Virus record (IMG/VR): IMGVR_UViG_3300025834_000005
Source: a virus
Strand: one strand, 5' to 3'
DNA: 64,000 nt
Shown: one piece after another, positions 1-64,000 of the stretch
Layout of the letters: each line of letters starts with the position of its first letter
How positions within the stretch are numbered: the first letter of the stretch is position 1
Program-made: the position numbers and the translations under genes
Notes under the pieces: model-generated
Database searches by the model: none
What the model saw: only the letters and a program-made list of their open reading frames with translations
Told to the model about the DNA's origin: nothing

Positions 1-700
1 TATTGAATTTCGAGTTATCAATAATGGCGATTTTAGCGAAGTTTAAAACTTCAATCACACGGGAACCGAAGTCAAGTGACTCTCTTTGAGCAAGTTGATC
101 AAAACCTTTGCAAATGATGTTTGTATTTTCGCAGAAAAACTGTATTTTTTCATTCAATTGATTAATAGATTCATGAATCAATTTCGTATGTTTTCCAGTG
201 ATCATAATATTGAAGTCGCTTTTTTCAGCAACTGGAATAACAAGGCCGTTGGTGCAAATTAGGCGATAATAACCAAAAGTAATGGCGTACTTTGTAAGAC
301 CGTTATAACTATGGTTAATTTTCAAAATTGGTTTAATAACATCACCTGACAATAAACCACCCACGTGATAATCAGCACCGTCGAGAACGTATTGACCATA
401 AAAACGTGCATTGTTAATCACGTCGTATGTTTCGGAAAAGTTGATACCTTTGTTCACCAATATTTCACGTGCAGGCGCAAAAATTTCATTGTTTGGTACA
501 AGTGTATAAACATTTGAACACTGGTTTAAAAGTGTCTTATTTCCGTTAGGATAGCCGTTAACACTATATGCGTAGTCACTATTAGTGTCATAATCTGTGA
601 AAGGAACTTTTTCAACATTAAAAAGTAGGTTTGAAAGATCATTTGTTGTGTAACTACCTGTTTTTGAAGCCATTGCGATTGAATTGTTTAAAGTTTCCAT
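1..700 (-). CDS. DUF932-like phage/plasmid protein, N-terminal part (continues past window start)
   Basis: Own minus-strand translation from ATG 700-698: METLNNSIAMASK...INHSYNGLTKYAITFGYYRLICTNGLV, matches remembered DUF932 core; absent from ORF track because no stop in window. Confidence 0.55.
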   Translation of the reverse strand, partial: METLNNSIAMASKTGSYTTNDLSNLLFNVEKVPFTDYDTNSDYAYSVNGYPNGNKTLLNQCSNVYTLVPNNEIFAPAREILVNKGINFSETYDVINNARFYGQYVLDGADYHVGGLLSGDVIKPILKINHSYNGLTKYAITFGYYRLICTNGLVIPVAEKSDFNIMITGKHTKLIHESINQLNEKIQFFCENTNIICKGFDQLAQRESLDFGSRVIEVLNFAKIAIIDNSKFN

Positions 701-749
701 ATTATGTTTGTTTTTAACGTTAATCGAAACAATATTGCTTCGATGGGTA

Positions 750-757
750 CAAAGGTA
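750..757 (-). promoter_or_regulatory. host-type -7 box TACCTTTG (TAnnTTTG)
   Basis: Minus-strand TACCTTTG 50 nt upstream of DUF932 ATG (700). Confidence 0.5.
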
Positions 758-921
758 ATGCCATACGAAGGCGAAAACTATGACTTTTGTCATGTTTGTT
801 GTTTTTAATTAAAAATAAATGATTTTAATTAAAAGTCATTTTCTAAGTGACTGAAAACCAGGATCATGAAAATAAATTAAAAATAAGTGTGAAAAAATTA
901 GGATTACCTTTATTAATGTAT

Positions 922-929
922 TACCTTTG
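922..929 (+). promoter_or_regulatory. host-type -7 box TACCTTTG
   Basis: 42 nt upstream of sigma-1 ATG 971; same octamer as 4176 and 750(-). Confidence 0.55.
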
Positions 930-970
930 TGAAGTTATTTAATGGGTTACAAACTTTAAATTATTATGTT

Positions 971-1525
971 ATGGAACAGTCAACTACTTCATTTGATGCG
1001 ATTTACAAACAGTACTATCGTGGTATTTTTCACTACATTAAAAAGGCAATGAGCTTGCAAGTGCCTATAACAGAGGAACTTACGAACGACGTGTTTATCA
1101 AGGTTTCCCAACACCTAAAAGATTATGATAAAGAGAAATCCGCTGTTTCCACATGGGTATATAATATAGCGAAGAACGTTGTAATTGATTATGTTCGTTC
1201 TGAGCGTCACCATGACAATCAGAAAACCAATCACATTCAAAATTATGTTAATTCCGATGGTATGTGTGAATTTGAAGTTGTTGCACCACGTGACAAAGAT
1301 ACCATATTCAGAACGGAAACAATGAATTCGATTTTATGTTCAATAGATAAACTCCGTGATAAGGAACGGCAAGTTGTTGAACATATTATTCTGGATGACT
1401 TATCGCAAGCCGAAGTCGCTGAAAAGCTGAACATAAGCGTAGGCAATGTAAAGGTGATCTATCTTCGGGCAAAGGAGAAGTTACGAATTATGTTAAAGAG
1501 CGATTACGAATTGGCTTGGAGTTAA
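971..1525 (+). CDS. ECF-type sigma-70 family factor, copy 1 (184 aa)
   Basis: Region 2-like WVYNIAKNVVIDYVR and region 4 HTH LSQAEVAEKLNISVGNVKVIYLRAKEKL; start trimmed from GTG 929 (inside TACCTTTG box) to ATG 971. Confidence 0.85.
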   Translation: MEQSTTSFDAIYKQYYRGIFHYIKKAMSLQVPITEELTNDVFIKVSQHLKDYDKEKSAVSTWVYNIAKNVVIDYVRSERHHDNQKTNHIQNYVNSDGMCEFEVVAPRDKDTIFRTETMNSILCSIDKLRDKERQVVEHIILDDLSQAEVAEKLNISVGNVKVIYLRAKEKLRIMLKSDYELAWS

Positions 1526-1604
1526 TCCAAGCCAATTGGCTTTACATAATGTTACAATGTATCATTTTTAATTAAAAACAGTATTCACTATCAATATTTA
1601 GGTT

Positions 1605-1757
1605 ATGTTAAAAATCATTTTTAATTTAAAAGCGTCTTCCGATAAGATTTTTGTATATGAGATTTTGGCTTTGCTTATGTTCATTGCATTCAGTTCCTGT
1701 ACTGCTCAACATAATGTACAGCATCGTAAAGCCGATAAAACCGAGCATCATTTTTAA
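1605..1757 (+). CDS. small lipoprotein-like protein (50 aa)
   Basis: Own translation MLKIIFNLKASSDKIFVYEILALLMFIAFSSCTAQHNVQH...; lipobox-like FSSC; resembles 2660..2872. Confidence 0.4.
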   Translation: MLKIIFNLKASSDKIFVYEILALLMFIAFSSCTAQHNVQHRKADKTEHHF

Positions 1758-1801
1758 TTAAAAACAGGATGCAACAATGTTCGTAAATAGTTCGGTATTG
1801 T

Positions 1802-1831
1802 TGTAACCTTTTACAATCATTCACGTATAAC
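1802..1831 (+). promoter_or_regulatory. ECF-sigma-type promoter (TGTAAC-N16-CGTATAAC repeat)
   Basis: Exact N16; next ATG 1846. Confidence 0.65.
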
Positions 1832-1845
1832 TAATAAATAGCACA

Positions 1846-1980
1846 ATGTTCAATATGGAATTATTCCGAGGTGGCGAAATTACTCAAATTGGTATGATAG
1901 TTTTCTTAATAGGTTTTGTTTTGATCTGTATAACAGCTGAGCGAATTACATACTTTATTAAGAAGCGAAAAAAGAAGTAG
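1846..1980 (+). CDS. small single-pass membrane protein (44 aa)
   Basis: Own translation MFNMELFRGGEITQIGMIVFLIGFVLICITAERITYFIKKRKKK; follows promoter 1802. Confidence 0.45.
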   Translation: MFNMELFRGGEITQIGMIVFLIGFVLICITAERITYFIKKRKKK

Positions 1981-2031
1981 CACAATGTTCGTTTTTAATT
2001 AAAACCAATGTACACAATGTTCGTTTTTTTT

Positions 2032-2061
2032 TGTAACCTTTATTTTTGATTTACGTATAAC
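2032..2061 (+). promoter_or_regulatory. ECF-sigma-type promoter (TGTAAC-N16-CGTATAAC repeat)
   Basis: Exact N16; next ATG 2079. Confidence 0.7.
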
Positions 2062-2078
2062 ATAGAAACAATCTTATT

Positions 2079-2339
2079 ATGGCACAGACACTGAACAAAA
2101 TCGCATCACGCCCATTGCACACAATCGCAAAGGAAATTAAATCGAATTGGTCAAAGGTTTACTTTGGTGCAGTCCCTTATCTTGAAGCAATGGGAACGCT
2201 ATCAACAATTGATCAGGATTATTATCAGGACAGCGCAAAGAGCATTGTACTATATTTCCTTAGCAACGCATCAACATGGCGTGGCGAAGTTGCTAAACGT
2301 ATCAAAACCGAGCTTAAAGCAATGTGCGGAATTAAGTAA
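2079..2339 (+). CDS. hypothetical protein (86 aa)
   Basis: ORF track; ATG just downstream of promoter 2032. Confidence 0.7.
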   Translation: MAQTLNKIASRPLHTIAKEIKSNWSKVYFGAVPYLEAMGTLSTIDQDYYQDSAKSIVLYFLSNASTWRGEVAKRIKTELKAMCGIK

Positions 2340-2365
2340 CATAAGCAAAACCAATGTACACTATC

Positions 2366-2590
2366 ATGGAAAAGAAATTTATCTGGTGTTTATTTAGCAT
2401 TGCCAATGAATATAATCAACCCAATTATAATTTAGAATGTTTCTGGTTTACCAAACCCGACGCTTTTAAATTAAAAACAGTGTGCCAATGTACAGAAGAA
2501 GAGGCAATGATATTGTTCGATCATACCCTGAGAGTTGATCAGGTTCATTACAGTCTTCAAGAGGTCGAAGAGGGTGTTATATTAAAATAG
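2366..2590 (+). CDS. hypothetical protein (74 aa), MEKKF paralog
   Basis: ORF track trimmed to MEKKFIWC, parallel to MEKKFAYC of 5289..5489. Confidence 0.6.
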   Translation: MEKKFIWCLFSIANEYNQPNYNLECFWFTKPDAFKLKTVCQCTEEEAMILFDHTLRVDQVHYSLQEVEEGVILK

Positions 2591-2608
2591 CACAATGTTC
2601 GATATCAC

Positions 2609-2638
2609 TGTAACCTTTTAAATCCAATTACGTATAAC
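2609..2638 (+). promoter_or_regulatory. ECF-sigma-type promoter (TGTAAC-N16-CGTATAAC repeat)
   Basis: Exact N16; next ATG 2660. Confidence 0.7.
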
Positions 2639-2659
2639 ATAGAAACAAATACATTTATC

Positions 2660-2872
2660 ATGAAAAATTTAAAATCGCTTTTAGTTTTAGTATTGTTAAT
2701 GTTCACTTTAACAATGTTCAGTTGTGCATCTTCGGGCAATGTACACAAGTCATCACGATCATACGTACACTCAAAAAAGGTACAGAAGAAAGCCGCTCAG
2801 ATCAGAAATGGCAGCCAATGGAAATGCAAACAAGCGAAGCATAAGACTTTACAACAGAAGCACCGCAGATAG
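2660..2872 (+). CDS. small basic lipoprotein (70 aa)
   Basis: Signal peptide MKNLKSLLVLVLLMFTLTMFSC with lipobox; promoter 2609. Confidence 0.65.
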   Translation: MKNLKSLLVLVLLMFTLTMFSCASSGNVHKSSRSYVHSKKVQKKAAQIRNGSQWKCKQAKHKTLQQKHRR

Positions 2873-2908
2873 TTTTTAATTAAAAACAGTAACCTTTTAT
2901 TACACTCA

Positions 2909-2937
2909 AACGAACATACACAATGTTCGTTTTTTTT
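2909..2937 (+). terminator. intrinsic terminator hairpin
   Basis: AACGAACAT / ATGTTCGTT stem, T-run, abuts promoter 2937. Confidence 0.65.
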
Positions 2938-2966
2938 GTAACCTTTATTTTCCATTTACGTATAAC
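2937..2966 (+). promoter_or_regulatory. ECF-sigma-type promoter (TGTAAC-N16-CGTATAAC repeat)
   Basis: Exact N16; next ATG 2982. Confidence 0.7.
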
Positions 2967-2981
2967 ATAGAAACAAACAAG

Positions 2982-3245
2982 ATGAAGACAAAGACTTTCA
3001 AGATCGGTGAATGTTGCATAGGTGGAATCATTCTGGTGACTATCAGCAAAACAGATATTGTTATCAAAGCATTAGATTGGGATACAAAGGAAGTTGTAAG
3101 AGAATACACATTCCCAAAGCATTTTGAAGGGTTTGGTGATCAGACTGGTTTGCATTCGATGGATAATACATTGAATCAGCTAACGACTTGTTATTATGCA
3201 GACAAAGTGCTGTCATACATCAAAGATAATGTAACTTTAAATTAA
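2982..3245 (+). CDS. hypothetical protein (87 aa)
   Basis: ORF track; promoter 2937. Confidence 0.7.
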   Translation: MKTKTFKIGECCIGGIILVTISKTDIVIKALDWDTKEVVREYTFPKHFEGFGDQTGLHSMDNTLNQLTTCYYADKVLSYIKDNVTLN

Positions 3246-3252
3246 AAACATC

Positions 3253-3480
3253 ATGAGAGTATTAAGTTTTTGTGCGAAGTGTTCAGACATGTGTAGTGTC
3301 AAATTTGACAACGGCAATGGATTAACAGCTGAATCTGACAGCTATGTACCCGAAGGAATTGGAATCGGTGACGCTTATGGCGACTATGTTGAAATGAGTA
3401 TCGACATGGAAACAGGACAGATTTTAAATTGGAAACAGATCAGCGACGCCAAAATTATCAAAGCCATAAAGAATGTTTAA
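3253..3480 (+). CDS. hypothetical protein (75 aa)
   Basis: ORF track; ATG after TTAAATTAAAAAC junction. Confidence 0.65.
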   Translation: MRVLSFCAKCSDMCSVKFDNGNGLTAESDSYVPEGIGIGDAYGDYVEMSIDMETGQILNWKQISDAKIIKAIKNV

Positions 3481-3495
3481 ACGCTTTTAATTAAA

Positions 3496-3529
3496 AAGGA
3501 CAATGTTCAAATAGCATTGTCCTTTTTTT
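3496..3529 (+). terminator. intrinsic terminator hairpin
   Basis: AAGGACAATG / CATTGTCCTT stem plus T7. Confidence 0.7.
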
Positions 3530-3558
3530 GTAACCTTTATTTTTCATTTACGTATAAC
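3529..3558 (+). promoter_or_regulatory. ECF-sigma-type promoter (TGTAAC-N16-CGTATAAC repeat)
   Basis: Exact N16; next ATG 3575. Confidence 0.7.
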
Positions 3559-3574
3559 ATAGAAACAAACAGCA

Positions 3575-3892
3575 ATGGAAAAGGATTTACATCAAACAGC
3601 AATGGTTTTCAGGACTTACAAGAGTGGCGAAGTAATTGCAGTATTCCCATACGAAATTGAGGATACAAGAGGCAATGTAATGTCATACACGCATGTTGGT
3701 CAACATGGCGGAGCTGATTACAATGGCGTTATTTCTGATACAAAGCAATCAACAATCGAAGAGTATACACCATTGTTTAAGGAATTGGAATCCTTTGGGT
3801 ATAATATAAAAGTTATACAGAAACGAAATTCCATAAAATACCATTTAGCACGAAAAAATATGTTATTTAAAATCCTGCAAATGTCAGTATGA
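3575..3892 (+). CDS. hypothetical protein (105 aa)
   Basis: ORF track; promoter 3529. Confidence 0.7.
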   Translation: MEKDLHQTAMVFRTYKSGEVIAVFPYEIEDTRGNVMSYTHVGQHGGADYNGVISDTKQSTIEEYTPLFKELESFGYNIKVIQKRNSIKYHLARKNMLFKILQMSV

Positions 3893-3937
3893 TTACACAT
3901 GAGAACTTTTTAATTAAAACCATTAAATTATATTAAT

Positions 3938-4099
3938 ATGAACCAATTAGAGCGAACAAAACAGAAAGTTGATACATTAATCGAGTACAACAATTCAGTG
4001 TTAATAGCATCGTCTATAATGACAGGAAAAGAATACAGGCGTAAACGTCGCAAGGATGTAAGACATCCAATTAAATTCTCTACTAAAGGTTTTAATTAA
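3938..4099 (+). CDS. small basic protein (53 aa)
   Basis: Own translation MNQLERTKQKVDTLIEYNNS...KEYRRKRRKDVRHPIKF; stop inside TTTTAATTAAAAAC. Confidence 0.4.
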   Translation: MNQLERTKQKVDTLIEYNNSVLIASSIMTGKEYRRKRRKDVRHPIKFSTKGFN

Positions 4100-4175
4100 A
4101 AACCGTGAGGCTAAAATAATTTGAAAATAATTCATTTATTTTGTAACATCGTTTTTATATTTCAAATATAATGCT

Positions 4176-4183
4176 TACCTTTG
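4176..4183 (+). promoter_or_regulatory. host-type -7 box TACCTTTG
   Basis: 28 nt upstream of sigma-2 ATG 4211. Confidence 0.55.
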
Positions 4184-4210
4184 TACCGTAAACAATTTAA
4201 ATAGGTTCTT

Positions 4211-4753
4211 ATGGAGAAGTATACAGATTTTAAAGTGGCTTATGCGACATACTATAAAAGGGTATTTAGCTTTATTATGATCAGAACGAATAACAATCGG
4301 GAAGTTTCGGAAGAAATTGCAAACGATGTATTTGTAAAGGTAGCTGAATTTATGGATATCTTTGACCCTGAAAAAGCTAAGTTTTTGACTTGGTTGTTAA
4401 ACATAACCAAAAACAAAATCGTCGATCATTATCGCTTCTTAAATACGTATCAGAAAAAACGTGAGGTCTGTATATCTGATTTTTGTGATGAAAGTGGCAA
4501 AGAATTTATGCAAGTCATTGCAAGTGAGGACAGTGAATCAATTGAAAATGTTGAGTTACGTTCCAAAATCGACAAAGCATTTGATATCTTGAAAGATATG
4601 GAAAAAGAAGTTGCTGATCTTTATATTAAACAGGATAAGCAATACAAAGAAATTGCTGAAATGTTGAGTATCCCAATCGGTTCGGTTAAGGGTTATTTAA
4701 ACAGAGCGAGAATGAAAATACAAATATATCTAAAAGATGTATATGTAAACTAA
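4211..4753 (+). CDS. ECF-type sigma-70 family factor, copy 2 (180 aa)
   Basis: Region 2-like LTWLLNITKNKIVDHYR and region 4 HTH YKEIAEMLSIPIGSVKGYLNRARMKI; TACCTTTG box 28 nt upstream. Confidence 0.85.
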   Translation: MEKYTDFKVAYATYYKRVFSFIMIRTNNNREVSEEIANDVFVKVAEFMDIFDPEKAKFLTWLLNITKNKIVDHYRFLNTYQKKREVCISDFCDESGKEFMQVIASEDSESIENVELRSKIDKAFDILKDMEKEVADLYIKQDKQYKEIAEMLSIPIGSVKGYLNRARMKIQIYLKDVYVN

Positions 4754-4784
4754 AAATATTTTGTGTGTTTGTTTTTAAATAAAA

Positions 4785-4816
4785 CCCTGAGAAGTTGTAA
4801 CCTTTTCGGGGTTTTT
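4785..4816 (+). terminator. terminator hairpin with -35 TTGTAAC as loop
   Basis: CCCTGAGAAG / CTTTTCGGGG (2 G-U), T5. Confidence 0.6.
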
Positions 4817-4825
4817 ACGTATAAC
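4796..4825 (+). promoter_or_regulatory. ECF-sigma-type promoter (TGTAAC-N16-CGTATAAC repeat)
   Basis: Exact N16; -35 sits in hairpin loop; next ATG 4841. Confidence 0.7.
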
Positions 4826-4840
4826 ATAGAAACAAACGAC

Positions 4841-5044
4841 ATGAAGAAGGTTTATTTAATTTTAGGCGGAACAAAATACGAAGTACATTTCAAAATGATG
4901 GACTATGGCTCACAAGGGATTCGAGTTAAAATCGTCAGTATATTTTCAACTATTGAAAACTGTATTTCGATCATGGGTTTTAATTTAAACGACATTGAAA
5001 ACAAAGTTATTCATGTTTTGGCTACGGCTGAAAATATTGATTGA
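4841..5044 (+). CDS. hypothetical protein (67 aa)
   Basis: ORF track trimmed to MKKV after promoter 4796 (track N-terminus is translated promoter). Confidence 0.65.
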   Translation: MKKVYLILGGTKYEVHFKMMDYGSQGIRVKIVSIFSTIENCISIMGFNLNDIENKVIHVLATAENID

Positions 5045-5048
5045 TCTT

Positions 5049-5078
5049 TGTAACCTTTAAAAACCATTTACGTATAAC
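5049..5078 (+). promoter_or_regulatory. ECF-sigma-type promoter (TGTAAC-N16-CGTATAAC repeat)
   Basis: Exact N16; next ATG 5096. Confidence 0.7.
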
Positions 5079-5095
5079 TTAGAAAATCTATTACT

Positions 5096-5269
5096 ATGAA
5101 TCCTTTTGACAATGAAATTTACTTCATTAAGAATTTAGGCAGATACACAGAAGACGACGACATTCGTTTAACAAAAGAACTGAAAAGGCAATCGAAGCCA
5201 AAGAAACAGGTTGTTGAACATAACGTAAGTCAGAAATTCAATCAGAAGCTAAAGACTTCCAGACGTTAA
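5096..5269 (+). CDS. small protein (57 aa)
   Basis: Own translation MNPFDNEIYFIKNLGRYTEDDD...; promoter 5049. Confidence 0.5.
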   Translation: MNPFDNEIYFIKNLGRYTEDDDIRLTKELKRQSKPKKQVVEHNVSQKFNQKLKTSRR

Positions 5270-5288
5270 TCATTTTTAATTAAAAACA

Positions 5289-5489
5289 ATGGAGAAGAAA
5301 TTTGCTTATTGCGTTATAACTCAAAGTGGTTTGTATGTGCTTGAAACAATGAGAGCCACAAAAAAGGAATCAATTAAGGCTTACATGGCTTTAAAATTTT
5401 TTGATCGACCTGATCTTACATGGAGCATGTTAACACGTGGCTATGTGACATGTGATAAAATTGGCTTAACAATACTAACACAACATTAA
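5289..5489 (+). CDS. hypothetical protein (66 aa), MEKKF paralog
   Basis: ORF track; ATG after TTTTTAATTAAAAAC. Confidence 0.65.
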   Translation: MEKKFAYCVITQSGLYVLETMRATKKESIKAYMALKFFDRPDLTWSMLTRGYVTCDKIGLTILTQH

Positions 5490-5508
5490 TCATTTTTAAT
5501 TAAAAACA

Positions 5509-5670
5509 ATGGCAGTAAAGAAAACAGGCAAAGCCGACGACTATGTGAAAGCTAATCGCAAGGGTTCAAGGTTGGCAGAGCTTGAGGACTCAACTGGCTG
5601 GGTATCAAAGAAGAAGATTCATAAATCTGTTAAAACGTATTCACGAAAAAATAAGGGCAATATCTTGTAA
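5509..5670 (+). CDS. small Lys-rich protein (53 aa)
   Basis: Own translation MAVKKTGKADDYVKANRKGSRLAELEDSTGW...; palindrome junction start; TAA stop inside TGTAAC. Confidence 0.5.
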   Translation: MAVKKTGKADDYVKANRKGSRLAELEDSTGWVSKKKIHKSVKTYSRKNKGNIL

Positions 5671-5695
5671 CCTTATTTTTTGGTTTACGTATAAC
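5666..5695 (+). promoter_or_regulatory. ECF-sigma-type promoter (TGTAAC-N16-CGTATAAC repeat)
   Basis: Exact N16; next ATG 5711. Confidence 0.7.
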
Positions 5696-5710
5696 TAAGA
5701 AACAAACAAG

Positions 5711-6052
5711 ATGATCACACTCGAAGAAGTTACAGGATTAAGGGATAAGGTTGAAACAGAATTGAAAGCACGTTTTCCTTTCTTTAGGACAAACATTTCA
5801 ACTTTAGGTGGTGTTGACAGGGCAAGCATTATGATTACCTTTTCATTGGATGCACGTGAAACATGGGCAGGCGGTATTAAGGAAAATTCAAGGTATTTTA
5901 ACGTACATATTCACAACACTCGCACATCTTATGAGGTTGAGAATTATATATCACCCAGAGGCTTAAAAATGCGATCATTCAAAACAATGAATCTTGATGA
6001 AGTTGTTGTGAAACTGAATCGCTTTTATGATAAACTTACTCCACTAATTTAA
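5711..6052 (+). CDS. hypothetical protein (113 aa)
   Basis: ORF track; promoter 5666. Confidence 0.7.
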   Translation: MITLEEVTGLRDKVETELKARFPFFRTNISTLGGVDRASIMITFSLDARETWAGGIKENSRYFNVHIHNTRTSYEVENYISPRGLKMRSFKTMNLDEVVVKLNRFYDKLTPLI

Positions 6053-6062
6053 ATTAAAAACA

Positions 6063-6287
6063 ATGGCAAACAGCAGAATAGTAGCGATTGATTCATTACC
6101 AAGAAAATGGGCAATCAAACATAATGATGGCGGTTTTATTGAGCCATATAGTAGTCGTGAAGATTTTAATATCTGTATGAAGTATGAAGCGGATGCATTC
6201 AGATTCACACAGGGCGAAGCGATTGATTTTCTAACGGTTTTTCCTAAATTAAAATGCGTTACAACTATAATCCAAGTCACACGCTAA
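6063..6287 (+). CDS. hypothetical protein (74 aa)
   Basis: ORF track; palindrome junction. Confidence 0.65.
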   Translation: MANSRIVAIDSLPRKWAIKHNDGGFIEPYSSREDFNICMKYEADAFRFTQGEAIDFLTVFPKLKCVTTIIQVTR

Positions 6288-6306
6288 TCATTTTTAATTA
6301 AAAACC

Positions 6307-6534
6307 ATGACAGAAAAAGAGCAATTAGCTATATCCTTAGCAAAGGAAATTAAGAGGAATGTACAGCGAATGCGAACAGAAATCAATCTGTATAAGAAAT
6401 GCTTATCGACTATCGTTTATCGCATGGATAACACAAAGAAAGGCATTTATGATTATGGCGAAGCAAGTGAAAGCACTATCGACGACATTAAAGAAATTAT
6501 TCAGGACTGTAATAATAAAGTGAGTTCGTTGTAA
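6307..6534 (+). CDS. hypothetical protein (75 aa)
   Basis: ORF track; palindrome junction; stop inside TGTAAC. Confidence 0.65.
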   Translation: MTEKEQLAISLAKEIKRNVQRMRTEINLYKKCLSTIVYRMDNTKKGIYDYGEASESTIDDIKEIIQDCNNKVSSL

Positions 6535-6559
6535 CCTTTTATTTTGGTTTACGTATAAC
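6530..6559 (+). promoter_or_regulatory. ECF-sigma-type promoter (TGTAAC-N16-CGTATAAC repeat)
   Basis: Exact N16; next ATG 6582. Confidence 0.7.
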
Positions 6560-6581
6560 ATAGAAACAAACACTTACAGAC

Positions 6582-6905
6582 ATGAAAATCAATTTAATTT
6601 CAGTTGAAGAATTTGATGTTTTGACGAACATTTATACAGACTATACTAAATTATCACTTCAAAACAAAGGATATGAGGGTATTGATAAATCTACTTTTTC
6701 AGCAGATGAACAATCAAAATTTAATGTAGTAACTGATATATTAAAAAAATCAATAGTTGGATTCAGTTCATTTCAAAACTTCAGGGTAAATTCAAAAAGC
6801 AAACCTGAAATAAGATTTCAATATAATTATAGCCAAGATGGTGATTTACCTTTTACTGGTGTTGGTTATATATTAATTGAAGAATTGTTAAATGGTTTCA
6901 ATTAA
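6582..6905 (+). CDS. hypothetical protein (107 aa)
   Basis: ORF track; promoter 6530. Confidence 0.7.
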   Translation: MKINLISVEEFDVLTNIYTDYTKLSLQNKGYEGIDKSTFSADEQSKFNVVTDILKKSIVGFSSFQNFRVNSKSKPEIRFQYNYSQDGDLPFTGVGYILIEELLNGFN

Positions 6906-6933
6906 TAACTTTCTTGAATATGTTATACGTAAT

Positions 6934-6963
6934 TGTAACCTTTATTTTTCATTTACGTATAAC
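6934..6963 (+). promoter_or_regulatory. ECF-sigma-type promoter (TGTAAC-N16-CGTATAAC repeat)
   Basis: Exact N16; next ATG 6987. Confidence 0.7.
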
Positions 6964-6986
6964 ATAGAAACAAACACTTTGAAGCT

Positions 6987-7286
6987 ATGAAAAATATCGA
7001 AGACTACGTTGCTGAAATCACAGAAGCTATTACCAAAGATTGGTTAGAATCAGGTTACAAACCTGAATGGGTTCCAACCTTTACATACACAGAGGGTAAA
7101 AAGAATTATAAAGTTATTCGACATTCACACCCAGGAACCAGTAAATCAGTTCATTGCTTTGTTGAGATTGCCACAGGTGACATTTATAAATCTGCATCAT
7201 GGGCGGTTGCTGCAAAAGGTGTGAGGGGTAACATTAACGACGAAAAGAAGCCACTATTCGGTTACGATTTTTATAAGAAGTATTAA
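6987..7286 (+). CDS. hypothetical protein (99 aa)
   Basis: ORF track; promoter 6934; terminator follows. Confidence 0.7.
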   Translation: MKNIEDYVAEITEAITKDWLESGYKPEWVPTFTYTEGKKNYKVIRHSHPGTSKSVHCFVEIATGDIYKSASWAVAAKGVRGNINDEKKPLFGYDFYKKY

Positions 7287-7289
7287 TTA

Positions 7290-7349
7290 AAAATGCCTTA
7301 AGGGTGAACTAAGTCTTTATGCACTAAGTCCGAATTAAGGCATTTTTCT
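7290..7349 (+). terminator. long-loop terminator hairpin
   Basis: AAAATGCCTTAA / TTAAGGCATTTT, 33-nt loop, T-run. Confidence 0.55.
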
Positions 7350-7379
7350 TGTAACCTTTATTTTCCATTTACGTATAAC
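7350..7379 (+). promoter_or_regulatory. ECF-sigma-type promoter (TGTAAC-N16-CGTATAAC repeat)
   Basis: Exact N16; next ATG 7395. Confidence 0.7.
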
Positions 7380-7394
7380 ATAGAAACAAACGCT

Positions 7395-7709
7395 ATGATC
7401 AATTATAATCAATCCGAATTAGAAAAGAAAGCCGTTACATTAGGTGCTACACATTTGAGGCACATATTTGTTGATGTGTCAATTTATGTCAGCTATACTC
7501 GATTGGAGGTTTTCTCTACTCATTTTTTTGATTCAAATGATAATGAGATTGGTTACTATATTGATTCATGCGGATTGGTCAGCTTATGCGGATTAACAAC
7601 GTTTGAGACCCCACGTGCTTGGTCACTCTTATTTAAAAACCATAGGTTAACAGGTAAACCCGTTGATTTTAAAACAAGATGTATTGTACAAAGTTCGTTT
7701 TCTTTGTAA
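7395..7709 (+). CDS. hypothetical protein (104 aa)
   Basis: ORF track; promoter 7350. Confidence 0.7.
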   Translation: MINYNQSELEKKAVTLGATHLRHIFVDVSIYVSYTRLEVFSTHFFDSNDNEIGYYIDSCGLVSLCGLTTFETPRAWSLLFKNHRLTGKPVDFKTRCIVQSSFSL

Positions 7710-7734
7710 CCTTTTATTTTGGTTTACGTATAAC
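7705..7734 (+). promoter_or_regulatory. ECF-sigma-type promoter (TGTAAC-N16-CGTATAAC repeat)
   Basis: Exact N16; next ATG 7762. Confidence 0.7.
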
Positions 7735-7761
7735 ATAGAAACAAATACAAAAATACTTATC

Positions 7762-7980
7762 ATGGAATTTAAAATCGCTTGGGAGATCAGTATTGATGCA
7801 GCAAACCCTTTAGAGGCTGCAAAGTTAGCAACCGAAATGATGCGTGACAAAGGTTCTGAATGGCAGTTTTATGTTCAGGAAGATGAAAGCAACGATATCT
7901 TTAGCGTTGATCTTGAAGAAGAAGATGAAGATGCTGTTTTGCTTGTAAATGGCAATTATGTCCCAACAATAAACATTTAA
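7762..7980 (+). CDS. small acidic protein (72 aa)
   Basis: ORF track trimmed to MEFKIAWE after promoter 7705; EEEDED patch. Confidence 0.65.
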   Translation: MEFKIAWEISIDAANPLEAAKLATEMMRDKGSEWQFYVQEDESNDIFSVDLEEEDEDAVLLVNGNYVPTINI

Positions 7981-7990
7981 ATTAAAGATC

Positions 7991-8185
7991 ATGAAAATAT
8001 TTCATATTCACTTTAATGTTGGTAAGGTTAAATACGTGGTGAACTATCACGATGGAATCAAAAAGCATAAAGACGGAAGCAATTTCTTCGATATAAAGAC
8101 ATTTTCAAACAAGAAGCTATTTAATAAATTCCAAAAGGATTTATTATCTGATGGTTATGTTTTTTCAAGCAACCTTTCATATTAA
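7991..8185 (+). CDS. hypothetical protein (64 aa)
   Basis: ORF track; junction TTTAAATTAAAG. Confidence 0.6.
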   Translation: MKIFHIHFNVGKVKYVVNYHDGIKKHKDGSNFFDIKTFSNKKLFNKFQKDLLSDGYVFSSNLSY

Positions 8186-8252
8186 TCACTTTAAATTAAA
8201 ACCAGTATCACACAATTATATAGCTACTTCATCACAGATGCTGTGAAAGTGT

Positions 8253-8282
8253 TGTAACCTTTTAAATTGATTTACGTATAAC
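8253..8282 (+). promoter_or_regulatory. ECF-sigma-type promoter (TGTAAC-N16-CGTATAAC repeat)
   Basis: Exact N16; next ATG 8306. Confidence 0.7.
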
Positions 8283-8305
8283 ATAGAAACAAACAATCTT
8301 ATATC

Positions 8306-8548
8306 ATGGCAAAGCAAAAAACAAACAGAATTATCCTTACAAAGTTGATCAAAGAATTAGACGACATGGATTTAGTTATGTTAAGAGAACGAATCATAAC
8401 AGTCACGAAAGCAGTGATTGACAACGAAGAACAGGTTCGTAAAGACCTGAAAAATAGCTCCATTCATCCTGATATGTATATCAACTCTATGAAGAAAATT
8501 CATGGCTTGGTTGAAATAGGTGTTGAGGTTAATGAAAAGTTCTCTTAA
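8306..8548 (+). CDS. hypothetical protein (80 aa)
   Basis: ORF track; promoter 8253. Confidence 0.7.
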   Translation: MAKQKTNRIILTKLIKELDDMDLVMLRERIITVTKAVIDNEEQVRKDLKNSSIHPDMYINSMKKIHGLVEIGVEVNEKFS

Positions 8549-8553
8549 TAATT

Positions 8554-8583
8554 TGTAACCTTTTGAATTGATTTACGTATAAC
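8554..8583 (+). promoter_or_regulatory. ECF-sigma-type promoter (TGTAAC-N16-CGTATAAC repeat)
   Basis: Exact N16; next ATG 8612. Confidence 0.7.
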
Positions 8584-8611
8584 ATAGAAACAAACACTAA
8601 AAACATTTAAG

Positions 8612-8827
8612 ATGGCAGTTACAAAAGTTCAAAGCAGATTCTTCGAAAATGAAATGGCTCACAATCCTTCGCTGTATGTTAACAGGAAATGTAATTCAGT
8701 TAACCTGACAACATTGGCAGAAAGTTTTATCGACGAACATTCACCGTCGAATCAGGAACAGGTTTATGAGGGTGCTGTTGATTGGTACAAAAATTGGAGA
8801 GGTAAAGTAGGTTACAACAACAATTAA
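8612..8827 (+). CDS. hypothetical protein (71 aa)
   Basis: ORF track; promoter 8554; terminator follows. Confidence 0.7.
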   Translation: MAVTKVQSRFFENEMAHNPSLYVNRKCNSVNLTTLAESFIDEHSPSNQEQVYEGAVDWYKNWRGKVGYNNN

Positions 8828-8877
8828 AATATTTTTTTCATTCCTTTTAGTTTTAAGTTTTATTAATTATTTGTTAG

Positions 8878-8915
8878 GCATCGGAAGGTATCATGAACCC
8901 TTTCGATGCTTTTTT
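8878..8915 (+). terminator. intrinsic terminator hairpin
   Basis: GCATCGGAAGG / CCTTTCGATGC stem plus T6. Confidence 0.7.
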
Positions 8916-8992
8916 GCAATGTACTGGTTTTAATTAAAAATGCAATGTACAGAAGAAACTAATCTTAATTAAAAACACATTGTGCGATTCTT

Positions 8993-9022
8993 TGTAACCT
9001 TTTTATTTAATTTACGTATAAC
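8993..9022 (+). promoter_or_regulatory. ECF-sigma-type promoter (TGTAAC-N16-CGTATAAC repeat)
   Basis: Exact N16; next ATG 9038. Confidence 0.7.
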
Positions 9023-9037
9023 ATAGAAACAAATACC

Positions 9038-9499
9038 ATGAGATCAATAGAATATCTTGTTCAATTATTTCCTGATAAAACATGTAGAGAGATTCTGGCT
9101 ATTCAAACAGCAGATAAGCTCGAAGACGACATGAAGTATGAAAAGGTTAACAAAAAGAAGTTGAAGTTCATCGAAGATCATAATACCAATGGTGGATATT
9201 ATTGTGGTCGGTTCGGCAGTGACCAACGTTATTTCTATCGAGTTTTCAATATGAGAATGGAAGGCTCTGATATCTATATGGACGTTGAAACTTTGGTAGT
9301 CTTTATGAATCAGGAAGGCGTTAAACATCAGGTAACAAAAACTGGCGATGTTAGCGTGGAAAGGCGTACCAAAGTATGGCAGAAGGAAGACACTTACTGT
9401 TTGGAAAACAGGGAACGAGTAACAAAAAAAGAATGGGATGCTATTAATGATTATGTTAATAATCTGGCAAAGTTCTGGGATCATATCAAAAAAGTGTAA
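9038..9499 (+). CDS. hypothetical protein (153 aa)
   Basis: ORF track; promoter 8993. Confidence 0.75.
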   Translation: MRSIEYLVQLFPDKTCREILAIQTADKLEDDMKYEKVNKKKLKFIEDHNTNGGYYCGRFGSDQRYFYRVFNMRMEGSDIYMDVETLVVFMNQEGVKHQVTKTGDVSVERRTKVWQKEDTYCLENRERVTKKEWDAINDYVNNLAKFWDHIKKV

Positions 9500-9524
9500 C
9501 CTTTTTGATTCATTTACGTATAAC
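9495..9524 (+). promoter_or_regulatory. ECF-sigma-type promoter (TGTAAC-N16-CGTATAAC repeat)
   Basis: Exact N16; next ATG 9540. Confidence 0.7.
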
Positions 9525-9539
9525 ATAGAAACAAAAGCC

Positions 9540-9749
9540 ATGAGAGAAATAACATTCGAAGTAACATTGAGGTTCAGTTCAAAGGTAACAGCTGACGAGG
9601 AAATTCTTGAAGTTCAGCAAAACATATTGGATGCGATTGTTAGACAAGCTGAAAGTGCAATTCTCGCACCATTGGATAGTGATGCATTCACAACAAATAT
9701 TAAAGTGTTTGAACCGTTAACACAGGTTGCAGTGTCACACACTTTTTAA
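9540..9749 (+). CDS. hypothetical protein (69 aa)
   Basis: ORF track trimmed to MREITFEV after promoter 9495. Confidence 0.65.
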   Translation: MREITFEVTLRFSSKVTADEEILEVQQNILDAIVRQAESAILAPLDSDAFTTNIKVFEPLTQVAVSHTF

Positions 9750-9800
9750 TTAAAAATATAGTCTTGAGTTTGTTTTAGTTTTAAGTTTGTTTATGTATTT

Positions 9801-9829
9801 GCCCCGAAAAGTTGTAACCTTTTTGGGGC
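9801..9829 (+). terminator. hairpin with -35 TTGTAAC as loop
   Basis: GCCCCGAAAAG / CTTTTTGGGGC. Confidence 0.6.
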
Positions 9830-9842
9830 ATTTGCGTATAAC
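9813..9842 (+). promoter_or_regulatory. ECF-sigma-type promoter (TGTAAC-N16-CGTATAAC repeat)
   Basis: Exact N16; -35 in hairpin loop; next ATG 9866. Confidence 0.7.
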
Positions 9843-9865
9843 ATAGAAACAAACACTTTAAAGAT

Positions 9866-10264
9866 ATGAGAAAAGTTTCAAGGGAATTAGCGATCAGTAT
9901 GATTTTACAAGTTATCGTGGTTAATCTTCAAAGGAATAGCGGCACAGGCAAAGGAATTGAAGCTTTATGTAATCGTTTAGAAAAAGGATTCACAGGCTAT
10001 CAGAGTTATTCAGACTCTGAATTAGAATCTGAATACGATTATTTGACTAATAAAATTGATCCATTTAAAATTGAAAAACCATCATTTCAATTAGAACGTG
10101 ACATTACACAGGTTAATCGTTACATGTTCACAGTCCATGCTGACACTATCGACCAAGCGTCTGATATATTAGACCAATGCCTTGAAGCTGGCGAAATGCC
10201 TTGCTTGTATCAACACACTGATGATGGTGTTATATCATGCTATGACCGAATCGCTGACTGTTAA
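9866..10264 (+). CDS. hypothetical protein (132 aa)
   Basis: ORF track; promoter 9813. Confidence 0.7.
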   Translation: MRKVSRELAISMILQVIVVNLQRNSGTGKGIEALCNRLEKGFTGYQSYSDSELESEYDYLTNKIDPFKIEKPSFQLERDITQVNRYMFTVHADTIDQASDILDQCLEAGEMPCLYQHTDDGVISCYDRIADC

Positions 10265-10284
10265 GATTTTAAATTAAAAACGAT

Positions 10285-10554
10285 ATGATGTACCCTAATA
10301 AGATTTTTACCTCAGAGGTTGTTATTGATAAAAACATATTCGGTGGAAAATCACATTTTGTGATTACCGTTGCTGCTCAAAATGCCATAGTCGCAAAACA
10401 ATATGTTAAGGAAAAGATTGGTATTGATGTTGAACCTCAATGGATTATGAATGCAGCCTATCCAACAATATACAATCAAACAGGTAGCACACCGTTAGCT
10501 GTTCAAGCTAAAATAATAGGCAATAATACCTTTCATACTGATTTTAATGTGTAA
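10285..10554 (+). CDS. hypothetical protein (89 aa)
   Basis: ORF track; palindrome junction. Confidence 0.65.
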   Translation: MMYPNKIFTSEVVIDKNIFGGKSHFVITVAAQNAIVAKQYVKEKIGIDVEPQWIMNAAYPTIYNQTGSTPLAVQAKIIGNNTFHTDFNV

Positions 10555-10579
10555 CCTTTTAATCTGATTTACGTATAAC
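10550..10579 (+). promoter_or_regulatory. ECF-sigma-type promoter (TGTAAC-N16-CGTATAAC repeat)
   Basis: Exact N16; next ATG 10602. Confidence 0.7.
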
Positions 10580-10601
10580 ATAGAAACAAACAACAAACGC
10601 T

Positions 10602-11165
10602 ATGGGATGGACACAGTTTAGATTAAAAGAACCAGTTAAGAATTGGTTTAAGAATCGGTGGGAATCAACAGATGGTTACAAAGTATTGGATTCAGCATTG
10701 GTTCAGCGTACAACTTTGTATGCAGCTATACAGAAAATTGAAACAGGCGAAGTGTTTTGTGCCGTTTACTTAATCAGGTGGTCTAATGAGTATTTCAATT
10801 TCTGTTACAAAGATATGACTGAGTTTGCTGGGCCTTGTGAAGCAAAATGTCCTCAACGTATTTTCGATCTGTTAACTCCATTAAGTGACGACGAAGATAA
10901 TAACTATGCACGTGAATGGCGTAAAAGAGTTGAGTCGCTTTTAATTAAAAGGAAAGAACTCTCAGGTTGCGTTAAGATCATTAAACTTGAAAACCCTATC
11001 GGGTTTGGAAGAGGCTATCGTTTTCAATACTTCAAAAAGGTTGGAAGAGTGTTCTATGCAGGCACAATGGAAGAAACAGGCGTCTTTGACTCAACAACAA
11101 GAGTATCAGGTTTTAATCCAACAGATTATAAATATGAATTGATTGACTGTATTGAATCAGTTTAA
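10602..11165 (+). CDS. hypothetical protein (187 aa)
   Basis: ORF track; promoter 10550. Confidence 0.75.
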   Translation: MGWTQFRLKEPVKNWFKNRWESTDGYKVLDSALVQRTTLYAAIQKIETGEVFCAVYLIRWSNEYFNFCYKDMTEFAGPCEAKCPQRIFDLLTPLSDDEDNNYAREWRKRVESLLIKRKELSGCVKIIKLENPIGFGRGYRFQYFKKVGRVFYAGTMEETGVFDSTTRVSGFNPTDYKYELIDCIESV

Positions 11166-11168
11166 ATA

Positions 11169-11198
11169 AAAAAGGTTACATTAGTTTGTAACCTTTTT
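11169..11198 (+). terminator. terminator whose 3' arm is the -35 element
   Basis: AAAAAGGTTACA / TGTAACCTTTTT perfect 12 bp. Confidence 0.7.
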
Positions 11199-11216
11199 GA
11201 TTCATTTACGTATAAC
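11187..11216 (+). promoter_or_regulatory. ECF-sigma-type promoter (TGTAAC-N16-CGTATAAC repeat)
   Basis: Exact N16; -35 is 3' arm of terminator; next ATG 11238. Confidence 0.7.
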
Positions 11217-11237
11217 ATAGAAACAAAAACATTTACT

Positions 11238-12197
11238 ATGAAAATTCCACAAAGTAATCTACCAACTGTTCAGGGTTTTTATTTCGTAAGAACGTCAGAG
11301 TCAGCCATGTGGCAACTTCTTCTTGAGGTTATCGGTATTGCTCCGTTCATGGGCGTTGCAACTATTCACGCTTTATTTAAAGAAAGTGATACAACGATTC
11401 TTGAGAATCTTACAGATTTATATTGGAGCGAAGTGATTGAATTGAAAGCCATTCAGGACGACGTTCACGTAGGATTTAAGATCACAAAAGACACGAAAGA
11501 CACTATCATTTTTCATTTGGGCAACGATGAAACAAAGGTAAATGACATTGTTGCAGAAGCCGAAGACTTTTTCAAAGCAAAGATTATAGAACACTTAGAC
11601 AATGTACCTGATGATGATGTTGAGGTTGCACTCGAAAACGGATTCATTGATAATGAAGACCTTGGCATTGCCATTTGCCTTTCATGGTCACAGGTTTTAA
11701 TTAACAACCCATTGTACAGAGTTAGGTGTGGTGAAACAATTTGTACGGTTGGCGAACTACGTTCAGCAATGGCTGACTGTGATGATAATGATTCAATGAT
11801 CTTAGCACCGTGCGATGAAGAGGGCGACGAAACAGATCACTATCCTTTTTATGTTGATATTTATGACGGCTTAAAGGACGACAAAGGCAATGAGTTTAAA
11901 GAGGTTCGTTTGTGTCAGCAGAATCATGAGGCTTGGGATGCAAAAAAATCTTACGATGCTATCTTAACACCCGTTGTTGATTTTCCACCGTTCCAAAAAT
12001 GTAAACAAGTTGTTGTACGACCCGACATTTTAAAACGTGAAGAAGGCGTTCCAGTTGGCGATAAATATTATTATGCTTCAGAGCCGTTACTTTCACGTTG
12101 GCTACATGAGGATGAACCCAATGAAACATTTCAAGTTTACTTTGCGGACAAATGGCGTGACGCTGAATCAATTGATTGGAATGACTATGTAAAATAA
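11238..12197 (+). CDS. hypothetical protein (319 aa), acidic
   Basis: ORF track; promoter 11187. Confidence 0.8.
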   Translation: MKIPQSNLPTVQGFYFVRTSESAMWQLLLEVIGIAPFMGVATIHALFKESDTTILENLTDLYWSEVIELKAIQDDVHVGFKITKDTKDTIIFHLGNDETKVNDIVAEAEDFFKAKIIEHLDNVPDDDVEVALENGFIDNEDLGIAICLSWSQVLINNPLYRVRCGETICTVGELRSAMADCDDNDSMILAPCDEEGDETDHYPFYVDIYDGLKDDKGNEFKEVRLCQQNHEAWDAKKSYDAILTPVVDFPPFQKCKQVVVRPDILKREEGVPVGDKYYYASEPLLSRWLHEDEPNETFQVYFADKWRDAESIDWNDYVK

Positions 12198-12215
12198 CCC
12201 AATACGATTTTAATT

Positions 12216-12249
12216 AAAAAGGTTGCAATTAATTTTGTAACCTTTTTTT
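12216..12249 (+). terminator. terminator whose 3' arm is the -35 element
   Basis: AAAAAGGTTGCA / TGTAACCTTTTT (1 G-U) plus T-run. Confidence 0.65.
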
Positions 12250-12265
12250 ATGGTTTACGTATAAC
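12236..12265 (+). promoter_or_regulatory. ECF-sigma-type promoter (TGTAAC-N16-CGTATAAC repeat)
   Basis: Exact N16; -35 is 3' arm of terminator; next ATG 12281. Confidence 0.7.
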
Positions 12266-12280
12266 ATAGAAACAAACGCT

Positions 12281-12544
12281 ATGACACAGAAAGACTTTAA
12301 AGAGACTTGCAATATCGCTGAATACGGCAAAGGAATTAATAAGCGTAATGCTATTTACTTTGACAGAAACACTCAAGGTTATAAGTACATGGTTAAATGT
12401 GGTGTGGATGTTATGAAACGTGCAGAGTTGCTTAAATTGGCTTATACATGGTTTACAGAGGGCGTTGTTCACATTCCTTATAATGTGAAATACAGGTTTG
12501 CCGAATCAGATAATGATCGTTTCAAAGTTTCATTAATGGGTTAA
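12281..12544 (+). CDS. hypothetical protein (87 aa)
   Basis: ORF track; promoter 12236. Confidence 0.7.
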   Translation: MTQKDFKETCNIAEYGKGINKRNAIYFDRNTQGYKYMVKCGVDVMKRAELLKLAYTWFTEGVVHIPYNVKYRFAESDNDRFKVSLMG

Positions 12545-12562
12545 TCTTTTTAATTAAAAATC

Positions 12563-12874
12563 ATGAGAAAGCTAATTGAGAAAATGTATGGCGGTTTGAT
12601 AAAAACTAAAAGTGATATTATCACCATTAAAGATTATTCGAATGAGAATAAAATGCTTGAGTATGGCTTCAGTCCTTTCTCTCACTATAATAAGCCAAAA
12701 ACATTATTCTATTATTGGTGGGATATGCTTGAAATTCAATCACAGGTTGAAGATTTTGATTTAGATGTGTTTGAAGTTGAGCTATTAGCATTCTTCAATG
12801 TTCATTATGGTAAGAGAGGCAAACGTGTTGAGGCTTATTATATTGGTACAAAGGAACGAGTTTCTGATTATTAA
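12563..12874 (+). CDS. hypothetical protein (103 aa)
   Basis: ORF track; palindrome junction. Confidence 0.7.
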   Translation: MRKLIEKMYGGLIKTKSDIITIKDYSNENKMLEYGFSPFSHYNKPKTLFYYWWDMLEIQSQVEDFDLDVFEVELLAFFNVHYGKRGKRVEAYYIGTKERVSDY

Positions 12875-12875
12875 T

Positions 12876-12905
12876 TGTAACCTTTATTTTCCATTTACGT
12901 ATAAC
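12876..12905 (+). promoter_or_regulatory. ECF-sigma-type promoter (TGTAAC-N16-CGTATAAC repeat)
   Basis: Exact N16; next ATG 12921. Confidence 0.7.
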
Positions 12906-12920
12906 ATAGAAACAAACACT

Positions 12921-13235
12921 ATGAAAGTAACAGGATTTATTCACACGGAAACAAAACTTGATCTTCAACCTTTCGGAAATTTTAAATTTTCATGGGCAAA
13001 GAAAAAAGCAGTTTCGCCTAATGTTATTATGATAAGGGAGCTTGTTATGGGTGATCGTTGGAACGTGGGCGACGAAAGTTACAATGCTTTAATAAAGGAA
13101 ATGAAGAAAACAAAAACCGATGTATTTGTTAATGTTGTGCACTCAAAAAATTATTATTACACAACAGTCGGGAAACCTTACATCATTTCAATTGATCATA
13201 TAAATCTTCGAAACCATGAATCAACCATACGTTAG
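12921..13235 (+). CDS. hypothetical protein (104 aa)
   Basis: ORF track trimmed to MKVTGFIH after promoter 12876. Confidence 0.7.
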   Translation: MKVTGFIHTETKLDLQPFGNFKFSWAKKKAVSPNVIMIRELVMGDRWNVGDESYNALIKEMKKTKTDVFVNVVHSKNYYYTTVGKPYIISIDHINLRNHESTIR

Positions 13236-13443
13236 TTATAATACCCATCAATTTAAAAGCGATGGAAAATGTATTCAGACCTATAAAAAGGTTGTAAAGG
13301 AAATGGCGGTTTTAATTAAAAAGAGTTGGGACAATGAGGTTCATGTATTTCGCCAAAGACGTGGATGTTGGGGGGAATGGTTTGAGATATGGGGATTAGA
13401 CGCAAACGGCAAACCTAAAATAAATAAACAGGGTTGGCAATGA
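13216..13443 (+). CDS. hypothetical protein (75 aa)
   Basis: ORF track; 20-nt overlap with upstream gene. Confidence 0.6.
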   Translation: MNQPYVSYNTHQFKSDGKCIQTYKKVVKEMAVLIKKSWDNEVHVFRQRRGCWGEWFEIWGLDANGKPKINKQGWQ

Positions 13444-13446
13444 TCT

Positions 13447-13476
13447 TGTAACCTTTTGGATTCATTTACGTATAAC
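13447..13476 (+). promoter_or_regulatory. ECF-sigma-type promoter (TGTAAC-N16-CGTATAAC repeat)
   Basis: Exact N16; next ATG 13498. Confidence 0.7.
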
Positions 13477-13497
13477 TTAGAAACAAATACTTATCCA

Positions 13498-13734
13498 ATG
13501 TTCTACGAAATCAACGTTGCCAAAGACACAAAAAGCAATTACAGAAATGAGGTTAATTACAGGCATTTCTTCGCTACAGCACCCAGAAGCATCACAACTG
13601 ATGATGAATTAAAAACAGCACTCGAAATCTTTATGGTTGCATTTCCTGAACCAATGTATAACATAACGGTTACAAGAGACGACCAAAGGAGTGAGGGTGT
13701 TAACATTGAGGACTTTTTAAATAAGAAGCGATGA
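13498..13734 (+). CDS. hypothetical protein (78 aa)
   Basis: ORF track trimmed to MFYEINVA after promoter 13447. Confidence 0.65.
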   Translation: MFYEINVAKDTKSNYRNEVNYRHFFATAPRSITTDDELKTALEIFMVAFPEPMYNITVTRDDQRSEGVNIEDFLNKKR

Positions 13735-13892
13735 AAAAGGAAAAGAAACATAGGTATTATGATATGAAGTATTGGGTTGGCTTCAATCTTATCGAAACAG
13801 AAAATTGGTATAAGAGTCTGAATGATGCACATAAGTACTGCAACCGACTTGATTATAAAATTTTAAGCATAAAATATATCGGTTGGAAATAA
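13731..13892 (+). CDS. small protein (53 aa)
   Basis: Own translation MKKEKKHRYYDMKYWVGFNLIETENWYKSL...; ATGA overlap with upstream stop. Confidence 0.45.
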   Translation: MKKEKKHRYYDMKYWVGFNLIETENWYKSLNDAHKYCNRLDYKILSIKYIGWK

Positions 13893-13905
13893 AAATAACA
13901 ATCTT

Positions 13906-13935
13906 TGTAACCTTTTTAAAGTATTTACGTATAAC
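13906..13935 (+). promoter_or_regulatory. ECF-sigma-type promoter (TGTAAC-N16-CGTATAAC repeat)
   Basis: Exact N16; no credible ORF for about 500 nt downstream. Confidence 0.7.
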
Positions 13936-13939
13936 ATAG

Positions 13940-14455
13940 AAACAAAGCATAAACAATTAAAACTTTCATCATGAAAAAGAATTAATAAAAATATTCAGAT
14001 AGGGCTTATCAATCTCAGGTAGGTAAAGCGGAATAAGGCTGAACATCTATATAAGAAAAGCGAAAGCAAACATCCGCACAGGTTTGCAATTAGCAGTGGA
14101 CGCATTAAAAGGAAGCGTACATGAAAAACATTGGAGGAAATATATAACAAGTACTTCAAATTCCTTTTCTTTAATCGTGACGTTTTTGAAAAGAGTGAGT
14201 AGTTTCGGATGCGGTTAGAGTAATAAGTTAAACGAAAGCGATGATCTTGAGGGAGCAAATAAAAAACTCCAAGTGATTAGTTCATAGCATGTTAACGTAA
14301 TTTGTTTTGGGTTTATTCAGGTACGTTGACGCTCACTTAAGATCATTTACAATATTATATTACCTGTATGGGTAATAAACCCGATAAATAACCTGTATGG
14401 GTTTATTTACCGATTAAAAATAAATCATTTGAATTTCAAGTTTGTTTGTTTGTTT
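13940..14455 (+). ncRNA. promoter-driven non-coding transcript of about 0.5 kb, class unknown
   Basis: Canonical promoter 13906 followed only by a 4-codon ORF; terminator at 14456; internal 9-bp hairpin 14374-14407 and direct repeat ACCTGTATGGGT x2. Confidence 0.4.
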
Positions 14456-14487
14456 AAAAGGTTACATTAATTTGTAACCTTTTTTTT
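14456..14487 (+). terminator. terminator whose 3' arm is the -35 element
   Basis: AAAAGGTTACA / TGTAACCTTTT plus T8. Confidence 0.7.
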
Positions 14488-14502
14488 GTGTTTACGTATA
14501 AC
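14473..14502 (+). promoter_or_regulatory. ECF-sigma-type promoter (TGTAAC-N16-CGTATAAC repeat)
   Basis: Exact N16; next ATG 14518. Confidence 0.7.
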
Positions 14503-14517
14503 AAAGAAACAAACGAT

Positions 14518-14937
14518 ATGAATACTAAACAGTGTTTAAATTGCGGTCACAACAATATCAATGGCGTTGTTAAAATTGATGACTTAGGTTCGCATATGAT
14601 CTGCAAGAAATGTTGTTCATCCTTTGATACGATTGTTGAGGCGAATGACTCTTATACAATAGGTTATTCTTATTTAAAAAACAAATACGGCTACAAAGGT
14701 ATTGTCTATACATCGGCATTCAGAGAGAAACTTCATAAGACTTATTCAGTTAAAGCTCGTAGGGAATTGGAAGCAAATGCAACCGAAAAGGATTATCACA
14801 CTTTTTTAAAACCCATTGACAAAGATAACTTTGATGACAGATGCATCGAATTATTATTAGGTCAGTATTATTATGGCTATACGATTAGATTCGAATTGTT
14901 TGATAAGCTATGCAGTATGGGTATCATTAGTTTGTAA
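14518..14937 (+). CDS. zinc-ribbon-like protein (139 aa)
   Basis: ORF track trimmed to MNTKQCLNCGH...CKKCC after promoter 14473. Confidence 0.65.
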   Translation: MNTKQCLNCGHNNINGVVKIDDLGSHMICKKCCSSFDTIVEANDSYTIGYSYLKNKYGYKGIVYTSAFREKLHKTYSVKARRELEANATEKDYHTFLKPIDKDNFDDRCIELLLGQYYYGYTIRFELFDKLCSMGIISL

Positions 14938-14962
14938 CCTTTTCAATTCATTTACGTATAAC
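14933..14962 (+). promoter_or_regulatory. ECF-sigma-type promoter (TGTAAC-N16-CGTATAAC repeat)
   Basis: Exact N16; next ATG 14977. Confidence 0.7.
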
Positions 14963-14976
14963 ATAGAAACAAGGAA

Positions 14977-15219
14977 ATGAATTTATATACATTAAAACAG
15001 AATGTTGAGGACTGGTTACGAAGAAAAGGAATTGAAAACTGTTCCGTTATAGGCTTAGGCAAAGGTTGTAGAGGCGTTGAGATATGGATGCGTAAAGGTA
15101 ATGCAGAAAGCTTCATAGCAGAACATGGCAATACTCTTGAAACGGCACTGTATAAAGGATATTTTACGTCTTCTCATAATGGATATGCTGTTTATGTATC
15201 AATGGTACTGAATAAATAA
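14977..15219 (+). CDS. hypothetical protein (80 aa)
   Basis: ORF track; promoter 14933. Confidence 0.7.
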   Translation: MNLYTLKQNVEDWLRRKGIENCSVIGLGKGCRGVEIWMRKGNAESFIAEHGNTLETALYKGYFTSSHNGYAVYVSMVLNK

Positions 15220-15236
15220 CTCTTAATTAAAAACAG

Positions 15237-15617
15237 ATGAAAGACAAATGCGAAGAAAGTGGAACATTTAAATATAACTGTACAGTATATGAGTTTAAAA
15301 GTGGCTCAATAGGTTCATACTTTACTGAACGATACTACGGTGGCTCGAATGAAATATTCGTTTCAGTCGTTGTTCCCGAAGAGATATACGTTTTAATTAA
15401 AAACATGAATGCTGACATGTTGGATTGGAGTAGCAATGATAATGTTATCGCATTTCATAAATGGTTGAATACCATTAGCTTAAGCCAGGTTTATGATGAT
15501 ATGCTTATCGAGGGTAAGCTACTTGAATACTTAGGCGACATGGAATGGAAATTTAAAACAACAGAAGAACTCATTGAACACGTGACAAAAAAGATCATAG
15601 AGTTTAAAGCTTTGTAA
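15237..15617 (+). CDS. hypothetical protein (126 aa)
   Basis: ORF track; palindrome junction. Confidence 0.7.
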   Translation: MKDKCEESGTFKYNCTVYEFKSGSIGSYFTERYYGGSNEIFVSVVVPEEIYVLIKNMNADMLDWSSNDNVIAFHKWLNTISLSQVYDDMLIEGKLLEYLGDMEWKFKTTEELIEHVTKKIIEFKAL

Positions 15618-15642
15618 CCTTTTATTTTCATTTACGTATAAC
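15613..15642 (+). promoter_or_regulatory. ECF-sigma-type promoter (TGTAAC-N16-CGTATAAC repeat)
   Basis: Exact N16; next ATG 15658. Confidence 0.7.
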
Positions 15643-15657
15643 ATAGAAACAAAGGAA

Positions 15658-15927
15658 ATGAAAACGAAACGATTCACAATAGTAGCATTCCATAATTCAG
15701 ATATGGATAATCAACAGCACTTCTTTTCAACATCACATACCCAACAGCTTGAAGTTGATAAGTATAAATGGATTCCTGTTACATATGCGCTACCAATGCT
15801 TGTAACGCCACGTATGGAATTGATTGATGGAATTGTAAGGAACAAAGCAGAGTGGACAGTTATCTTTGCAAAGGATTCAATTGAAGTTCCAAACCCTGAT
15901 GAAAATTTTAAAGTAACTGATTTTTAA
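15658..15927 (+). CDS. hypothetical protein (89 aa)
   Basis: ORF track; promoter 15613. Confidence 0.7.
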   Translation: MKTKRFTIVAFHNSDMDNQQHFFSTSHTQQLEVDKYKWIPVTYALPMLVTPRMELIDGIVRNKAEWTVIFAKDSIEVPNPDENFKVTDF

Positions 15928-15938
15928 TTAAAAACGCT

Positions 15939-16184
15939 ATGGAGAATAATATTATCGCATTGGTTGACAACTTCATTAAAACCTATGGAGTCAAAGTAAA
16001 AAACAAAGAAACAGATGCTTATGTTGAACTCATGATGGATGATCATGATTGTATTGAAAAAAGCAAGTACTATAAAAATGGCTCGGTTAAGGTAGAACAG
16101 TTCTACATACCTCAGAACAATTCCTTTTACACTGATAACGACGACCTGTTAAGATTGATGATCGTTGCTCATTTCGGATTGTAA
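15939..16184 (+). CDS. hypothetical protein (81 aa)
   Basis: ORF track; palindrome junction. Confidence 0.65.
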   Translation: MENNIIALVDNFIKTYGVKVKNKETDAYVELMMDDHDCIEKSKYYKNGSVKVEQFYIPQNNSFYTDNDDLLRLMIVAHFGL

Positions 16185-16209
16185 CCTTTTACTTTCATTT
16201 ACGTATAAC
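16180..16209 (+). promoter_or_regulatory. ECF-sigma-type promoter (TGTAAC-N16-CGTATAAC repeat)
   Basis: Exact N16; next ATG 16229. Confidence 0.7.
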
Positions 16210-16228
16210 ATAGAAACAAACAAACATC

Positions 16229-17089
16229 ATGGGCAGACCAAAGAGAGTATTTCCGAAGAATTTACCACAGTTCAATTTACTGCATACCCGAAAGGTGAAA
16301 ATGTATTGCGGTACTGAATTAACAGCTTTACATATCGTAAAAGAAACTGAACAGTATTATATCAGTATCGACACTTGGTCAGGCTGTTGTGTTCCTTTCA
16401 AGTTAAAGAAAAAGAACGGCGACCTAAGCTATAACATTCCTGTTCTAAAGGATGAAAAAGCCATTAAGTTTTTAAATGAGAATGCTTGGCATGATTGGGT
16501 TGCAAAAGAATTAGCAACAACGCAAGTTAATATCTTTAGTAAGGACAAAGAACTTGTGCCTCACATACCTGATTCTGACACAGTTGAAACCCTTGCGTTT
16601 CTTGACAGGTTGTTCCCCGATAAGAAAAAAGTTTTCTTTTACGAATTAACTTCAATAATATCATCCTTTTGTCATGGTGCATTCATAAGCTATGATAAGG
16701 AACATAATATTGAAGAACCAACAAAGCATGATATTGAACAGCGTGGGTATTATACCTCAAAATATATTGGCAGATTCAATGGCGGTGCTGTTACTTATCC
16801 TGATAATGTAAATGCTTTATATGCTATCTATGATAAAATTGAACGTAGCAAAGAGAATGAAAAAATTAAGCAAGCTGCTTATCATAATTATGCAATTGCA
16901 CAGAATGAGTTTTTGTTAGCTAATCATAATCTGACTGATACGTTCATTGCGTTAGGTGAAAATGCTGTTGTTTGTCCTTATGCTTATACTCACTGTTGCG
17001 TTAAGGGTTCTGCATATGAGAATGCAGGCGAGATTTATTTCATTGTCACTGATGATACAGTTTATTTTCAAGACGAAAGACATTTTTAA
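16229..17089 (+). CDS. hypothetical protein (286 aa)
   Basis: ORF track; promoter 16180. Confidence 0.8.
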   Translation: MGRPKRVFPKNLPQFNLLHTRKVKMYCGTELTALHIVKETEQYYISIDTWSGCCVPFKLKKKNGDLSYNIPVLKDEKAIKFLNENAWHDWVAKELATTQVNIFSKDKELVPHIPDSDTVETLAFLDRLFPDKKKVFFYELTSIISSFCHGAFISYDKEHNIEEPTKHDIEQRGYYTSKYIGRFNGGAVTYPDNVNALYAIYDKIERSKENEKIKQAAYHNYAIAQNEFLLANHNLTDTFIALGENAVVCPYAYTHCCVKGSAYENAGEIYFIVTDDTVYFQDERHF

Positions 17090-24483: not shown

Positions 24484-25425
24484 ATGACGAATAAATACAA
24501 CAATGACGAATTAGCCAACAGCAAACATGCAGATGTTATCAGACTATTGGATATCAATAAGAAGATCGCTAAGCTATATCGTAAAGCAGGCAAACTCGAA
24601 TTCCGTAATGGCTTCGTAGAAGAAGCTGGCAAGAACCTAATCAAGGCTGTCGAGCTTGACCCATCAACAAAACGTTCTTACAAATTCAATGGCGAGAAAC
24701 TTTACCTACAAAAGGTAGAAGAAGAAATTCCTGTGCCAAATGAATTCGATGAAATACTCGACCAGATTTTCGGAGAAAAGCTAAACGATCATTCTGAATT
24801 CCTTTCTACCCAATCAGATTTCCTTAACAATATAATGGAAAACAGTCGTAAGAGAACCGTACAGAAATTACAAGGCGAAGAACTTGCTAAGAAAGCCTAT
24901 ACAGCTAAAGATATCGACGTCCCTGAATACGCTACCCTTTTTGCTATGCCTGTTCAAACAGGTAGCCAAGAAGATATTATTGAATTCCAAATCGAAGACC
25001 TTCTTGGTGATATCGAAAACATTCTGGGTCTTTTAAATAAAAACGCTTCCGCAAAAACAGAACCTGTAAAGGCTTGGAATAAACTTCCTACTAACGACCC
25101 TTGGGCAGATTTTGTTAAACAGCTTAACGTTACAGGTAAACTGAATCACCCTGTAGCTCCTCTCACTTCAACTGGTGAGAAAATTATCGACGCTAAAGCC
25201 GACAGAACAGCTACCAAAAAACAAATCCAAGGTGTAGCCGATGCTATTAAAGCTAATTCAAATCGTTTTAATAAGCCACAAGCTGTTACCAAAGAAGTGA
25301 TCGACGCAATGCCTAATCAAAAGCTTGCATCACAACTCGATACCTATATGAAAATCAAAAATCGTAAAGGTAGCGACGAAGTTACCCTCGAAGATATCGT
25401 AAATCTTCTTACTGGTAAATACTAA
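24484..25425 (+). CDS. hypothetical protein (313 aa)
   Basis: ORF track; promoter 24439. Confidence 0.8.
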   Translation: MTNKYNNDELANSKHADVIRLLDINKKIAKLYRKAGKLEFRNGFVEEAGKNLIKAVELDPSTKRSYKFNGEKLYLQKVEEEIPVPNEFDEILDQIFGEKLNDHSEFLSTQSDFLNNIMENSRKRTVQKLQGEELAKKAYTAKDIDVPEYATLFAMPVQTGSQEDIIEFQIEDLLGDIENILGLLNKNASAKTEPVKAWNKLPTNDPWADFVKQLNVTGKLNHPVAPLTSTGEKIIDAKADRTATKKQIQGVADAIKANSNRFNKPQAVTKEVIDAMPNQKLASQLDTYMKIKNRKGSDEVTLEDIVNLLTGKY

Positions 25426-25433
25426 TATGCAAA

Positions 25434-25470
25434 AATAATCATAGGGGTCAAACAGATCACTATGATTATT
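25434..25470 (+). terminator. hairpin after CDS 24484..25425
   Basis: AATAATCATAG / CTATGATTATT perfect 11 bp, 15-nt loop, no clear T-run. Confidence 0.45.
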
Positions 25471-25780
25471 ATGTTATTCTTATACAGCGTTTTACCTAAA
25501 ACAGCCGTTAGCCAAACAGGTCATTAGTAGCCCAAATATCTTCTCCGTTCTGGTTGCAAAATCATAGATATTCATTAATGACCTGTTATTTAAGTTCTTA
25601 ACATATTGAAAAACTATGATAATCGAATTCTCTATAGGGGTCTGAGAGGCTATTTATCATATTACAATGTCCATAATTATAATTATTTATAAAAATGGTT
25701 TCTGAAAAAAAGCACATGGGTCGTCGCTCTTCGTGTCGGTACACAAAATGCTTAGTTTTTAATCAAAAACCCTACCCAAT

Positions 25781-25829
25781 TAGACATTTAGACAAGCGTC
25801 TAATTAAAACCCCTATTATTCAGCGTCTA
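25781..25829. repeat. TAGAC / GTCTA iteron-like cluster
   Basis: TAGAC at 25781 and 25789; GTCTA at 25798 and 25825 (GCGTCTAA x2). Confidence 0.5.
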
Positions 25830-25862
25830 ACTCCTTGATACTCAGCAAAACCTTTTTCAAAT

Positions 25863-25990
25863 AAAAATGATCAGATTCTAACCATTTTAATTAAAATAGG
25901 GTAGTTATGGTACAAATAAAATAGCTTTTTTTATTTGATCATTTTCTGATCAAAATTACCCATATAAATGACGTAAAAATGATCAAAAAT
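25863..25990. repeat. GATC cluster (AAAATGATCA repeats and TTTGATCA / TGATCAAA palindrome)
   Basis: Four GATC sites in about 125 bp of AT-rich spacer: 25870, 25938, 25949, 25981. Confidence 0.5.
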
Positions 25991-26003
25991 AGGTTATGTT
26001 TTT

Positions 26004-26033
26004 TGTAACCTTTCAGGTTGTTTTACGTATAAC
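26004..26033 (+). promoter_or_regulatory. ECF-sigma-type promoter (TGTAAC-N16-CGTATAAC repeat)
   Basis: Exact N16; next ATG 26060. Confidence 0.7.
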
Positions 26034-26059
26034 GAAGAAACAATTTAATATTTTAATCT

Positions 26060-26566
26060 ATGAAAAAGCTTTTATTATTTATGGTATTATTATTCTCTAT
26101 GATGATATCACAGGCACAGGTTGGTATTTTCTCAATAGGCGTAGGTGCATCGTCATTTAATGTTGAGACGGAAGGTTCATCAAATATCGGCTTAGGTATA
26201 TCTTTATCAGTCGGTAGAGTGTATTTTGATGTAGCCAGCAATTTGGCTCATGGTAAGGGTGAGCAATTAGATTTTAGTTCTGATTACACATATCCTACTA
26301 ACAAGATATCGGCAGGTGTTGTTAATATAGGATATATTATTCCTATTAAAAAAATACATATTATACCCACTATTGGATATGGTTTCAGTAACAGGATATA
26401 TCAAGACCCAATTGGGTGGGACACTTATTACAATGGAAAGAGTGATGGAGCAATTAATTTGGGTGTTATCGGTAGTATATCATTAACTGATAATATTAAA
26501 CTATATGCTGGGGCAGGGACATTTGAAAGGTTTAAGGCTGGTATTACATTTAGTACAGGATATTAA
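26060..26566 (+). CDS. outer-membrane beta-barrel-like protein with signal peptide (168 aa)
   Basis: MKKLLLFMVLLFSMMISQAQ signal, alternating Gly/aromatic strands, C-terminal GITFSTGY. Confidence 0.55.
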   Translation: MKKLLLFMVLLFSMMISQAQVGIFSIGVGASSFNVETEGSSNIGLGISLSVGRVYFDVASNLAHGKGEQLDFSSDYTYPTNKISAGVVNIGYIIPIKKIHIIPTIGYGFSNRIYQDPIGWDTYYNGKSDGAINLGVIGSISLTDNIKLYAGAGTFERFKAGITFSTGY

Positions 26567-26582
26567 AATATTCGCTTAAAGT

Positions 26583-26612
26583 TGTAACCTTTTATATTTT
26601 TCCACGTATAAG
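26583..26612 (+). promoter_or_regulatory. ECF-sigma-type promoter, variant -10 CGTATAAG
   Basis: Exact N16; next ATG 26641. Confidence 0.6.
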
Positions 26613-26640
26613 GAATAAAAATAACATTTAAATATTGGGT

Positions 26641-27441
26641 ATGGATAAACAGAGTAAAATTTTTGAAACTACGGATTACAGCAAGTTTAAAACTTTGGTT
26701 GGTAATCGTGAAGTTAACAAATTGCATGTGAAAAAGCTTAAAGAATCCTTTGAGCGGCAATACATGAAAACGATTATCACCGTCAATGAATTCTTTGAGA
26801 TTATTGATGGACAGCATAGATTAGCTGCTGCTATAGCTTTGAAGGCTGAAAAGGGTATCGTTCTTCCAATCTATTATATTATCATGGTTGGCTATGGTTT
26901 GAAGCAAGTTCAAGCCTTGAATAATGATAATAAGAACTGGAATAAGAAAGATTATTTGAAAACATTTTGTGATCAAGATATTGAGAGCTACAATATGTAT
27001 AAGGAATTTAAGGAATTATTTCCTATGTTTGGTGATGTTGTATGTGAAATGTTGTTAACTGATAAGCTTTCACATACCAAAAACAGTACTGATTCCACAT
27101 TGATTTCGAAAACGAATAAAGATGGCTCATACACTACAAATGATTTTATCGAAGGTAATTTAGTAATACCTGACTATGCTAAGTCTATTGCTAATGCGAA
27201 TAAGATATTAACAATAAAACCTTATTATACCGATGGCTATATGAAACCTCAATTTGTTAGGGCTATGCTTGGTGTGATGAAAAACCCTGATTATTCTCAT
27301 GATAGAATGCTTAATAGGTTAGCTGTTAAATCGACATCTTTGAGAAACTGTACAAAGGTATCTGAATACAGGGATTTGATCGATTATGTTTACAACTACG
27401 ACATGAGGGCTTTTAACAAGCTTAATTTAAAATCATACTAA
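26641..27441 (+). CDS. ParB/DndB-like DGQHR-motif protein (266 aa)
   Basis: FEIIDGQHRLAAAIAL motif; track TTG start trimmed to ATG 26641. Confidence 0.55.
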   Translation: MDKQSKIFETTDYSKFKTLVGNREVNKLHVKKLKESFERQYMKTIITVNEFFEIIDGQHRLAAAIALKAEKGIVLPIYYIIMVGYGLKQVQALNNDNKNWNKKDYLKTFCDQDIESYNMYKEFKELFPMFGDVVCEMLLTDKLSHTKNSTDSTLISKTNKDGSYTTNDFIEGNLVIPDYAKSIANANKILTIKPYYTDGYMKPQFVRAMLGVMKNPDYSHDRMLNRLAVKSTSLRNCTKVSEYRDLIDYVYNYDMRAFNKLNLKSY

Positions 27442-27460
27442 TATTATTCATTAATATTTG

Positions 27461-27494
27461 AAAAGGTTATGGCTTAAAGTTGTAACCTTTTTTA
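27461..27494 (+). terminator. terminator whose 3' arm is the -35 element
   Basis: AAAAGGTTA / TAACCTTTT plus T-run. Confidence 0.6.
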
Positions 27495-27510
27495 TTTTAT
27501 AACGTATAAC
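27481..27510 (+). promoter_or_regulatory. ECF-sigma-type promoter (TGTAAC-N16-CGTATAAC repeat)
   Basis: Exact N16; next ATG 27529. Confidence 0.7.
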
Positions 27511-27528
27511 GAAGAAACAATTTACTCT

Positions 27529-27816
27529 ATGTTCAATCCACATTTACCATCGGTTCTAAGTGATTCTTTAACGAAAGAACAAATGAAGTCTGCTTATGCT
27601 GATTTGCACTCCAACATGTATGATGCTTTATCTAATCTAAGCACTGGAACTATGTGGGAATCATACAGTATGAATTTTGAATTGCTTAATTTATATCGTA
27701 TTCTCTATACTGCCAATGGCGATATTAAAAACCTGAAAGCAGTTGATGAATGTGATAGAAGATTAAAAGCTATTGAGATATTATTGGCTGAGATTAAAAC
27801 TGGTCTTGGATTTTAA
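27529..27816 (+). CDS. hypothetical protein (95 aa)
   Basis: ORF track; promoter 27481. Confidence 0.7.
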   Translation: MFNPHLPSVLSDSLTKEQMKSAYADLHSNMYDALSNLSTGTMWESYSMNFELLNLYRILYTANGDIKNLKAVDECDRRLKAIEILLAEIKTGLGF

Positions 27817-27834
27817 TTAATTAAAATATATATC

Positions 27835-28509
27835 ATGTATAAAGATTGTAAGGTTTATTTGATCAACTCTGGTATTGATGCTGTTGTTGGTGATATTACA
27901 TCCTATCCTTTAGGATTGGCTATTGCTTTATTTCAGCCTAAGAATAATGAAAAGGCGTATAATCTTTATGTAACTGTTGAGGATAAGATTAATGTTGGTG
28001 ATTGGTGTTTACATGCTATGGGTGATGTTGCTAATAACGATCATAAGTTGATACAGGCTACTGTTTCCAATGTTGAATCTATTCAGGAATGGTGGAATAA
28101 GGTTATTGCTTCATCCGATAAGTCTCTTGGTTATCCTATACTCTCAGATGATTTTGTTGAGACATTTATTCGTTCTTATGTCAAGGATAATAATATTATA
28201 TCCATGAAGATTCAGTATGAGAGGTGGATTACCAATTTGGGTAGACCTTTTGTAGTTAGTGATGATTATCCTATTACTCAAAGAATATACGAAGAAGGTA
28301 CTGGCTTAAGGGTTGTTGTCAATATTGATGGCACTGTTAATTTAAAAGAGGTTGATGATTATCTTTTATTGATTGAAGGTAAGATCATTAAAACAGGTGA
28401 TAAGGCTGATATTCGTAGAGCTTATAATAAGGCTTTGTGTATGTATAATGATGGTAATTCGGATATGATGCCTATAATGGCTAAGATTATAAAAACACCT
28501 AATAAATAA
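27835..28509 (+). CDS. hypothetical protein (224 aa)
   Basis: ORF track; tiling. Confidence 0.75.
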   Translation: MYKDCKVYLINSGIDAVVGDITSYPLGLAIALFQPKNNEKAYNLYVTVEDKINVGDWCLHAMGDVANNDHKLIQATVSNVESIQEWWNKVIASSDKSLGYPILSDDFVETFIRSYVKDNNIISMKIQYERWITNLGRPFVVSDDYPITQRIYEEGTGLRVVVNIDGTVNLKEVDDYLLLIEGKIIKTGDKADIRRAYNKALCMYNDGNSDMMPIMAKIIKTPNK

Positions 28510-28516
28510 AACGCAT

Positions 28517-28810
28517 ATGAAGAATTATATTACATTTGAAAAAGCGGAATTAAAGTCTGTTATTACCACATTAGGTAATAATTTACAAACCATTGCAGAT
28601 AGTATTGCATATTTTCAACAATATGCTAAGCTAAAAGGTGTTCAGCATGATTATATGATATCGTCGGCATTAGTAAAAATCAATGAAAGTTTAGGTACTT
28701 TGAAACATGAGTTTAATTTGCCAATTGAGCCAAATATATGTTTAGACCCTATTACCCAAATAACACTTGATAAAGTGATTGAAAGGGTTAACAAAGCACA
28801 TGCTAAATAA
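28517..28810 (+). CDS. hypothetical protein (97 aa)
   Basis: ORF track; tiling. Confidence 0.7.
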   Translation: MKNYITFEKAELKSVITTLGNNLQTIADSIAYFQQYAKLKGVQHDYMISSALVKINESLGTLKHEFNLPIEPNICLDPITQITLDKVIERVNKAHAK

Positions 28811-28819
28811 AATTCTATC

Positions 28820-29197
28820 ATGAACACAAAAGAAGAGATTTTATCAGACATAATGATGTTAAGGGTTGACTGTCCCGATTGTCATGGTCTCTATGATGAT
28901 GATCAGTATACATGCACTACATGTTGGTGTGAAGGTGGTAATGACACTATCAATGTTTTTAATTGGTTGAAGGATAACCCTGAGACTATGGGATTAATAG
29001 TTAAGCCGAAGGTTTTCAATCCTTATGAATTAGATGTAACCATTGATAATGTGGATTCACGCACAGGGTATTTTAAATTAAAAAACCAATATGTGAATGA
29101 GTTGTTCAATGGTTATATTACTACAACGGAGTATATGGAGAAAATGAATACTTTATATCAAAAGGAGTTCAGATATTTTGATAAAGATATGGAATAG
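28820..29197 (+). CDS. Cys-rich putative zinc-binding protein (125 aa)
   Basis: CPDCHG...CTTCWCEGG. Confidence 0.65.
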   Translation: MNTKEEILSDIMMLRVDCPDCHGLYDDDQYTCTTCWCEGGNDTINVFNWLKDNPETMGLIVKPKVFNPYELDVTIDNVDSRTGYFKLKNQYVNELFNGYITTTEYMEKMNTLYQKEFRYFDKDME

Positions 29198-29222
29198 GTT
29201 TTAATTAAAAAGTAAATATATT

Positions 29223-29429
29223 ATGGCAGACATAAAAGATTTGGATAGTGGCGATTTCCCTGATAAGGGAAAGTCAACGAGATATAATTATGATGTTGAC
29301 TGTACGCCAGCAAATATGTGTATTCTCATACGAAAGCTAAATGAGTTAACATCACGTCTTAATTCAGTTCAAAGTAGATTAGAGGCTAAGATTTTGAATG
29401 ATCGAGAAGGCGCATATAAATTCAGGTAA
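29223..29429 (+). CDS. hypothetical protein (68 aa)
   Basis: ORF track; palindrome junction. Confidence 0.6.
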   Translation: MADIKDLDSGDFPDKGKSTRYNYDVDCTPANMCILIRKLNELTSRLNSVQSRLEAKILNDREGAYKFR

Positions 29430-29467
29430 GCTATGAATAATTCCTTGTGGTATTCGATAATTATATT

Positions 29468-29475
29468 TATCTTTG
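29468..29475 (+). promoter_or_regulatory. host-type -7 box TATCTTTG
   Basis: 18 nt upstream of ATG 29493. Confidence 0.5.
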
Positions 29476-29492
29476 CATTAAAATAATTAATT

Positions 29493-29921
29493 ATGACAAA
29501 GTATTATGACGTTAATACGAAGACGTTTTCAAAGTTTAATGAAGCCCAGAGGAATTTATTAAATGCTATTTATATTGACCCAACTGTTTACGAAGGTACG
29601 AAAGATGCCGTTGTTTATCAATATCATGCTGTTCAGTTACATTTAAATGATTTTCTTTCAGAAGATGATGTTTTTCTTGTGTTGAGCGAAGTACGAAAAC
29701 TAAATGATTTTAAGGTTCTTTTGTATAATCCTGTTGCTGAAATTATAAGACTTGAAACTACATTGATTGTGGATAGAATTGAGTCATATGTTAATTTTGA
29801 CAATTCACATAATGGTGGTGGCAACACTAAAATATTCACTGAACTTGCTATAAGCGAAGTATCTAACGAGATCAAAAATAGGATTCGCAAACTCATTCTG
29901 GACTTTTGCGAGGTTTTTTAA
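29493..29921 (+). CDS. hypothetical protein (142 aa)
   Basis: ORF track; TATCTTTG box 18 nt upstream. Confidence 0.7.
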   Translation: MTKYYDVNTKTFSKFNEAQRNLLNAIYIDPTVYEGTKDAVVYQYHAVQLHLNDFLSEDDVFLVLSEVRKLNDFKVLLYNPVAEIIRLETTLIVDRIESYVNFDNSHNGGGNTKIFTELAISEVSNEIKNRIRKLILDFCEVF

Positions 29922-29942
29922 TTAAAACCCATATAATATCTG

Positions 29943-29975
29943 AAAAGGTTATGACTTTAAGTTGTAACCTTTTTT
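29943..29975 (+). terminator. terminator whose 3' arm is the -35 element
   Basis: AAAAGGTTA / TAACCTTTT plus T-run. Confidence 0.6.
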
Positions 29976-29992
29976 ATTTGTTTACGTATAAC
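29963..29992 (+). promoter_or_regulatory. ECF-sigma-type promoter (TGTAAC-N16-CGTATAAC repeat)
   Basis: Exact N16; next ATG 30009. Confidence 0.7.
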
Positions 29993-30008
29993 ATAGAAAA
30001 TAGAGATC

Positions 30009-30539
30009 ATGATTAAAGAATTTACCCATAATGATTTGTTGTTGAGAAGAGGTTGCTACAGTTTGAAGCAGGCTTGTGCATTTTGCACAGGCAGACCAAA
30101 GATTATATCCATGAATGACATAATGAATTCTGATATTTCGATAAAGGATAAGACATGGTTTTTATTTAACGAAACAAGCTTAACTAAACGTGAGTCATTT
30201 GAATTAGTGTATAAGATCATGACGATTATTCTGCCTATATATGAGTCTGGCAATACTGACAATAAAAATCCAAGATTAGCTCTTGAAGATTTAAAGATAT
30301 ATATTGATTCTGATTATAGTAAAAGTCTTAATTTATATAAATATAGATTTAATGATACAACCGAGGGAAATTATGACTCTGCCTACGCTTCATTTAGTTA
30401 TGCATCGTTTGCTTTTAACGATTTAATGGCTGAAATGCATTATACGGCAATTTCTTGTGCTGTTGCAGCTGTTTGTATTGGTTATTATAATGAATATAAA
30501 AATGAAATGTTAAGGGTTTTGAATGAATTTACACTATAA
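30009..30539 (+). CDS. hypothetical protein (176 aa)
   Basis: ORF track; promoter 29963. Confidence 0.75.
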   Translation: MIKEFTHNDLLLRRGCYSLKQACAFCTGRPKIISMNDIMNSDISIKDKTWFLFNETSLTKRESFELVYKIMTIILPIYESGNTDNKNPRLALEDLKIYIDSDYSKSLNLYKYRFNDTTEGNYDSAYASFSYASFAFNDLMAEMHYTAISCAVAAVCIGYYNEYKNEMLRVLNEFTL

Positions 30540-30542
30540 GTT

Positions 30543-30902
30543 ATGAGACTATCTGAATTAAAGAAGGGTGATATTTTCAAGTTTGGTGATAAGGATTGGG
30601 ATGCTAAACATAAGCTGCATTCACTTGTTATTAAACCAAATGGTAAGATAGTTATATTTTTCTTTTCGATTAATTTTCAGGGTAAGAATGAAGAAGCTAA
30701 GTCGGATTCATTTACGTGGAGAGACACCGATGTTGAGGTATTCATACCCAAGTTTTATTTATCGGAGCAAAGAAGAACAAAAGGGTTGCCATGTATTCCT
30801 GTTAGCAATATGAGACATATCATAGGTGGTGAAGTTAATCCAATTAACATGTCAGATGTTTACTGCTGCCATGATAAATATTGGTATGATATTATTTATT
30901 AA
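30543..30902 (+). CDS. hypothetical protein (119 aa)
   Basis: ORF track; tiling. Confidence 0.7.
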   Translation: MRLSELKKGDIFKFGDKDWDAKHKLHSLVIKPNGKIVIFFFSINFQGKNEEAKSDSFTWRDTDVEVFIPKFYLSEQRRTKGLPCIPVSNMRHIIGGEVNPINMSDVYCCHDKYWYDIIY

Positions 30903-30930
30903 ATCACTTGCCGTATTTAATAAATATATG

Positions 30931-30938
30931 TACTTTTG
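30931..30938 (+). promoter_or_regulatory. host-type -7 box TACTTTTG
   Basis: 18 nt upstream of ATG 30956. Confidence 0.5.
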
Positions 30939-30955
30939 CATTATTATAGCTCTGG

Positions 30956-31213
30956 ATGGGCTTTGTAAAATCTATTAATATTATGACAACAGTTAAAGCT
31001 AAATTTACATGTAGTTCCGTTATAGCTAATGCATACGGAAATTCAACAACGGCACATTTTCATGCTGTATATGGCAGCAACGGCGAAAACGCTGATTATG
31101 CGAAAGCAACTCCCTGCGGAAACATTTCGATTGTAATTGATAATGATGTACCTGCTTCGAAATTCTTTGAACAAGGCACAGACTATTATTTAACCTTCGA
31201 AGCCGTTAAATAA
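30956..31213 (+). CDS. hypothetical protein (85 aa; alternative start 30983)
   Basis: ORF track; TACTTTTG box upstream. Confidence 0.65.
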   Translation: MGFVKSINIMTTVKAKFTCSSVIANAYGNSTTAHFHAVYGSNGENADYAKATPCGNISIVIDNDVPASKFFEQGTDYYLTFEAVK

Positions 31214-31290
31214 ATATGTGTTTAAATTAATTTTCAGTAGTTTATAACACTATAATCGATTATTATTCGATTATCTGTGCAAATTATACT

Positions 31291-31322
31291 AAAAGGTTAT
31301 GGATTATTCTGTAACCTTTTTG
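31291..31322 (+). terminator. terminator whose 3' arm is the -35 element
   Basis: AAAAGGTTA / TAACCTTTT. Confidence 0.6.
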
Positions 31323-31339
31323 TTTTGTTTACGTATAAG
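31310..31339 (+). promoter_or_regulatory. ECF-sigma-type promoter, variant -10 CGTATAAG
   Basis: Exact N16; next ATG 31354. Confidence 0.6.
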
Positions 31340-31353
31340 TAATAAAAATAGTC

Positions 31354-31605
31354 ATGAATAGGAAATTACATAACACACCAGAAGATCGTTTATATTTGAG
31401 TGAATTGATTGCAGATGGTAAATTACCATTGGCTACATTTGAGATAGGCGTTTTTACATCTATATTGGCTGATGGTTTTAAAGTCATCACTCATTTTGGT
31501 AAGGTTACTTCAATTGATCTTGAAGATGGCTATTGTGAATGGAGATCAGCAGGGAATGATATGCCATGTATTAATATCAATGTAATTACACTAATAAATC
31601 CGTAA
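31354..31605 (+). CDS. hypothetical protein (83 aa)
   Basis: ORF track; promoter 31310. Confidence 0.7.
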   Translation: MNRKLHNTPEDRLYLSELIADGKLPLATFEIGVFTSILADGFKVITHFGKVTSIDLEDGYCEWRSAGNDMPCININVITLINP

Positions 31606-31630
31606 CCTTTTTTGTTTGTTTACGTATAAC
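31601..31630 (+). promoter_or_regulatory. ECF-sigma-type promoter, variant -35 CGTAAC
   Basis: Exact N16; next ATG 31645. Confidence 0.6.
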
Positions 31631-31644
31631 ATAGAAAATATAAC

Positions 31645-31761
31645 ATGAAAGAGAATTTAAAATCAATAGCATTAATCATTTTGATTGTAATAGCTATTGC
31701 TATGGTTATTAACAGTCGTAGAGCTGTTGATGTTTCAGTGCAAATGGAAAATAGAAAATAA
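31645..31761 (+). CDS. small membrane protein (38 aa)
   Basis: Own translation MKENLKSIALIILIVIAIAMVINSRRAVDVSVQMENRK; promoter 31601. Confidence 0.45.
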   Translation: MKENLKSIALIILIVIAIAMVINSRRAVDVSVQMENRK

Positions 31762-31762
31762 T

Positions 31763-32050
31763 ATGGAAAAGATTTTCACACCTGAGTTTTTGAAAGAGAT
31801 TGGCTTCACATTGGTTTATGAGAAGATCAGTGAGTTCAAACCTAATTTGCCTTATGGCTGTGCTAAAGACAGAATAGGTATGACACATATCTATTGGAAT
31901 GAGGATGGTCACCATGTTACTTACTTCGGTGAGCCATTAGAACCTAATATTGCCATGAGTATTCGTAAGGATGCTGATACCCGATATGCTTTCAATGGCT
32001 ATGTTTTTAATCAAGATGACGTTCGTAGGTTATTAAAACTAAGTTATTAA
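31763..32050 (+). CDS. hypothetical protein (95 aa)
   Basis: ORF track trimmed to MEKIFTPEF. Confidence 0.65.
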   Translation: MEKIFTPEFLKEIGFTLVYEKISEFKPNLPYGCAKDRIGMTHIYWNEDGHHVTYFGEPLEPNIAMSIRKDADTRYAFNGYVFNQDDVRRLLKLSY

Positions 32051-32153
32051 TTATGAGATATTTATTGGGTTGTGGCACTTAACGGCATGGACACCATATG
32101 ATCATACTCCTTGGGACACCTATCATAGGTGGATTGATTAAATATCATTTTTT

Positions 32154-32183
32154 TGTAACCTTTTGTTTTTAATTACGTATAAC
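32154..32183 (+). promoter_or_regulatory. ECF-sigma-type promoter (TGTAAC-N16-CGTATAAC repeat)
   Basis: Exact N16; next ATG 32200. Confidence 0.7.
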
Positions 32184-32199
32184 ATAGAAAATATAGATC

Positions 32200-32610
32200 A
32201 TGGAAGAATTATTTGTACCATATGCGTTGGCTTTGAAATTGAATAAGTATTTTGATGAAAAGACTTTTAGGGTTTATGACCTTCAAGGATATTTCCAAGA
32301 TGAAACTGTTATGGAATCTATGGAATTGACGGCAGTTAAAGCTCCAACCTATGCACAGGTGATTGATTGGTTCAGATTAAAATATGACCAACATATCGTT
32401 ATAGCACCATATTACAATCCCCTTTTCACTGAGACGTTATACTATGATGTGGCTATAGCCAATAGGGATAATTCGTATGAGGGTTTGATAACCAATGCTA
32501 TAGACAGGATGGGCGAGAAATGGATTAAAAACCCAAATAAATATCATTTGTATGAGGATTATTATGTTGGGTTGAATGCTATTATTAACGAAGCTTTAGA
32601 GCTGATTTAA
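32200..32610 (+). CDS. paralog family A member 1 (136 aa)
   Basis: N-term FVPYALALKLNK, mid YAQVIDWFRLKY, C-term NEALELI. Confidence 0.75.
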   Translation: MEELFVPYALALKLNKYFDEKTFRVYDLQGYFQDETVMESMELTAVKAPTYAQVIDWFRLKYDQHIVIAPYYNPLFTETLYYDVAIANRDNSYEGLITNAIDRMGEKWIKNPNKYHLYEDYYVGLNAIINEALELI

Positions 32611-32620
32611 ATTAAAAACG

Positions 32621-33028
32621 ATGGAAGTATTATTTATCAGCTATGCGTTGGCTAAGAAGCTTAAGGAAAAGGGATTTGATTTAAAATGCTTAGCTTATTA
32701 CAGCGGAGTTAATTTAACATATTCTCCTGTTATAATGGGCAGAAGTTTTCCCACAAAGAAACTTGAAGACCATGAGTTTTTAGCTCCGTTGTACCAACAG
32801 GTTACCGACTGGCTTAGGAATATACATGAGATTCATATTGAGATTGATTTAACTGACAATACAACTGAATATTATTATTCTTATTGCATTATTAATTCAA
32901 AGGTTAGAGAATATGACGATCAGGATATGGTTGATCAAGCCATGAGAGCATATAATTGGGATTACAAATCTCCTGACTATTATGCTGCTTTGAATACTGC
33001 TATCGAAGATGCTTTGAAACAAATTTAA
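32621..33028 (+). CDS. paralog family A member 2 (135 aa)
   Basis: FISYALAKKLKEKGF, YQQVTDWLRNIH, IEDALKQI. Confidence 0.75.
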   Translation: MEVLFISYALAKKLKEKGFDLKCLAYYSGVNLTYSPVIMGRSFPTKKLEDHEFLAPLYQQVTDWLRNIHEIHIEIDLTDNTTEYYYSYCIINSKVREYDDQDMVDQAMRAYNWDYKSPDYYAALNTAIEDALKQI

Positions 33029-33038
33029 ATTAAAAACA

Positions 33039-33341
33039 ATGGAAGACAAATTAATATCATACGAGTTGGCTTTAAAGCTACAGCTAAAAGGGTTCTGTCC
33101 CAGAGCATTTTTAATGACAAATGTTTTATATAAGGACAGAGTGGCATATATTACTCAATCCATGTTACAGAAATGGTTTAGGGAAGTGCATCATATTGAA
33201 CTGTCTGTGCTTTCTCATAAAATGGACGGTGTAAATACATATGTTGTTATCATCGGCGATGATAGATTAACATACACTGGGTTTAGCACATATGAAAGTG
33301 CTTTAGAGACTGGCTTATTGACTGCTTTAGCACGGATTTAA
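33039..33341 (+). CDS. paralog family A member 3 (100 aa)
   Basis: ISYELALKLQLKGF, LQKWFREVH, YESALETGLLTALARI. Confidence 0.7.
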   Translation: MEDKLISYELALKLQLKGFCPRAFLMTNVLYKDRVAYITQSMLQKWFREVHHIELSVLSHKMDGVNTYVVIIGDDRLTYTGFSTYESALETGLLTALARI

Positions 33342-33351
33342 ATTAAAAACG

Positions 33352-33569
33352 ATGAAATTTGTAGATTTAAAAAAGTGCGATAAAGATGCTATACATGATG
33401 CTCTTTCCAAGCTGATATCATAGGACTTAACGACGATGATCAGGTTGAGCGGTATTACAATAAGTTGCCATTAGAAATTAAGCAGAATGGCAAGTATTGG
33501 GGTTTTAGCGATTCAATAATAAGAGATCATATATATGTTTTCTTTGTAAATAATAAGCACAGCCTGTAA
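33352..33569 (+). pseudogene. small gene interrupted by a frame change (23-aa ORF, then -1 frame open to 33569)
   Basis: MKFVDLKKCDKDAIHDALSKLIS stop 33421-33423; other frame ADIIGLNDDDQVERYYNKLPLEIKQNGKYWGFSDSIIRDHIYVFFVNNKHSL has no ATG. Confidence 0.3.
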
Positions 33570-33594
33570 CCTTTTCATTTGATTTACGTATAAC
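33565..33594 (+). promoter_or_regulatory. ECF-sigma-type promoter (TGTAAC-N16-CGTATAAC repeat)
   Basis: Exact N16; next ATG 33609. Confidence 0.7.
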
Positions 33595-33608
33595 ATAGAA
33601 AATAAATT

Positions 33609-34004
33609 ATGAGTGTAGATTTAAAATACCTTTTTATTTCATCTGAATTAACCACGAGGCTTATGGCAAAGGGCTTTAATGAATCTTGTGTTGCTACATG
33701 GTTTGCCGATGATACAAATGTTATTTATTATGGGCATCCTCATAATTTAAGGGATATTCCAGCACCTGTATATCAGCAGGTTGTTGATTGGTTTAGGATT
33801 AAACATGGGTTAATTATCGCATATGATATGTGTGAAATGAAATGCACGTATAATCCAGCTGAGAAATACCATAAATTCAGCCTATTTAAAGTAATTAACT
33901 GTAATAGCGTTAACGCTTTATCGTATAGTGCTGAGCATACATGCCATGATGAATATTATAAAGCATTTATATTTACAATTGAAGAAGCATTAAAACTTAT
34001 TTAA
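33609..34004 (+). CDS. paralog family A member 4 (131 aa)
   Basis: FISSELTTRLMAKGF, YQQVVDWFRIKH, IEEALKLI; promoter 33565. Confidence 0.75.
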   Translation: MSVDLKYLFISSELTTRLMAKGFNESCVATWFADDTNVIYYGHPHNLRDIPAPVYQQVVDWFRIKHGLIIAYDMCEMKCTYNPAEKYHKFSLFKVINCNSVNALSYSAEHTCHDEYYKAFIFTIEEALKLI

Positions 34005-34005
34005 T

Positions 34006-34506
34006 ATGACAGCAAAAGAAGAAAAGACACTTGAAACAATGATGAAAATTGTTCAGGATTTAAGGACTGAAAATACTTTATTCCGTCAGGATATTAAGAC
34101 TCAGGTTGAGGCTATTAAGGCTAAAACAGATAGAACATTTCTACCAGTTTCCTTGGAACAGGATATTTTAAAAACTGCTCAACGAGCTATTGGCGAAAGT
34201 ATTTCGAAGGTAATGACAGGCTATGACAGTCCATTGGTTAAGTTGGTTAAGTCCGTAGTTGATGAAAATTCAAGTACATTAAGGGTAATCATATCTGATA
34301 GCTTCAAGCAAGTAATATCAACTGACGAGTTTAAGCAATCCATTGTGTCAGCATTTTCTCATAAGGTAGCCAGAACGATCATATCCAACAATGATGGATT
34401 ATTCGACAAGGTTAGCAATGAGTTGAAACAAGATTCTGTATTCAAAGCAAGAATGGCGATGGCTGTTTCAAATGTTGTTGAGGAATGTCTAAGAGATAGA
34501 GAGTAA
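34006..34506 (+). CDS. hypothetical protein (166 aa)
   Basis: ORF track; tiling. Confidence 0.75.
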   Translation: MTAKEEKTLETMMKIVQDLRTENTLFRQDIKTQVEAIKAKTDRTFLPVSLEQDILKTAQRAIGESISKVMTGYDSPLVKLVKSVVDENSSTLRVIISDSFKQVISTDEFKQSIVSAFSHKVARTIISNNDGLFDKVSNELKQDSVFKARMAMAVSNVVEECLRDRE

Positions 34507-34519
34507 AAATATTCTTCTG

Positions 34520-34699
34520 CTGATAATAAACAATAGTGTAATCGGTGAGTTAACACCCACAAGGAATGGCGTACTATCCTAAGCTATAGTCCACTAAGGG
34601 ACGCTGTTTGTTATCAGGTTTTAATTGAAATGACTTAAGTTTACACATCGTTGAGAAATCGGCGTATCTGGTGACGATTCCAGAGTTCTCATTTCAATT
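34520..34699 (+). ncRNA. two-domain structured element in 3' UTR
   Basis: 13-bp stem 34520-34532 / 34605-34617 and perfect 11-bp stem 34623-34633 / 34689-34699; no ORF. Confidence 0.3.
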
Positions 34700-34765
34700 C
34701 ATATTACACTTACTTAGAGGTGTTGAGAAGAACTGTTAAGGTTATGGAAGATACTTGTTATTTTC

Positions 34766-34795
34766 TGTAACCTTTTTCATTCATATACGTATAAC
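34766..34795 (+). promoter_or_regulatory. ECF-sigma-type promoter (TGTAAC-N16-CGTATAAC repeat)
   Basis: Exact N16; next ATG 34810. Confidence 0.7.
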
Positions 34796-34809
34796 ATAGA
34801 AAATATATC

Positions 34810-34992
34810 ATGACAATTGCTGAAATAATTATCGAACGCAGGTTAAAAGCTGGTATGACCCAAAAGGAATTAGCAAAAAAAATGGCAATTCCTAAATATA
34901 GACTTGTTGAGTATGAGAATGGCAAGCATGAGCCGAGCTTTTTAACGTATAAGAATTTAGTGAGAATCTGTAACAACATCTATAAAATATAA
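34810..34992 (+). CDS. XRE-family helix-turn-helix regulator (60 aa)
   Basis: RRLKAGMTQKELAKKMAIPKYRLVEYENGKHEPS is a classic XRE HTH; promoter 34766. Confidence 0.7.
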   Translation: MTIAEIIIERRLKAGMTQKELAKKMAIPKYRLVEYENGKHEPSFLTYKNLVRICNNIYKI

Positions 34993-34995
34993 ACC

Positions 34996-35193
34996 ATGAG
35001 CAACGAAATTAAAGCTAAGGATAAGGTGGTAGTCTTCATCATGGGCGATACGCATACTGTTGAGGTTTTCTCAACTGATTCAAAATACATTTACTTTACT
35101 GACCCATCATATAAAGGCATTAAAGGTCTTGAACACAATCTATTCAGTAGATCGAAAACTACCGATCATATACTTCAAGTAAAAAAACTTTAA
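34996..35193 (+). CDS. hypothetical protein (65 aa)
   Basis: ORF track; tiling. Confidence 0.6.
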   Translation: MSNEIKAKDKVVVFIMGDTHTVEVFSTDSKYIYFTDPSYKGIKGLEHNLFSRSKTTDHILQVKKL

Positions 35194-35197
35194 CATA

Positions 35198-35779
35198 ATG
35201 AAAAATATAATTATTATTTTACTCTCAATCTTATTTGTATCATGTTATGTAAAAAACGATGAACGTAGGATTAGCGAATATCTCGATGCAACCGAGTACG
35301 AGTGTGATATTGTGTATATTCGTCCAGACAGTGCATATGTTTTAAATGCGTTAGATGATTTTAATATGTTAAAGAATAAAACTGATCGATCATTAGATTC
35401 AATCGATGCTTTGGAATTTCGTTTCTTTAAGACCGATGCATCTGTTCAGAGCTTAAGAGAATATGTCGATAAGGCAATGACCATTGCAAGGAACAACAAT
35501 GCTTTATATAGTGACTATGTGAAGCGGTTAAACTCTAAGCCAGAGGCTTGTTACAGAGTAAAGTATAGCGTAAAAATGGGAGCATCCAGAGAATATAAGG
35601 AAATGTTTTATGTCGTTAAACATATGTCAGATGGAAGCTTTTCAATGTGTTTCAGACCTGTTAATTCAGATTATTTCCTGATAGGCACTGACTACGTTTT
35701 TGATAGCTCCAAATGTTATATAGCTATTGGAGATTTTATAGATCGTAATTGGCTATATTCAGTATTTATATTAAATTGA
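35198..35779 (+). CDS. lipoprotein (193 aa)
   Basis: MKNIIIILLSILFVSC signal plus lipobox. Confidence 0.7.
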   Translation: MKNIIIILLSILFVSCYVKNDERRISEYLDATEYECDIVYIRPDSAYVLNALDDFNMLKNKTDRSLDSIDALEFRFFKTDASVQSLREYVDKAMTIARNNNALYSDYVKRLNSKPEACYRVKYSVKMGASREYKEMFYVVKHMSDGSFSMCFRPVNSDYFLIGTDYVFDSSKCYIAIGDFIDRNWLYSVFILN

Positions 35780-35783
35780 TTAC

Positions 35784-36677
35784 ATGGACATAATTAAAAT
35801 CATTAACGAGGAAATTGACGGACTATCCAAAGGATATATTTATCATGGAACTACAAAGGGTGCAGCTGTAAACATTCAGCGTACTGGTTACATGAAAATA
35901 TATGACACAGGCGATAAGTATTCTTCAATATCTTTCACTGGCAAAATAGATTATGCCAGATATTATGCCAAAGTCAAAGGTGGTCAGCGTGGACAAATCA
36001 TCTTGCGTACTCCATTAACATCTGACTTTACTTTATCCGATAAGATCGCACGTAACTCAGGCTATGAGTATGTGACGTTTAAGGAAATTCCTATTGACAG
36101 GTTAGAGGTGTTAGTAAATGAAAAAGAGTGGAAACCTTTAAGTAGTTGGGATGTTATCTTCAATGAGCCAAAGGCTATGAATGAGAGTGTTGAGCGCAGA
36201 GACATGACAATATCCTCAATGGGTTTGTTTGATCTGGAAGATACAATATTAAATAAGATTCCTAATGGCTGTCTATATCATGGAGCTAAAGATATCTCAT
36301 GGCTTCATAACGTTTCAGATATCGACACAGTTAGCCATACGGTTAATGCGGAATCCAAATATTTCTTTCTCGCAGTTAAGAAAGACACTGCTTTTAATTA
36401 CAGCACATCACCAGACCCTAAAAATACCTTGCAGAAGATATTAACAAAGGATAGCGGAATCTCTGCTTTTAAATTAAAAGCAGGTTCTAAATTTAAAAAG
36501 CTTGGTTCTTCTGACTATGGAGCAGCTAAGGATTATAAGGAAATGGAGTCTGTTTTAGACGATTATAGAAACAAAGGGTACGATTATGTGATTAACACAT
36601 GGGATGCCAATAATCATGTTATACTGAACAACAGCATACTATCACTAAAGGGAGTTTATTTCAATACGCCTGTATAA
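35784..36677 (+). CDS. two-module protein, possible PARP-like (H-Y-E) ADP-ribosyltransferase fold (297 aa)
   Basis: Module 1 IYHGT...SISFTGKIDYARYY...GYEYVTF; module 2 LYHGA...GYDYVI; pattern match by eye only. Confidence 0.3.
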   Translation: MDIIKIINEEIDGLSKGYIYHGTTKGAAVNIQRTGYMKIYDTGDKYSSISFTGKIDYARYYAKVKGGQRGQIILRTPLTSDFTLSDKIARNSGYEYVTFKEIPIDRLEVLVNEKEWKPLSSWDVIFNEPKAMNESVERRDMTISSMGLFDLEDTILNKIPNGCLYHGAKDISWLHNVSDIDTVSHTVNAESKYFFLAVKKDTAFNYSTSPDPKNTLQKILTKDSGISAFKLKAGSKFKKLGSSDYGAAKDYKEMESVLDDYRNKGYDYVINTWDANNHVILNNSILSLKGVYFNTPV

Positions 36678-36694
36678 GATATTCGTTTTTAATT

Positions 36695-36739
36695 AAAAAG
36701 GTTACAAGAAAGATTTATGGTCTTTCTTGTAACCTTTTT
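36695..36739 (+). terminator. terminator whose 3' arm is the -35 element
   Basis: AAAAAGGTTACAAGAAAGA / TCTTTCTTGTAACCTTTTT perfect 19 bp. Confidence 0.8.
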
Positions 36740-36757
36740 GTTTTACATACGTATAAC
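36728..36757 (+). promoter_or_regulatory. ECF-sigma-type promoter (TGTAAC-N16-CGTATAAC repeat)
   Basis: Exact N16; next ATG 36775. Confidence 0.7.
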
Positions 36758-36774
36758 AGAGAAAATAAAATTAT

Positions 36775-37029
36775 ATGAAAAATTCAGAGGTTGTCATTAA
36801 ATTTAGTCCAGAATTTATTATCAGGGAAATTAACGGCGAAAAAACATGTACCGTTGATATTACGTTCGATGTAAGTCGCTGTGCAGCAGACAAGATTAAA
36901 GATTTTTGTGAAGTACTTGGAATGAACAGTATGTTCTATAATCTGAAACTTAATGGTAATGATGTGACAACATTTGTAACATCTTTTGATTTTATTAACT
37001 CACTATTACGTGGACAGATTAGCTTATGA
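36775..37029 (+). CDS. hypothetical protein (84 aa)
   Basis: ORF track; promoter 36728. Confidence 0.7.
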   Translation: MKNSEVVIKFSPEFIIREINGEKTCTVDITFDVSRCAADKIKDFCEVLGMNSMFYNLKLNGNDVTTFVTSFDFINSLLRGQISL

Positions 37030-37640
37030 TTATAATAGACTCAAAAATATATAAAGGCAAAAAGTATTCCATTATCATTGATAAGGAAGATTATGAACGT
37101 GTCATGGCTTTCGCTCCAAATGGGTGGGAAATCAAATACACTAAAGGTTCTAATAATCCTTATGTGATAACCAGAAAGACTGTTGTTATTGATGGTGTAA
37201 AGGTTCGTAAAAATTACTATTTACATAGATTCGTTATGAATGTATTACATGATTCGAGCATTCATATTGATCACATTCACACCCAAACATTGGATAATCG
37301 TAAGTCTGAATTAAGAGCAGCTACGAGGTCGCAGAACATGAGTAATCGCACATCAAAGAAAACAAGTGCGTGTAAATTTTTAGGCGTTTCTTATTGCACC
37401 AGTGTAAAAGGTTTGAAGAAATATCGTGCAAACATAAAAGCAGAGCATGTAAAGAGTAACATTCATCTTGGTTATTATGCCGATGAAGATAGTGCTGGAC
37501 TTGCTTACAATCTGGCAGCGAGAGTTATACATGAAACATTTGCCAACTTAAACGATATTGATTACTCAAAGATCGTTGACAGAGTAAGCGTATCAAATTA
37601 CATTAAAGGTGTGCTACAAAAATATCAATTCATAAATTAA
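37026..37640 (+). CDS. HNH homing endonuclease with AP2-type DNA-binding domain (204 aa)
   Basis: HIDHIHTQTLDNRKSELRAATRSQNMSN (HNH) then KFLGVSY...KKYRANI...HLGYYADEDSAGLAYN (AP2-like). Confidence 0.75.
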   Translation: MIIIDSKIYKGKKYSIIIDKEDYERVMAFAPNGWEIKYTKGSNNPYVITRKTVVIDGVKVRKNYYLHRFVMNVLHDSSIHIDHIHTQTLDNRKSELRAATRSQNMSNRTSKKTSACKFLGVSYCTSVKGLKKYRANIKAEHVKSNIHLGYYADEDSAGLAYNLAARVIHETFANLNDIDYSKIVDRVSVSNYIKGVLQKYQFIN

Positions 37641-37645
37641 ACATC

Positions 37646-38044
37646 ATGAAAGAAGTCTTAATTAATTTTGAAACAGCTAATTTAGCCAAAGAAAAAGGAT
37701 TCACATTAGATCGTTATATAGACTCTGCATGTTATTTGCTGAATAAAGAATTATTCCCTTCGGTCTTTAGCCTTCAAAATTATGATTGCGGTGTAGGGAG
37801 AGAACTTACCAAATTTATCTATGCTCCAACTCAATCATTACTCCAAAAATGGCTTAGAGAGAAGTACGACACGCATGTTCAAATTGTGCTAACAGAGATT
37901 CAGGGTGAAGATATATATCCATACTATTTTTATTTAATGGGTATCACCAATAAAATACTTATCAGCAATCTTTCTAAGCAATTTCAAACATATGAAGAAG
38001 CTTTAGAGGCTGGCTTACAGGAAGCATTAAAACTTATACCATGA
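37646..38044 (+). CDS. paralog family A member 5 (132 aa)
   Basis: FETANLAKEKGF, TQSLLQKWLREKY, YEEALEAGLQEALKLI. Confidence 0.75.
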   Translation: MKEVLINFETANLAKEKGFTLDRYIDSACYLLNKELFPSVFSLQNYDCGVGRELTKFIYAPTQSLLQKWLREKYDTHVQIVLTEIQGEDIYPYYFYLMGITNKILISNLSKQFQTYEEALEAGLQEALKLIP

Positions 38045-38418
38045 AAGACGTTTACATCAGCTTTGAAACAGCTAAATTAGCCAAAGAAAAAGGATTTACA
38101 GAAGTTAGTCAATACCCTTTATGGTTTCATGAAAATGGTAAAGAAGCAGGTATGTTTGAAGATTTGTGGAATATAAAAAAATCTGAATATCTTGAACATG
38201 AATGTATAATAAGATCAACTCAATCATTACTCCAAAAATGGCTTAGAGAAATCAAAGACATTGATGTGTTTGCATACTCTGTTAGGTTCACAGGCTATCT
38301 CGAAATAGGATATTACACATATTCGATCAGAGGTGAAAGCCCTGTAAAGAACTATAGATTCGATACTTATGAAGAGGCGTTAGAGTTTGGCTTGAAAGAA
38401 GCGTTAAAACTTATTTAA
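38041..38418 (+). CDS. paralog family A member 6 (125 aa)
   Basis: FETAKLAKEKGF, TQSLLQKWLREIK, YEEALEFGLKEALKLI. Confidence 0.75.
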   Translation: MKDVYISFETAKLAKEKGFTEVSQYPLWFHENGKEAGMFEDLWNIKKSEYLEHECIIRSTQSLLQKWLREIKDIDVFAYSVRFTGYLEIGYYTYSIRGESPVKNYRFDTYEEALEFGLKEALKLI

Positions 38419-38421
38419 AAC

Positions 38422-38451
38422 TGTAACCTTTTCATTCGATTTACGTATAAC
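38422..38451 (+). promoter_or_regulatory. ECF-sigma-type promoter (TGTAAC-N16-CGTATAAC repeat)
   Basis: Exact N16; next ATG 38466. Confidence 0.7.
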
Positions 38452-38465
38452 GTAGAAAATAAGTC

Positions 38466-38864
38466 ATGAAGAAACATATTCCAACATCCGAAGAGATCGT
38501 CGCAAATAATAAAATATTTGCCTTGTTTATGGGTATGATACCTGTAAAGACATGGACTGCATACTGCGAAAGATTCCATTTGGAATGCGAAGTTGTAAAA
38601 TATTCGAATGGCTTATCCACTGATGATTTGGAATACCATAAGTCGTGGGATTGGTTAATGACGGTGTATGAAGCTATTAATCATAGAGCAAATGAAACAT
38701 GGCGATGTATGACTATTGGTCATGGTTGTTCGTTTGTTGACAATACCAAATTTAAAATGGATGAACAGTTTTATCATTGCACAGGCGATCTAAAACAAGA
38801 CGTATATGACTCTTGTTTAGAGGCTGTTGATTACCTTAACAATCCCGATAATTACAAGTTTTAA
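38466..38864 (+). CDS. paralog family B member 1 (132 aa)
   Basis: NNKIFALFMGM...WDWLMTVYEAIN; promoter 38422. Confidence 0.7.
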   Translation: MKKHIPTSEEIVANNKIFALFMGMIPVKTWTAYCERFHLECEVVKYSNGLSTDDLEYHKSWDWLMTVYEAINHRANETWRCMTIGHGCSFVDNTKFKMDEQFYHCTGDLKQDVYDSCLEAVDYLNNPDNYKF

Positions 38865-38873
38865 TTAAAAGCT

Positions 38874-39302
38874 ATGACACATTTTTATGAGGATAAGATA
38901 ATTGAGAATAATAAACTGATTGCCACCTTCGTGGGATTAATACTTACATGGGTTAGTACCAACAGTTATTTCGAACCAAATGATTGTGATTTAGATATTG
39001 TGTGCCCTGATGGGTTTGATCATGATACACAATTAATGTATTTGTATGATGAAGAACAGCCAGATCATTGCTATAAATTTAACACTGAATGGAATTGGCT
39101 AATGGTTGCCGTTGATAAGATTGAATCATTAGGCTATACATTCGATATATCCACAACAGGAGCAACATTTTTTGATAAGAAAGATATAGGCTCATGTAAT
39201 GGATATTTCAGCAAGGGCGATGGTACAAAAATAAATGCTGCTTATAGTGCAGTTGTTGCTTTCATTAAATGGTATAATAAGAAGTTTTCATTACCTAAGT
39301 AA
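38874..39302 (+). CDS. paralog family B member 2 (142 aa)
   Basis: NNKLIATFVGL...WNWLMVAVDKIE; palindrome junction. Confidence 0.7.
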   Translation: MTHFYEDKIIENNKLIATFVGLILTWVSTNSYFEPNDCDLDIVCPDGFDHDTQLMYLYDEEQPDHCYKFNTEWNWLMVAVDKIESLGYTFDISTTGATFFDKKDIGSCNGYFSKGDGTKINAAYSAVVAFIKWYNKKFSLPK

Positions 39303-39473
39303 ACGGATATTCTTGGAGATACCAATGGTGTCGTTGTCGTAAAACCCATCGATGATTGAGTTATTAATATCGTCTTTCAACGAAAATGTGTCGTGATAGA
39401 CGAATGGCTTTTGCTTATTAACAACGCAACTATTCATTGTAATTAAAAACATTAATACGATTAAAATTCTCAT
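39291..39473 (-). CDS. small lipoprotein on minus strand (60 aa)
   Basis: Track ORF trimmed to MRILIVLMFLITMNSC (signal plus lipobox); convergent with 38874..39302. Confidence 0.55.
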   Translation of the reverse strand: MRILIVLMFLITMNSCVVNKQKPFVYHDTFSLKDDINNSIIDGFYDNDTIGISKNIRLLR

Positions 39474-39549
39474 AATTCTTTTAATATAAATATTCGATAA
39501 AGAATTAAAAGTCAGCAAATTATATTACAATTCAGTTAATAAAATATTA

Positions 39550-39557
39550 CAAAAATA
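39550..39557 (-). promoter_or_regulatory. possible host-type -7 box TATTTTTG
   Basis: Minus strand, 77 nt upstream of lipoprotein ATG 39473; region also has ATATTACA x3 (39522, 39544, 39555). Confidence 0.3.
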
Positions 39558-39563
39558 TTACAC

Positions 39564-39743
39564 ATGATTAAGAAAACATCCTCAGAGTGGATTAAGGAAA
39601 CCACTATTATTGTATATGACCCTGATGGTTGGGACAGAGAGAATTACCAATTCTCATGGTTTGAGGAACTGATTACAAAAGAAGAGTTTGATAAACGTTT
39701 AATGGGTTCAACTGTCTTAAGCGGATTTAAAAAGAATTTGTAA
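39564..39743 (+). CDS. small protein (59 aa)
   Basis: Own translation MIKKTSSEWIKETTIIVYDPDGWDRENYQFSWFEEL...; stop inside TGTAAC. Confidence 0.5.
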   Translation: MIKKTSSEWIKETTIIVYDPDGWDRENYQFSWFEELITKEEFDKRLMGSTVLSGFKKNL

Positions 39744-39768
39744 CCTTTTCATTTTATTTACGTATAAC
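39739..39768 (+). promoter_or_regulatory. ECF-sigma-type promoter (TGTAAC-N16-CGTATAAC repeat)
   Basis: Exact N16; next ATG 39785. Confidence 0.7.
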
Positions 39769-39784
39769 ATAGAAAATATAAAAC

Positions 39785-40024
39785 ATGATACAGTTAAAGA
39801 TTAGTGACAAAAATTGGGTAAGTATTAAAGACGTTGAGTTCGAAATGTGTATTCCTTATTGGTGCAAAACCGAAAAGGGTGATATCGTTATGGCTGCTTT
39901 TTATTCAAACGATAGTTCTACAGGCATGGCTGAATGCTTTGTTGATGATGGTGGCTTGAAGATCAATGGAAATTCATTTTACATCCTGAAAAACGCTATG
40001 GTTCAACCTGTTATATTCAAATAA
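39785..40024 (+). CDS. hypothetical protein (79 aa)
   Basis: ORF track; promoter 39739. Confidence 0.7.
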   Translation: MIQLKISDKNWVSIKDVEFEMCIPYWCKTEKGDIVMAAFYSNDSSTGMAECFVDDGGLKINGNSFYILKNAMVQPVIFK

Positions 40025-40026
40025 TT

Positions 40027-40212
40027 ATGATAGTAAGAGCAAATGCCTCAAAAGATACTCTCAGAAGTGAAGTTCGTCAGTTAAAACAACACGCACATTG
40101 GCTTTATTTTGAGACTCGTAAGCACGAAAAGGAAATCGCAAAGCTAAATACAGAAGGCGTAAAAAATGCTAAAAGACTTGTGGAAATGGAAACACGTTTA
40201 AAACAAAAATAG
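40027..40212 (+). CDS. hypothetical coiled-coil protein (61 aa)
   Basis: ORF track; tiling. Confidence 0.6.
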   Translation: MIVRANASKDTLRSEVRQLKQHAHWLYFETRKHEKEIAKLNTEGVKNAKRLVEMETRLKQK

Positions 40213-40214
40213 TT

Positions 40215-40487
40215 ATGAATACAGATTCAAAATATTCAAACGACTACTATGATCACGTGATGGGTATAAAACCATCAACAGGCAATCTTGCGATTGTTTT
40301 TGATATTATCAATGATATATCGAATAGACGTGGAATCGGCAATGAGTTCGATGAAATAGATGCCGATATTCAGGATGAAATTGTTGAAAAATGGTTAAAA
40401 CTTATTGAAAATCATGTGGGGAAACATTTAAACAAAGTAAGTGGTGGTTTTATATACCCATCATTTCTATCATATTTCTGCCTATAA
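40215..40487 (+). CDS. hypothetical protein (90 aa)
   Basis: ORF track; tiling. Confidence 0.6.
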   Translation: MNTDSKYSNDYYDHVMGIKPSTGNLAIVFDIINDISNRRGIGNEFDEIDADIQDEIVEKWLKLIENHVGKHLNKVSGGFIYPSFLSYFCL

Positions 40488-40614
40488 TGAGCGCATGGTG
40501 CTTCAAAGGCGAAACGTCTGCAAACTGTCAATGGCGAATAATTCTTGTGTAATTCATTGTAATAGTGATACATACCTTATCTATAAGCATAATACTTGCT
40601 AAATATTTACAACC

Positions 40615-40830
40615 ATGAGATATTATATAATCCCTTTGATGGTCTTTTTATGTGGTTGGTGGACTGTTAGCTCTATAAAAAATATTTGGAGAAGTAGAAA
40701 GAATTATAGCATTAGACTAACATATTTCACATGTTTGTGGATTGCTTTAATGATTTCTATTACAGCGGAAGCCTTTATATTATGCATATCCTATCCTAAA
40801 TTTTGGGAATTTATAGCACGACACTGGTAA
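40615..40830 (+). CDS. membrane protein, 2 TM (71 aa)
   Basis: Hydrophobic stretches IIPLMVFLCGWWTV and LWIALMISITAEAFILCI. Confidence 0.6.
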   Translation: MRYYIIPLMVFLCGWWTVSSIKNIWRSRKNYSIRLTYFTCLWIALMISITAEAFILCISYPKFWEFIARHW

Positions 40831-40845
40831 TTTTAATTAAAAACT

Positions 40846-41073
40846 ATGGAAATAGAAATTTGTAACCGTTGCGACGGTAAAGGAACTGCGAAATCAATGG
40901 ACGGTTTAGGCGATTATACTTATGACACCTGTAAAAAATGTAATGGCACTGGAAGATTATTTACACGAACATATAAATATCAGGTGGCAATGGACTACAA
41001 CATCAGTAAGTTACACACAGCTGACGCTGAAATTTGTAACATAATCAGAGCAATGGAAAATAACACGTATTAA
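40846..41073 (+). CDS. DnaJ-type CxxCxGxG zinc-finger protein (75 aa)
   Basis: CNRCDGKG and CKKCNGTG repeats. Confidence 0.55.
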   Translation: MEIEICNRCDGKGTAKSMDGLGDYTYDTCKKCNGTGRLFTRTYKYQVAMDYNISKLHTADAEICNIIRAMENNTY

Positions 41074-41076
41074 GTT

Positions 41077-41382
41077 ATGGAAAATTTTACACATGGGGTT
41101 ATAGTGATTAATCCCTTATTAGCTAACGAAGAAGGCGTTCCAATTCTACATTTTGTAGGGTATTATGATGAACCAGATTCAGCGGATATCGAAGACTTAA
41201 AATTGGAGTTAGGTACTGACGAATCATTTGGCTTAGTCGAAATGCAAAATGCTGGCTTGCTTGAATATTATCCAGCAACACCAGAAATTCTTGAATACTA
41301 TATAGAAATTTCTCAAAACATTCCAGATGGCGTAAATGTTAGAGAAGTTAAACATGATATTACAGACCCAAGTAATAATTAA
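41077..41382 (+). CDS. acidic hypothetical protein (101 aa)
   Basis: ORF track; tiling. Confidence 0.65.
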   Translation: MENFTHGVIVINPLLANEEGVPILHFVGYYDEPDSADIEDLKLELGTDESFGLVEMQNAGLLEYYPATPEILEYYIEISQNIPDGVNVREVKHDITDPSNN

Positions 41383-41385
41383 GTT

Positions 41386-41532
41386 ATGATAGTAATTATA
41401 CTACCCGAAGCCGAATATTTGGTATCACATTATAATACCAAACAGTGGGAACAATCAGTTAAGATCACTAATTGGGAACATGACTTTGAGAAAAAGCAGT
41501 ATACTATAAAATATACTGAGAAGGAATCGTAA
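41386..41532 (+). CDS. small protein (48 aa)
   Basis: Own translation MIVIILPEAEYLVSHYNTKQWEQSVKITNWEHDF...; stop inside CGTAAC. Confidence 0.45.
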   Translation: MIVIILPEAEYLVSHYNTKQWEQSVKITNWEHDFEKKQYTIKYTEKES

Positions 41533-41557
41533 CCTTTTCAACTACTTTACGTATAAT
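41528..41557 (+). promoter_or_regulatory. ECF-sigma-type promoter, variant CGTAAC / CGTATAAT
   Basis: Exact N16; next ATG 41575. Confidence 0.6.
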
Positions 41558-41574
41558 ATAGAAAATAAATAATT

Positions 41575-41802
41575 ATGCCAGAAGCAAAATTTGAAACAAT
41601 TGTAGTGCATTCTCGTAGTAAAGAAGCTTGGAATATTATAAGCACGAGATTAGGCGCAAAATATAAGGTAGCTATCATTCCATATGTCGTAGGCGATGAC
41701 ACTAATGTCAACACACGTAATAGATTGGAAGCACTCGGACACGCTGAGTTTATTAGCGAATGTCTGAATCATTACGAAGAAGTTATGAACAAATTTCAAT
41801 AA
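41575..41802 (+). CDS. hypothetical protein (75 aa)
   Basis: ORF track; promoter 41528. Confidence 0.7.
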   Translation: MPEAKFETIVVHSRSKEAWNIISTRLGAKYKVAIIPYVVGDDTNVNTRNRLEALGHAEFISECLNHYEEVMNKFQ

Positions 41803-41806
41803 AATT

Positions 41807-42493
41807 ATGAAAAAACCAACATTTGCATTAAACTTTAGGATATCTGTTGATAGTTCACAGAACCAACGATTCACAAAGGATGAAGTTATTACCGAGCTTC
41901 GAAACAGTGGCGTTAATATCGAAAGAGGATTAATCATCCGTAAACGTGATGGTGATGTTATGGGCGAAGTCTTAGATACTCCGACACTATTTGATCAGGT
42001 TATTCATGATATCAAAAGAGTTAATAAACTCGACACTAAATCAATACCAGAGAAAGTATTGAAGTTTAATGAAGAGTTTGGCGAGTTCAGTACAGAATTG
42101 ATTAAGCTATTAGGCATTACCTATAAACCATACGATGAAGAGCATTTTATCGAAGAATCGGCAGATGCTTTACAAGTCCAGCTATCTATTCAATTGGCAG
42201 CATGTGAGTTGAAGGGTATTGATTTCAACAGAGTATTGGAAGCACTTTTAATTAAAAACAAGAAGTGGGAAGCCATGAGTCCGAAATATACAAGAAATGA
42301 AAAACCCGATATATGCGTTGCGGTGATTGGTTTAACACACGGCGAGGCAAGGGCATTAGCATTAAAAAATGGTCACATCCTCCGTATAACTCGTTCAGAT
42401 AAAAATGATTACATAATCACTTGTGATTTTAGAACTGATCGTGTTAGCGTTGAAATGGATAACGGCGTAGTGACTAAGGCAATCATATCATAA
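41807..42493 (+). CDS. MazG-like NTP pyrophosphatase fused to an I78-inhibitor-like C-terminal domain (228 aa)
   Basis: NEEFGEFSTELIKLLG...EESADALQVQLSI (MazG-like); C-term GHILRITRSDKNDYIITCDFRTDRVSVEMDNGVVTKAI resembles I78 pattern. Confidence 0.5.
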   Translation: MKKPTFALNFRISVDSSQNQRFTKDEVITELRNSGVNIERGLIIRKRDGDVMGEVLDTPTLFDQVIHDIKRVNKLDTKSIPEKVLKFNEEFGEFSTELIKLLGITYKPYDEEHFIEESADALQVQLSIQLAACELKGIDFNRVLEALLIKNKKWEAMSPKYTRNEKPDICVAVIGLTHGEARALALKNGHILRITRSDKNDYIITCDFRTDRVSVEMDNGVVTKAIIS

Positions 42494-42652
42494 ATGACTA
42501 AGAAATCAAATGCCGCAAGACGGCGTCGAAATAACCGTGATAAAAGCGACAAGAAGGATTCAGAAGAAAGACGGAATTTCTGTGGAAAGTGCGGAACTGT
42601 CTGGTTTGGTGACGGTGCATGTCCTAACTGCTATATGCATAAGTGGAAATGA
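42494..42652 (+). CDS. small zinc-ribbon protein (52 aa)
   Basis: Own translation MTKKSNAARRRRNNRDKSDKKDSEERRNFCGKCGTVWFGDGACPNCYMHKWK. Confidence 0.5.
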   Translation: MTKKSNAARRRRNNRDKSDKKDSEERRNFCGKCGTVWFGDGACPNCYMHKWK

Positions 42653-42804
42653 AAGGTAAGTGTAATTGCGGTAAGAAAGCCGTTGTTGAGTATATGATAA
42701 TAAACAAAAAAGGCGGTCACACTGTAAAGTTTTGCGAAGACTGTAAGCCAAAGACTCCCAATTTTTATGGCCATGAGAGCATGTATATAGTTGATGGTAA
42801 ATAA
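42649..42804 (+). CDS. small zinc-ribbon protein (51 aa)
   Basis: Own translation MKGKCNCGKKAVVEYMIINKKGGHTVKFCEDCKPKTPNFYGHE...; ATGA overlap. Confidence 0.5.
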   Translation: MKGKCNCGKKAVVEYMIINKKGGHTVKFCEDCKPKTPNFYGHESMYIVDGK

Positions 42805-42816
42805 TTTCATATTTTT

Positions 42817-42846
42817 TGTAACCTTTTAAAGCCATTTACGTATAAC
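42817..42846 (+). promoter_or_regulatory. ECF-sigma-type promoter (TGTAAC-N16-CGTATAAC repeat)
   Basis: Exact N16; next ATG 42881. Confidence 0.7.
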
Positions 42847-42880
42847 ATAGAAAGTATTAATTAATTAAAAATTATACGCT

Positions 42881-43438
42881 ATGTTTTATCGCTACAACAA
42901 GGACACCTTAGAATTCGAAAGAGTTAATTGGATTGCCCTGACAATAAAAGCATCGGCAGTTGCGGTTGTTTTACTTTCAGGACTTGGTTTAACCATTCAT
43001 GAGAAAGACAAGGTTAGAACTGAATCAGAAATTATGGTTATCATGAGTCAACATGATAAGTTCACCAATGATAAATTGGTTGGCTTAATTAAAACAATGA
43101 ATTTCAGATTTCCGCATATCGTTTATGCACAGTCTATTCTGGAAACGAAAGATTTTCAATCGAATATTTTTAAAGAAAATCATAATCTATTCGGAATGAA
43201 ACAAGCTGTTGTTCGTATAACAACATCACTTGGTACACAGTACGGTCATTCCATCTACGCAAATTGGATGAAATCATTAGATGATTACGCATTGTATACA
43301 TCCAATTATCTATCTGATCTGAAAACAGAGAATGAGTATTTTGATTATCTTGCACAAAATTATGCGGAGGATAAACAATATGTCTCTAAATTAAAAAACC
43401 TTATCGCAAGTAGAAATTTAAAGTCTAAATTCAATTAA
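42881..43438 (+). CDS. membrane-anchored N-acetylglucosaminidase-family peptidoglycan hydrolase (185 aa)
   Basis: N-terminal TM; YAQSILETKDFQSNIFKENHNLFGMK matches glucosaminidase domain signature. Confidence 0.7.
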   Translation: MFYRYNKDTLEFERVNWIALTIKASAVAVVLLSGLGLTIHEKDKVRTESEIMVIMSQHDKFTNDKLVGLIKTMNFRFPHIVYAQSILETKDFQSNIFKENHNLFGMKQAVVRITTSLGTQYGHSIYANWMKSLDDYALYTSNYLSDLKTENEYFDYLAQNYAEDKQYVSKLKNLIASRNLKSKFN

Positions 43439-43445
43439 TCAGTAA

Positions 43446-43479
43446 AAGGTTACAAAGAGTTCCAATTCTTTGTAACCTT
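43446..43479 (+). terminator. GTAACC-type hairpin without a following -10
   Basis: AAGGTTACAAAGA / TCTTTGTAACCTT 13 bp; no CGTA at N16. Confidence 0.6.
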
Positions 43480-43555
43480 GAAACAGGGTTTCCTAATGGA
43501 TGATGGTACTATCGTTGATTGCCACCAATGTAAATTAGAAATAGTTTAATTATTT

Positions 43556-43585
43556 TGTAACATTTTCATTTCATTTACGTATAAC
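43556..43585 (+). promoter_or_regulatory. ECF-sigma-type promoter (TGTAACA variant)
   Basis: Exact N16; next ATG 43603. Confidence 0.6.
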
Positions 43586-43602
43586 ACAAAAACAATTTAG
43601 AT

Positions 43603-43768
43603 ATGAGTAAACGATGCTGTAAACGATGCTGTAAATGAGGCTGTAAAGACTGATATATTCGATAGAAAATGGATTGCTGAAATGCTCGAATCATATGCAT
43701 ATTACTGCACGACTATAGAAAATATACCAGCACGTGAATGGCTTGACATAACATATCCAAAACAATAA
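43603..43768 (+). pseudogene. small gene with NDAV repeats and unresolved start / frame change
   Basis: ATG 43603 frame stops after MSKRCCKRCCK; +1 frame DAVNDAVNEAVKTDIFDRKWIAEMLESYAYYCTTIENIPAREWLDITYPKQ is open to 43768 but has no ATG; 12-nt tandem AAACGATGCTGT x2. Confidence 0.3.
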
Positions 43769-43780
43769 AAATACAATTAT

Positions 43781-44788
43781 ATGCATAAATTTACAGAAAT
43801 TGGTCAATTAAGTAGCGTGATTCGATCAGTAAAATCTTCAAGCGACTACAGAGGCGATGACGAGAATGGCGATGCCATTTACGTTCATGATAAGCCTTAC
43901 CCAATATTGAAATTCAGATGTACCGTTAAGAATCATGGTACAAATTCAGCTGTCGTCTTATATAAGGATGGTACATACCAGTTTCAATCACGTGAGCGTG
44001 AACTGGATTTGAACGGCGATGGCGATAACGCTGGCTTCATGCGAATGATGTCTGAAAAGAATTATCAGAAGCTATTCGAAGGTATTGAGTTCAATGACTA
44101 CTGTGCAATCTATGGCGAATGGATTGGTAAAGGCGTTCAGGGTAAGGTTGCTATCGGCGAATTATCTAAACGTTTAATCATCTTTGCCGTTCGTATTGAC
44201 GACGTTTATCAGGATATGGAAAACTTCAAGTATTTGAAGAACGAAGACGAAGATATTTATAATATTCTTCAATTCCCTCATTGGTTCGTCGAAGTTGATT
44301 TCAATCATCCTGAATTATCCCAGAATGAAATTGTCGATCTCACATTGGCTGTTGAGGATGAATGCCCTGTCGGTAAGTATTTCGGCATTGAAGGCATCGG
44401 AGAGGGCGTTGTATGCGAAGCATTTGATGAAAGGGGTAAGCGTCACATTTTTAAAAGTAAAGGCTTAAAACACGCAAATGGCTCAAAAGTGAAGACCATG
44501 CGAGTTGTCGATAACGACAAGGTTAATGCTTTGATCGATCTTGCTGAACAGCTAACACCTGAATGGCGTTTAGATCAAATGGTAACTGAATCATGTAACC
44601 TTATGAATGGCGGTGTCATTGACAGAACCAAGATGGGTGTCTACATGAAAATGGTTGTGAATGACGTTATTAAAGAAGAATCCGATAAAATTGCTGAGTC
44701 TGGGTATGAAATGAAAGACTTAGGTAAGTATATCTCAGATATTGCTAAGCAGTATTTCTTTGATCGGGAAAAAACAAGCGAATATTAA
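43781..44788 (+). CDS. Rnl2-like ATP-dependent RNA ligase (335 aa)
   Basis: Motif I VKNHGTN, III IYGEWIG, IV GEGVVCE, V FKSKGLKH; size matches T4 Rnl2. Confidence 0.8.
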   Translation: MHKFTEIGQLSSVIRSVKSSSDYRGDDENGDAIYVHDKPYPILKFRCTVKNHGTNSAVVLYKDGTYQFQSRERELDLNGDGDNAGFMRMMSEKNYQKLFEGIEFNDYCAIYGEWIGKGVQGKVAIGELSKRLIIFAVRIDDVYQDMENFKYLKNEDEDIYNILQFPHWFVEVDFNHPELSQNEIVDLTLAVEDECPVGKYFGIEGIGEGVVCEAFDERGKRHIFKSKGLKHANGSKVKTMRVVDNDKVNALIDLAEQLTPEWRLDQMVTESCNLMNGGVIDRTKMGVYMKMVVNDVIKEESDKIAESGYEMKDLGKYISDIAKQYFFDREKTSEY

Positions 44789-44936
44789 TTGGTAATCGTG
44801 GTGAGGAAATATATTTGACCTACCGCAAGAAGCAAAGTAATAGTACGATGGGGAGTTAGGACAATTAAGCAACTGATATTTTGTAAGAAAACAGGCGAGT
44901 AAGCTAACTTTAAAAATAAGAACCCTACCAATTAAT
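44784..44936 (+). ncRNA. structured element closed by an 11-bp long-range stem
   Basis: ATTAATTGGTA (44784-44794) / TACCAATTAAT (44926-44936); begins at RNA ligase stop codon. Confidence 0.25.
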
Positions 44937-44938
44937 TT

Positions 44939-44968
44939 TGTAACCTTTTTTATTTTATAACGTATAAC
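44939..44968 (+). promoter_or_regulatory. ECF-sigma-type promoter (TGTAAC-N16-CGTATAAC repeat)
   Basis: Exact N16; next ATG 44982. Confidence 0.7.
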
Positions 44969-44981
44969 GAATAAAAAAACA

Positions 44982-45248
44982 ATGATAACATTAGAAAGAT
45001 TAGAAGAAATTTTTGACGAGAGTTCATCAAGACCAAAGGATGTTGATCGGCATATGAAAGCTTTGACTTTGTTAAGAGATCGAATACCTTATGATGTTTG
45101 TGAGAGCATTATCATTGGCGCAGATCATGATAAAGTTTTTCTATGTGCCGTTGAATATGCGCTACCATACATGAGCGAGGATGACGCAAGGGCATTATCC
45201 AATGGTAGTTGCTTTATTGAGGATGATTGTTTCTCAATGTTTGTTTAA
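44982..45248 (+). CDS. hypothetical protein (88 aa)
   Basis: ORF track; promoter 44939. Confidence 0.7.
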   Translation: MITLERLEEIFDESSSRPKDVDRHMKALTLLRDRIPYDVCESIIIGADHDKVFLCAVEYALPYMSEDDARALSNGSCFIEDDCFSMFV

Positions 45249-45252
45249 ATAC

Positions 45253-45282
45253 TGTAACCTTTTATTTTCATTTACGTATAAG
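45253..45282 (+). promoter_or_regulatory. ECF-sigma-type promoter, variant -10 CGTATAAG
   Basis: Exact N16; followed by tRNA-like RNA, not an ORF. Confidence 0.6.
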
Positions 45283-45286
45283 TAAT

Positions 45287-45439
45287 GGGAGTGCTGCTCT
45301 GGAGTGGTAGCGATATGTAATATGTCTAATAGCCGCCTTCATAGGTTGCGGTTTCGGGTACAAACCGATATAAGTTAGTTGATTAATACGCCTAATGGCA
45401 ATTTACAGATTTCGTAAGGTTCGATTCCCTACACTTTCA
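45287..45439 (+). ncRNA. tRNA-like / tmRNA-like RNA with G3:U70 acceptor stem
   Basis: GGGAGTG / CACTTTC 7-bp acceptor (G2-U, G3-U), A discriminator, T arm TAAGG-TTCGATT-CCCTA, D-like GCTC-TGGAGTGG-TAGC, about 90-nt insert where the anticodon arm should be; promoter 45253. Confidence 0.5.
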
Positions 45440-45456
45440 CTAAAAAAAATATTGAT

Positions 45457-45654
45457 ATGGTAAACAGAGAAGAAATTGATGGAATGCTTTTCATTGCTCA
45501 AACAACTTATTACGTATATCGTAATGAGGAAGATTTGATGGCTGATAATGAGCCATTTCTCACAACATCAAATACAGATGCTTTTGAAGCTTGTAAGAAT
45601 AGAGCTAAGGAAGGTAAACTTAATATTAATAACAATCAAAATGGCAAAGACTGA
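45457..45654 (+). CDS. hypothetical protein (65 aa)
   Basis: ORF track. Confidence 0.55.
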   Translation: MVNREEIDGMLFIAQTTYYVYRNEEDLMADNEPFLTTSNTDAFEACKNRAKEGKLNINNNQNGKD

Positions 45655-45916
45655 CAATACAAAAGTAGGTGATACAGTATTTTCGTTGGATAACGGATGG
45701 GTTGTTGAATGGGAAATCATAGCCGTAAATCCGAAAAATGAAAGATTCTTTATCATCCAAAATAAAGAATTAGATCAGGTTATTAACCAAGTTCATTGGA
45801 AAACATTGGAGTATGGCGGTGATACAAAAAACTTTTACAGCTTAACTAAGAATGATCTATTGGATAGATTTAAAGAATATACCGACTATGTAATTAAACA
45901 TATCAACATCAAATGA
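45641..45916 (+). CDS. hypothetical protein (91 aa)
   Basis: ORF track trimmed to MAKTDNTKVGD. Confidence 0.6.
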   Translation: MAKTDNTKVGDTVFSLDNGWVVEWEIIAVNPKNERFFIIQNKELDQVINQVHWKTLEYGGDTKNFYSLTKNDLLDRFKEYTDYVIKHINIK

Positions 45917-46176
45917 AAATAGATAAGGTTATAAAAGGATTTACATACAGGTATACCGCTCATTTGATACCCAATACAATGACAGCAAATGTCACGTATT
46001 TCTCATGGGACGAACCTATTGAGTGCCCGATTACTCCCGACTTCAAATACATCATGTTACCTGATAATTGCGTGAAATTTATATCAGGCTATGGCGATGT
46101 AAGAGTGAAGAAATTAAAAATGAATTATCGCCAACAATACGATGCTAAAGATTACAACAAAAACTGTAACCTTTAG
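45913..46176 (+). CDS. hypothetical protein (87 aa)
   Basis: ORF track; ATGA overlap. Confidence 0.65.
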   Translation: MKIDKVIKGFTYRYTAHLIPNTMTANVTYFSWDEPIECPITPDFKYIMLPDNCVKFISGYGDVRVKKLKMNYRQQYDAKDYNKNCNL

Positions 46177-46194
46177 TAATCATTTACGTATAAC
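46165..46194 (+). promoter_or_regulatory. ECF-sigma-type promoter (TGTAAC-N16-CGTATAAC repeat)
   Basis: Exact N16; next ATG 46210. Confidence 0.7.
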
Positions 46195-46209
46195 TAAGAA
46201 AACAATATC

Positions 46210-46383
46210 ATGGATGAAAACGAGTTGACAGAATTATTTGCGAATCAATCAGACTGCTATGCTACTACTGGCATGTATGTGAGTGGTACTTGGGTTGATG
46301 GCGAAGTAATTCAAGCTATGACATGTGATCGTTTCATTGAAGTGTTAAAACAATTAGGATTAATTAAATTAGAAAAAATATGA
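46210..46383 (+). CDS. small protein (57 aa)
   Basis: Own translation MDENELTELFANQSDCYATTGMYVSGTWVDGEVIQ...; promoter 46165; ATGA overlap with ligase. Confidence 0.5.
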   Translation: MDENELTELFANQSDCYATTGMYVSGTWVDGEVIQAMTCDRFIEVLKQLGLIKLEKI

Positions 46384-47747
46384 GAATCAGGGAAATTTTC
46401 GACGAAATTGCGAATGAATCAAGCACCAATTTGAAAATGGCGATACTTGGTAAGTATAAAGACAACGAGCTTTTTGTGAGAGTTCTGTATGCTGCTTGCT
46501 CAAAAAGAGTTAAGTACTACATCAAACAAATTCCACTTTATGAGAAATCGAGTACAACGTTTGATCTGGATTGGGCTTTGAAACAATTACCAGCACTTAG
46601 CCGACGAGAGTTCACAGGATATGCAGCACATAAATATCTTATGGATATACTCACGCATCTACAATCAGATGATGCATACATCATTGAGCGAATCATCGAC
46701 AAGGATTGCAAGATCGGTATCGGCACACGTAACATCAATAAGGTCATACCTGACTTGATCGAAAAAACAGGCTACATGGGTTGTAAATCATTCTCAAAGG
46801 ATTTGATTCTGAAAATGTTAGCTAAAGGCGATTGCGTTTCTCAGGAGAAAATGGATGGCAGATACATGAATTGTATCATACAAGGCGGTGAGTTGCAGAA
46901 TGAATCAAGACAAGGTGAACCAACAATTTTGGAGAATCCCCTGTTCTTTTCGGAACTTGTAGTGTTAAAGGATTGTGTCTTAAATGGCGAATTAACCATG
47001 CACAATATATCACGTTTCGAAAGTAATGGGATTATTTCGTCATTAATCAGTATAGCCGAAAAGAAGCTTGCTGGTAAAGACGTTACCAAAGAAGTTGCAA
47101 AGTTTGAGTCCAGACACATGGATTATTACGAAGCATTGAAACTTGTTACGTTTACGACATGGGATATTCTGACTGTTGAGGAATACTTCACACGGAAATG
47201 CTCACGGAAATATAGGGTAAGGCTTGCAGAATTAAGGGAAACCCTTAAAGACTCAAAAATGATCTCAATTGTTGAGACACGACCAATGAAAACACTTGGC
47301 GATGCTATGACGCACTTTTATGATGTGGTTTCTCGTAATGGCGAAGGTGTTGTAGCTAAAAGCTTGGATGGCGTTTGGGTTGACTCAAAACCAGTATATC
47401 AGGTTAAAGTTAAGAAAGAAATCAATCTTGACTTACGTATCGTAGGTTTCAAATATGGCACTGGTAAGAACTCCAAATGGATTTCGAGTGTCGAAGTTAT
47501 TTCCGAGGATGGTTTGTTAAAGACTTCGCCAACAGGACTTGATGAAGATGAAATGGAGTATGTTACTGAGCATCAGGAAGAAATGATGAATTCAATTCTG
47601 GAAATCAAATGCTGCGGATTGTCACAGGATAATAAGGGTAATTACTCTGTGCTTCATCCTGTCTATAAATTACGCAGAACCGACAAAGATACTGCTAACA
47701 CATTGGCAGAGTGTATTGAAATTGAAGCATCAACAACATTCGAATAA
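46380..47747 (+). CDS. ATP-dependent DNA ligase (455 aa)
   Basis: Motif I EKMDGRY, III LNGEL, IV GEGVVAK, V YQVKVKK. Confidence 0.85.
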   Translation: MRIREIFDEIANESSTNLKMAILGKYKDNELFVRVLYAACSKRVKYYIKQIPLYEKSSTTFDLDWALKQLPALSRREFTGYAAHKYLMDILTHLQSDDAYIIERIIDKDCKIGIGTRNINKVIPDLIEKTGYMGCKSFSKDLILKMLAKGDCVSQEKMDGRYMNCIIQGGELQNESRQGEPTILENPLFFSELVVLKDCVLNGELTMHNISRFESNGIISSLISIAEKKLAGKDVTKEVAKFESRHMDYYEALKLVTFTTWDILTVEEYFTRKCSRKYRVRLAELRETLKDSKMISIVETRPMKTLGDAMTHFYDVVSRNGEGVVAKSLDGVWVDSKPVYQVKVKKEINLDLRIVGFKYGTGKNSKWISSVEVISEDGLLKTSPTGLDEDEMEYVTEHQEEMMNSILEIKCCGLSQDNKGNYSVLHPVYKLRRTDKDTANTLAECIEIEASTTFE

Positions 47748-47749
47748 CC

Positions 47750-48172
47750 ATGAGTGATAGTAAATATGAATTAAAAGGGCTTACTAAACTAAGCAAAAAT
47801 CTGCATAAGTTCCAAATGGACGCAGGTTTTACGGATTCGAGCGTCACACAAAGATTAATGTTAGTTCATTCGGAAATTTCAGAGGCATTTGATGCATTTA
47901 GAAATGATCATTATGCTGATTTAATACCATTTTTAAATGACACTTTATATCATGTAGTATGTGATATACCTTGCTGCGAAGAAAATAATTCACAGTATAA
48001 AGCATTATTCGAAAAACTGGTTAAAGATTCATTCGAAGACGAGATTACAGATGCAATCATAAGGCTGTTAGCAATTTGTGGTGAAAATGATATTGATATT
48101 GAGAAGCATCTTAACGCAAAGATGAAATACAACTCTTTACGTGGTTACAAATACGGTGGTAAGAAATTTTAA
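47750..48172 (+). CDS. MazG-like nucleotide pyrophosphohydrolase (140 aa)
   Basis: LMLVHSEISEAFDAFRN and EDEITDAIIRLLAICGENDIDIEKHL. Confidence 0.65.
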   Translation: MSDSKYELKGLTKLSKNLHKFQMDAGFTDSSVTQRLMLVHSEISEAFDAFRNDHYADLIPFLNDTLYHVVCDIPCCEENNSQYKALFEKLVKDSFEDEITDAIIRLLAICGENDIDIEKHLNAKMKYNSLRGYKYGGKKF

Positions 48173-48186
48173 TTAAAAAGTAAGAT

Positions 48187-48582
48187 ATGAAAGGACTTGA
48201 AGAAGGTAAGGTAGAAATTAATGGTTTTGATGAACTTATGTCATTCATGTATATTGATGCTATCGGCGGAATTATATGGCGTACCAATCATGATGTAAGT
48301 CATGGTAGATATGAAATGACTGATGGTATGAGGGCTGAACTCACTATGATGTCTCAACTACAGCAGTATTGCGTTCAGCAATTAAGTAAATACGGTATTG
48401 ACCCTGAGTCAGCTAAGGATAGACCTGATGGCGATTATTGGAAGTGGTTTCATCATTGGAATAATTGGAAGGAAAAATTAAGTGATGAAGAATGGCAAGA
48501 TTTTGATATGAAAATGTCTGCCAAAGAAGATTATTCAGAATTTCTGCCAAAGAATAAATGGAATGAAGGCATCATTGAATAA
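48187..48582 (+). CDS. hypothetical protein (131 aa)
   Basis: ORF track. Confidence 0.7.
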   Translation: MKGLEEGKVEINGFDELMSFMYIDAIGGIIWRTNHDVSHGRYEMTDGMRAELTMMSQLQQYCVQQLSKYGIDPESAKDRPDGDYWKWFHHWNNWKEKLSDEEWQDFDMKMSAKEDYSEFLPKNKWNEGIIE

Positions 48583-49471
48583 AAATATTATATATGGTGT
48601 AAAGACAGGCGAGACTTTTCATTACATAGGAAAAACCAGCAAAAAGGTTAATGCTAAAGGTGATCTAAAAAGATCAAACCTACAAACATTATATGTGAAC
48701 AAAAGTGTTCGAAAAGTATTCGATGAAAACGCTGGTACTAATATCGTTCCAATAACGACTGTTAATGATGATGAATGGTTTGATACCAAGCTATCGGAAG
48801 TTGTGAAAAAATATGGCGAACATAATCCATTAGTAAATGCACAGTGGATGCTTGACGGTAAACGTGGTATATTTGACGGTACACAAGGCTATTGGATTGG
48901 TAAAACGAGGGATTCAAATACGTTGCTTAAATTATCTGAAAGTAAGTTTAAGAAAATAGTTCAGTATGACGTTAACGGCTATAAGGTAAAAATATGGGAT
49001 TCCATTAAGGATGTTGCCACGAAAGTTTTTAAGGATTACAGAATTACGAATGGCTCAGGCTGTTCATCAATTTATCCCCTTTTAGGTAGTTCTAAATTAA
49101 AAACAAGGTTTCGACACGGTTCATATTGGTTTACAAGTGATGAATTAATTGCCAAATTTACTGTTGTTCCGCTTAGATTAAAAATAGAATTCTTAACTGA
49201 GCAAGAACGTCTTAGAAGTAAAAGCGTGAGAAAAAAAGCTGTTAAAGATTACCAGAAAATCTCAATGATTATTCATTCCGATGTGTCTGGCAAACAAATA
49301 ACCCACTATAACAACATATTTGAAGCATCATATTATCTTGATATGTCTGTAGGCATGATACGCAGACATTGCAGAAATGAGATTGCAAAGCCAATGATTA
49401 ATTTAAAGTATGGTGAAAAACTTAATCAGCCTGTAGATCGTGAAAAATACTGGAAAGAATTTCATAAATAG
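48563..49471 (+). CDS. GIY-YIG-type homing endonuclease (302 aa)
   Basis: N-term IIYGVKTGETFHYIGKT; two downstream modules KIVQYDVNGYKVKIWDSIKDVA and QITHYNNIFEASYYLDMSVGMIRRHC typical of Seg/Tev-like DNA-binding regions. Confidence 0.55.
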   Translation: MKASLNKNIIYGVKTGETFHYIGKTSKKVNAKGDLKRSNLQTLYVNKSVRKVFDENAGTNIVPITTVNDDEWFDTKLSEVVKKYGEHNPLVNAQWMLDGKRGIFDGTQGYWIGKTRDSNTLLKLSESKFKKIVQYDVNGYKVKIWDSIKDVATKVFKDYRITNGSGCSSIYPLLGSSKLKTRFRHGSYWFTSDELIAKFTVVPLRLKIEFLTEQERLRSKSVRKKAVKDYQKISMIIHSDVSGKQITHYNNIFEASYYLDMSVGMIRRHCRNEIAKPMINLKYGEKLNQPVDREKYWKEFHK

Positions 49472-49482
49472 TTGCGTTATTT

Positions 49483-49512
49483 TGTAACATTCGAAATTGT
49501 ATTACGTATAAG
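49483..49512 (+). promoter_or_regulatory. ECF-sigma-type promoter, variant TGTAACA / CGTATAAG
   Basis: Exact N16; next ATG 49545. Confidence 0.55.
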
Positions 49513-49544
49513 TAAGAAAATATTAATAATTAAAATATATTGAA

Positions 49545-50135
49545 ATGATTTTAAAACCAAATGAAGTAAACATTGCCACCTTAATTAGAATGGTTTTTGC
49601 AAGGTGCGATAAAAAGCCTGTTGATGCCAAAGTACTTATGACAATAGGTAGCATTAAATTAACATCGTATATCGGTATGGATAATTCGTACAACATCAAA
49701 ACATTTTTAAAACTTGGACTCGTTGAGTTTGCACAAGGCACTAAATTTGTGAAATGGTCTGGCATTAAGCCTACGGATGAAAATATTCGTGATCTTGTGT
49801 TATCTTTTAAAGCCGCACATAAGAAAAAAAGGAAAAAGGTTGTAGAGCCAAAACAGTTAAACCTTCCCTTCAAAGAAGAAACATCAAAAACATTTGACGA
49901 ATACATGGCGAATGGTGCTCAGGTTACTGAAACAGTTGAGCCAACCAATGATGCTCAGACTACAGACGAAAGTCAAGCATACGAACAGGCTACCGTAAAT
50001 GTTGAGCCTACTCGATTGGACTTGGTGAATAGTCTTCGACAGTGTGAAATCGACGTTAAAAAATTCAAAGTTGCTGAGGATTTAGCACGAATTGCTTTGG
50101 ATGAATATGATTTAAAAGCATCCATGAGAAAATAA
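49545..50135 (+). CDS. hypothetical protein (196 aa)
   Basis: ORF track; promoter 49483. Confidence 0.75.
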   Translation: MILKPNEVNIATLIRMVFARCDKKPVDAKVLMTIGSIKLTSYIGMDNSYNIKTFLKLGLVEFAQGTKFVKWSGIKPTDENIRDLVLSFKAAHKKKRKKVVEPKQLNLPFKEETSKTFDEYMANGAQVTETVEPTNDAQTTDESQAYEQATVNVEPTRLDLVNSLRQCEIDVKKFKVAEDLARIALDEYDLKASMRK

Positions 50136-50153
50136 AATATTCACATTATATCA

Positions 50154-50186
50154 AAAAAGGTTACATTAGTTTGTAACCTTTTTTTT
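50154..50186 (+). terminator. terminator whose 3' arm is the -35 element
   Basis: AAAAAGGTTACA / TGTAACCTTTTT plus T-run. Confidence 0.7.
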
Positions 50187-50200
50187 CGTTTACGTATAAC
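50172..50200 (+). promoter_or_regulatory. ECF-sigma-type promoter, N15 spacer
   Basis: Only copy with 15-nt spacer; next ATG 50216. Confidence 0.65.
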
Positions 50201-50215
50201 ATAGAAAATTAGATC

Positions 50216-50767
50216 ATGAAAATACGAGTTAAGTTTAAAGCAATTGGTTTAAGAGGCGAGATTGAGTATAAGAAAATGTCTTTTACTTGTCCTGACTTCA
50301 AGGAAATTGTGTATGAACACACACAAAGACTTAAAGGCATTCCATTGACTATTAATTTAAATACAACCGTTATATCACAGGTTGTTGATTGGCTTGATGA
50401 TATGGATAAAAAACAAATCATGGATGAAAATGATTGGCATGCTATCATCGACTATAATGTGATTGATAAGAAAGTAGCTAAGAAGAAAGGCGAATTAGCT
50501 CGTGTAAAAATGACCGCATTCGATTTAGCACAGACTGTTATCGTCAATAACGAGGTGATGTTAAATGATTTCGAAGTAACTTATAACAGAATGGCAGATG
50601 CAGTTAAAGGCTTGCCTCTTGAAAAACAATTCGAGATAGTTATCGGAGCTATGAACATCGGAATGGAAACGGCTACAATTGCTTACAGAAGAATATCTGC
50701 AATTCTCAATGATAAGAACCCTGATGATGTAACACTTACAACCACAAATATAATATCAAATTTATGA
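50216..50767 (+). CDS. hypothetical protein (183 aa)
   Basis: ORF track; promoter 50172. Confidence 0.75.
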   Translation: MKIRVKFKAIGLRGEIEYKKMSFTCPDFKEIVYEHTQRLKGIPLTINLNTTVISQVVDWLDDMDKKQIMDENDWHAIIDYNVIDKKVAKKKGELARVKMTAFDLAQTVIVNNEVMLNDFEVTYNRMADAVKGLPLEKQFEIVIGAMNIGMETATIAYRRISAILNDKNPDDVTLTTTNIISNL

Positions 50768-51192
50768 AAATAATTAAAGCATTTTACAAGAATCTAAATA
50801 TTCGAATCGGAATTATATTCCTGATCGCAACCATCGCACTTAGTTACAGCAGTGATTATATGCAATTTAAAGACAGAGCATGTGTGGTCGTCGATAAGAT
50901 GCAAACAGCTGGCGGTTATAAAGCATCGGGTCAGTTCATTCTTATATTGAAAGATGAACAGAACAGAACCTTTGATCGTTATGTCGCAGCATCAACATAC
51001 TCGCAAGCAATAGTTGGTAACATGTATAAATTCAATCTGAGAGAGTTCGATATCAAACAAACTCCAACGAACAATACAATATACTTTTTCGGATATTGCA
51101 CATTCTTAACAGTCACTATTGTATTTTTATTTTTAGGAATAGTACTTTGGGGTAATGAGGTGTATAATATGTATTACAAACCTAAGAAATAA
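50764..51192 (+). CDS. membrane protein, 2 TM (142 aa)
   Basis: IGIIFLIATIALSY and FFGYCTFLTVTIVFLFLGIVLW. Confidence 0.7.
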   Translation: MKIIKAFYKNLNIRIGIIFLIATIALSYSSDYMQFKDRACVVVDKMQTAGGYKASGQFILILKDEQNRTFDRYVAASTYSQAIVGNMYKFNLREFDIKQTPTNNTIYFFGYCTFLTVTIVFLFLGIVLWGNEVYNMYYKPKK

Positions 51193-51695
51193 TGGACAAG
51201 CAAATTACATTTGAGACTGCAAAACTGGCAGCAGAAAAGGGCATTACAAAGGCTTTCTTTCAACGTGATATGTTATCGTCGGATATGAGTCATATGTATC
51301 ATCCTGATGGCATGTATGGTGCTTATAATGACTATCATGAGTGTTTCAGAGTCTATGACCCTAAGAATCCTAATCAGACTGTCATACCTATGAAATATTC
51401 AGAGCTAACGCAATCCATGACCCAGACGAGATTGCAAACAATATTGCGAAATTATTATGATATTAATGTTGCGGTGTCATTTAAACCAAATACAAAAAAA
51501 TGGGATTTTATCACATACTCTATGTCATTGAATGGTAAAGAGTATACCGAGTATTATTACCAATATTACACAACACGAAAAGGCAGAGAGTACGATTCAT
51601 ATGAAGATGCTTTAGAAGAAGCTTTAAAAGAGGGAATTTCTTTATCAAAGGATTGTAACCTTTTCAAACCTTTTACGTATAACATAGAAAATTAG
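51192..51695 (+). CDS. paralog family A member 7 (167 aa)
   Basis: FETAKLAAEKGI...YEDALEEALKEGI; 3' end reads through promoter 51654. Confidence 0.7.
   Translation: MDKQITFETAKLAAEKGITKAFFQRDMLSSDMSHMYHPDGMYGAYNDYHECFRVYDPKNPNQTVIPMKYSELTQSMTQTRLQTILRNYYDINVAVSFKPNTKKWDFITYSMSLNGKEYTEYYYQYYTTRKGREYDSYEDALEEALKEGISLSKDCNLFKPFTYNIEN
51654..51683 (+). promoter_or_regulatory. ECF-sigma-type promoter (TGTAAC-N16-CGTATAAC repeat)
   Basis: Exact N16; lies inside 3' end of CDS 51192..51695; next ATG 51699. Confidence 0.7.
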
Positions 51696-51698
51696 ATC

Positions 51699-51953
51699 AT
51701 GTATACACAAATTACTGAAAACGGAGATTTAATTAAGATGGATTACAATGGTATGATCTTTACAACCTACAATATAAAGGGAATGATCATACCTGTAAAA
51801 TGTAATCATTGTGGCAAAGCTTACGACCTCGCAACAGCACGTATTAATCATAGATTTGCTGACTGCGACCAATTTACAACACCATGTTGTGGCTATCAGT
51901 TTGCAGATACACGAGAATATAAATCATTTAAAGATTTTGAACGTTTAAATTAA
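51699..51953 (+). CDS. Cys-rich protein (84 aa)
   Basis: CNHCGKAY...CDQFTTPCCGY. Confidence 0.65.
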   Translation: MYTQITENGDLIKMDYNGMIFTTYNIKGMIIPVKCNHCGKAYDLATARINHRFADCDQFTTPCCGYQFADTREYKSFKDFERLN

Positions 51954-51960
51954 AAATATC

Positions 51961-52263
51961 ATGGAAAAAATAAACATTTTAAATAAGCAGGGAATGCTTA
52001 CAGATGAAGATCGTTTAGAACCTTTCTTCCAAAGTTGTAGCTATTTTACTTTCGAAACCAACTTGGAGTTATCAATTCCTGTTAAGGTTACACCTCATGG
52101 CAATGGTGGAAAATATCCTTTGGATTGGTATTCACAAGACCTTGCAAGCTTTATTTGCTACTGGAAACATTTCGTAATGAAAGACTTGAATGGCTTCTCA
52201 GGATTCAGTCATGTGAAATTCGAATTAGTTAATTGTGAACTTGTTCAAACTACAAAGCCATGA
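51961..52263 (+). CDS. hypothetical protein (100 aa)
   Basis: ORF track; junction. Confidence 0.7.
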   Translation: MEKINILNKQGMLTDEDRLEPFFQSCSYFTFETNLELSIPVKVTPHGNGGKYPLDWYSQDLASFICYWKHFVMKDLNGFSGFSHVKFELVNCELVQTTKP

Positions 52264-52460
52264 AAACAGAATACATAAAGCATCGCAAATCTATATACAA
52301 TTCAATTACTACTCTTAAGGGTATTGTAAAAGATATGGCTAATTCATCATTCTTATCAAAAGAAGAGAAACAAGCGGCATTAAAGGTTGTTGAAGCTTTT
52401 GAAGCTTTACGTGCAGAATATTGTAAAATTCATATAAATGAATTAAATGAAAACATTTGA
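52260..52460 (+). CDS. hypothetical protein (66 aa)
   Basis: ORF track; ATGA overlap. Confidence 0.6.
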   Translation: MKTEYIKHRKSIYNSITTLKGIVKDMANSSFLSKEEKQAALKVVEAFEALRAEYCKIHINELNENI

Positions 52461-52884
52461 AGATACAAAGACTGAATTATTAGCTAAGGCTAAAGCTTGC
52501 GGAGCATGTAAAAAGCAGTATAGCAGAGCTAAGAAAGTCACAACCATTCGTGGACTGGCAAAGGTTGTGACCGATAATTGGGGCTTTGCATGTAGTCATC
52601 AGTTAATAACAGTGGAAATGCTTAATGCAATACCAACATCCAATGACCCAAGTACTTATAGGATATCGATATTACTTCAAAACATGCCAGAATTTATAGG
52701 TTATTATGATTTAGTTGATTTGACTGGCGGTAATCTTGATTATATTATAAGTGCTCAGCCTCATCTTATTGAATATTTTAAGGATGATTTATACAAGCTC
52801 GATAATTATGACATTCATAGTCTATTATTTGATCAGCCTCAACTTATCGCATATTTTCCCAATTATAAAAATCCATTATTCTGA
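52447..52884 (+). CDS. hypothetical protein (145 aa)
   Basis: ORF track. Confidence 0.7.
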   Translation: MKTFEDTKTELLAKAKACGACKKQYSRAKKVTTIRGLAKVVTDNWGFACSHQLITVEMLNAIPTSNDPSTYRISILLQNMPEFIGYYDLVDLTGGNLDYIISAQPHLIEYFKDDLYKLDNYDIHSLLFDQPQLIAYFPNYKNPLF

Positions 52885-53105
52885 TGAACGCAAAAGATTT
52901 AGAAAGCTTGACAAATGAGGAAATGAAAGACATCTTAAATAGAAGTGAGAAACCATTTCCTACAATCGTCCACGACTATGTTTATGGTAACGATAAGTTT
53001 ATACAAAAAACATTTAATGCAGACTCTTACAGTAGACTAAACAGGGTTATTAGAGTTGTACAAGCTATGGTAATCGTAAGATTTCAACAAGGACTTATTA
53101 ATTAA
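52884..53105 (+). CDS. hypothetical protein (73 aa)
   Basis: ORF track. Confidence 0.6.
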   Translation: MNAKDLESLTNEEMKDILNRSEKPFPTIVHDYVYGNDKFIQKTFNADSYSRLNRVIRVVQAMVIVRFQQGLIN

Positions 53106-53110
53106 AAGCC

Positions 53111-53713
53111 ATGAAAACAATCGCACAGTTAAGAAACAACTTAAGGTTTCACCCAGAGGAAATTAACAGTTCAATCAAATACTTCAAAGAGTTAAAGATT
53201 GATTGGAACGTTTATCTACCATCAAAAGGTTTTAATTTACAACGAGATTTCGTATGGACTCTCGATCAGAAACGTGAGATCATATGGTCTATTCTAATGA
53301 AAAGGCTTATTCCACGTATGGCAGTCATTTGTAATCATGATATGGTATATCAGATCATTGACGGTAAACAAAGATTATCAGCTATGATCGACTTTGTTGA
53401 TAACAAATATACTTTGCTGATTGATGGTAACGAGTACTATTTTTGTGACTTACCATTGGATTATCAACAGACTATCAGTAATTATTACTTTGCTTATTAC
53501 ATCGTGCATGAAGAATCATTAAGGTTTCCAATAACAGACGAAGATAAAATTGACTGGTTTAAGTTTATCAATTTTGCTGGCACTCCGCAAGAGTCTGAAC
53601 ATATGGATAAATTAACAGCTGTGAAAAAAGCGTGTGCTTACGGTGATCATTTTAACGCTGATAATGAGTGTCCTAAATTAATGAGTTGTTTTGATTGCGA
53701 TAAATTCAGATAA
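53111..53713 (+). CDS. DUF262 (ParB-like, GmrSD N-domain type) protein, copy 1 (200 aa)
   Basis: NLQRDFVW and IIDGKQRLSAMIDF motifs; C-term WFKFINFAGTPQ shared with copy 2. Confidence 0.65.
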   Translation: MKTIAQLRNNLRFHPEEINSSIKYFKELKIDWNVYLPSKGFNLQRDFVWTLDQKREIIWSILMKRLIPRMAVICNHDMVYQIIDGKQRLSAMIDFVDNKYTLLIDGNEYYFCDLPLDYQQTISNYYFAYYIVHEESLRFPITDEDKIDWFKFINFAGTPQESEHMDKLTAVKKACAYGDHFNADNECPKLMSCFDCDKFR

Positions 53714-53715
53714 GT

Positions 53716-53745
53716 TGTAACCTTTTCGATTCATTTACGTATAAT
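53716..53745 (+). promoter_or_regulatory. ECF-sigma-type promoter, variant -10 CGTATAAT
   Basis: Exact N16; next ATG 53764. Confidence 0.65.
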
Positions 53746-53763
53746 GTAGAAACATTCGAAGAT

Positions 53764-53931
53764 ATGCTTGAACTTGATACCGATTTAATCTCTGTTGATA
53801 ACGGAGAAATATTTGAAGGAACACGTGAACAGTTTGCAAACTGTTATTTCGACAATTCTACCAACGTCCAGATAGCCGACTGGTGCTATAGCAATGACTG
53901 GAAATTAGTAATTAACGGTTCGTTGATTTAA
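53764..53931 (+). CDS. small protein (55 aa)
   Basis: Own translation MLELDTDLISVDNGEIFEGTREQFANCYFDNS...; promoter 53716. Confidence 0.5.
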   Translation: MLELDTDLISVDNGEIFEGTREQFANCYFDNSTNVQIADWCYSNDWKLVINGSLI

Positions 53932-53932
53932 T

Positions 53933-53962
53933 TGTAACATTTTTTAATAAATTACGTATAAT
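53933..53962 (+). promoter_or_regulatory. ECF-sigma-type promoter, variant TGTAACA / CGTATAAT
   Basis: Exact N16; next ATG 53980. Confidence 0.55.
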
Positions 53963-53979
53963 AAATAAAATATAAAGCT

Positions 53980-54351
53980 ATGATAAAAAATTTCGAGGAA
54001 ATTACAGTTGGGTTGACAGCAAGGGAATTAAACATAATACCTATTTTTATTAAATTCATTTCGGATTACGATCAATCTAATCCGATTAAGGCATCTAAAA
54101 TTGTTGCAGCACTGGACGAGATTTTAGAGGCTCAGGGGTTGGGAATTAAGATGAATGAGGTGAGAGTACGTAAATGCTCCAATCACATCAGAACCAATTC
54201 TCTGCTACCTTTAATCGCAACGTCTAAAGGATATTTTGTGTCTTATGATCAGGACGTTATTGCCATGCAAATTCAGAGTTTATATGAACGTGCCGAAGCT
54301 GTAAATGCGTCGGCTGATGGATTATCACTATTTGTGAATAATAATAAATAA
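53980..54351 (+). CDS. hypothetical protein (123 aa)
   Basis: ORF track; promoter 53933. Confidence 0.7.
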   Translation: MIKNFEEITVGLTARELNIIPIFIKFISDYDQSNPIKASKIVAALDEILEAQGLGIKMNEVRVRKCSNHIRTNSLLPLIATSKGYFVSYDQDVIAMQIQSLYERAEAVNASADGLSLFVNNNK

Positions 54352-54908
54352 TGAATATTCTCAAACTATCACAGATTCGTAAGCCATTAAACTTTAAGGT
54401 TCAAATGGGAATCAGCATGGATATACATGATATGATTGATGGTCATTATGGGGACGTTATGGATTTTGATGTTTATTTACCGACAAAAGGAATGAATCTA
54501 CAACGTCCTTTGGTTTGGTCTGATGAACAGAAACAGGAATTTGTTATCTCAGTACTGAAAGGTATTGAGGTAGCATCTATTTCTGTCATAATTTATAGGG
54601 ATGATACCTTGAATAGTAATCATACTCGTCTCATTAAAGTTATTGATGGTAAGCAGAGAATAACAACGCTTATGTCCTTCATTCAAAATGAGTTTCCATT
54701 AGTCATTAATGGCGATAAGTATTTCTATAACGATATGGAAGATATAGCTAAGTCTGTTCTCAGATCATTTTGGTTTAGGAGTAACAGAGTTTATGAATAC
54801 CCTGACAAACTGATTTCAGATGATGATAAGATCGCTTGGTTTGAAATGATTAACTTTTCTGGAACACCACAAGATGTTGCTCACTTAAATAATTTGAAAA
54901 AAGTGTAA
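54351..54908 (+). CDS. DUF262 (ParB-like) protein, copy 2 (185 aa)
   Basis: NLQRPLVW and VIDGKQRITTLMSF; WFEMINFSGTPQ. Confidence 0.65.
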   Translation: MNILKLSQIRKPLNFKVQMGISMDIHDMIDGHYGDVMDFDVYLPTKGMNLQRPLVWSDEQKQEFVISVLKGIEVASISVIIYRDDTLNSNHTRLIKVIDGKQRITTLMSFIQNEFPLVINGDKYFYNDMEDIAKSVLRSFWFRSNRVYEYPDKLISDDDKIAWFEMINFSGTPQDVAHLNNLKKV

Positions 54909-54933
54909 CCTTTTGAATCCATCTACGTATAGC
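54904..54933 (+). promoter_or_regulatory. ECF-sigma-type promoter, variant -10 CGTATAGC
   Basis: Exact N16; next ATG 54957. Confidence 0.6.
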
Positions 54934-54956
54934 ATAGAAACATTAAATATATTCAT

Positions 54957-55226
54957 ATGAGAACGAACGGCGAAATTTTAAATGATGTAATTGACGCAGA
55001 AAGCAAGAGTATTCCAAAGGCTATGAGGTCTGACTTTCGGAGCAAAAGAGAATGCCCTGATCGGACGCTTGCGTTAAAAGCTATGATGGAACTTCGTGGA
55101 AAGATTAATTTAATCGCAAATGTTTATTGCGGAAAGTTCGACCCATCAACATTGGCTAAGCTAAGTCGTGAAGAGATCATTGAGCATATTGACGAATTCC
55201 ATGATTGGCTCGGAAACTTTAATTAA
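54957..55226 (+). CDS. hypothetical protein (89 aa)
   Basis: ORF track; promoter 54904. Confidence 0.7.
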   Translation: MRTNGEILNDVIDAESKSIPKAMRSDFRSKRECPDRTLALKAMMELRGKINLIANVYCGKFDPSTLAKLSREEIIEHIDEFHDWLGNFN

Positions 55227-55237
55227 AAATTATAAAT

Positions 55238-55639
55238 ATGATTCCAAATTATTCAGATGTATTCAAACTTCCATTGAAGTTGTATTACTCAAAAGTATTC
55301 TCAGATAATCGCATGGCATTTGATTTCGCCATGAAGATGTTATATAAGAATGCTGTTACATTGACACCCGAAATTCAAGAAACGATTGTATCAATTTTAA
55401 ATAAAGAGGATGCTGTGGTAGCTAATTTCAACGTGCCGACAGTATTCGCATATGAAAACGGCATCATCTATGTTTTTGATAATGATGGTAATAAACGTGA
55501 ATTTATCATTCTACGTGGATGGGGAATGCTCACAGGCACTGGTGGCGATTTACATTTAAAACCAGAGGATGCTGCTAAGATTCAGGATGATTTTGCTGAA
55601 TATATTATGTCAACATTGAAAGCCTTTAAAAATAAATGA
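55238..55639 (+). CDS. hypothetical protein (133 aa)
   Basis: ORF track; junction. Confidence 0.7.
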   Translation: MIPNYSDVFKLPLKLYYSKVFSDNRMAFDFAMKMLYKNAVTLTPEIQETIVSILNKEDAVVANFNVPTVFAYENGIIYVFDNDGNKREFIILRGWGMLTGTGGDLHLKPEDAAKIQDDFAEYIMSTLKAFKNK

Positions 55640-55765
55640 AAGCAACCACAGTAATCGAAGAAGCATTGGCTTTTGCGTGTCAGACTTAACTTTTGTTGAA
55701 AAGAGATACTATGGTTCAAGGCTATTAGTTGTAAAAACAATTTTAGAAACAAAATACAAATATTT

Positions 55766-55969
55766 ATGATAAAGATAGATTGTAAATACATAAAAGATAC
55801 TGTTGAGAACAGAGAAATTATGACAGAGAAATTCGGAAAAATTACTCCCTTTAGTGATTTCTCATACATTGAATTCAATCATATAACAAAAATATGGCGC
55901 ACATGTTTTATGATTGAATGGTTATACTGTGAACAGCCTGTTTTATCCAACATTAATGATTTAGTATAA
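55766..55969 (+). CDS. hypothetical protein (67 aa)
   Basis: ORF track. Confidence 0.55.
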   Translation: MIKIDCKYIKDTVENREIMTEKFGKITPFSDFSYIEFNHITKIWRTCFMIEWLYCEQPVLSNINDLV

Positions 55970-56268
55970 TGAGCTTTTTTAATTTATTTCCTTGGGATAA
56001 CGGAGTTGATCCATACTTCGTTAATGATGAAGGTTTTGAGTGGTATATCGATAAGGATATTACCGATTGGGCAACTAAAGATACTGACACTGGTATTAAA
56101 GGACTTAAAGGCGTCATGTGCTTTTTCGTAAAAAAAGGCGACGATATCAACAGGGTTTTAATTAACGATCAACAGCAGATACTTGCAGATGATCGCAGCC
56201 TTGAACAGATATGCGTAAAGATCGACTTAATGAAGATCGTAAAAAATTATGAATTACATGAAAAATAA
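55969..56268 (+). CDS. hypothetical protein (99 aa)
   Basis: ORF track. Confidence 0.65.
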   Translation: MSFFNLFPWDNGVDPYFVNDEGFEWYIDKDITDWATKDTDTGIKGLKGVMCFFVKKGDDINRVLINDQQQILADDRSLEQICVKIDLMKIVKNYELHEK

Positions 56269-56271
56269 ATT

Positions 56272-56685
56272 ATGAAAGCATTTAAAGCATGGATTAATCA
56301 TCTGGTATTAAAATATGTCGGAAGAATTGAATATGTCGTCACATCAGTTCATGTAAGTGGAAGCGTTGATGTCGGAAATTACAGCACATTAAAAGACGTT
56401 AATGCGTTTGTGAATGACATTAATACTGACAGGTATTGGGACGTCCAGAAAATAGAAAAGTTCAGAAGATATGATTTCAAATATCATAAGGAAGTTTTAC
56501 ATTCGCCAATGCACTTTCGTATTGAAAATGTGACTGAAATGGAAACACTCAACACTTATGCTTTTTGTTTTTTACTGAAACATAAAAGCTTAACAAACAC
56601 TCGCCGTGTTAGTTCGAAGAATGCTATAGACGAAGAAACCTTCCTGAATAAAGATTTCAGCGAGGTTACCAACCAATTTTTGTAA
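56272..56685 (+). CDS. hypothetical protein (137 aa)
   Basis: ORF track; stop inside TGTAAC. Confidence 0.7.
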   Translation: MKAFKAWINHLVLKYVGRIEYVVTSVHVSGSVDVGNYSTLKDVNAFVNDINTDRYWDVQKIEKFRRYDFKYHKEVLHSPMHFRIENVTEMETLNTYAFCFLLKHKSLTNTRRVSSKNAIDEETFLNKDFSEVTNQFL

Positions 56686-56710
56686 CCTTTTTATTTCATT
56701 TACGTATAAC
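56681..56710 (+). promoter_or_regulatory. ECF-sigma-type promoter (TGTAAC-N16-CGTATAAC repeat)
   Basis: Exact N16; next ATG 56725. Confidence 0.7.
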
Positions 56711-56724
56711 TAAGAAAATAATAT

Positions 56725-57021
56725 ATGAACCTGATCGACGAAATTAATAAAGCTGGAATCGAAAACTGTATGTTTTTAGTTCCAATGAAGCCTGTTCAAA
56801 CTGTATTCGGTTTGATATCGTATACAAGTAGTTCAGACCCTGACGTTATCGTACCTGCAAAAATTACTGAGGAACGATATAAGTTAAGGGAAAATTACAA
56901 AATAACCCTGAAATCTATATATCTGCACTTCGGGAAACAACATTTTTATGTCTCCGATTTGAGAATGATGATCGAAAGTGGTACTATTGAGTTCTTTGTG
57001 AAACCAAACATAAGCGAATAG
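56725..57021 (+). CDS. hypothetical protein (98 aa)
   Basis: ORF track; promoter 56681. Confidence 0.7.
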   Translation: MNLIDEINKAGIENCMFLVPMKPVQTVFGLISYTSSSDPDVIVPAKITEERYKLRENYKITLKSIYLHFGKQHFYVSDLRMMIESGTIEFFVKPNISE

Positions 57022-57023
57022 CA

Positions 57024-57209
57024 ATGGCTGAGATTAACAACAAAGACGATTTCTCAAAAGAAGAAGCTAAATTCATGTATGATATGCTTCATAAAAATTA
57101 TCATGAGGCTGAGCGTATGTTAAAAACATTAACATTCACCAACTCTGAGCGTGAGATTACAGAAGCACGAAAAGCAATGTCATTTATCTTAATGAATAAA
57201 GTTCGATAG
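57024..57209 (+). CDS. hypothetical protein (61 aa)
   Basis: ORF track. Confidence 0.6.
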   Translation: MAEINNKDDFSKEEAKFMYDMLHKNYHEAERMLKTLTFTNSEREITEARKAMSFILMNKVR

Positions 57210-57210
57210 T

Positions 57211-57612
57211 ATGAAACTACAGGTATACGGCTACGATGGCTACGGTTATCTTTACAAAGGTATTCTTTACAAGGTTTGGAAAGTAGAGAAAAGTTACAAT
57301 GCCACTACATTCGAATGGTATATTAAATGTAATGATAATGACGGTACAGATGTTCTCGATGAAAGAGTTGGAAGTCATTCTTATACAAGCAGAGGTGCTG
57401 CTATTGATAATGCTAAGTATTATATTGATAAATACCTGACAAGGATTTCGCTTGTATATCCAAACCCTGTTGACTTTGGCTTCACTGACTATAATGATGC
57501 TATGGCTATTGACACCAGACTCAACAGTCTTGATAGACATGCCAGAAAGAATGCCTTTAGCTTGGCATTATTTAGATGGATGGAGCAAGAAATGAAAAAG
57601 AAGGAATTATGA
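57211..57612 (+). CDS. hypothetical protein (133 aa)
   Basis: ORF track. Confidence 0.7.
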   Translation: MKLQVYGYDGYGYLYKGILYKVWKVEKSYNATTFEWYIKCNDNDGTDVLDERVGSHSYTSRGAAIDNAKYYIDKYLTRISLVYPNPVDFGFTDYNDAMAIDTRLNSLDRHARKNAFSLALFRWMEQEMKKKEL

Positions 57613-57782
57613 AGCCATACGGTAGAGAGAAAAAATTGCAAGGCTTTGGTAAATGGAAGACTGACGTTCACCCACCAAAGGGACTTGTTAACTGGTGGGA
57701 AAATATATGTGAAGTTCTCTCTCGTGGGAGAATGAAGCAGATTACAAAAAAAGAAATTGATCGTGAAATAAACGACAAATAA
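57609..57782 (+). CDS. small basic protein (57 aa)
   Basis: Track ORF trimmed to MKPYGREKKL (ATGA overlap). Confidence 0.5.
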   Translation: MKPYGREKKLQGFGKWKTDVHPPKGLVNWWENICEVLSRGRMKQITKKEIDREINDK

Positions 57783-57800
57783 GTTGTAACCTTATTTGTC
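57774..57800 (+). terminator. hairpin with -35 TTGTAAC as loop
   Basis: GACAAATAAG / CTTATTTGTC perfect 10 bp. Confidence 0.6.
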
Positions 57801-57814
57801 GTTTTTCGTATAAC
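57785..57814 (+). promoter_or_regulatory. ECF-sigma-type promoter (TGTAAC-N16-CGTATAAC repeat)
   Basis: Exact N16; -35 in loop of perfect 10-bp hairpin; next ATG 57831. Confidence 0.7.
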
Positions 57815-57830
57815 TAAGAAAATATCATCA

Positions 57831-58112
57831 ATGAAAAATTCAAAGACAGTTGTTAAAGGCGATAAGACTTTTGTTTACACCTTAGTTAAAGGTGCTATAA
57901 AGGAACATGACTTTGTGGTATCTAAACGTTACTTCGAACTGATGGATGAAAACGGAATGTTTTTAGCTCGAATCATAGACAGACTATGTCCCATTGAAAT
58001 CATTGAGGTAAAAATGTATAACGGAGAATTAGCAGCTAATTGGTATATTGGAGAATCATTAACAAAACGATGTTCAATTGTGAACGTTGAAATATTGCAC
58101 AATAAACTGTAA
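57831..58112 (+). CDS. hypothetical protein (93 aa)
   Basis: ORF track; promoter 57785. Confidence 0.7.
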   Translation: MKNSKTVVKGDKTFVYTLVKGAIKEHDFVVSKRYFELMDENGMFLARIIDRLCPIEIIEVKMYNGELAANWYIGESLTKRCSIVNVEILHNKL

Positions 58113-58137
58113 CCTTTATATTTCATTTACGTATAAC
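58108..58137 (+). promoter_or_regulatory. ECF-sigma-type promoter (TGTAAC-N16-CGTATAAC repeat)
   Basis: Exact N16; next ATG 58153. Confidence 0.7.
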
Positions 58138-58152
58138 TCAAAAAATATTTAC

Positions 58153-58608
58153 ATGAAAGCATTTAACACTTGCGAAATGAGAAAAATTGAGGAAATTGAA
58201 GATATTATAGAATCATTGCCGAAGCCATTAAAAAGGAAATTCTTAAGAGGTATCTCGACATTCTATCTCGCTACACGTGATCAATTAAAGAACATGATTG
58301 AAAATGAAGCTTTTTACATTCGCTACGACGGCGATAGAATTGCCACAACTATTTTCATTTACGGCATATATGAAGCTTTAGGTATCAATGATAAGGAAAT
58401 TGAAAAGCACTGGAAACATGTAAGGAAAGCACAAGCAGAACTACACTGGTCTTACTCAGCTATGGCTAAGAATCCACGACAGGATAATAAAGACAGTCTT
58501 AATCATGGTAATGGTCAATGTAATGCTTATTCGCTTCGGCGTCCAAAACTATGTAGGAAAACTGCATGGAAACGATTTTACAAATTATTCCCACGTTTAA
58601 AAAAATAA
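58153..58608 (+). CDS. hypothetical protein (151 aa)
   Basis: ORF track trimmed to MKAFNTCEM after promoter 58108. Confidence 0.7.
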   Translation: MKAFNTCEMRKIEEIEDIIESLPKPLKRKFLRGISTFYLATRDQLKNMIENEAFYIRYDGDRIATTIFIYGIYEALGINDKEIEKHWKHVRKAQAELHWSYSAMAKNPRQDNKDSLNHGNGQCNAYSLRRPKLCRKTAWKRFYKLFPRLKK

Positions 58609-58610
58609 TT

Positions 58611-58889
58611 ATGAAAGCAAAATTATTAAAAATAGTCCGCAAGCGATACTCTATTAAGAAGATTGTCGAAGTTACCAATCCTGATTCGAATTATCGTTTT
58701 TGTAAAACATTTCCGTTTTGGGCAATTTACGAAGAAGGTAAACTTAGTTTCGATTGCTGGAATAAAGCATTAGTATTCGAGAGCTACGAATTTGCGTATA
58801 AAAAATTGGTAACAGTTATCCATAATACATATTACACGAAGATAAAGGGCGATGACGATAAGATCGAAAAGGTCTGGTGGAATAAATAA
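58611..58889 (+). CDS. hypothetical protein (92 aa)
   Basis: ORF track trimmed to MKAKLLKIV. Confidence 0.65.
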   Translation: MKAKLLKIVRKRYSIKKIVEVTNPDSNYRFCKTFPFWAIYEEGKLSFDCWNKALVFESYEFAYKKLVTVIHNTYYTKIKGDDDKIEKVWWNK

Positions 58890-58909
58890 TAACTTTTAAT
58901 TAAAAATAC

Positions 58910-59086
58910 ATGAAATCAATTCTTTTTATAATCTGGATGTTACTAACACTTGTGTTGGTAGCGAGTATCGTAGGCATGCTATTATTAGCACCTCAAACAT
59001 TTTTAGCCGCTGATAATAAGCCATCAACATGGATGTTTATGGGCAGAGCATTATTAGCAAGTATCTTATCTGATGATTTAAAATAA
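58910..59086 (+). CDS. small membrane protein (58 aa)
   Basis: Own translation MKSILFIIWMLLTLVLVASIVGMLLLAPQTF...; palindrome junction. Confidence 0.5.
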   Translation: MKSILFIIWMLLTLVLVASIVGMLLLAPQTFLAADNKPSTWMFMGRALLASILSDDLK

Positions 59087-59087
59087 T

Positions 59088-59600
59088 ATGAGCAATTTAA
59101 CAAAAGAAGAATATATTGCCAGACAGGATATGATACACAATCCTATCATTGAGAAATATGGATTGATTATACATTATTTACTTGCTGATGTTTTTAACAT
59201 ATCAGCAATGGAAAAGATATGCGAAAATCTGGGATATACCACTGTAAGAGTGAAATATGAAATGGATAAGTTTAGCTTTTATTCTCAATTATATTTCGGT
59301 AAAAAGCTTATTGGTACGATTAGTAATCAGGGTTTGCCCTCTATAGAGTTATATAAACGTAACAAGAAGCATGCAGCCATAATATCCAAAGACGATAAGT
59401 TTATCACGCCAATCAAAGGAATTCATCGAGTACTTGACTGGCATGAGGTTCAAGGCAAATACCATATTTTAGCCAATAACGAAATCGTTCTACATTTTTT
59501 GCCTGTTGTGATTGACGAAGAAATGATCACAGAGTTTTTAAATAAGACTGGCTTGTCTAAAGATGTTAAACATCTTAAATCTTTAGACAAGATGAAATAA
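59088..59600 (+). CDS. hypothetical protein (170 aa)
   Basis: ORF track. Confidence 0.75.
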   Translation: MSNLTKEEYIARQDMIHNPIIEKYGLIIHYLLADVFNISAMEKICENLGYTTVRVKYEMDKFSFYSQLYFGKKLIGTISNQGLPSIELYKRNKKHAAIISKDDKFITPIKGIHRVLDWHEVQGKYHILANNEIVLHFLPVVIDEEMITEFLNKTGLSKDVKHLKSLDKMK

Positions 59601-59602
59601 TT

Positions 59603-59632
59603 TGTAACCTTTTTATCTCATTTACGTATAAC
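59603..59632 (+). promoter_or_regulatory. ECF-sigma-type promoter (TGTAAC-N16-CGTATAAC repeat)
   Basis: Exact N16; next ATG 59651. Confidence 0.7.
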
Positions 59633-59650
59633 ATAGAAACGATTGATATT

Positions 59651-59881
59651 ATGGAAAAATGCGAACATGGATGGCACACAGGTGAATGCTGTTGTAATTG
59701 TAAGAGTCAGATCACATTACACAAGCACCCTTGGAATAATGAGCCTATATTAAAAGGAGCAATTCTGGAAAAGACAGGCTTATTCGCATGCATTGTTGAG
59801 TATCATGTTGATGGTAATCAATCGGGCTTCGTTCTTGAAAAAGAACATGGATTTTGTGAATTACACGTATATAAAAAATAA
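59651..59881 (+). CDS. Cys-rich protein (76 aa)
   Basis: CEHGWHTGECCCNC; promoter 59603. Confidence 0.65.
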   Translation: MEKCEHGWHTGECCCNCKSQITLHKHPWNNEPILKGAILEKTGLFACIVEYHVDGNQSGFVLEKEHGFCELHVYKK

Positions 59882-59889
59882 TACAAGTT

Positions 59890-60105
59890 ATGGGAAAAGT
59901 TATCTTAACATTTAAGAACGGCAAGACAGAAAGCTTTAGATGTAAAAATCAGGAGAAAGCTGACGCCATCGCAAAAAAGAGACCTAATGTATCTTCTCAT
60001 AAATTCTATGAGGAAAACGAATATATTCCAAAAGCAGCAAAGAAAATTGTTGTTAAACACGAATTGACTTTAGAAGAAATGGAACGCATGATAAAATTTA
60101 TGTAA
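59890..60105 (+). CDS. hypothetical protein (71 aa)
   Basis: ORF track. Confidence 0.6.
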   Translation: MGKVILTFKNGKTESFRCKNQEKADAIAKKRPNVSSHKFYEENEYIPKAAKKIVVKHELTLEEMERMIKFM

Positions 60106-60434
60106 TGAAATCATTAAGAAACTTCGAATCAAAATATCTCACAGCCGAAATAATCGAATATATAAAAAGTGAAGGCTTCGAGCATCATGGAAATGATAGC
60201 TATTGTTTTAAGGAAACTGACTTAGAATGGGTTGATTTTTGTTATTTCAAACATATCGACGAATGCCAAACATTTTGCATAAATGTCTACATATTCGATA
60301 ACATGATCGGTGTTGATGTTGACTATAATTGTGGTGGAAATCTTGCCACATATACTTGGAAGTTTGTTCATTATGACTTCGAAAAAGCATATGATCATAT
60401 GGTTGATATTGTTAAAAGATATGTTAGCCAATGA
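60105..60434 (+). CDS. hypothetical protein (109 aa)
   Basis: ORF track. Confidence 0.65.
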   Translation: MKSLRNFESKYLTAEIIEYIKSEGFEHHGNDSYCFKETDLEWVDFCYFKHIDECQTFCINVYIFDNMIGVDVDYNCGGNLATYTWKFVHYDFEKAYDHMVDIVKRYVSQ

Positions 60435-61105
60435 ATAATATGCTTGACGATGTTATCGAAATAAAAGATCACAGGCTGAACCCTTTGGATATCATAATAC
60501 TGATTTTATCTATATATGTGCTTGGCGTTGTGGTTATTGACACATTATGGGTGTTACCAGCAGAAATATCGAGACTATTAAGTTATATCGACAACATAAT
60601 ATGCGTTGTGTTTTTTTATGACTTCGTAACAAACTTTCGTAAAGCGAAGAATAAATTAAAGTTTATGCGATTAGGTTGGATTGATCTACTATCGTGTATA
60701 CCTATGGTTGATTACTTACGTGCTGGTAGAATGCTTAGACTTATACGATTAATTCGTGTTGTGAGAGCATTTAAGACCACCAATCATTTAGTTAATCACA
60801 TCTTTGCCAATAAATCAAAAGGTGCTCTAACGTCTGTCTTTGTCGTAGCAATGCTATTTGTATTATTCTCAGCGATAGCGATTCTTGAAGTTGAGAACGA
60901 CCCTAATAGTAACATAAAAACTGCCGAGGATGCTATTTGGTGGGCGTATGTTACTGTTACAACTGTTGGGTATGGTGATAAATTTCCAGTAACAACAGAG
61001 GGCAGAGTTATTGCAGCAGCTTTAATGACCGTAGGCGTAGGCTTATTCGGTACATTCACCGCATATATTTCATCATTATTTGTAACTAATAGTAAAAATC
61101 CGTAA
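60431..61105 (+). CDS. compact voltage-gated-type potassium channel (224 aa)
   Basis: Selectivity filter TVTTVGYGD; S4-like RAGRMLRLIRLIRVVRAFK; S3-like GWIDLLSCIP; hydrophobic S1, S2, S5, S6. Confidence 0.85.
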   Translation: MNNMLDDVIEIKDHRLNPLDIIILILSIYVLGVVVIDTLWVLPAEISRLLSYIDNIICVVFFYDFVTNFRKAKNKLKFMRLGWIDLLSCIPMVDYLRAGRMLRLIRLIRVVRAFKTTNHLVNHIFANKSKGALTSVFVVAMLFVLFSAIAILEVENDPNSNIKTAEDAIWWAYVTVTTVGYGDKFPVTTEGRVIAAALMTVGVGLFGTFTAYISSLFVTNSKNP

Positions 61106-61130
61106 CATTTTATAATTAGTTACGTATAAC
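61101..61130 (+). promoter_or_regulatory. ECF-sigma-type promoter, variant -35 CGTAACA
   Basis: Exact N16; next ATG 61146. Confidence 0.55.
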
Positions 61131-61145
61131 ATAGAAAATTTAAGC

Positions 61146-61310
61146 ATGAAAAGACTTAATTTAGTATTAGGAGTTATTATTGGTATCGTTTTTACTTGCG
61201 GTGCATCATTATTTTTAGTTGCCTTATGGCTACTTGGTGCGCCTGAACCATTCGAAAAATGGCAGGTTTTAATGGATAGCCTTGTTTTTTTTGACGATAA
61301 AAAGAAATAG
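61146..61310 (+). CDS. small membrane protein (54 aa)
   Basis: Own translation MKRLNLVLGVIIGIVFTCGASLFLVALWLLGAPEPF...; promoter 61101. Confidence 0.5.
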   Translation: MKRLNLVLGVIIGIVFTCGASLFLVALWLLGAPEPFEKWQVLMDSLVFFDDKKK

Positions 61311-61312
61311 TC

Positions 61313-61573
61313 ATGTCACATTGGAATCATAGAATTTTAGCCGTAAGTAATGAAGTATATCCTGATGATATATATTTAGAAATGTATGAAGTCTATTATG
61401 ACGATAATGGCATTCCTAATGGGTATACAGCTAATCCGATCACTATTGGTAGCGAAGATATTAAAGGCATTCGTTGGTCTTTAAATCGAATGAAAGATGC
61501 CTTAAAAGAACCTATACTATGGAAAGGTAAAAGATTTCCAGAAGAATATAAACCCTTAATTAATAATCTATAA
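61313..61573 (+). CDS. hypothetical protein (86 aa)
   Basis: ORF track. Confidence 0.65.
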   Translation: MSHWNHRILAVSNEVYPDDIYLEMYEVYYDDNGIPNGYTANPITIGSEDIKGIRWSLNRMKDALKEPILWKGKRFPEEYKPLINNL

Positions 61574-61575
61574 AC

Positions 61576-61869
61576 ATGTACGACTATAAAGAACATGCCG
61601 ATTTTTGTAAATATTATGACAACGGACAAAAAAGAAATTATTGGCTTTTGGGTTACTTCGGTGGCGGTGCTGTTTGCATTAGCGACGCATTCGAAATAGC
61701 TAAAGACTATGCCAAAGAATATAACGTTGCTTTGGATTCCGTTAAAATCGACGAAATATTAAGCTCCCGACGTTACAAAGGATATAAATTCATTTTCTCA
61801 ACAACTGTGCAAGAACAGGACGAACAGGCAATATTTTATGACGATGTTCATAAAATATTAAGAGATTAA
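61576..61869 (+). CDS. hypothetical protein (97 aa)
   Basis: ORF track. Confidence 0.65.
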   Translation: MYDYKEHADFCKYYDNGQKRNYWLLGYFGGGAVCISDAFEIAKDYAKEYNVALDSVKIDEILSSRRYKGYKFIFSTTVQEQDEQAIFYDDVHKILRD

Positions 61870-61870
61870 T

Positions 61871-61900
61871 TGTAACCTTTCGACATTATTTACGTATAAC
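61871..61900 (+). promoter_or_regulatory. ECF-sigma-type promoter (TGTAAC-N16-CGTATAAC repeat)
   Basis: Exact N16; next ATG 61919. Confidence 0.7.
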
Positions 61901-61918
61901 TTAAAAAAATTAATCATT

Positions 61919-62227
61919 ATGAATTACAGAAACATTCAATCAGGTCACATTATCAGCGAAAGCTACTGGCGCAAATTGCCTTTATGCAAACAACGCACAT
62001 TCACATCAACCTTCGCTGAACCAACACATACCATTTCCGAAAGCGGTGACGACGGAAGTTCTGATGGTATGGGTATATTCACAACACTGCTTATCGCTGA
62101 TGCTTTAAGTGATTCTGGCAGCATGTTCGGAAGTTCCGACATGGGTTCAAGCGATTCGGGTTCGAGTTCATCTTTTGATTTCGGTGGTGGAGATTTCGGT
62201 GGCGGTGGTGCTGGTGGTGACTTTTAA
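61919..62227 (+). CDS. protein with Gly/Ser/Asp-rich C-terminal tail (102 aa)
   Basis: GSSDMGSSDSGSSSSFDFGGGDFGGGGAGGDF; promoter 61871. Confidence 0.65.
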   Translation: MNYRNIQSGHIISESYWRKLPLCKQRTFTSTFAEPTHTISESGDDGSSDGMGIFTTLLIADALSDSGSMFGSSDMGSSDSGSSSSFDFGGGDFGGGGAGGDF

Positions 62228-62233
62228 TTAAAA

Positions 62234-62491
62234 ATGAAAAAAGCATTATTTGTTTTGGCATTCCTTACAATATGTATTGGAATGCCTGTTTTTACCTCTT
62301 ATGTATCTGGCTCAGACACTTATAGAAAATTCGATATCCTTGAATATAAAGGATGTAAAGTAATGGGTAAGATTAAGGAAGGTAATGAAGATTGGGATTG
62401 GTACGTGCTAAAGAATAACACAACAGCTAAATTAGTGCAAGTGCCCTCATGGTTTGGTATGGTATATAATATAGGAGATAGTATAAAATAA
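62234..62491 (+). CDS. secreted or membrane-anchored small protein (85 aa)
   Basis: N-terminal MKKALFVLAFLTICIGMPVF. Confidence 0.65.
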   Translation: MKKALFVLAFLTICIGMPVFTSYVSGSDTYRKFDILEYKGCKVMGKIKEGNEDWDWYVLKNNTTAKLVQVPSWFGMVYNIGDSIK

Positions 62492-62506
62492 ACAAACATA
62501 TAAATA

Positions 62507-63034
62507 ATGTTTAAGAATCAACTAAATAAGTGTTATAAAACGGAAGACGGCGAGTTATGGCTATCACGAAGCGTTGCTGTTGTCGGCGTTATATTTGCTG
62601 TTACCGATAATTTCTCTATGAAAGTATTAACCTTAAAAAGGTCAGCAACAATGATCGATAAACCAAATCGTTGGTGTTTACCATGTGGCTATCTGGATTG
62701 GAATGAAACACTTGAAGAAGCTGTTGAGCGTGAGGTATATGAAGAAACAGGATTCTTAATGCGTGATCACAGTAAACAGTTACTCAGAGATATGCCTTAT
62801 TTTCATATTAATTCAGATCATACTAAATCCAATAGGCAGAATGTGTCTATCTCATTTGCGAAGGTGTATATGTTTGAAACACTTCCTGAACTTGTGTTAA
62901 ATGAAGAAGTAAGCGAACTCGCATGGACACCTATCAATGAAGCAAGCTTAAAAGCATTGGATTTAACATTTGGTCATTATGACTTAGTTACTGCCGTTCA
63001 AAAAGAAATTAATCGTACAAACTTTACAAGATAA
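62507..63034 (+). CDS. Nudix hydrolase (175 aa)
   Basis: Complete Nudix box GYLDWNETLEEAVEREVYEETGF. Confidence 0.85.
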   Translation: MFKNQLNKCYKTEDGELWLSRSVAVVGVIFAVTDNFSMKVLTLKRSATMIDKPNRWCLPCGYLDWNETLEEAVEREVYEETGFLMRDHSKQLLRDMPYFHINSDHTKSNRQNVSISFAKVYMFETLPELVLNEEVSELAWTPINEASLKALDLTFGHYDLVTAVQKEINRTNFTR

Positions 63035-63038
63035 TATT

Positions 63039-63275
63039 ATGTTTGAATCAAAAGAAGAATTATTAATGGCAATTCAAAGATGCTTGCCATATGCAGATCA
63101 GATTCAGAAACTTGACTTTTCAACGAGCAGCAATTCTATATCATTTGTGTGGCGATGTGAGCATTTCAAAATAGATTTAAGCGGACAAGTTGGAGTAATC
63201 GATGATGGCTGCATTGTGTATTCAAGTATATGTATTATATTTAGAGAACTTTTAAGGCGAGAATGGCTGAAATAA
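63039..63275 (+). CDS. hypothetical protein (78 aa)
   Basis: ORF track. Confidence 0.6.
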   Translation: MFESKEELLMAIQRCLPYADQIQKLDFSTSSNSISFVWRCEHFKIDLSGQVGVIDDGCIVYSSICIIFRELLRREWLK

Positions 63276-63311
63276 TTTGTTTAAGGTATTTATAATAAAA
63301 AGTAAATTATT

Positions 63312-63947
63312 ATGAATCTAACGAACATAATCGAAGGATGCCTTAATGAGATTTATCCTGTATCTTTCGATATGAAGGAGTTTAATAGCATTAAATCATT
63401 TGCAAAAAAAGCTAAGTATTGCGCAGAAAGATTACAAAGAATTTCATCAGGCTCTGGTAGGATTGTCTATAAGATTGACGACGAAAAGGTTATAAAACTT
63501 GCTAAAAACCTTAAAGGAATAGCACAGAATGAAACCGAATCAGATCAATACATTCAGACAAATTACAGCGAAGTGGTTGCCAAGTGCTATGATTGGGACG
63601 ATGCCAATAATTTCTGGCTTGAAATGGAATTGGCTCGTAAGATGAATGCCAATGATTTTAAACGTATTGTAGGCTATCCACTTAACGGCGAGAACTCTAT
63701 TGAAGCATGGTTAACCAAAGTGGTTGATAAAACATCAAGATATAGAATATCACCAGAAGTGATGGAAGTATTAAATGAATCAGAATTCACATATGCTTTA
63801 CATGATTTAGTCGGTAGTTATAGTATGCAAAAAGGTGACTTTTTTAAATTAAACTCGTGGGGTAAAGTATTAAGAGACGGTAAAGAAGCAGCGGTGTTAA
63901 TTGACTTTGGCTTAAGTGAGAATGTTTGGAAAGAATATTACTCATAA
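63312..63947 (+). CDS. protein-kinase-like fold protein (211 aa)
   Basis: Gly-loop SSGSGRIVYK, VIKLAK lysine, GDFFKLNSWG (catalytic D..N-like), LIDFGLS (DFG). Confidence 0.5.
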   Translation: MNLTNIIEGCLNEIYPVSFDMKEFNSIKSFAKKAKYCAERLQRISSGSGRIVYKIDDEKVIKLAKNLKGIAQNETESDQYIQTNYSEVVAKCYDWDDANNFWLEMELARKMNANDFKRIVGYPLNGENSIEAWLTKVVDKTSRYRISPEVMEVLNESEFTYALHDLVGSYSMQKGDFFKLNSWGKVLRDGKEAAVLIDFGLSENVWKEYYS

Positions 63948-63950
63948 ATC

Positions 63951-63980
63951 TGTAACCTTTATTTACTAATTACGTATTTA
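63951..63980 (+). promoter_or_regulatory. ECF-sigma-type promoter, variant -10 CGTATTTA
   Basis: Exact N16; ATG at 63998 begins a gene cut by window end. Confidence 0.55.
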
Positions 63981-64000
63981 TGTAAAAAAATATTGACATG

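What the first reader, a model, noticed from the sequence alone, without database searches (positions are those of the whole stretch)
922..63980. Two phage-encoded ECF-type sigma factors plus a 68-copy, rigidly spaced TGTAAC-N16-CGTATAAC promoter regulon
Seen in the sequence:
- There are 68 plus-strand copies of TGTAAC-N16-CGTA(TAAC). 67 have exactly a 16-nt spacer and one has N15.
- Each copy lies 35-64 nt (mostly 44-53) upstream of the next ATG.
- Density is about one per 0.9 kb overall, and one per 0.6 kb between 1.8 and 21.5 kb.
- Two paralogous ~180-aa proteins (971-1525 and 4211-4753) show only sigma-70 region 2 and region 4 signatures.

Established knowledge: ECF sigma promoters carry AAC in the -35 element and CGT in the -10 element, 16-17 nt apart. 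Bacillus subtilis SigW, TGAAAC-N16-CGTA, is an example.

Inference:
- The phage brings its own ECF-like sigma factor(s) to retarget host core RNA polymerase onto this regulon.
- Neither sigma gene carries the repeat. Both sit behind TACCTTTG (Bacteroidetes TAnnTTTG -7 type) boxes, which suggests a host-sigma to phage-sigma cascade.
- Whether the two sigmas divide the regulon between them is open.
Basis: partly seen in the sequence, partly recalled or inferred. Interest (0 to 1): 0.85.

Follow-up and report, generated by a model that had tools for sequence, protein, structure and literature searches.

The report
Jumbo-phage ECF sigma promoter regulon
A roughly 328-kb uncultured phage of Bacteroidota carries two small ECF-type sigma factors, followed by at least 73 near-identical promoters of the kind such sigmas read; it most likely redirects the host RNA polymerase onto its many small genes, which is a known phage strategy seen here at unusual scale in an unstudied phage group.

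Summary
The window holds 65 exact TGTAAC-N15/16-CGTA sites plus 3 CGTAAC variants. All 68 are on the + strand (0.42 expected by chance), and 67 have a 16-nt spacer. The sites belong to a ~40-nt cassette (about 54 bits) that ends 21-26 nt before a start codon in 46 of 68 copies.

Both ~180-aa proteins pass curated sigma-70/ECF thresholds. Their best solved relative is B. subtilis SigW.

The window lies in a ~328-kb phage contig. The promoter array begins right after sigma-1, is absent from the 10 kb upstream, and continues past the window. Related phage contigs show the same layout in 4 of 4 genomes.

The same motif sits upstream of rpoD-like and queA genes across Bacteroidota, so it is a native ECF-type promoter class of the host phylum.

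Conserved TAnnTTTG-type boxes precede both sigma genes here and in an orthologous phage.

At the residue known to set the -34 base, sigma-1 has Val, as do three bacterial ECF sigmas that sit behind the same motif. Sigma-2 has Gly.

This is a new member of a known kind (phage-encoded ECF sigma plus cognate promoters). No transcription data exist.

The parts
748..757 (-). Host sigmaA-type -7 box (TACCTTTGTA) for the leftward DUF932 gene; divergent from the sigma-1 promoter
922..929 (+). Host sigmaA-type -7 box TACCTTTG upstream of sigma-1; a TTAYCTTTGT box sits at the same place in the L017 ortholog
946..961 (+). GGTTACAAACTTTAAA in the sigma-1 leader, an inverted copy of the -35 element; a near-identical GGTTACAAATTTAAAA occupies the same place in L017 (function unknown)
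971..1525 (+). Sigma-1: 184-aa ECF-type sigma factor with K171/V172/D84 (RpoE numbering)
1605..1757 (+). 50-aa lipoprotein-like ORF after sigma-1, with no repeat copy between them; conserved after the sigma-1 ortholog in L017 (role unknown)
4176..4185 (+). Host sigmaA-type -7 box TACCTTTGTA upstream of sigma-2; conserved as TATCTTTGTA in L017 and L114
4211..4753 (+). Sigma-2: 180-aa ECF-type sigma factor with K171/G172/D84; 63-67% identical to its L017 ortholog
23372..23379 (-). Host-type -7 box TACTTTTG for the - strand HAD-like gene 22715-23347
23468..23477 (+). Host-type -7 box TATCTTTGTA for gene 23512-24024; part of an island without the repeat that separates the two leader blocks
1802..1831 (+). 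ECF-type promoter copy 1
2032..2061 (+). ECF-type promoter copy 2
2609..2638 (+). ECF-type promoter copy 3
2937..2966 (+). ECF-type promoter copy 4 (terminator-like hairpin just upstream)
3529..3558 (+). ECF-type promoter copy 5 (last copy before sigma-2; read-through could reach sigma-2)
4796..4825 (+). ECF-type promoter copy 6 (-35 lies in the loop of a GC-rich hairpin)
5049..5078 (+). ECF-type promoter copy 7
5666..5695 (+). ECF-type promoter copy 8
6530..6559 (+). ECF-type promoter copy 9
6934..6963 (+). ECF-type promoter copy 10
7350..7379 (+). ECF-type promoter copy 11
7705..7734 (+). ECF-type promoter copy 12
8253..8282 (+). ECF-type promoter copy 13
8554..8583 (+). ECF-type promoter copy 14
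8993..9022 (+). ECF-type promoter copy 15
9495..9524 (+). ECF-type promoter copy 16
9813..9842 (+). ECF-type promoter copy 17 (-35 in hairpin loop)
10550..10579 (+). ECF-type promoter copy 18
11187..11216 (+). ECF-type promoter copy 19 (-35 is the 3' arm of a terminator-like hairpin)
12236..12265 (+). ECF-type promoter copy 20 (-35 is the 3' arm of a terminator-like hairpin)
12876..12905 (+). ECF-type promoter copy 21
13447..13476 (+). ECF-type promoter copy 22
13906..13935 (+). ECF-type promoter copy 23; followed by ~450 nt without an ORF (candidate ncRNA)
14473..14502 (+). ECF-type promoter copy 24 (-35 is the 3' arm of a terminator-like hairpin)
14933..14962 (+). ECF-type promoter copy 25
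15613..15642 (+). ECF-type promoter copy 26
16180..16209 (+). ECF-type promoter copy 27
17090..17119 (+). ECF-type promoter copy 28
17663..17692 (+). ECF-type promoter copy 29
18189..18218 (+). ECF-type promoter copy 30 (-35 in hairpin loop; ATG only 13 nt after the C of CGTA)
18627..18656 (+). ECF-type promoter copy 31; followed by a ~90-nt GC-richer unit (short ORF or sRNA)
18748..18777 (+). ECF-type promoter copy 32 (drives the GP88-family gene)
20323..20352 (+). ECF-type promoter copy 33
20784..20813 (+). ECF-type promoter copy 34
21431..21460 (+). ECF-type promoter copy 35 (last copy of leader block A)
24042..24071 (+). ECF-type promoter copy 36 (first copy of leader block B)
24439..24468 (+). 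ECF-type promoter copy 37
26004..26033 (+). ECF-type promoter copy 38
26583..26612 (+). ECF-type promoter copy 39 (drives the ParB/GmrSD_N-like gene)
27481..27510 (+). ECF-type promoter copy 40 (hairpin overlaps -35)
29963..29992 (+). ECF-type promoter copy 41 (hairpin overlaps -35)
31310..31339 (+). ECF-type promoter copy 42 (hairpin overlaps -35)
31601..31630 (+). ECF-type promoter copy 43 (CGTAAC variant)
32154..32183 (+). ECF-type promoter copy 44
33565..33594 (+). ECF-type promoter copy 45
34766..34795 (+). ECF-type promoter copy 46 (hairpin overlaps -35)
36728..36757 (+). ECF-type promoter copy 47 (strongest overlapping hairpin, -26.5 kcal/mol)
38422..38451 (+). ECF-type promoter copy 48
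39739..39768 (+). ECF-type promoter copy 49
41528..41557 (+). ECF-type promoter copy 50 (CGTAAC variant)
42817..42846 (+). ECF-type promoter copy 51 (drives the glucosaminidase-domain gene)
43556..43585 (+). ECF-type promoter copy 52 (followed by a 12-nt tandem repeat, then the RNA ligase gene)
44939..44968 (+). ECF-type promoter copy 53
45253..45282 (+). ECF-type promoter copy 54; followed by a tRNA-like element instead of an ORF
46165..46194 (+). ECF-type promoter copy 55 (operon with the ATP-dependent DNA ligase gene)
49483..49512 (+). ECF-type promoter copy 56
50172..50200 (+). ECF-type promoter copy 57 (the single N15 spacer; hairpin overlaps -35)
51654..51683 (+). ECF-type promoter copy 58
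53716..53745 (+). ECF-type promoter copy 59
53933..53962 (+). ECF-type promoter copy 60
54904..54933 (+). ECF-type promoter copy 61
56681..56710 (+). ECF-type promoter copy 62 (hairpin overlaps -35)
57785..57814 (+). ECF-type promoter copy 63 (-35 in hairpin loop)
58108..58137 (+). ECF-type promoter copy 64
59603..59632 (+). ECF-type promoter copy 65
61101..61130 (+). ECF-type promoter copy 66 (CGTAAC variant)
61871..61900 (+). ECF-type promoter copy 67
63951..63980 (+). ECF-type promoter copy 68 (its gene starts at the window edge; seen whole in L002)

Best explanation
The window is the small-gene (early/middle) arm of a ~328-kb uncultured jumbo phage that infects a member of the Bacteroidota.

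Proposed sequence of events:
1. On infection, host RNA polymerase carrying the host primary sigma starts at TAnnTTTG-type -7 boxes. From these it transcribes a few phage genes, including the two ECF-type sigma factors (971-1525 and 4211-4753).
2. A phage sigma then binds host core polymerase and directs it to the 68 cassettes in the window (at least 73 in the genome). The cassette consensus is tTGTAACCTTTt-N8-aTTTACGTATAACATAGAAA.
3. Each cassette drives one to a few small + strand genes, or in three or four cases a non-coding unit.

Within the cassette, TGTAAC is the -35 element, the following T-tract is the ECF spacer element, and CGTA is the -10 element. Transcription is predicted to start about 6-9 nt after CGTA, inside the conserved CATAGAAA. 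That would leave an A-rich leader of only about 10-15 nt, with no Shine-Dalgarno sequence.

Sigma-1 heads the array and has Val at the residue that sets the -34 base. It is the more likely factor to impose the strict TGTAAC. Sigma-2 (Gly at that residue) can probably use the same promoters, and may take over from or reinforce sigma-1.

The promoter type is native to the host phylum, so the host's own ECF sigma could also read these promoters, and the phage sigmas could switch on host genes such as rpoD and queA.

Shown by computation: the motif statistics, the sigma family membership, and the conservation and co-location in relatives. Inferred: the cascade, the start sites and the assignment of the two sigmas.
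For: Motif:
- 68 + strand copies against 0.42 expected, none on the - strand, and a rigid 16-nt spacer in 67.
- About 54 bits of information over about 40 nt.
- 64 of 68 copies are followed at their first ATG by an ORF of at least 30 aa, against 38% for controls. The modal distance is 23 nt.

Sigmas:
- Pfam r2 and r4_2 only, and TIGR02937 at 100 and 87 bits against a cutoff of 42.9.
- The best solved relative is B. subtilis SigW (5wuq, E = 3e-13). Its promoters read tGAAACnTTTt...CGTA (PMC5758882).

The motif is read by cellular polymerase:
- TGTAACCTTT-N12-CGTATAA hit at least 120 stretches of bacterial genomes. About 79% of the listed ones are Bacteroidota.
- 21 hits lie in front of a 287-aa RpoD-like sigma gene and 11 in front of queA.
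- This parallels the ECF-type SM6 'CGT box' motif of Flavobacterium psychrophilum (PMC9723704).

Link between sigma and array:
- No copy lies in the 10 kb upstream of sigma-1, the first copy is 277 nt after it, and 5 more lie in the 10 kb beyond the window.
- The same layout holds in 4 of 4 related genomes.
- L017 keeps both sigma orthologs in the same order, with 13-23 copies of the same core.
- L005, whose sigma is 41% identical, has the motif in front of an ortholog of the gene at 2079.

Host-type promoters for the sigma genes: TTAYCTTTGT boxes are conserved in front of both sigma genes in the window and L017, and in L114.

Bacteroidota-like translation: 0 of 141 gene starts have a Shine-Dalgarno-like sequence, and the leaders are A-rich.

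Sigma-1 assignment:
- Residue 172 (RpoE numbering) determines the -34 base (PMC7776599).
- Sigma-1-type proteins and three unrelated bacterial ECF sigmas that sit behind the same motif all have Val172 and Asp84.
- Genomes with a Val172 sigma have T at -34 in 67/67, 13/13, 23/23, 4/4 and 2/2 promoters. Genomes where only Gly/Ala172 sigmas were seen have T 29, A 11, C 3, G 2.
Against: - There are no transcription data of any kind. Start sites, timing and dependence on either sigma are inferred.
- Only about 85 kb of the ~328-kb genome could be read, so a phage RNA polymerase, further sigma genes or a second promoter class elsewhere cannot be excluded.
- Because the motif is a native host promoter class, a host ECF sigma could suffice.
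- The Val172/T(-34) association rests on few, phylogenetically related genomes, on three bacterial examples whose autoregulation is assumed from position, and on partial loci that may hide other sigma genes.
- Sigma-2 is better conserved than sigma-1 (63-67% against 41% identity with L017). This could equally argue that sigma-2 is the constrained promoter reader.
- Neither sigma gene is autoregulated from the motif in the window, which is unlike about half of cellular ECF sigmas.
- No anti-sigma factor was identified.
- TAnnTTTG as such is not enriched in the window.
Confidence: 0.78

Rival explanations
1. The cassettes are ECF-type promoters, but a host ECF sigma reads them: the one that serves the same motif upstream of rpoD and queA in Bacteroidota. 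The two phage sigmas would then serve another promoter class elsewhere in the genome, or act as decoys or competitors.
For: The identical motif is a phylum-wide host promoter class, so a cognate host sigma must exist. Neither phage sigma gene is autoregulated from the motif. About 245 kb of the genome was not seen.
Against: Host ECF sigmas are normally held inactive by anti-sigma factors (established knowledge), which makes them a poor basis for 70+ phage promoters. In 4 of 4 phage genomes the array starts directly after a phage sigma gene. Phage sigma-1 shares Val172/Asp84 with bacterial sigmas that sit behind this motif, and the -34 base follows the phage sigma type. No second promoter class was found in the 85 kb read.
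Confidence: 0.12
2. Sigma-2, not sigma-1, is the reader of the TGTAAC regulon. Sigma-1 would have a different or narrower target, for example a handful of very early genes or a late class outside the window.
For: Sigma-2 is much better conserved between phages that share the same promoter core (63-67% against 41%). Sigma-2-type proteins (Gly172) are the only sigmas seen in the L091, L131 and L217 genomes, which are full of TGTAAC promoters. Sigma-2 also sits downstream of the repeat promoter at 3529, so it could be amplified by the regulon.
Against: The array begins at sigma-1, not at sigma-2: five promoters precede sigma-2 in the window, and six repeat copies lie between the two sigma orthologs in L017. 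Val172 matches three independent bacterial sigmas associated with TGTAAC. Genomes with only Gly/Ala172 sigmas tolerate A, C or G at -34, whereas the window has T in all 67 promoters, as expected if a Val172 sigma constrains them.
Confidence: 0.2
3. The cassette is the promoter of a phage-encoded RNA polymerase, single- or multi-subunit, encoded outside the window. The resemblance to ECF promoters would then be coincidental.
For: Many jumbo phages carry their own polymerases with highly conserved promoters (PMC7824862). Most of the genome is unseen. At 54 bits the cassette is more conserved than typical sigma promoters.
Against: The motif is bipartite, with a variable 8-9-nt gap and a rigid 16-nt spacing, unlike the contiguous promoters of T7-like single-subunit polymerases (established knowledge, not tested here). 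The same motif drives housekeeping genes in bacterial chromosomes that have no phage polymerase. In the published survey, jumbo phages that carry sigma factors lack polymerase genes. No polymerase-like gene lies in the 85 kb read.
Confidence: 0.04
4. The repeats are not promoters. They would be binding sites for another DNA-binding protein (for example the three ParB/GmrSD_N-like proteins), recombination sites, or a small mobile repeat.
For: Three ParB-like proteins are encoded in the window. A 46-nt stretch of the cassette is 96% identical in otherwise unrelated metagenomic contigs, which hints at spread by recombination.
Against: All copies are co-oriented with the genes. In most copies they sit at a fixed 21-26 nt before start codons, lie in intergenic DNA, and match the ECF promoter grammar position by position. 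The motif also occurs singly upstream of rpoD and queA in bacteria.
Confidence: 0.03

Closest known systems
ECF-like sigma gp36 of coliphage phiEco32 and the sigma of Salmonella phage 7-11, with their conserved middle/late promoters (PMC4331800)
   Same: A lytic phage encodes a small ECF-family sigma. That sigma redirects host core RNA polymerase from host-sigma early promoters to a set of highly conserved phage promoters. The promoters can be found by comparing intergenic regions.
   Different: Sequence relation is only distant: a phiEco32-like Cronobacter phage sigma is 26% identical (E = 1e-5). Those phages are about 77 kb and have few promoter copies ('low copy numbers'). Here there are two sigma paralogs, at least 73 copies in about 75 kb of a ~328-kb genome, a Bacteroidota host, and a promoter identical to a native host class.
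Bacillus subtilis ECF sigmas SigW (TGAAAC-N16-CGTA) and relatives, including the T-tract next to the -35 (PMC5758882)
   Same: SigW is the best solved-structure relative of sigma-1 (5wuq, E = 3e-13). The promoter grammar matches: xGxAAC, then CTTTT, then a 16-nt spacer, then CGTA(TA). The residues aligned with RpoE 171 and 84 are the same (Lys and Asp).
   Different: The -35 has T where SigW promoters have A (-34). Residue 172 is Val (sigma-1) or Gly (sigma-2) instead of Thr. There is no anti-sigma partner and no autoregulation. NCBIfam SigW equivalog scores are far below cutoff (58-64 bits for sigma-1 and 51-54 for sigma-2, against 209-243). The sigmas are phage-borne in a different phylum.
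Native Bacteroidota ECF-type promoters (Flavobacterium psychrophilum SM6 'CGT box' regulon, PMC9723704; and the motif found here upstream of rpoD-like and queA genes)
   Same: The consensus TGTAACCTTT-N12-CGTATAA is identical and occurs in the same phylum. A Band-7/HflK-like gene is among the targets both here (L135) and in SM6.
   Different: In bacteria the motif occurs once per locus in front of housekeeping or envelope genes, and the cognate host sigma is unidentified. In the phage it is multiplied 70-fold and extended by a conserved downstream leader.
Sigma cascades of large phages (T4 gp55/gp33, SPO1 gp28 and gp33/34) and the sigma-bearing 'group 2' jumbo phages (PMC7824862)
   Same: Phage-encoded sigma factors appropriate the host core polymerase. 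Jumbo phages with sigma factors tend to lack their own polymerase.
   Different: Those sigmas are either minimal single-domain proteins or RpoD-like proteins, not two-domain ECF proteins. Their promoters lack the ECF -35/-10 grammar, which is my own knowledge and was not tested here.

Membership tests
ECF (group 4) sigma-70 family | Contains sigma regions 2 and 4 only, with no region 1.1 or region 3 | tested here: met
   Both proteins hit Pfam Sigma70_r2 and Sigma70_r4_2/r4 above cutoff and have no r3 or r1 hits. Their lengths are 184 and 180 aa.
ECF (group 4) sigma-70 family | Scores above the curated threshold of a family model | tested here: met
   TIGR02937 sigma70-ECF scores 100.2 and 87.2 bits against a cutoff of 42.9. 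No subfamily or equivalog model reaches its cutoff, so the ECF subgroup is unassigned.
ECF (group 4) sigma-70 family | Cognate promoters have AAC in the -35, CGT in the -10 and a 16-17-nt spacer | tested here: met
   The 68 copies read TGTAAC-N16-CGTA, with a T-tract next to the -35 (grammar from PMC5758882). The link between sigma and promoter is inferred from position and co-variation, not measured.
ECF (group 4) sigma-70 family | Co-transcribed anti-sigma factor (frequent, not universal) | tested here: inconclusive
   No known anti-sigma domain was seen. A conserved 49-50-aa lipoprotein-like ORF follows sigma-1 in the window and in L017, and a 35-aa membrane ORF follows the L005 sigma. Their roles are unknown.
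ECF (group 4) sigma-70 family | Autoregulation from its own promoter type (about half of ECF sigmas) | tested here: not met
   Neither sigma gene has the repeat directly upstream; both have TAnnTTTG-type boxes. In the relatives L005 and L091 a GAAAC-N16-CGTAAAC site does precede the sigma gene.
B. subtilis SigW equivalog | Scores above the SigW equivalog cutoff | tested here: not met
   For sigma-1, NF007223 scores 64.5 against 209 and TIGR02948 scores 58.4 against 243. Sigma-2 scores 54.3 and 51.5. The proteins resemble SigW but are not members.
phiEco32 gp36-type phage ECF sigma system | Phage-encoded ECF-like sigma plus a conserved phage-specific promoter class, with host-sigma early promoters for the sigma gene | tested here: met
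   The phage context is supported by PHROG hits, by IMG/VR relatives and by a Cellulophaga-phage ligase as nearest cultured relative. See also the motif and the host-type boxes. This matches at the level of architecture only.
phiEco32 gp36-type phage ECF sigma system | Orthology of the sigma to gp36 | tested here: not met
   The best phiEco32-like hit (Cronobacter phage GAP52) is 25.9% identical at E = 1e-5. crAss-like phage sigmas are slightly closer, at 26-30%.
Functional promoter | Primary transcript 5' ends downstream of the -10 element, dependent on the sigma | not testable with these tools
   No transcriptome or biochemical data are available for this uncultured phage.

The most novel reading that the evidence does not exclude
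The phage has not evolved a private promoter. It has copied the recognition sequence of a phylum-wide Bacteroidota ECF regulon, the one that includes the primary sigma gene rpoD and queA, and it carries two captured or diverged sigmas of that specificity.

This would make infection and the host ECF response mutually readable:
- The host's own ECF sigma could fire all 70+ phage promoters as soon as it is released.
- The phage sigmas could switch on host rpoD, queA and envelope genes.
- The sigma-1 (Val172, strict for T at -34) and sigma-2 (Gly172, relaxed) pair could form a timed hand-over on one promoter class.

A related possibility is that the 46-nt promoter-plus-leader cassette itself spreads between unrelated phages by recombination.
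Probability: 0.25. Interest if true: 0.75.

Novelty: new member of a known kind. Interest (0 to 1): 0.55.

Why it matters
1. It gives a concrete, testable transcription programme for a widespread but uncultured group of large Bacteroidota phages. Related contigs of 200-360 kb in IMG/VR carry the same motif.

2. A compact, Shine-Dalgarno-free promoter-plus-leader cassette (about 40 conserved nt) with a candidate cognate 180-aa sigma would be a useful orthogonal expression switch for Bacteroidota. Standard promoters do not work in that phylum.

3. The side result is of interest in itself. The same motif precedes rpoD-like and queA genes across Bacteroidota, which points to a conserved host ECF regulon whose sigma has not been named.

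4. The natural Val/Gly difference at the residue that sets the -34 base, together with the strict versus relaxed -34 base in the respective genomes, offers a natural experiment on the published ECF specificity code.

Tried and rejected
- Near-identity search of the first 20 kb against GenBank phages found nothing. tblastn of both sigmas against phages gave only distant hits of 30% identity or less.
- A strict 38-nt cassette pattern in IMG/VR gave no hits. A looser 16-base pattern worked.
- tRNA and Rfam scans of the window at default thresholds found nothing. Permissive Rfam scans of the three non-coding units found nothing credible.
- A generic sigma-70 (TTGACA/TATAAT) scan showed no enrichment: 90 found against 90.9 expected. 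I rejected reading CGTATAAT as a sigma-70 -10 element, because the spacing to a TTGTAA -35 would be 19 nt and Bacteroidota sigmaA does not use these boxes.
- The generic terminator scan was not enriched overall, with 9 found against 9.6 expected. The terminator-promoter overlap holds only for a subset of about 15-20%.
- TAnnTTTG alone is not enriched. Only the extended TAYYTTTGTA is (12 against 2.45), and most of those sites lie on the - strand inside genes, possibly through coding bias.
- A search for a second ECF-like promoter class (GAAAC-N16-CGTA) found none in the window.
- A scan of bacterial genomes for the phage CRISPR repeat, meant to name the host, found nothing.
- The metagenome-contig scan returned only three unrelated contigs that share the cassette.
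- The search for related loci with a broad sigma alignment failed, and the narrower alignments added no new genomes. The co-variation test therefore stays small.
- The supplementary specificity tables of PMC7776599 are not held, so no published rule could be checked for which -34 base a given residue 172 prefers.
- Cellulophaga phage phi17:2, the closest cultured relative by DNA ligase, has no motif in its first 50 kb.
- I could not walk further along the 328-kb contig, because only window-encoded proteins can be looked up.

Full report
OBSERVATION

The pattern TGTAAC-N15..17-CGTA occurs 65 times in the window. All copies are on the + strand and none on the - strand, against 0.42 expected from dinucleotide-preserving shuffles. 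A one-mismatch scan adds three copies that begin CGTAAC, at 31601, 41528 and 61101. It shows that 67 of the 68 copies have a 16-nt spacer and one, at 50172, has 15.

Aligned on CGTA, the copies form a much longer cassette: tTGTAACCTTTt-N8-aTTTACGTATAACATAGAAA. It carries about 54 bits of information, spread from 23 nt upstream to about 15 nt downstream of the C of CGTA. CGTATAAC is present in 59 of 68 copies and TGTAACCTTT in 59 of 68.

The first ATG lies 21-26 nt after the C of CGTA in 46 of 68 copies (mode 23, range 10-43). It opens an ORF of at least 30 aa in 64 of 68 copies, against 38% for random positions. Copies are denser in 1.8-21.5 kb (35 copies) than in 24-64 kb (33 copies). The two blocks differ only at three positions of the presumably transcribed leader: AGAAACAAAC in the first block, AGAAAATAT in the second.

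THE TWO PROTEINS

Both proteins hit Pfam Sigma70_r2 and Sigma70_r4_2 above the gathering score and have no region 3 or region 1.1 hit. Both exceed the curated cutoff of TIGR02937 (sigma70-ECF), at 100 and 87 bits against 42.9. No subfamily or equivalog model is reached. They are 32% identical to each other. The best solved relative of sigma-1 is B. subtilis SigW (5wuq, E = 3e-13). They are therefore ECF-type sigma factors of no named subgroup.

WHAT THE ELEMENT IS

The window comes from a 328,453-bp metagenomic contig. A second assembly of 328,334 bp has a different start point, which suggests a complete circular or permuted genome.

The window encodes about 140 small + strand genes. Those with assignable families look like phage genes:
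- ATP-dependent DNA ligase (phrog_114, 299 bits)
- RNA ligase
- a GP88-family protein
- ParB/GmrSD_N-like proteins
- a MazG-like protein, a NUDIX protein and a glucosaminidase-domain protein
.

The closest cultured relatives by DNA ligase are Cellulophaga (Flavobacteriaceae) phages, at 46.5% identity. Nothing similar at the DNA level, or closely similar at the sigma level, exists in GenBank phages.

None of 141 + strand gene starts has a Shine-Dalgarno-like sequence, and the leaders are A-rich. This is the translation-initiation style of Bacteroidota (PMC7366714 and PMC9723704).

IS THE REPEAT A PROMOTER OF THE ECF TYPE?

Its grammar is that of ECF promoters: xxAAC at -35, a T-tract immediately after the -35, a 16-nt spacer and CGTA at -10. 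Helmann's group describes tGAAACnTTTt...CGTA for SigW-type promoters and shows that the T-tract is a functional element (PMC5758882).

The decisive new evidence came from scanning one genome per bacterial species for TGTAACCTTT-N12-CGTATAA. About four fifths of the listed records are Bacteroidota, from Flavobacteriales, Bacteroidales, Sphingobacteriales, Cytophagales and Saprospiraceae. Each locus has one copy. The first ORF downstream is repeatedly the same gene:
- 21 times a 287-aa protein whose best NCBIfam matches are the RpoD models. This fits the short RpoD-like primary sigma of the phylum.
- 11 times QueA, which passes the equivalog cutoff.
.

A Band-7/HflK-like gene is also among the targets. 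This echoes the ECF-type 'SM6' regulon mapped by 5'-end sequencing in Flavobacterium psychrophilum (PMC9723704).

The motif is therefore a native promoter class of the host phylum, read by cellular RNA polymerase with an ECF-type sigma. This all but excludes the ideas that it is a phage-polymerase promoter or a non-promoter repeat. It also independently supports a Bacteroidota host.

LINK BETWEEN THE PHAGE SIGMAS AND THE ARRAY

- The 10 kb upstream of sigma-1 contain no copy. The first copy is 277 nt after the sigma-1 stop codon. Five more copies lie in the 10 kb beyond the window, one of them directly in front of a Cas3 operon.
- A pattern scan of IMG/VR found more than 111 stretches. Many come from contigs of 200-360 kb and carry several strand-consistent copies.
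- In the four related genomes where a sigma homologue lies in the fetched DNA, the array again starts just downstream of the sigma gene, with nothing on that strand in the 10 kb before it.
- One relative (L017/L243/L244) keeps both sigma orthologues in the same order (41% and 63-67% identity), the same intervening genes, and 13-23 copies of TGTAACCTTTTT...CGTATAAT. Its leader, CTTAAACAAAC, is different but conserved within that genome.
- A 4.6-kb contig (L005) whose sigma is 41% identical to sigma-1 has the motif in front of an orthologue of the window gene at 2079.

HOW THE SIGMA GENES ARE EXPRESSED

Both sigma genes are preceded by TTACCTTTG(T) boxes 35-49 nt before the ATG. The bare pattern TAnnTTTG is not enriched in the window. 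However, the boxes are conserved as TTAYCTTTGT at the orthologous positions in L017 and L114. The same extended box serves the divergent leftward gene (748-757) and a repeat-free island at 22.6-23.5 kb. TAnnTTTG is the -7 element of the Bacteroidota primary sigma (PMC7366714). A cascade from host sigmaA to the phage sigmas to the repeat promoters is thus the simplest reading, but it remains an inference.

WHICH SIGMA READS THE ARRAY?

There is a single promoter class, so a division of this regulon between the two sigmas is unlikely. Todor et al. showed experimentally that the residues aligned with E. coli RpoE R171, S172 and N84 set the -31, -34 and -12/-13 bases (PMC7776599).

In my alignment:
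- All phage sigmas have Lys171 and Asp84, as does SigW. This fits the shared AAC and CGTA.
- Sigma-1-type proteins (window, L017a, L005, L114) have Val172.
- Sigma-2-type proteins (window, L017b, L091, L131, L217) have Gly172.
- L023, L024 and L096 have Ala172.
- Three unrelated bacterial ECF sigmas that sit directly behind TGTAACCTTT-N12-CGTATAA (L128, L199, L231) all have Val172.

The -34 base per genome points the same way:
- Genomes in which a Val172 sigma is seen have T at -34 in 67/67, 13/13, 23/23, 4/4 and 2/2 promoters.
- Genomes where only Gly/Ala172 sigmas were seen have T 29, A 11, C 3 and G 2.

I conclude, with moderate confidence, that sigma-1 imposes the strict TGTAAC and that sigma-2-type proteins can use TGTAAC as well but less strictly. 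Both may therefore read the array, perhaps in succession: sigma-2 also lies downstream of the repeat promoter at 3529. The caveats are few and related genomes, partial loci, and bacterial autoregulation assumed from position alone.

ANATOMY OF A UNIT

The transcription start is predicted 6-9 nt after CGTA, inside the conserved CATAGAAA. With the modal spacing this leaves a leader of only about 10-15 nt (inference).

In a subset of copies, a terminator-like hairpin of the upstream unit uses the -35 element as its 3' arm, for example AAAAGGTTACA-N6-TGTAACCTTTT at 11187, 14473 and 50172. In others the -35 sits in the loop (4796, 9813, 18189, 57785). An inverted GGTTAY lies within 30 nt upstream in 10 of 68 copies, against 2.4% background. 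Hairpins of -14 kcal/mol or stronger occur in 19% of copies, against 7% of random windows. The T-tract would thus serve both as terminator tail and as promoter spacer element.

Three or four copies drive non-coding units.

COMPARISON WITH KNOWN SYSTEMS

Phage-encoded ECF-like sigmas with conserved cognate promoters are known from phiEco32 (gp36) and phage 7-11 (PMC4331800). Sigma-bearing jumbo phages that lack their own polymerase have been surveyed (PMC7824862). I found no paper describing this motif in phages or upstream of rpoD in Bacteroidota within the searchable library.

The present case works like the phiEco32 system but is not orthologous to it (26% identity). It differs in five ways:
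- host phylum
- genome size
- two sigma paralogs
- copy number (at least 73, against a handful)
- use of a native host promoter class

I file it as a new member of a known kind.

LIMITS

About 85 kb of the ~328-kb genome could be read. There are no transcription data.

Noticed in passing
L002:13714-19451 (about 3-9 kb downstream of the window end, same phage): The phage carries a CRISPR-Cas locus: Cas3 (HD+DEAD, 758 aa), a Cas7fv-like protein, a 277-aa protein and Cas6. It is followed by an array of about 10 repeats with a 66-bp period (about 36-nt repeat GTGGTATATAATTCGATTCTAAAGGGAATCACAAC, in two repeat variants). A copy of the ECF-type promoter at L002:13714 sits directly in front of cas3. 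The repeat was not found in any of the 185,579 species representative genomes.
   Followed up: partly
L119-L238 (bacterial genomes): TGTAACCTTT-N12-CGTATAA is a conserved promoter-like motif upstream of the RpoD-like primary sigma gene (21 loci) and of queA (11 loci) across many Bacteroidota families. It also precedes Band-7/HflK-like and thioredoxin-like genes. This implies a phylum-wide ECF regulon that includes the housekeeping sigma; I found no description of it.
   Followed up: partly
window 13975-14430: A non-coding stretch of about 450 nt lies downstream of promoter copy 23 and has no ORF. It folds better than shuffled sequence (-103 against -90 kcal/mol, z = -2.7). It has no Rfam match. 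This is a candidate phage ncRNA.
   Followed up: partly
window 45287-45440: A tRNA-like element follows promoter copy 54. It has an acceptor stem GGGAGTG/CACTTTC and a T-arm GGTTCGATTCC. ARAGORN calls it only at a relaxed threshold, as tRNA-Ile(aat) with a 64-nt insertion. It is not found at default settings and not by Rfam.
   Followed up: partly
window 18655-18745 and 43607-43647: Two further promoter copies are not followed by a normal gene. One precedes a ~90-nt GC-richer unit, which could be a 21-30-aa ORF or an sRNA and shows no structure signal. The other precedes a 12-nt tandem repeat (GTAAACGATGCT x3.4) upstream of the RNA ligase gene.
   Followed up: partly
window 11169-11198, 12216-12247, 14456-14483, 36700-36745, 50150-50185 and others: Terminator-like hairpins use the -35 element TGTAACCTTTT as their 3' arm, or hold TGTAAC in the loop (4796, 9813, 18189, 57785). 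One T-tract could therefore end the upstream transcript and also serve the next promoter. GGTTAY lies within 30 nt upstream in 10 of 68 copies, against 2.4% background.
   Followed up: yes
window 946-961; L017 about 7590-7605: The leader of sigma-1 contains GGTTACAAACTTTAAA, an inverted copy of the -35 element, between the host-type -7 box and the ATG. A near-identical element occupies the same place in the L017 ortholog. It could be an operator or feedback site.
   Followed up: no
window 1605-1757; L017:8245-8394; L005:4264-4371: A conserved 49-50-aa lipoprotein-like ORF (MLKIIFNL..., with a lipobox-like FSSC/LTSC) immediately follows the sigma-1-type gene in two phages. A 35-aa membrane ORF follows the sigma in a third. 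It might be a regulator of the sigma; no family hit was sought.
   Followed up: no
window 1775, 1983, 2015, 2593, 2921: A short repeat (A)CAATGTTCG occurs five times in the first 1.2 kb after sigma-1, four of them 16-27 nt upstream of a promoter copy. In L017 the same element (GCACAATGTTCG) is fused into the promoter spacer. It may be part of terminator stems or an operator.
   Followed up: no
window 21.5-24 kb boundary: The conserved leader after the -10 switches from AGAAACAAAC (35 copies, 1.8-21.5 kb) to AGAAAATAT (33 copies, 24-64 kb). The switch falls at a repeat-free island that has host-type promoters and the only sizeable - strand gene (HAD-like, 22715-23347). This suggests two blocks evolving in concert.
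   Followed up: partly
L005:3322 and L091:7258(-): In two relatives the sigma gene has an N-terminal extension of about 45-60 aa. It is preceded not by a TAnnTTTG box but by (T/C)GAAAC-N16-CGTAAAC, an ECF-like site that may mean autoregulation.
   Followed up: partly
L001:7506-7939 (about 1.1-1.5 kb upstream of the window start): An odd G-rich stretch (...GGGAGGGGGGTCTGAGGGGGGGGGGTGGTGGGGAGGG...) lies in a 430-nt gap between converging gene blocks in an otherwise 33% GC genome. It could be a genome terminus, a packaging region or an assembly artefact.
   Followed up: no
L240-L242 (JGI metagenome contigs): A 46-nt stretch of the promoter cassette is 96% identical to window 8252-8297 in contigs that otherwise share no detectable DNA similarity with the window. 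The cassette is either under very strong constraint or is exchanged between phages.
   Followed up: partly
window, - strand: 7746, 10806, 14692, 27351, 37615, 39224, 39548, 45658, 57253: The extended host-type box TAYYTTTGTA is over-represented (12 found, 2.45 expected). Nine of the twelve lie antisense inside + strand genes. They could be antisense promoters or a by-product of coding bias.
   Followed up: no
L186 and L131 (GTDB records labelled Paceibacterota / Patescibacteria MAGs): L186 comes from a 362,763-bp contig, the same length as IMG/VR contig 3300029288_000055, and carries the motif. L131 comes from a 17-kb contig with a sigma-2-like gene and the motif. Both appear to be phage contigs binned into bacterial MAGs.
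   Followed up: no

What the first reader, a model, noticed from the sequence alone, without database searches (positions are those of the whole stretch)
13906..14487. A consensus promoter drives about 0.5 kb with no ORF, bounded by a terminator
Promoter 13906 has a perfect consensus including the ATAGAAACAAA leader. It is followed only by a 4-codon ORF (MKKN). About 480 nt with no plausible coding frame follow. The 87-aa minus-strand ORF in the track is low-complexity and antisense.

The segment ends at terminator 14456. It contains:
- a perfect 9-bp hairpin, AATAAACCC / GGGTTTATT (14374-14407)
- a direct repeat ACCTGTATGGGT (14362 and 14391)
- possible long-range pairings such as CATCCG / CGGATG
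- an AAGTTTGTTTGTTTGTTT tail

In a genome where nearly every promoter is 45-55 nt from an ATG, this is a deliberate non-coding transcription unit. I could not assign it to a known RNA class.
Basis: partly seen in the sequence, partly recalled or inferred. Interest (0 to 1): 0.6.

Follow-up and report, generated by a model that had tools for sequence, protein, structure and literature searches.

The report
Gene-less early cassette in jumbo phage
One of about 60 near-identical promoter cassettes in an uncultured 328-kb glacier phage holds no gene, only about 0.55 kb of non-coding sequence with a folded 3' third; it is probably a phage non-coding RNA, but nothing related exists in public data to test that.

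Summary
A perfect copy of the phage's repeated promoter (TGTAAC 13906-13911, 16-nt spacer, CGTATAA 13928-13934) is followed by an ATG at 13971 that opens only four codons and two stops. About 470 nt with no coding signal follow, then a (GTTT)4 tract and a terminator hairpin (14456-14483) whose second arm is the -35 box of the next promoter. This is the longest stretch in the window with no plus-strand ORF.

Among 61 hits to the -10 core, only this promoter has no ORF of 30 aa or more within 190 nt. No Rfam family matches. The longest frames have no protein homologue. There is no residual codon bias, no decayed promoter copy inside, and no DNA or structural relative in any collection searched.

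Folding beyond chance is confined to the 3' third. There is a 115-nt branched domain (z -4.2). Next to it, one 9-nt arm has two identical 10-nt partners (0.1% of shuffles).

Best reading: an early, roughly 545-nt non-coding RNA whose 3' third is the working part (confidence 0.45). Main rival: an empty or relic cassette of a PeSL-like shuffling system (0.3). Expression and conservation are untested.

The scan noted this same stretch in an overlapping window. It had already described the ECF-type promoter class on other phage genomes.

The parts
13906..13946 (+). ECF-type early promoter: -35 TGTAAC at 13906-13911, 16-nt spacer, -10 CGTATAA at 13928-13934, then the conserved leader start. The transcription start is inferred near 13940.
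   Evidence: The same two boxes at the same spacing lie upstream of host sigma-70 genes. The start site is inferred from ECF promoter geometry (my knowledge).
13940..13970 (+). A-rich, unstructured 5' leader of the usual kind, slightly longer than in the other cassettes
   Evidence: z -0.7. It resembles the leaders of relatives.
13971..13988 (+). Mini-ORF of four codons (MKKN) in a normal start context, closed by two TAA codons
13989..14235 (+). A/G-rich central stretch with no coding signal and no folding beyond chance
14240..14347 (+). Branched (Y-shaped) predicted RNA domain. A 12-pair stem (14240-14251 with 14336-14347) closes it. One apical loop displays the 10-mer at 14308-14317.
   Evidence: -32.8 kcal/mol, z -4.2, 0 of 200 shuffles as stable; I2
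14356..14415 (+). Repeat and hairpin module. It holds the 12-nt direct repeat (14362, 14391). The arm at 14374-14382 pairs with 14399-14407. An identical 10-mer partner lies upstream at 14308-14317.
   Evidence: a two-sided 9-mer occurs in 0.1% of shuffles; 3 of the 4 window copies of the 9-mer lie here; pair probability 0.84 for the downstream partner
14438..14455 (+). (GTTT)4 tract, a recurrent pre-terminator element. It is complementary to the conserved early leader, including that of the next gene (14500-14514).
Evidence: (I3, I5).
14456..14487 (+). Intrinsic terminator: an 11-pair hairpin plus a T run. Its descending arm (14473-14483) is the -35 box of the next promoter.
   Evidence: I7; z -4.6
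14473..14520 (+). Next cassette: promoter and start codon (14518) of a 139-aa orphan gene

Best explanation
The stretch is one complete early cassette of a roughly 328-kb uncultured jumbo phage of Bacteroidota. It holds a non-coding RNA gene where the other cassettes hold a protein gene.

How I think it works:
- RNA polymerase carrying an ECF-type sigma factor (host or phage) starts near 13940 and stops at the hairpin at 14456-14487. This gives an RNA of about 545 nt.
- Its 5' end looks like any early mRNA, so ribosomes probably load at 13971. They are released after four codons by a double stop.
- The next 250 nt are loose and A-rich.
- The 3' third folds into a 108-nt branched domain (14240-14347) and an adjacent hairpin (14370-14411). 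It ends in the standard G/U tract and terminator, which should protect the 3' end.
- The same 10-mer appears twice. One copy is displayed in an apical loop of the branched domain. The other is masked in the hairpin by the single complementary arm.
- I take this 3' third to be the working part. It most likely acts as a binding or decoy RNA for a protein or RNA partner early in infection.

Shown: the anatomy, the lack of coding capacity, and the non-random repeats and local fold.
Inferred: transcription, the RNA ends, stability, and any function.
For: - Promoter: perfect consensus, 1 of 44 copies of the 23-mer. The same boxes and spacing sit 28-50 nt upstream of the 287-aa sigma-70 gene in about 19 Flavobacteriia genomes, so the motif is a real promoter type. 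The class was described as SM6 in Flavobacterium psychrophilum, where one SM6 promoter drives a putative regulatory RNA (PMC9723704).
- Terminator: canonical.
- Uniqueness: the only promoter with more than 190 nt to an ORF, and the longest ORF-free gap.
- No coding signal: below shuffles, no homologues, no recoding.
- No decayed promoter copy inside, so it is a single unit.
- 3' domain: z -4.2.
- Repeat cluster: one arm with two identical partners occurs in 0.1% of shuffles and at only three loci of the window. Three of the four window copies of the 9-mer lie within 100 nt.
- Precedent in relatives: orphan promoters of this type drive tRNAs and small RNAs. Another orphan promoter in the window precedes a GC-rich stretch of about 85 nt.
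- Precedent in other jumbo phages: transcription units without a CDS are known in 201phi2-1 (PMC11512511).
Against: - No homologue of any kind, so there is no conservation or covariation evidence.
- No RNA data.
- The 5' two-thirds are no more structured than shuffles.
- The whole-unit z of -2.4 is matched by one of seven mRNA controls.
- The flanking genes are fast-evolving orphans in a region built for cassette turnover, so a functionless insert could persist.
- As a nested fold, the alternative pairing with the upstream 10-mer costs 17 kcal/mol. A simple two-state switch is therefore not supported.
Confidence: 0.45

Rival explanations
1. Empty or relic cassette. The promoter-terminator units behave like the PeSL cassettes of T4-type phages, which recombine and shuffle their contents. 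On this reading the cassette captured or retained sequence with no function. It is still transcribed, but the RNA does nothing. Its promoter and terminator stay perfect through recombination with the other roughly 60 copies.
For: - The composite terminator/promoter architecture is repeated about 60 times. It matches the published PeSL description (PMC2839356 and PMC4122927).
- An ATG in normal context followed by an immediate double stop looks like the stump of a gene start.
- The 5' 300 nt are structureless.
- No relatives exist anywhere, and the neighbouring 139-aa gene is itself an orphan.
Against: - There is no residual codon bias at all; it is lower than in shuffles. A decayed gene would therefore have to be very old, yet the stretch was not deleted from an otherwise tightly packed region.
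- The repeat and complement cluster and the 3' domain are non-random.
- There is no decayed promoter copy inside that would mark fused cassettes.
Confidence: 0.3
2. A DNA-level site cluster. Three copies of one 9-mer (forward, reverse, forward at 14309, 14374, 14399) and two 12-nt direct repeats 29 nt apart are binding sites for a phage DNA-binding protein, such as a regulator or an origin or recombination protein. Transcription through them is incidental or auxiliary.
For: - The motif copies cluster.
- The direct-repeat word occurs as iterons inside a putative replication-initiator-like gene in an unrelated viral contig. I assigned that gene by eye from its N-terminus and did not test it.
- The other loci with the same two-sided repeat statistic include the ORF-free hub at 25.5-26 kb, a candidate origin.
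Against: - The unrelated contig shares no gene with the window, and three matches to such a pattern are about what chance gives.
- GC skew shows no turn at 14 kb.
- The sites lie inside a unit bounded by a canonical promoter and terminator, and their forward-reverse-forward order suits RNA pairing.
Confidence: 0.1
3. The product is the mini-ORF. A strongly expressed four-codon minigene (13971-13988) acts through translation, for example by peptidyl-tRNA drop-off as with the lambda bar minigenes (from my knowledge), or as a leader peptide. The rest of the unit is spacer.
For: - Normal leader and start context, and a tandem stop.
I did not check that note.
Against: - No terminator or competing helix lies within 450 nt of the mini-ORF.
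- Nothing regulated follows, since the next gene has its own promoter.
- This reading leaves 470 nt and its non-random 3' third unexplained.
Confidence: 0.07
4. A long cis-acting leader for the downstream gene. Read-through transcripts carry the G/T tract (14440-14454), which pairs with the next gene's leader (14500-14514). The unit would then tune translation or termination for the gene at 14518.
For: 15-nt, 93% complementarity across the terminator (I3).
Against: - The same tract recurs before other terminators, so it is a generic cassette feature.
- The downstream gene has its own promoter 10 nt upstream of its ATG region.
- It does not explain the 470-nt body.
Confidence: 0.05

Closest known systems
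PeSL (promoter-early stem-loop) cassettes of T4-type phages (Arbiol et al. 2010, PMC2839356; Comeau et al. 2014, PMC4122927)
   Same: Short composite terminator-plus-early-promoter motifs are repeated many times. They flank small, variable, mostly orphan genes in plastic early regions. Here the hairpin arm and the -35 box are the same bases.
   Different: - The promoter is an ECF-type one of Bacteroidota, not a sigma-70 early promoter.
- This cassette holds no ORF.
- A word search of the 2010 paper found no mention of non-coding or ORF-less cassettes.
- Recombination at these motifs was not tested here.
SM6 / ECF-type promoter class of Flavobacterium psychrophilum (Guerin et al. 2021, PMC9723704)
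   Same: - A conserved CGT box at -10 and an AAC-type -35 box.
- I found the same two boxes at the same spacing upstream of sigma-70 and queA genes in 30 Bacteroidota genomes.
- One SM6 promoter drives a putative regulatory RNA.
   Different: - The phage adds a fixed 11-nt leader after the -10 box.
- The phage uses the motif about 60 times in 64 kb.
- Which sigma factor reads it is unknown.
CDS-less transcription units and small RNAs of jumbo phages (201phi2-1, phiKZ; PMC11512511)
   Same: Promoter-to-terminator units with no coding sequence in a giant phage, of unknown function.
   Different: - Those were found by transcript mapping and are mostly under 250 nt, and one is conserved across genera.
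- This one is about 545 nt, is predicted only from sequence, and has no relatives.
Large structured RNAs often found in phages (GOLLD, ROOL, HEARO, group I introns; Rfam)
   Same: Size class (about 0.5 kb) and phage setting.
   Different: - No match even at E up to 10.
- Two-thirds of this RNA is predicted to be unstructured, unlike those densely folded RNAs.

Membership tests
Any Rfam 15 family (including GOLLD, ROOL, HEARO, group I/II introns, ribozymes, riboswitches, Y RNA) | Covariance-model score at or above the family's gathering threshold | tested here: not met
   no match in the whole window; over 13700-14700 at E up to 10 there is only noise; the best match has E 0.1 and hits the terminator on the wrong strand.
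Protein-coding gene or recent pseudogene | An open frame or residual codon bias, or homology of a translated frame | tested here: not met
   - stops in all frames.
- codon score is below shuffles.
- no homologue or paralogue.
Stop-codon-recoded gene | A frame that opens when one stop is reassigned, with that stop unused as a terminator elsewhere | tested here: not met
   - with TAG=Q the best frame is 100 codons and has no ATG.
- TAG ends 4 of 50 genes.
- no suppressor tRNA in the window.
ECF-type (SM6-like) promoter | A -35 box with AAC, a spacer of about 16 nt, and a -10 box with CGT | tested here: met
   The same motif precedes host sigma-70 genes.
ECF-type (SM6-like) promoter | Transcription start mapped downstream, dependent on an ECF sigma factor | not testable with these tools
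   No RNA run holds the stretch.
Intrinsic terminator | A stable hairpin followed by a U run | tested here: met
   11 pairs, then 8 T; z -4.6.
PeSL-type mobile regulatory cassette | A composite terminator hairpin plus early promoter, repeated and flanking variable ORFs | tested here: met
.
PeSL-type mobile regulatory cassette | Indels or replacements between close relatives whose ends lie in the motifs | not testable with these tools
   No close relative was found. The four runs are identical.
Leader-peptide transcription attenuator | A mini-ORF overlapping mutually exclusive terminator and antiterminator helices, upstream of a regulated gene | tested here: not met
   - No terminator-like hairpin lies within 450 nt of the mini-ORF.
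- The hairpin at 14370-14411 is not followed by a U run.
- The alternative pairing costs 17 kcal/mol.
Type III antitoxin RNA (ToxI-like) | Tandem near-identical repeats of about 34-45 nt followed by an endoribonuclease toxin gene | tested here: not met
   - There are only two 29-nt units, alike in 12+5 positions.
- The downstream 139-aa gene matches no Pfam family.
T4-type R-loop replication origin | A promoter plus a downstream unwinding element, at a switch in strand bias | tested here: inconclusive
   The stretch downstream of the promoter is AT-rich, but cumulative GC skew shows no turn near 14 kb.

The most novel reading that the evidence does not exclude
The unit is the founding member of an undescribed class of roughly 0.5-kb early phage RNAs. 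Its 3' domain displays one copy of a 10-mer in a loop and keeps an identical copy masked by the only complementary arm. That layout would let a partner RNA or protein, or co-transcriptional strand exchange, set its state. The RNA would act in trans on the host or on phage early messages.
Probability: 0.15. Interest if true: 0.6.

Novelty: new member of a known kind. Interest (0 to 1): 0.35.

Why it matters
If the RNA is real and functional, it would be one of the few long non-coding RNAs assigned to a phage of Bacteroidota, made in the first minutes of infection from a promoter copied from the host's stress regulon. It would add to the tRNA-like and Y-RNA-like genes that earlier notes of this scan report in the same genome, and would point to an RNA-heavy infection strategy. 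If it is an empty cassette, it shows that cassette shuffling leaves transcribed junk in giant phage genomes. That is a useful caution for anyone calling ncRNAs from promoter-terminator pairs alone.

Tried and rejected
- **Rfam:** gathering and permissive scans found nothing. ARAGORN found no tRNA or tmRNA.
- **DNA similarity:** no match in the phage collection, in 15 IMG/VR contigs that share the promoter, in about 0.94 Mb of fetched loci by blastn or nhmmer, or elsewhere in the window. Exact-motif scans of IMG/VR for the promoter 23-mer and the triple 9-mer layout gave 0. The direct-repeat pattern gave three unrelated contigs, judged chance.
- **Single-sequence covariance model of 14236-14350:** no hit beyond itself in 100 sources.
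- **Synteny route:**
  - The downstream 139-aa protein has no relative among 5.8 billion proteins or in IMG/VR.
  - The upstream 78-aa protein has 125 representative relatives and 103 loci.
  - None of those loci carries a look-alike of the stretch.
- **Amber-recoding idea:** dropped.
- **Decayed internal promoter/terminator copy at 14291-14330:** I suspected this by eye, but the profile of 59 promoters does not detect it.
- **Complementarity to five Flavobacteriia genomes:** only AT-rich noise.
- **Sequencing runs:** no RNA holder is listed. Four DNA runs of glacier metagenomes are identical over the stretch, so they give no microdiversity.
- **Whole genome:** not held, so the other 264 kb of the phage could not be searched.
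- **First z-score script:** timed out and was rerun smaller.
- **Paper searches:** two broad searches gave nothing on Cellulophaga-type phages.

Full report
**What the window is.** The window is AT-rich (about 33% G+C) and nearly all its genes lie on the plus strand. Its DNA ligase is 46% identical to that of Cellulophaga phages phi17:2 and phi4:1. The downstream neighbour of the finding lies on a contig of 328,501 bases. Four glacier-metagenome DNA runs hold the stretch. It is therefore the early region of an uncultured jumbo phage, most likely of a Flavobacteriia-type host.

**The promoter.**
- A 23-nt word recurs 44 times on the plus strand, against 0.03 expected.
- With its upstream box it reads TGTAAC, 16 nt, CGTATAA, and about 60 copies exist.
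- This is the geometry of ECF-sigma promoters (my knowledge of Bacillus SigW/SigX).
- I scanned one genome per prokaryote species for the same two boxes at the same spacing. There were 31 hits, 30 of them in Bacteroidota.
- About 19 hits lie 28-50 nt upstream of a 287-aa gene with sigma-70 regions 1.2, 2, 3 and 4. Nine lie upstream of queA.
- The class was described as motif SM6 in Flavobacterium psychrophilum, where it is induced at low nutrients and in one case drives a putative regulatory RNA (PMC9723704).
- Earlier notes of this scan reached the same view on other parts of this genome and on other phages. My test is independent of them.

The promoter is therefore real, and it copies a host type.

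**The observation.**
- The copy at 13906-13946 is a perfect match.
- The ATG at 13971 sits 30 nt after the leader start, just beyond the 8-29 nt seen elsewhere, in the usual context.
- It opens four codons and two TAA stops.
- All three frames are then full of stops.
- 13893-14517 is the longest plus-strand ORF-free gap inside the window, at 625 nt against 342 nt or less for the others.
- The (GTTT)4 tract and the 11-pair terminator follow. The terminator's descending arm is the -35 box of the next promoter.
- One unitig spans 12889-14962 with no difference in four runs.

**Is it a gene in disguise?** No.
- A leave-one-out codon model separates true frames (mean 0.32) from wrong frames (mean -0.84). 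Here no frame passes.
- With stops ignored, the best 150-nt window scores 0.16. That is below the mean of shuffles (0.26; 97% of shuffles reach the observed value) and near the 5th percentile (0.145) of real genes.
- TAG ends 4 of 50 genes, and TAG=Q opens only 100 codons without an ATG.
- The 63-codon plus frame and the 93-codon minus frame have no homologue in PHROGs, in the phage collection or among 5.8 billion proteins.
- Six-frame tblastn finds no paralogue.
- A profile of 59 promoter copies finds no decayed copy inside, so this is not two fused dead cassettes.

**Is it a structured RNA?** Only in part.
- The whole unit has z -3.1. Without the terminator it has z -2.4, while seven 509-nt mRNA starts give +0.5 to -3.4.
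- By parts, the 5' 300 nt are at chance (z -0.7, -1.9, -1.1, 0.04).
- 14236-14350 folds into a branched domain of -32.8 kcal/mol with z -4.2.
- The hairpin at 14370-14411 has z -1.7. The tail with the terminator has z -4.6.
- The arm at 14374-14382 has two perfect partners, identical 10-mers at 14308 and 14398. Such a two-sided 9-mer appears in 0.1% of dinucleotide shuffles and at only three loci of the window.
- Three of the four window copies of the 9-mer lie here.
- In nested folds the downstream partner wins (pair probability 0.84), and forcing the upstream one costs 17 kcal/mol. The upstream copy is therefore better seen as displayed in a loop than as one state of a simple switch.

**Relatives.** There are none.
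- Related IMG/VR contigs share the promoter type, and their orphan promoters drive tRNAs and small RNAs. This shows that promoters of this class do head RNA genes.
- None of those contigs holds a look-alike of this stretch. Nor do 103 loci around relatives of the upstream 78-aa protein.
- A single-sequence covariance model found nothing, and motif scans found nothing related.
- Covariation cannot be tested with the data at hand.

**Reading.**
- The cassette architecture matches the PeSL system of T4-type phages, in which composite terminator/promoter motifs flank and shuffle small early genes (PMC2839356, PMC4122927). That gives a ready route to an empty cassette.
- Against pure junk stand three points: the total lack of codon bias in a tightly packed region, the non-random 3' third, and the precedent for RNA genes behind this promoter.
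- I put a functional non-coding RNA at 0.45, an empty or relic cassette at 0.30, a DNA site cluster at 0.10, a minigene at 0.07 and a cis leader at 0.05.
- It is a new, so far unique, member of a known kind: CDS-less transcription units in giant phages (PMC11512511).

Noticed in passing
window 1800-62000 (about 60 sites); L145-L175: The phage's repeated promoter has the same boxes and spacing as a host promoter. That host promoter lies upstream of the primary sigma-70 gene in about 19 Flavobacteriia and upstream of queA in about 9 Bacteroidales. 30 of the 31 hits across all prokaryote species are in Bacteroidota. Other reports of this scan already noted this on other DNA.
   Followed up: yes
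window 18627-18747: An orphan promoter copy is followed at once by a relatively GC-rich stretch of about 85 nt, closed by a 7-bp stem. It has no ATG, and the next promoter starts a few bases later. It is likely a small RNA gene.
   Followed up: partly
window 43604-43780: After promoter 43577 the in-context ATG opens an 11-codon Cys-rich mini-ORF built on a 12-nt tandem duplication. A protein-like frame of about 50 codons without an ATG runs in the +1 frame up to 43768. This could be a frameshift, an unusual start or a leader peptide.
   Followed up: no
window 13498-13734: The 78-aa gene just upstream belongs to a widespread small phage protein family with an invariant N-terminal M-Y-E-I-V pattern and an H-F-A-T...R-S core. 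It has 125 representative clusters, matches PHROG 18878, and has no known function.
   Followed up: partly
window 808, 4121, 9773, 18142-18175, 14438-14455: G/T tracts of the (GTTT)n kind recur just before terminator hairpins. They are complementary to the conserved early leader. At 14440-14454 the tract can pair across the terminator with the next gene's leader (15 nt, 93%), which would mask that leader on read-through transcripts.
   Followed up: partly
G001 30222 and 33529; G003 28231 and 31647; G005 27228 and 29329 (loci L028-L041): In related IMG/VR jumbo-phage fragments, promoters of the same type with no nearby ORF sit in front of tRNA-like sequences (read by eye, not run through ARAGORN) and short GC-rich units.
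   Followed up: partly
window 25426-26003: The other ORF-free stretch of the window also carries 9-mers with complementary partners on both sides, with many inverted pairs (11-15 per 509-nt tile). This is consistent with the origin or hub reading of another first-stage note.
   Followed up: no
window 9810, 26580, 31308, 45251, 49480, 54904, 57781, 63948: A profile of the 59 strict promoter copies finds eight more diverged copies (E from 2.5e-11 to 2.8e-4) that the strict pattern missed.
   Followed up: no

What the first reader, a model, noticed from the sequence alone, without database searches (positions are those of the whole stretch)
45253..45456. Promoter-driven 153-nt RNA with tRNA-like ends carrying the alanine identity pair G3:U70
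A canonical repeat promoter (45253) is followed by an RNA element rather than an ORF.
- The 5' GGGAGTG pairs with the 3' CACTTTC to give a 7-bp acceptor stem: G1-C, G2-U, G3-U, A4-U, G5-C, U6-A, G7-C.
- An A discriminator follows the stem.
- A T arm with the canonical loop precedes it: TAAGG-TTCGATT-CCCTA, with one A-C mismatch.
- After the 5' stem strand comes a D-like segment containing GG.
- About 90 nt replace the anticodon arm. This insert includes a perfect 6-bp/7-nt hairpin at 45349-45367.

Established knowledge: G3:U70 plus A73 is the AlaRS determinant. tmRNAs have exactly this layout of acceptor plus T arm with no anticodon arm.

Inference: this could be a miniature tmRNA-like molecule, a tRNA mimic or decoy, or a substrate for the Rnl2-like ligase encoded 0.5 kb upstream. 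The only tag-like ORF, GCC at 45332 to TAA at 45373, encodes AAFIGCGFGYKPI. It does not look like a normal degradation tag.
Basis: partly seen in the sequence, partly recalled or inferred. Interest (0 to 1): 0.7.

Follow-up and report, generated by a model that had tools for sequence, protein, structure and literature searches.

The report
New tRNA-shaped phage RNA family
A jumbo phage of marine or freshwater Bacteroidota-type hosts encodes a 153-nt RNA with the top half of a tRNA but a conserved four-way-junction domain where the anticodon loop should be; it matches no described RNA family, and it is neither a tRNA, a tmRNA nor an alanine acceptor.

Summary
Window 45287-45439 (+), just downstream of one of 47 copies of a phage promoter, folds into a 7-bp acceptor stem, a D arm and a canonical T arm.

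I found four other distinct versions in unrelated metagenomic phage contigs. Across the five, 15 of 42 base pairs show compensatory changes and 97.6% of cells are paired, against about 40% for slid controls. This is a real structured RNA family.

The anticodon arm is replaced by three things:
- an extended stem (P2) with an invariant A.G mismatch;
- an invariant 4-bp helix (P2');
- a junction carrying three hairpins (H2, H3, H4).

ARAGORN at default settings and Rfam 15 find nothing. Blastn against 50,697 GenBank phages and one motif scan of 185,579 cellular genomes also find no copy.

- G3:U70 occurs in only one of five variants, and base pairs 1-3 and the discriminator vary freely.
- The "tag ORF" lies in covarying helices and its peptide is not conserved.
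- The 6-bp hairpin at 45349-67 is not conserved.
- The link to the RNA ligase holds only in the closest relative.

Best reading: a non-decoding tRNA mimic whose tRNA-like core engages tRNA-handling proteins and whose distal domain is the effector. Its function is not known.

The parts
45253..45281 (+). Phage promoter, ECF-sigma type (TGTAAC-N16-CGTATAA). The predicted +1 is at or next to G45287.
   Evidence: 47 copies, all on the + strand, 0 expected. Two ECF-type sigma genes lie in the window. The start-site position is inferred from known ECF promoter geometry and is not shown.
45287..45439 (+). The tRNA-like RNA itself, 153 nt.
   Evidence: 95.4% identical to the L002 copy against 35-61% for the flanks. 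Five homologs score 134-163 bits with model R1. G:U pairs fix the + strand as the RNA strand.
45287..45293 (+). Acceptor stem, 5' strand (GGGAGUG). Pairs with 45432-45438.
   Evidence: 7 bp, 100% of cells paired. Pairs 1-3 each show compensatory changes. Pairs 4-7 (AGUG/CACU) are invariant.
45294..45311 (+). D arm. Stem CUG/UAG (GCUA/UAGC or GUUA/UAAC in the relatives), abutting the acceptor stem with no 8-9 linker. Invariant 11-nt loop CUCUGGAGUGG.
   Evidence: One compensatory pair (C:G to U:A in L098). The loop is invariant in all five.
45313..45320 (+). P2, 5' strand: an extended anticodon-stem analogue (AUAUGUAA). Pairs with 45403-45410. Includes the invariant A45315.G45408 mismatch.
   Evidence: Three pairs have double changes. 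L002 shows the U:G and G:U intermediates. The rival local hairpin has no covariation and three broken cells.
45323..45326 (+). P2' (UGUC), pairing with GGCA at 45397-45400 after a 2x2 internal loop.
   Evidence: Predicted by RNAalifold on the five sequences. Both strands are invariant, so the pairing is untested by covariation.
45332..45352 (+). Hairpin H2 (GCCGCC / UGCGGU, 9-nt loop).
   Evidence: Four of six pairs have compensatory changes. The sequence is entirely different in L083 (GUUUGC/GCAAGC) and L098 (GCAUGG/UUAUGC).
45354..45368 (+). Hairpin H3 (UCGG-GUACAAA-CCGA).
Evidence: Three of four pairs have compensatory changes, 100% paired.
45374..45396 (+). Hairpin H4 (GUUAG 45374-78 with CUAAU 45392-96). 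Alternatively GUUAG pairs with CUAAU at 45326-30 (P3).
   Evidence: Only one-sided changes are seen. The two registers cannot be told apart with five sequences.
45392..45402 (+). Invariant block CUAAUGGCAAU.
   Evidence: Identical in all five homologs. It resembles a tRNA D loop.
45411..45414 (+). Variable-loop analogue (UUCG). L083 and L098 have 10 nt here that can form a mini-hairpin.
   Evidence: Manual alignment A4.
45415..45431 (+). T arm UAAGG-UUCGAUU-CCCUA.
   Evidence: The loop is invariant. Stem pair 2 shows AU, UG, CG and UA, and pair 3 shows A.C, AU, GU and GC.
45432..45439 (+). Acceptor stem, 3' strand (CACUUUC), plus position 73 (A).
   Evidence: See acceptor 5' strand. Position 73 is always complementary to position -1: U:A twice, A:U three times. 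No CCA is encoded.
45457..45654 (+). First downstream ORF (65 aa). It has no promoter of its own, so it is probably co-transcribed with the RNA in this phage.
   Evidence: The promoter list shows none between 45281 and 46165. This arrangement is shared only with L002.

Best explanation
Window 45287-45439 encodes a member of a previously undescribed family of phage non-coding RNAs that imitate the upper body of a tRNA.

Shown:
- The RNA forms a 7-bp acceptor stem stacked on a 5-bp T stem with a canonical T loop.
- It has a D arm with an invariant GG-containing loop.
- An anticodon-stem analogue (P2) is extended well beyond 5 bp and carries an invariant A.G mismatch.
- Instead of a 7-nt anticodon loop, it ends in a conserved junction of three hairpins (H2, H3, H4).
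- It has its own promoter and no coding capacity.
- It is conserved far better than its surroundings.
- It occurs in otherwise unrelated phage contigs.

Inferred:
- In this phage, transcription by host RNA polymerase carrying a phage ECF-type sigma factor starts at or next to G1.
- The tRNA-like elbow and acceptor/T minihelix make the RNA a stable, L-shaped molecule that host tRNA-handling proteins would recognise. Candidates are RNase P or RNase Z, the CCA-adding enzyme and T-loop modifiers.
- It cannot decode, and it has no conserved aminoacylation identity.
- The invariant distal domain and acceptor pairs 4-7 are the specific binding surface.

The most likely role is a trans-acting tRNA mimic that sequesters or recruits a tRNA-recognising protein during infection. 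That protein could be a host tRNA-targeting defence enzyme or a tRNA repair or modification enzyme. The partner is not identified.
For: - Structure: on five distinct homologs, 97.6% of cells are paired against 34-50% for slid controls. 15 of 42 pairs have changes on both sides (shuffles 8.4 +/- 1.8, 0 of 500 reach it). The covariation score is 0.52 against 0.07-0.10. My first model gave similar numbers.
- RNAalifold independently recovers the acceptor, D, P2, H2, H3 and T helices.
- Conservation: 95.4% identity inside the element against 35-61% outside it.
- All five substitutions that fall in helices between the window and L002 are transitions that keep a wobble or an isosteric pair.
- Not coding: no conserved peptide in any frame, and structure-preserving non-synonymous changes.
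- tRNA-likeness: model R1 scores real phage tRNAs at 10-24 bits through the acceptor, D and T parts only. Relaxed ARAGORN picks the same acceptor, D and T arms.
- Own transcription unit: an ECF-type promoter 5 nt upstream. A Bacteroidota-type TAnnTTTG motif precedes the L098 copy, and U-rich tracts follow three copies.
- Independence from context: the flanks of L076, L083 and L098 share no proteins with the window.
- Not a known family: Rfam 15 is negative at gathering and at E-value thresholds. Blastn against 50,697 GenBank phages finds no match. The 14 hits of one motif scan of cellular genomes are all false.
Against: - Only five distinct sequences support the structure, in roughly three lineages.
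- The alignment of the middle part was made by hand with the structure in mind, so the pair counts lean towards it.
- The fold is not more stable than shuffled sequence.
- No expression data exist, so size, ends, processing and CCA addition are unverified.
- There is no linker between the acceptor and D stems, and position 73 can always pair with -1. The terminal helix may therefore be a plain closing stem of 8-12 bp rather than a processed acceptor end.
- In the window and L002 there is no terminator and an ORF starts 17 nt downstream. A cis role cannot be excluded there.
- No partner protein or target was found. The complement of the invariant 12-mer is not enriched in the window.
Confidence: 0.55

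Rival explanations
1. Cis-acting 5' leader or tRNA-like punctuation. The structure sits at the 5' end of the mRNA for ORFs 45457-46176. It acts as a processing signal for RNase P, RNase Z or RNase E, or as a stabiliser, and has no role as a free RNA.
For: In the window and L002 the downstream ORF has no promoter of its own and starts 17 nt after the element, with no terminator between.
Against: The spacer and ORF diverge (53% and 61% identity) while the RNA is 95% identical. In L076, L083 and L098 the downstream sequence is unrelated and U-rich, and in L083 and L098 the next ORF is about 150-210 nt away. A punctuation signal would not need an invariant 70-nt distal domain.
Confidence: 0.15
2. 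Miniature tmRNA-like molecule. It would be charged with alanine through G3:U70 and A73, enter stalled ribosomes, and add the tag AAFIGCGFGYKPI.
For: The window copy alone has G3:U70 plus A73. Each copy has a short open frame ending in UAA just after H3. The layout of acceptor, T arm and a long helix in place of the anticodon arm resembles a tmRNA tRNA-like domain plus helix 2.
Against: G3:U70 occurs in one of five copies and the discriminator varies. ARAGORN's tmRNA search and all Rfam tmRNA models are negative; the only trace is a 15-nt T-loop hit at 13.6 bits against a threshold of 47. The frame lies in covarying helices, its changes are non-synonymous, and the peptides are unrelated with no hydrophobic Ala-rich C terminus. 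A real D stem is present, unlike in tmRNA. No SmpB family appeared among 69 window ORFs.
Confidence: 0.03
3. Precursor of a decoding tRNA that carries a novel intron of about 80 nt in the anticodon loop. The intron would be removed and the halves joined, perhaps by the phage RNA ligase.
For: The acceptor, D, T and first five P2 pairs have tRNA geometry, with a 4-nt variable loop. An Rnl2-type ligase is encoded 0.5 kb upstream. Relaxed ARAGORN forces a tRNA-plus-intron solution.
Against: No excision yields a 7-nt loop with U33. The positions after the 5-bp stem are U/C/G then A/G, and they pair with the 3' side with compensatory changes. There is no bulge-helix-bulge motif and the insert is too short for a group I intron. 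There is no Rfam intron hit. There is no 8-9 linker. The ARAGORN solution appears only at an 80% score threshold and with an implausible anticodon stem. The ligase is not linked to the RNA in L083 or L098.
Confidence: 0.04
4. Dedicated substrate or guide of the phage RNA-repair module (Rnl2-like ligase, a HAD domain of 'Swiss Army Knife' repair proteins, NUDIX). For example, a sacrificial tRNA look-alike that is cut and resealed.
For: The ligase lies 0.5 kb upstream. A HAD_SAK_1 domain and a NUDIX domain occur somewhere in the window.
Against: Linkage with the ligase holds only in the window and its 79%-identical relative, and even there the spacing differs: 0.5 kb against 2.2 kb. The held flanks of the other homologs encode nothing resembling the window's ligase. 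The RNA lacks the anticodon loop, which is the usual cleavage target.
Confidence: 0.07
5. Decaying tRNA pseudogene or chance resemblance with no function.
For: Single-sequence statistics are weak. Phage tRNA clusters do contain tRNA remnants, for example phi17:2 at L260:41299-41441.
Against: The element is 95% conserved amid 35-61% flanks. 15 pairs change compensatorily across five phage lineages. Long loop and junction blocks are invariant.
Confidence: 0.01

Closest known systems
tmRNA (SsrA) tRNA-like domain plus helix 2
   Same: The 5' and 3' ends form a 7-bp acceptor stem next to a canonical T arm. A GG-containing D-loop analogue is present. A long helix replaces the anticodon arm and leads to a structured domain. 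There is no anticodon.
   Different: There is no conserved G3:U70 and no conserved discriminator. A real D stem is present. There is no conserved tag reading frame. The RNA is half the size of the smallest usual tmRNAs. All tmRNA detectors are negative.
Bacterial Y RNA YrlA (tRNA-like module; Chen et al. 2014, PMC4201824)
   Same: A non-decoding bacterial or phage ncRNA that mimics the tRNA acceptor, T and D arms, thought to engage tRNA-handling enzymes while another module binds a protein.
   Different: From my own knowledge of YrlA, its 5' and 3' ends form the Ro60-binding helix and the tRNA-like part is internal. Here the ends form the acceptor stem and the non-tRNA module is distal. No Ro60/TROVE family appeared among the families listed for 69 window ORFs, and there is no Rfam match.
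Phage T4 stable RNAs C and D (species 1 and 2 RNAs)
   Same: Phage-encoded stable RNAs of about 120-140 nt. RNA C ends in a canonical T arm plus an acceptor-like stem. They are non-coding and their function is still unknown (PMC3014915, PMC9697503).
   Different: There is no sequence or distal-domain homology. Model R1 scores T4 rnaC at 21 bits, the same as ordinary tRNAs, and only over its 3' 92 nt. The T4 RNAs sit inside a tRNA cluster and are cut out of a tRNA precursor transcript (the latter from my own knowledge). This RNA has its own promoter, and no tRNA gene lies in the 64-kb window.
Canonical and class II tRNA
   Same: A 7/5 acceptor/T stack, the T loop UUCGAUU, GG in the D loop, a 4-nt or arm-like variable region, and the first five pairs of the anticodon stem.
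   Different: There is no anticodon loop and no U33. There is no U8-N9 linker. The stem is extended by at least 7 more pairs and ends in a multi-hairpin junction. No CCA is encoded. ARAGORN is negative at default settings and Rfam's tRNA model finds no match at E <= 10.

Membership tests
tmRNA | G3:U70 alanine identity pair conserved in the acceptor stem | tested here: not met
   Pair 3:70 is G:U in the window only. It is G:C in L002 and A:U in L076, L083 and L098.
tmRNA | Recognised by tmRNA covariance models or ARAGORN | tested here: not met
   No hit at gathering score or at E <= 10 on the element. ARAGORN -m is negative even at an 80% threshold. L083 gives only a 15-nt T-loop match at 13.6 bits against 47.
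tmRNA | Conserved internal tag ORF with a resume codon and a degradation-tag C terminus | tested here: not met
   Short frames exist, but the peptides are unrelated between subgroups. Changes are non-synonymous while base pairing is kept. There is no ...LAA-type ending.
tmRNA | Works with SmpB | not testable with these tools
   SmpB did not appear among the 14 Pfam families listed for 69 window ORFs. The host would supply SmpB anyway, and only 64 of about 328 kb of the phage were available.
tRNA | Cloverleaf with a 5-bp anticodon stem and a 7-nt loop (U33, purine 37) | tested here: not met
   P2 continues for at least 3 covarying pairs beyond pair 31:39, and about 70 nt of structured RNA follow. 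Neither the H2 nor the H3 loop keeps U33 across the family.
tRNA | Acceptor/T 7+5 stack, conserved T loop and a D loop with GG | tested here: met
   The T loop UUCGAUU and the D loop CUCUGGAGUGG are invariant.
tRNA | Detected by tRNA finders | tested here: not met
   ARAGORN at default settings, with or without introns, finds nothing. Rfam RF00005 gives no match at E <= 10.
YrlA / bacterial Y RNA | Ro60-binding helix formed by the 5' and 3' ends, with an rsr gene nearby | tested here: not met
   The ends form the acceptor stem. There is no Rfam Y-RNA or YrlA match. No TROVE family appeared among the families listed for 69 window ORFs.
T4 species 1/2 RNA (rnaC, rnaD) | Sequence or structure homology to T4 rnaC or rnaD | tested here: not met
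   R1 scores rnaC at 21 bits through generic tRNA-like parts only. Blastn of the element against GenBank phages, T4 included, finds no match.
New family defined here (model R1) | Acceptor pairs 4-7 AGUG/CACU; D loop CUCUGGAGUGG; AUAUGUCUAA; CUAAUGGCAAU; T loop UUCGAUU; helices acceptor, D, P2, H2, H3 and T | tested here: met
   All blocks are invariant in five sequences. R1 scores are 134-163 bits for members and at most 24 bits for everything else in 0.59 Mb of phage loci and in the 145-kb phi17:2 genome.

The most novel reading that the evidence does not exclude
This is the founding member of a new class of phage-encoded tRNA mimics. The anticodon loop has been swapped for a dedicated effector domain. 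The RNA would be matured like a tRNA (5' and 3' trimming, CCA addition, T-loop modification). It would then act in trans as a non-cleavable decoy or adaptor for a tRNA-recognising host protein, such as an anticodon-nuclease-type defence system. That would make it an RNA anti-defence factor, and possibly a clue to what T4's 50-year-old orphan RNAs C and D do.
Probability: 0.2. Interest if true: 0.85.

Novelty: new variant of a known kind. Interest (0 to 1): 0.66.

Why it matters
tRNA mimicry by non-coding RNAs is known from a few cases: tmRNA, YrlA, plant-virus tRNA-like structures and mascRNA. Each case taught something about how cells read the tRNA shape.

This family adds another design: an intact tRNA top half carrying a conserved multi-hairpin domain on an elongated anticodon stem. 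It is encoded by phages of uncultured aquatic, probably Bacteroidota, hosts. The closest cultured relative by DNA ligase is a Cellulophaga phage at 46.5%.

The family is small, strongly conserved, supported by covariation and easy to synthesise. Three questions are therefore directly testable:
- Is it processed and CCA-tailed?
- What binds the distal domain?
- Does it protect against tRNA-targeting defences?

It also shows that tRNA finders and Rfam miss such RNAs. Phage "intergenic" regions downstream of orphan promoters are worth scanning; two more candidates lie in this same window.

Tried and rejected
- ARAGORN at default settings and with introns, ARAGORN tmRNA mode, and Rfam at gathering and at E-value thresholds all found nothing. 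Only a forced ARAGORN solution appeared at an 80% threshold.
- Blastn of the 3-kb region and of two family members against 50,697 GenBank phages found no match.
- A protein search with the 65-aa downstream ORF found only itself, in 13 contigs of the same roughly 328-kb phage.
- Synteny via the RNA ligase and the DNA ligase. The 79% relatives carry the RNA. The relatives at 64% and about 50% have different gene orders and give no nhmmer or CM hit.
- My first gapped pattern had the gap 2 nt too short and found only unrelated things.
- The pattern ATGTCTAA..CTAATGGCAAT gave 39 hits, of which one was a new member.
- The pattern TAATGGCAA..GTTCGATTCC was a mistake.
- The genome-contig scan gave 14 hits, all false.
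- The local hairpin H1 (45312-17 with 45321-26), preferred by single-sequence folding and by RNAalifold on the MAFFT alignment, was rejected. It has no covariation and three broken cells, whereas P2 has three doubly changed pairs.
- My own helix P3 (45326-30 with 45374-78) is kept only as an alternative to H4.
- An antisense-target idea failed. The complement of the invariant 12-mer is not enriched in the window: 15 hits against 11.9 expected.
- A search for a conserved neighbouring protein among the homolog contigs found none.
- Cellulophaga phage phi17:2 was scanned with R1. It has no homolog, only tRNAs and a tRNA remnant.
- Literature searches found no description of such an RNA. The catalogue of 10,006 viral candidate RNAs (PMC10690425) could not be checked because its supplements are not held.
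Full report
**What is at the coordinates**

- A promoter, TGTAACCTTT-N9-TTTACGTATAA, lies at 45253-45281.
- Five bases later comes GGGAGTG (45287-93). It can pair with CACTTTC (45432-38), which is followed by A45439.
- A T arm, TAAGG-TTCGATT-CCCTA, lies at 45415-31.
- A GG-containing D-like stretch lies at 45294-45311.

The promoter motif occurs 47 times in the window, always on the + strand, against zero expected. Most copies are followed by (C)ATAGAAA and an ATG about 16 nt later. The copy at 45253 is one of the few followed by something else: the next ATG-ORF is 175 nt away. No ORF of 40 aa or more covers the interval on either strand.

Two ECF-type sigma-70 genes lie in the window, at 971-1522 and 4211-4750. 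The motif has the -35 AAC, 16-nt spacer and -10 CGT layout that I know from ECF promoters such as B. subtilis sigma-W. With that geometry, transcription would start at or next to G45287. This is an inference and has not been shown.

**Single-sequence evidence is weak**

- ARAGORN finds no tRNA or tmRNA in the window.
- Rfam 15 finds nothing at gathering scores in the window, or at E <= 10 in 45200-45500.
- ARAGORN returns a forced "tRNA-Ile with 64-nt intron" only when introns are allowed and the threshold is lowered to 80%.
- The minimum-energy fold is not more stable than shuffled sequence, z = +0.77.
- The T-loop motif GGTTCRANTCC occurs once against 0.15 expected.

The case had to be decided by comparison with other sequences.

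**Relatives**

The window belongs to a metagenomic phage genome of about 328 kb. By DNA ligase, its closest cultured relatives are Cellulophaga phages phi17:2 and phi4:1, at 46.5% amino-acid identity.

IMG/VR contigs whose RNA ligase and DNA ligase are 79% identical carry the element. Between the window and that relative (L002):

| Region | Identity |
|---|---|
| RNA element | 95.4% |
| Downstream ORF | 61% |
| Spacer | 53% |
| Upstream sequence | 35% |

Of the seven differences inside the element, five lie in helices. All five are transitions that keep a wobble or an isosteric pair. One of them turns G3:U70 into G3:C70. The two transversions lie in loops.

Pattern scans built on the D-loop and T-loop sequences then found three much more divergent copies. 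L076 and L083 came from JGI metagenomes. L098 came from IMG/VR. Their flanks share no protein with the window and carry unrelated genes.

A motif scan of one genome from each of 185,579 bacterial and archaeal species gave only false hits. Blastn of two family members against 50,697 GenBank phages gave nothing.

**Structure**

I aligned the five distinct sequences by hand and fixed the alignment by writing gaps as N. I then counted pairs.

For my first model, 89.9% of cells were paired against 38-48% when partners were slid. 15 of 40 pairs had changes on both sides, and the covariation score was 0.53 against 0.06-0.12.

RNAalifold run on the same alignment independently recovered the acceptor, D, P2, H2, H3 and T helices. 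It also proposed two further helices made of invariant blocks. That model reaches 97.6% paired cells, 15 doubly changed pairs (0 of 500 shuffles reach it) and a score of 0.52 against 0.07-0.10.

Examples of the covariation:

| Helix | Window | L076 | L083 | L098 |
|---|---|---|---|---|
| Acceptor | GGGAGUG/CACUUUC | AAAAGUG/CACUUUU | AUAAGUG/CACUUGU | CCAAGUG/CACUUGG |
| D stem | (G)CUG/UAG(C) | GCUA/UAGC | GCUA/UAGC | GUUA/UAAC |
| T stem | UAAGG/CCCUA | UUGGG/CCUGA | UCGGG/CCCGA | UUGGG/CCUAA |
| P2 | AUAUGUAA/UUACAGAU | AUAUGCGA/UCGCAGAU | AUAGGGAA/UUCUUGAA | AUAGGUGA/UCAUCGAA |
| H2 | GCCGCC/UGCGGU | GUCGCC/GGCGGU | GUUUGC/GCAAGC | GCAUGG/UUAUGC |
| H3 | UCGG/CCGA | UCAG/CUGA | GUGG/CCAU | GUGG/CCAC |

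L002 carries U:G and G:U intermediates in P2.

Single-sequence folding prefers a local hairpin at 45312-17 with 45321-26. It shows no covariation and three broken cells.

G:U pairs throughout fix the + strand as the RNA strand.

Caveats: there are only five sequences in about three lineages, and the middle of the alignment was fitted by eye. H4 against P3, and P2', rest on invariant bases and are not tested.

**Anatomy in the window**

| Part | Coordinates |
|---|---|
| Acceptor stem | 45287-93 with 45432-38 |
| D arm (directly abuts the acceptor; no U8-N9 linker) | 45294-45311 |
| G26-like base | 45312 |
| P2 (invariant A45315.G45408 mismatch) | 45313-20 with 45403-10 |
| 2x2 internal loop | between P2 and P2' |
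| P2' | 45323-26 with 45397-45400 |
| H2 | 45332-52 |
| H3 | 45354-68 |
| H4 | 45374-78 with 45392-96 |
| Variable loop | 45411-14 |
| T arm | 45415-31 |
| Position 73 | 45439 |

The junction of P2', H2, H3 and H4 stands where the anticodon loop should be. L083 and L098 have a 10-nt arm-like insert in place of the 4-nt variable loop.

The invariant blocks are acceptor pairs 4-7 (AGUG/CACU), the D loop CUCUGGAGUGG, AUAUGUCUAA, CUAAUGGCAAU and the T loop. No CCA is encoded.

Position 73 is always complementary to position -1: U:A twice and A:U three times. In unprocessed transcripts the terminal helix could therefore be 8-12 bp long.

Three copies are followed by U-rich tracts. The window and L002 copies are followed by an A-rich spacer and an ORF.

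**What it is not**

*Not a decoding tRNA.* There is no 7-nt anticodon loop and no U33. The nucleotides after pair 31:39 pair with compensatory changes.

*Not an alanine acceptor as a family.* G3:U70 is found only in the window. Pairs 1-3 and the discriminator vary freely.

*Not a tmRNA.* All detectors are negative. A true D stem is present. The proposed tag frame lies in H2 and H3. All four window-versus-L076 changes in that frame are non-synonymous yet preserve pairing. The peptides of the two subgroups are unrelated. A conserved AUG in AUAUGUCUAA opens frames of 6 to 19 codons that share only Met-Ser-(Asn/Lys)-Ser, so it is not coding either.

*Not YrlA-like in topology.* There is also no Rfam match.

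*Not tied to the Rnl2-like ligase* (PF09414, phrog_548), except in the closest relative.

*Not homologous to T4 RNA C.* A covariance model built from the five sequences (R1) scores the members at 134-163 bits. Ordinary phage tRNAs and the 3' two-thirds of T4 RNA C score 10-24 bits, through the tRNA-like parts only. The model finds no second copy in the window, and none in the 145-kb Cellulophaga phage phi17:2.

**How it most likely works**

Shown: a conserved, independently transcribed, non-coding RNA whose core has tRNA architecture and whose distal end is a conserved multi-hairpin domain.

Inferred:
- The acceptor/T minihelix and the D-T elbow make it a compact, nuclease-resistant L-shape.
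- Host tRNA-handling proteins can dock on that shape.
- Because base pairs 1-3 and position 73 drift, aminoacylation identity is not what selection maintains.
- Because pairs 4-7, both elbow loops and the distal blocks are invariant, these are the recognition surfaces.

I therefore favour a trans-acting tRNA mimic that sequesters or recruits a tRNA-recognising protein during infection. I put confidence in the whole chain at about 0.55, and at about 0.9 for "real structured tRNA-like ncRNA family".

The main rival is a cis-acting leader or punctuation role (0.15). That fits the window and L002 but not the other three contexts. The remaining rivals:

| Rival | Confidence |
|---|---|
| tmRNA-like | 0.03 |
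| Intron-bearing pre-tRNA | 0.04 |
| Ligase substrate | 0.07 |
| Pseudogene or chance | 0.01 |

**Comparison with the known, and novelty**

By layout, the nearest things are:
- the tmRNA tRNA-like domain with helix 2;
- the tRNA-like module of bacterial Y RNA (PMC4201824);
- the orphan T4 stable RNAs C and D, whose function remains unknown (PMC3014915, PMC9697503).

The RNA is a member of none of these; the defining features were tested and not met. I could not check whether the family is among the 10,006 unnamed candidate viral RNAs of PMC10690425, because the supplements are not held.

I rate it a new variant of a known kind, namely tRNA-mimicking ncRNAs. It is interesting mainly because it is a clean, testable case, and because standard annotation tools miss it.

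Noticed in passing
window 18627-18747: A second promoter copy (18627-18655) is followed by about 90 nt of non-coding sequence rather than by the usual CATAGAAAC leader and an ATG. The ends of that stretch (AAATGGTT ... GAACCATT) can pair. Another promoter follows at 18748. This may be another small phage RNA.
   Followed up: no
window 13906-14472: A promoter at 13906-13934 is followed by about 540 nt without a long ORF. The stretch contains a direct repeat (AACCTGTATGGGT...) near 14362-14410. It is a candidate large non-coding RNA or regulatory region. Rfam finds no match in the window.
   Followed up: no
window 971-1522 and 4211-4750; 47 promoter sites across 2032-61899: The phage encodes two ECF-type sigma-70 factors (Sigma70_r2 and r4). 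The repeated promoter TGTAAC-N16-CGTATAA has ECF-promoter geometry. This suggests a phage sigma factor drives a block of more than 45 small, one-gene transcription units.
   Followed up: partly
window 44789-44981: The 190-nt intergenic region after the RNA ligase gene is bounded by an inverted repeat (AATTGGTA ... TACCAATT). In relative L002 the same repeat encloses only about 20 nt, so about 100 nt have been inserted in the window.
   Followed up: no
window 26641-27438, 53111-53710, 54351-54905; 60431-61102: Three ORFs carry GmrSD_N/DndB-like (ParB-type nuclease) domains and one ORF is an ion-channel protein (Ion_trans). One of the 69 ORFs scanned also matches HAD_SAK_1, a HAD domain of 'Swiss Army Knife' RNA-repair proteins, at E = 1.3e-5. 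I did not locate which ORF it is.
   Followed up: partly
L027 9481-9601 (- strand): An unrelated phage contig has, inside a tRNA cluster, a 121-nt tRNA-like gene. It has the acceptor GGAGUGG/CCACUCC, normal D and T arms, and about 50 extra nt in the anticodon/variable region. This is another oversized tRNA-like RNA, and it is not a member of this family (22 bits with R1).
   Followed up: partly
L260 41299-41441 (Cellulophaga phage phi17:2, record 91299-91441): Just after the annotated tRNA cluster there are two T-arm-like hairpins (AGAG-TTCGATT-CTCT and ACAGG-TTCGATT-CCTGT) about 110 nt apart, in unannotated sequence. They are probably tRNA remnants or an unannotated tRNA-like RNA.
   Followed up: partly
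window 45392-45402: The invariant block CUAAUGGCAAU looks like a tRNA D loop. The pattern TAATGGCAA-N(12-32)-GTTCGATTCC matched more than 120 ordinary phage tRNAs. The RNA may thus carry two D-loop-like elements that could compete for the T loop.
   Followed up: no
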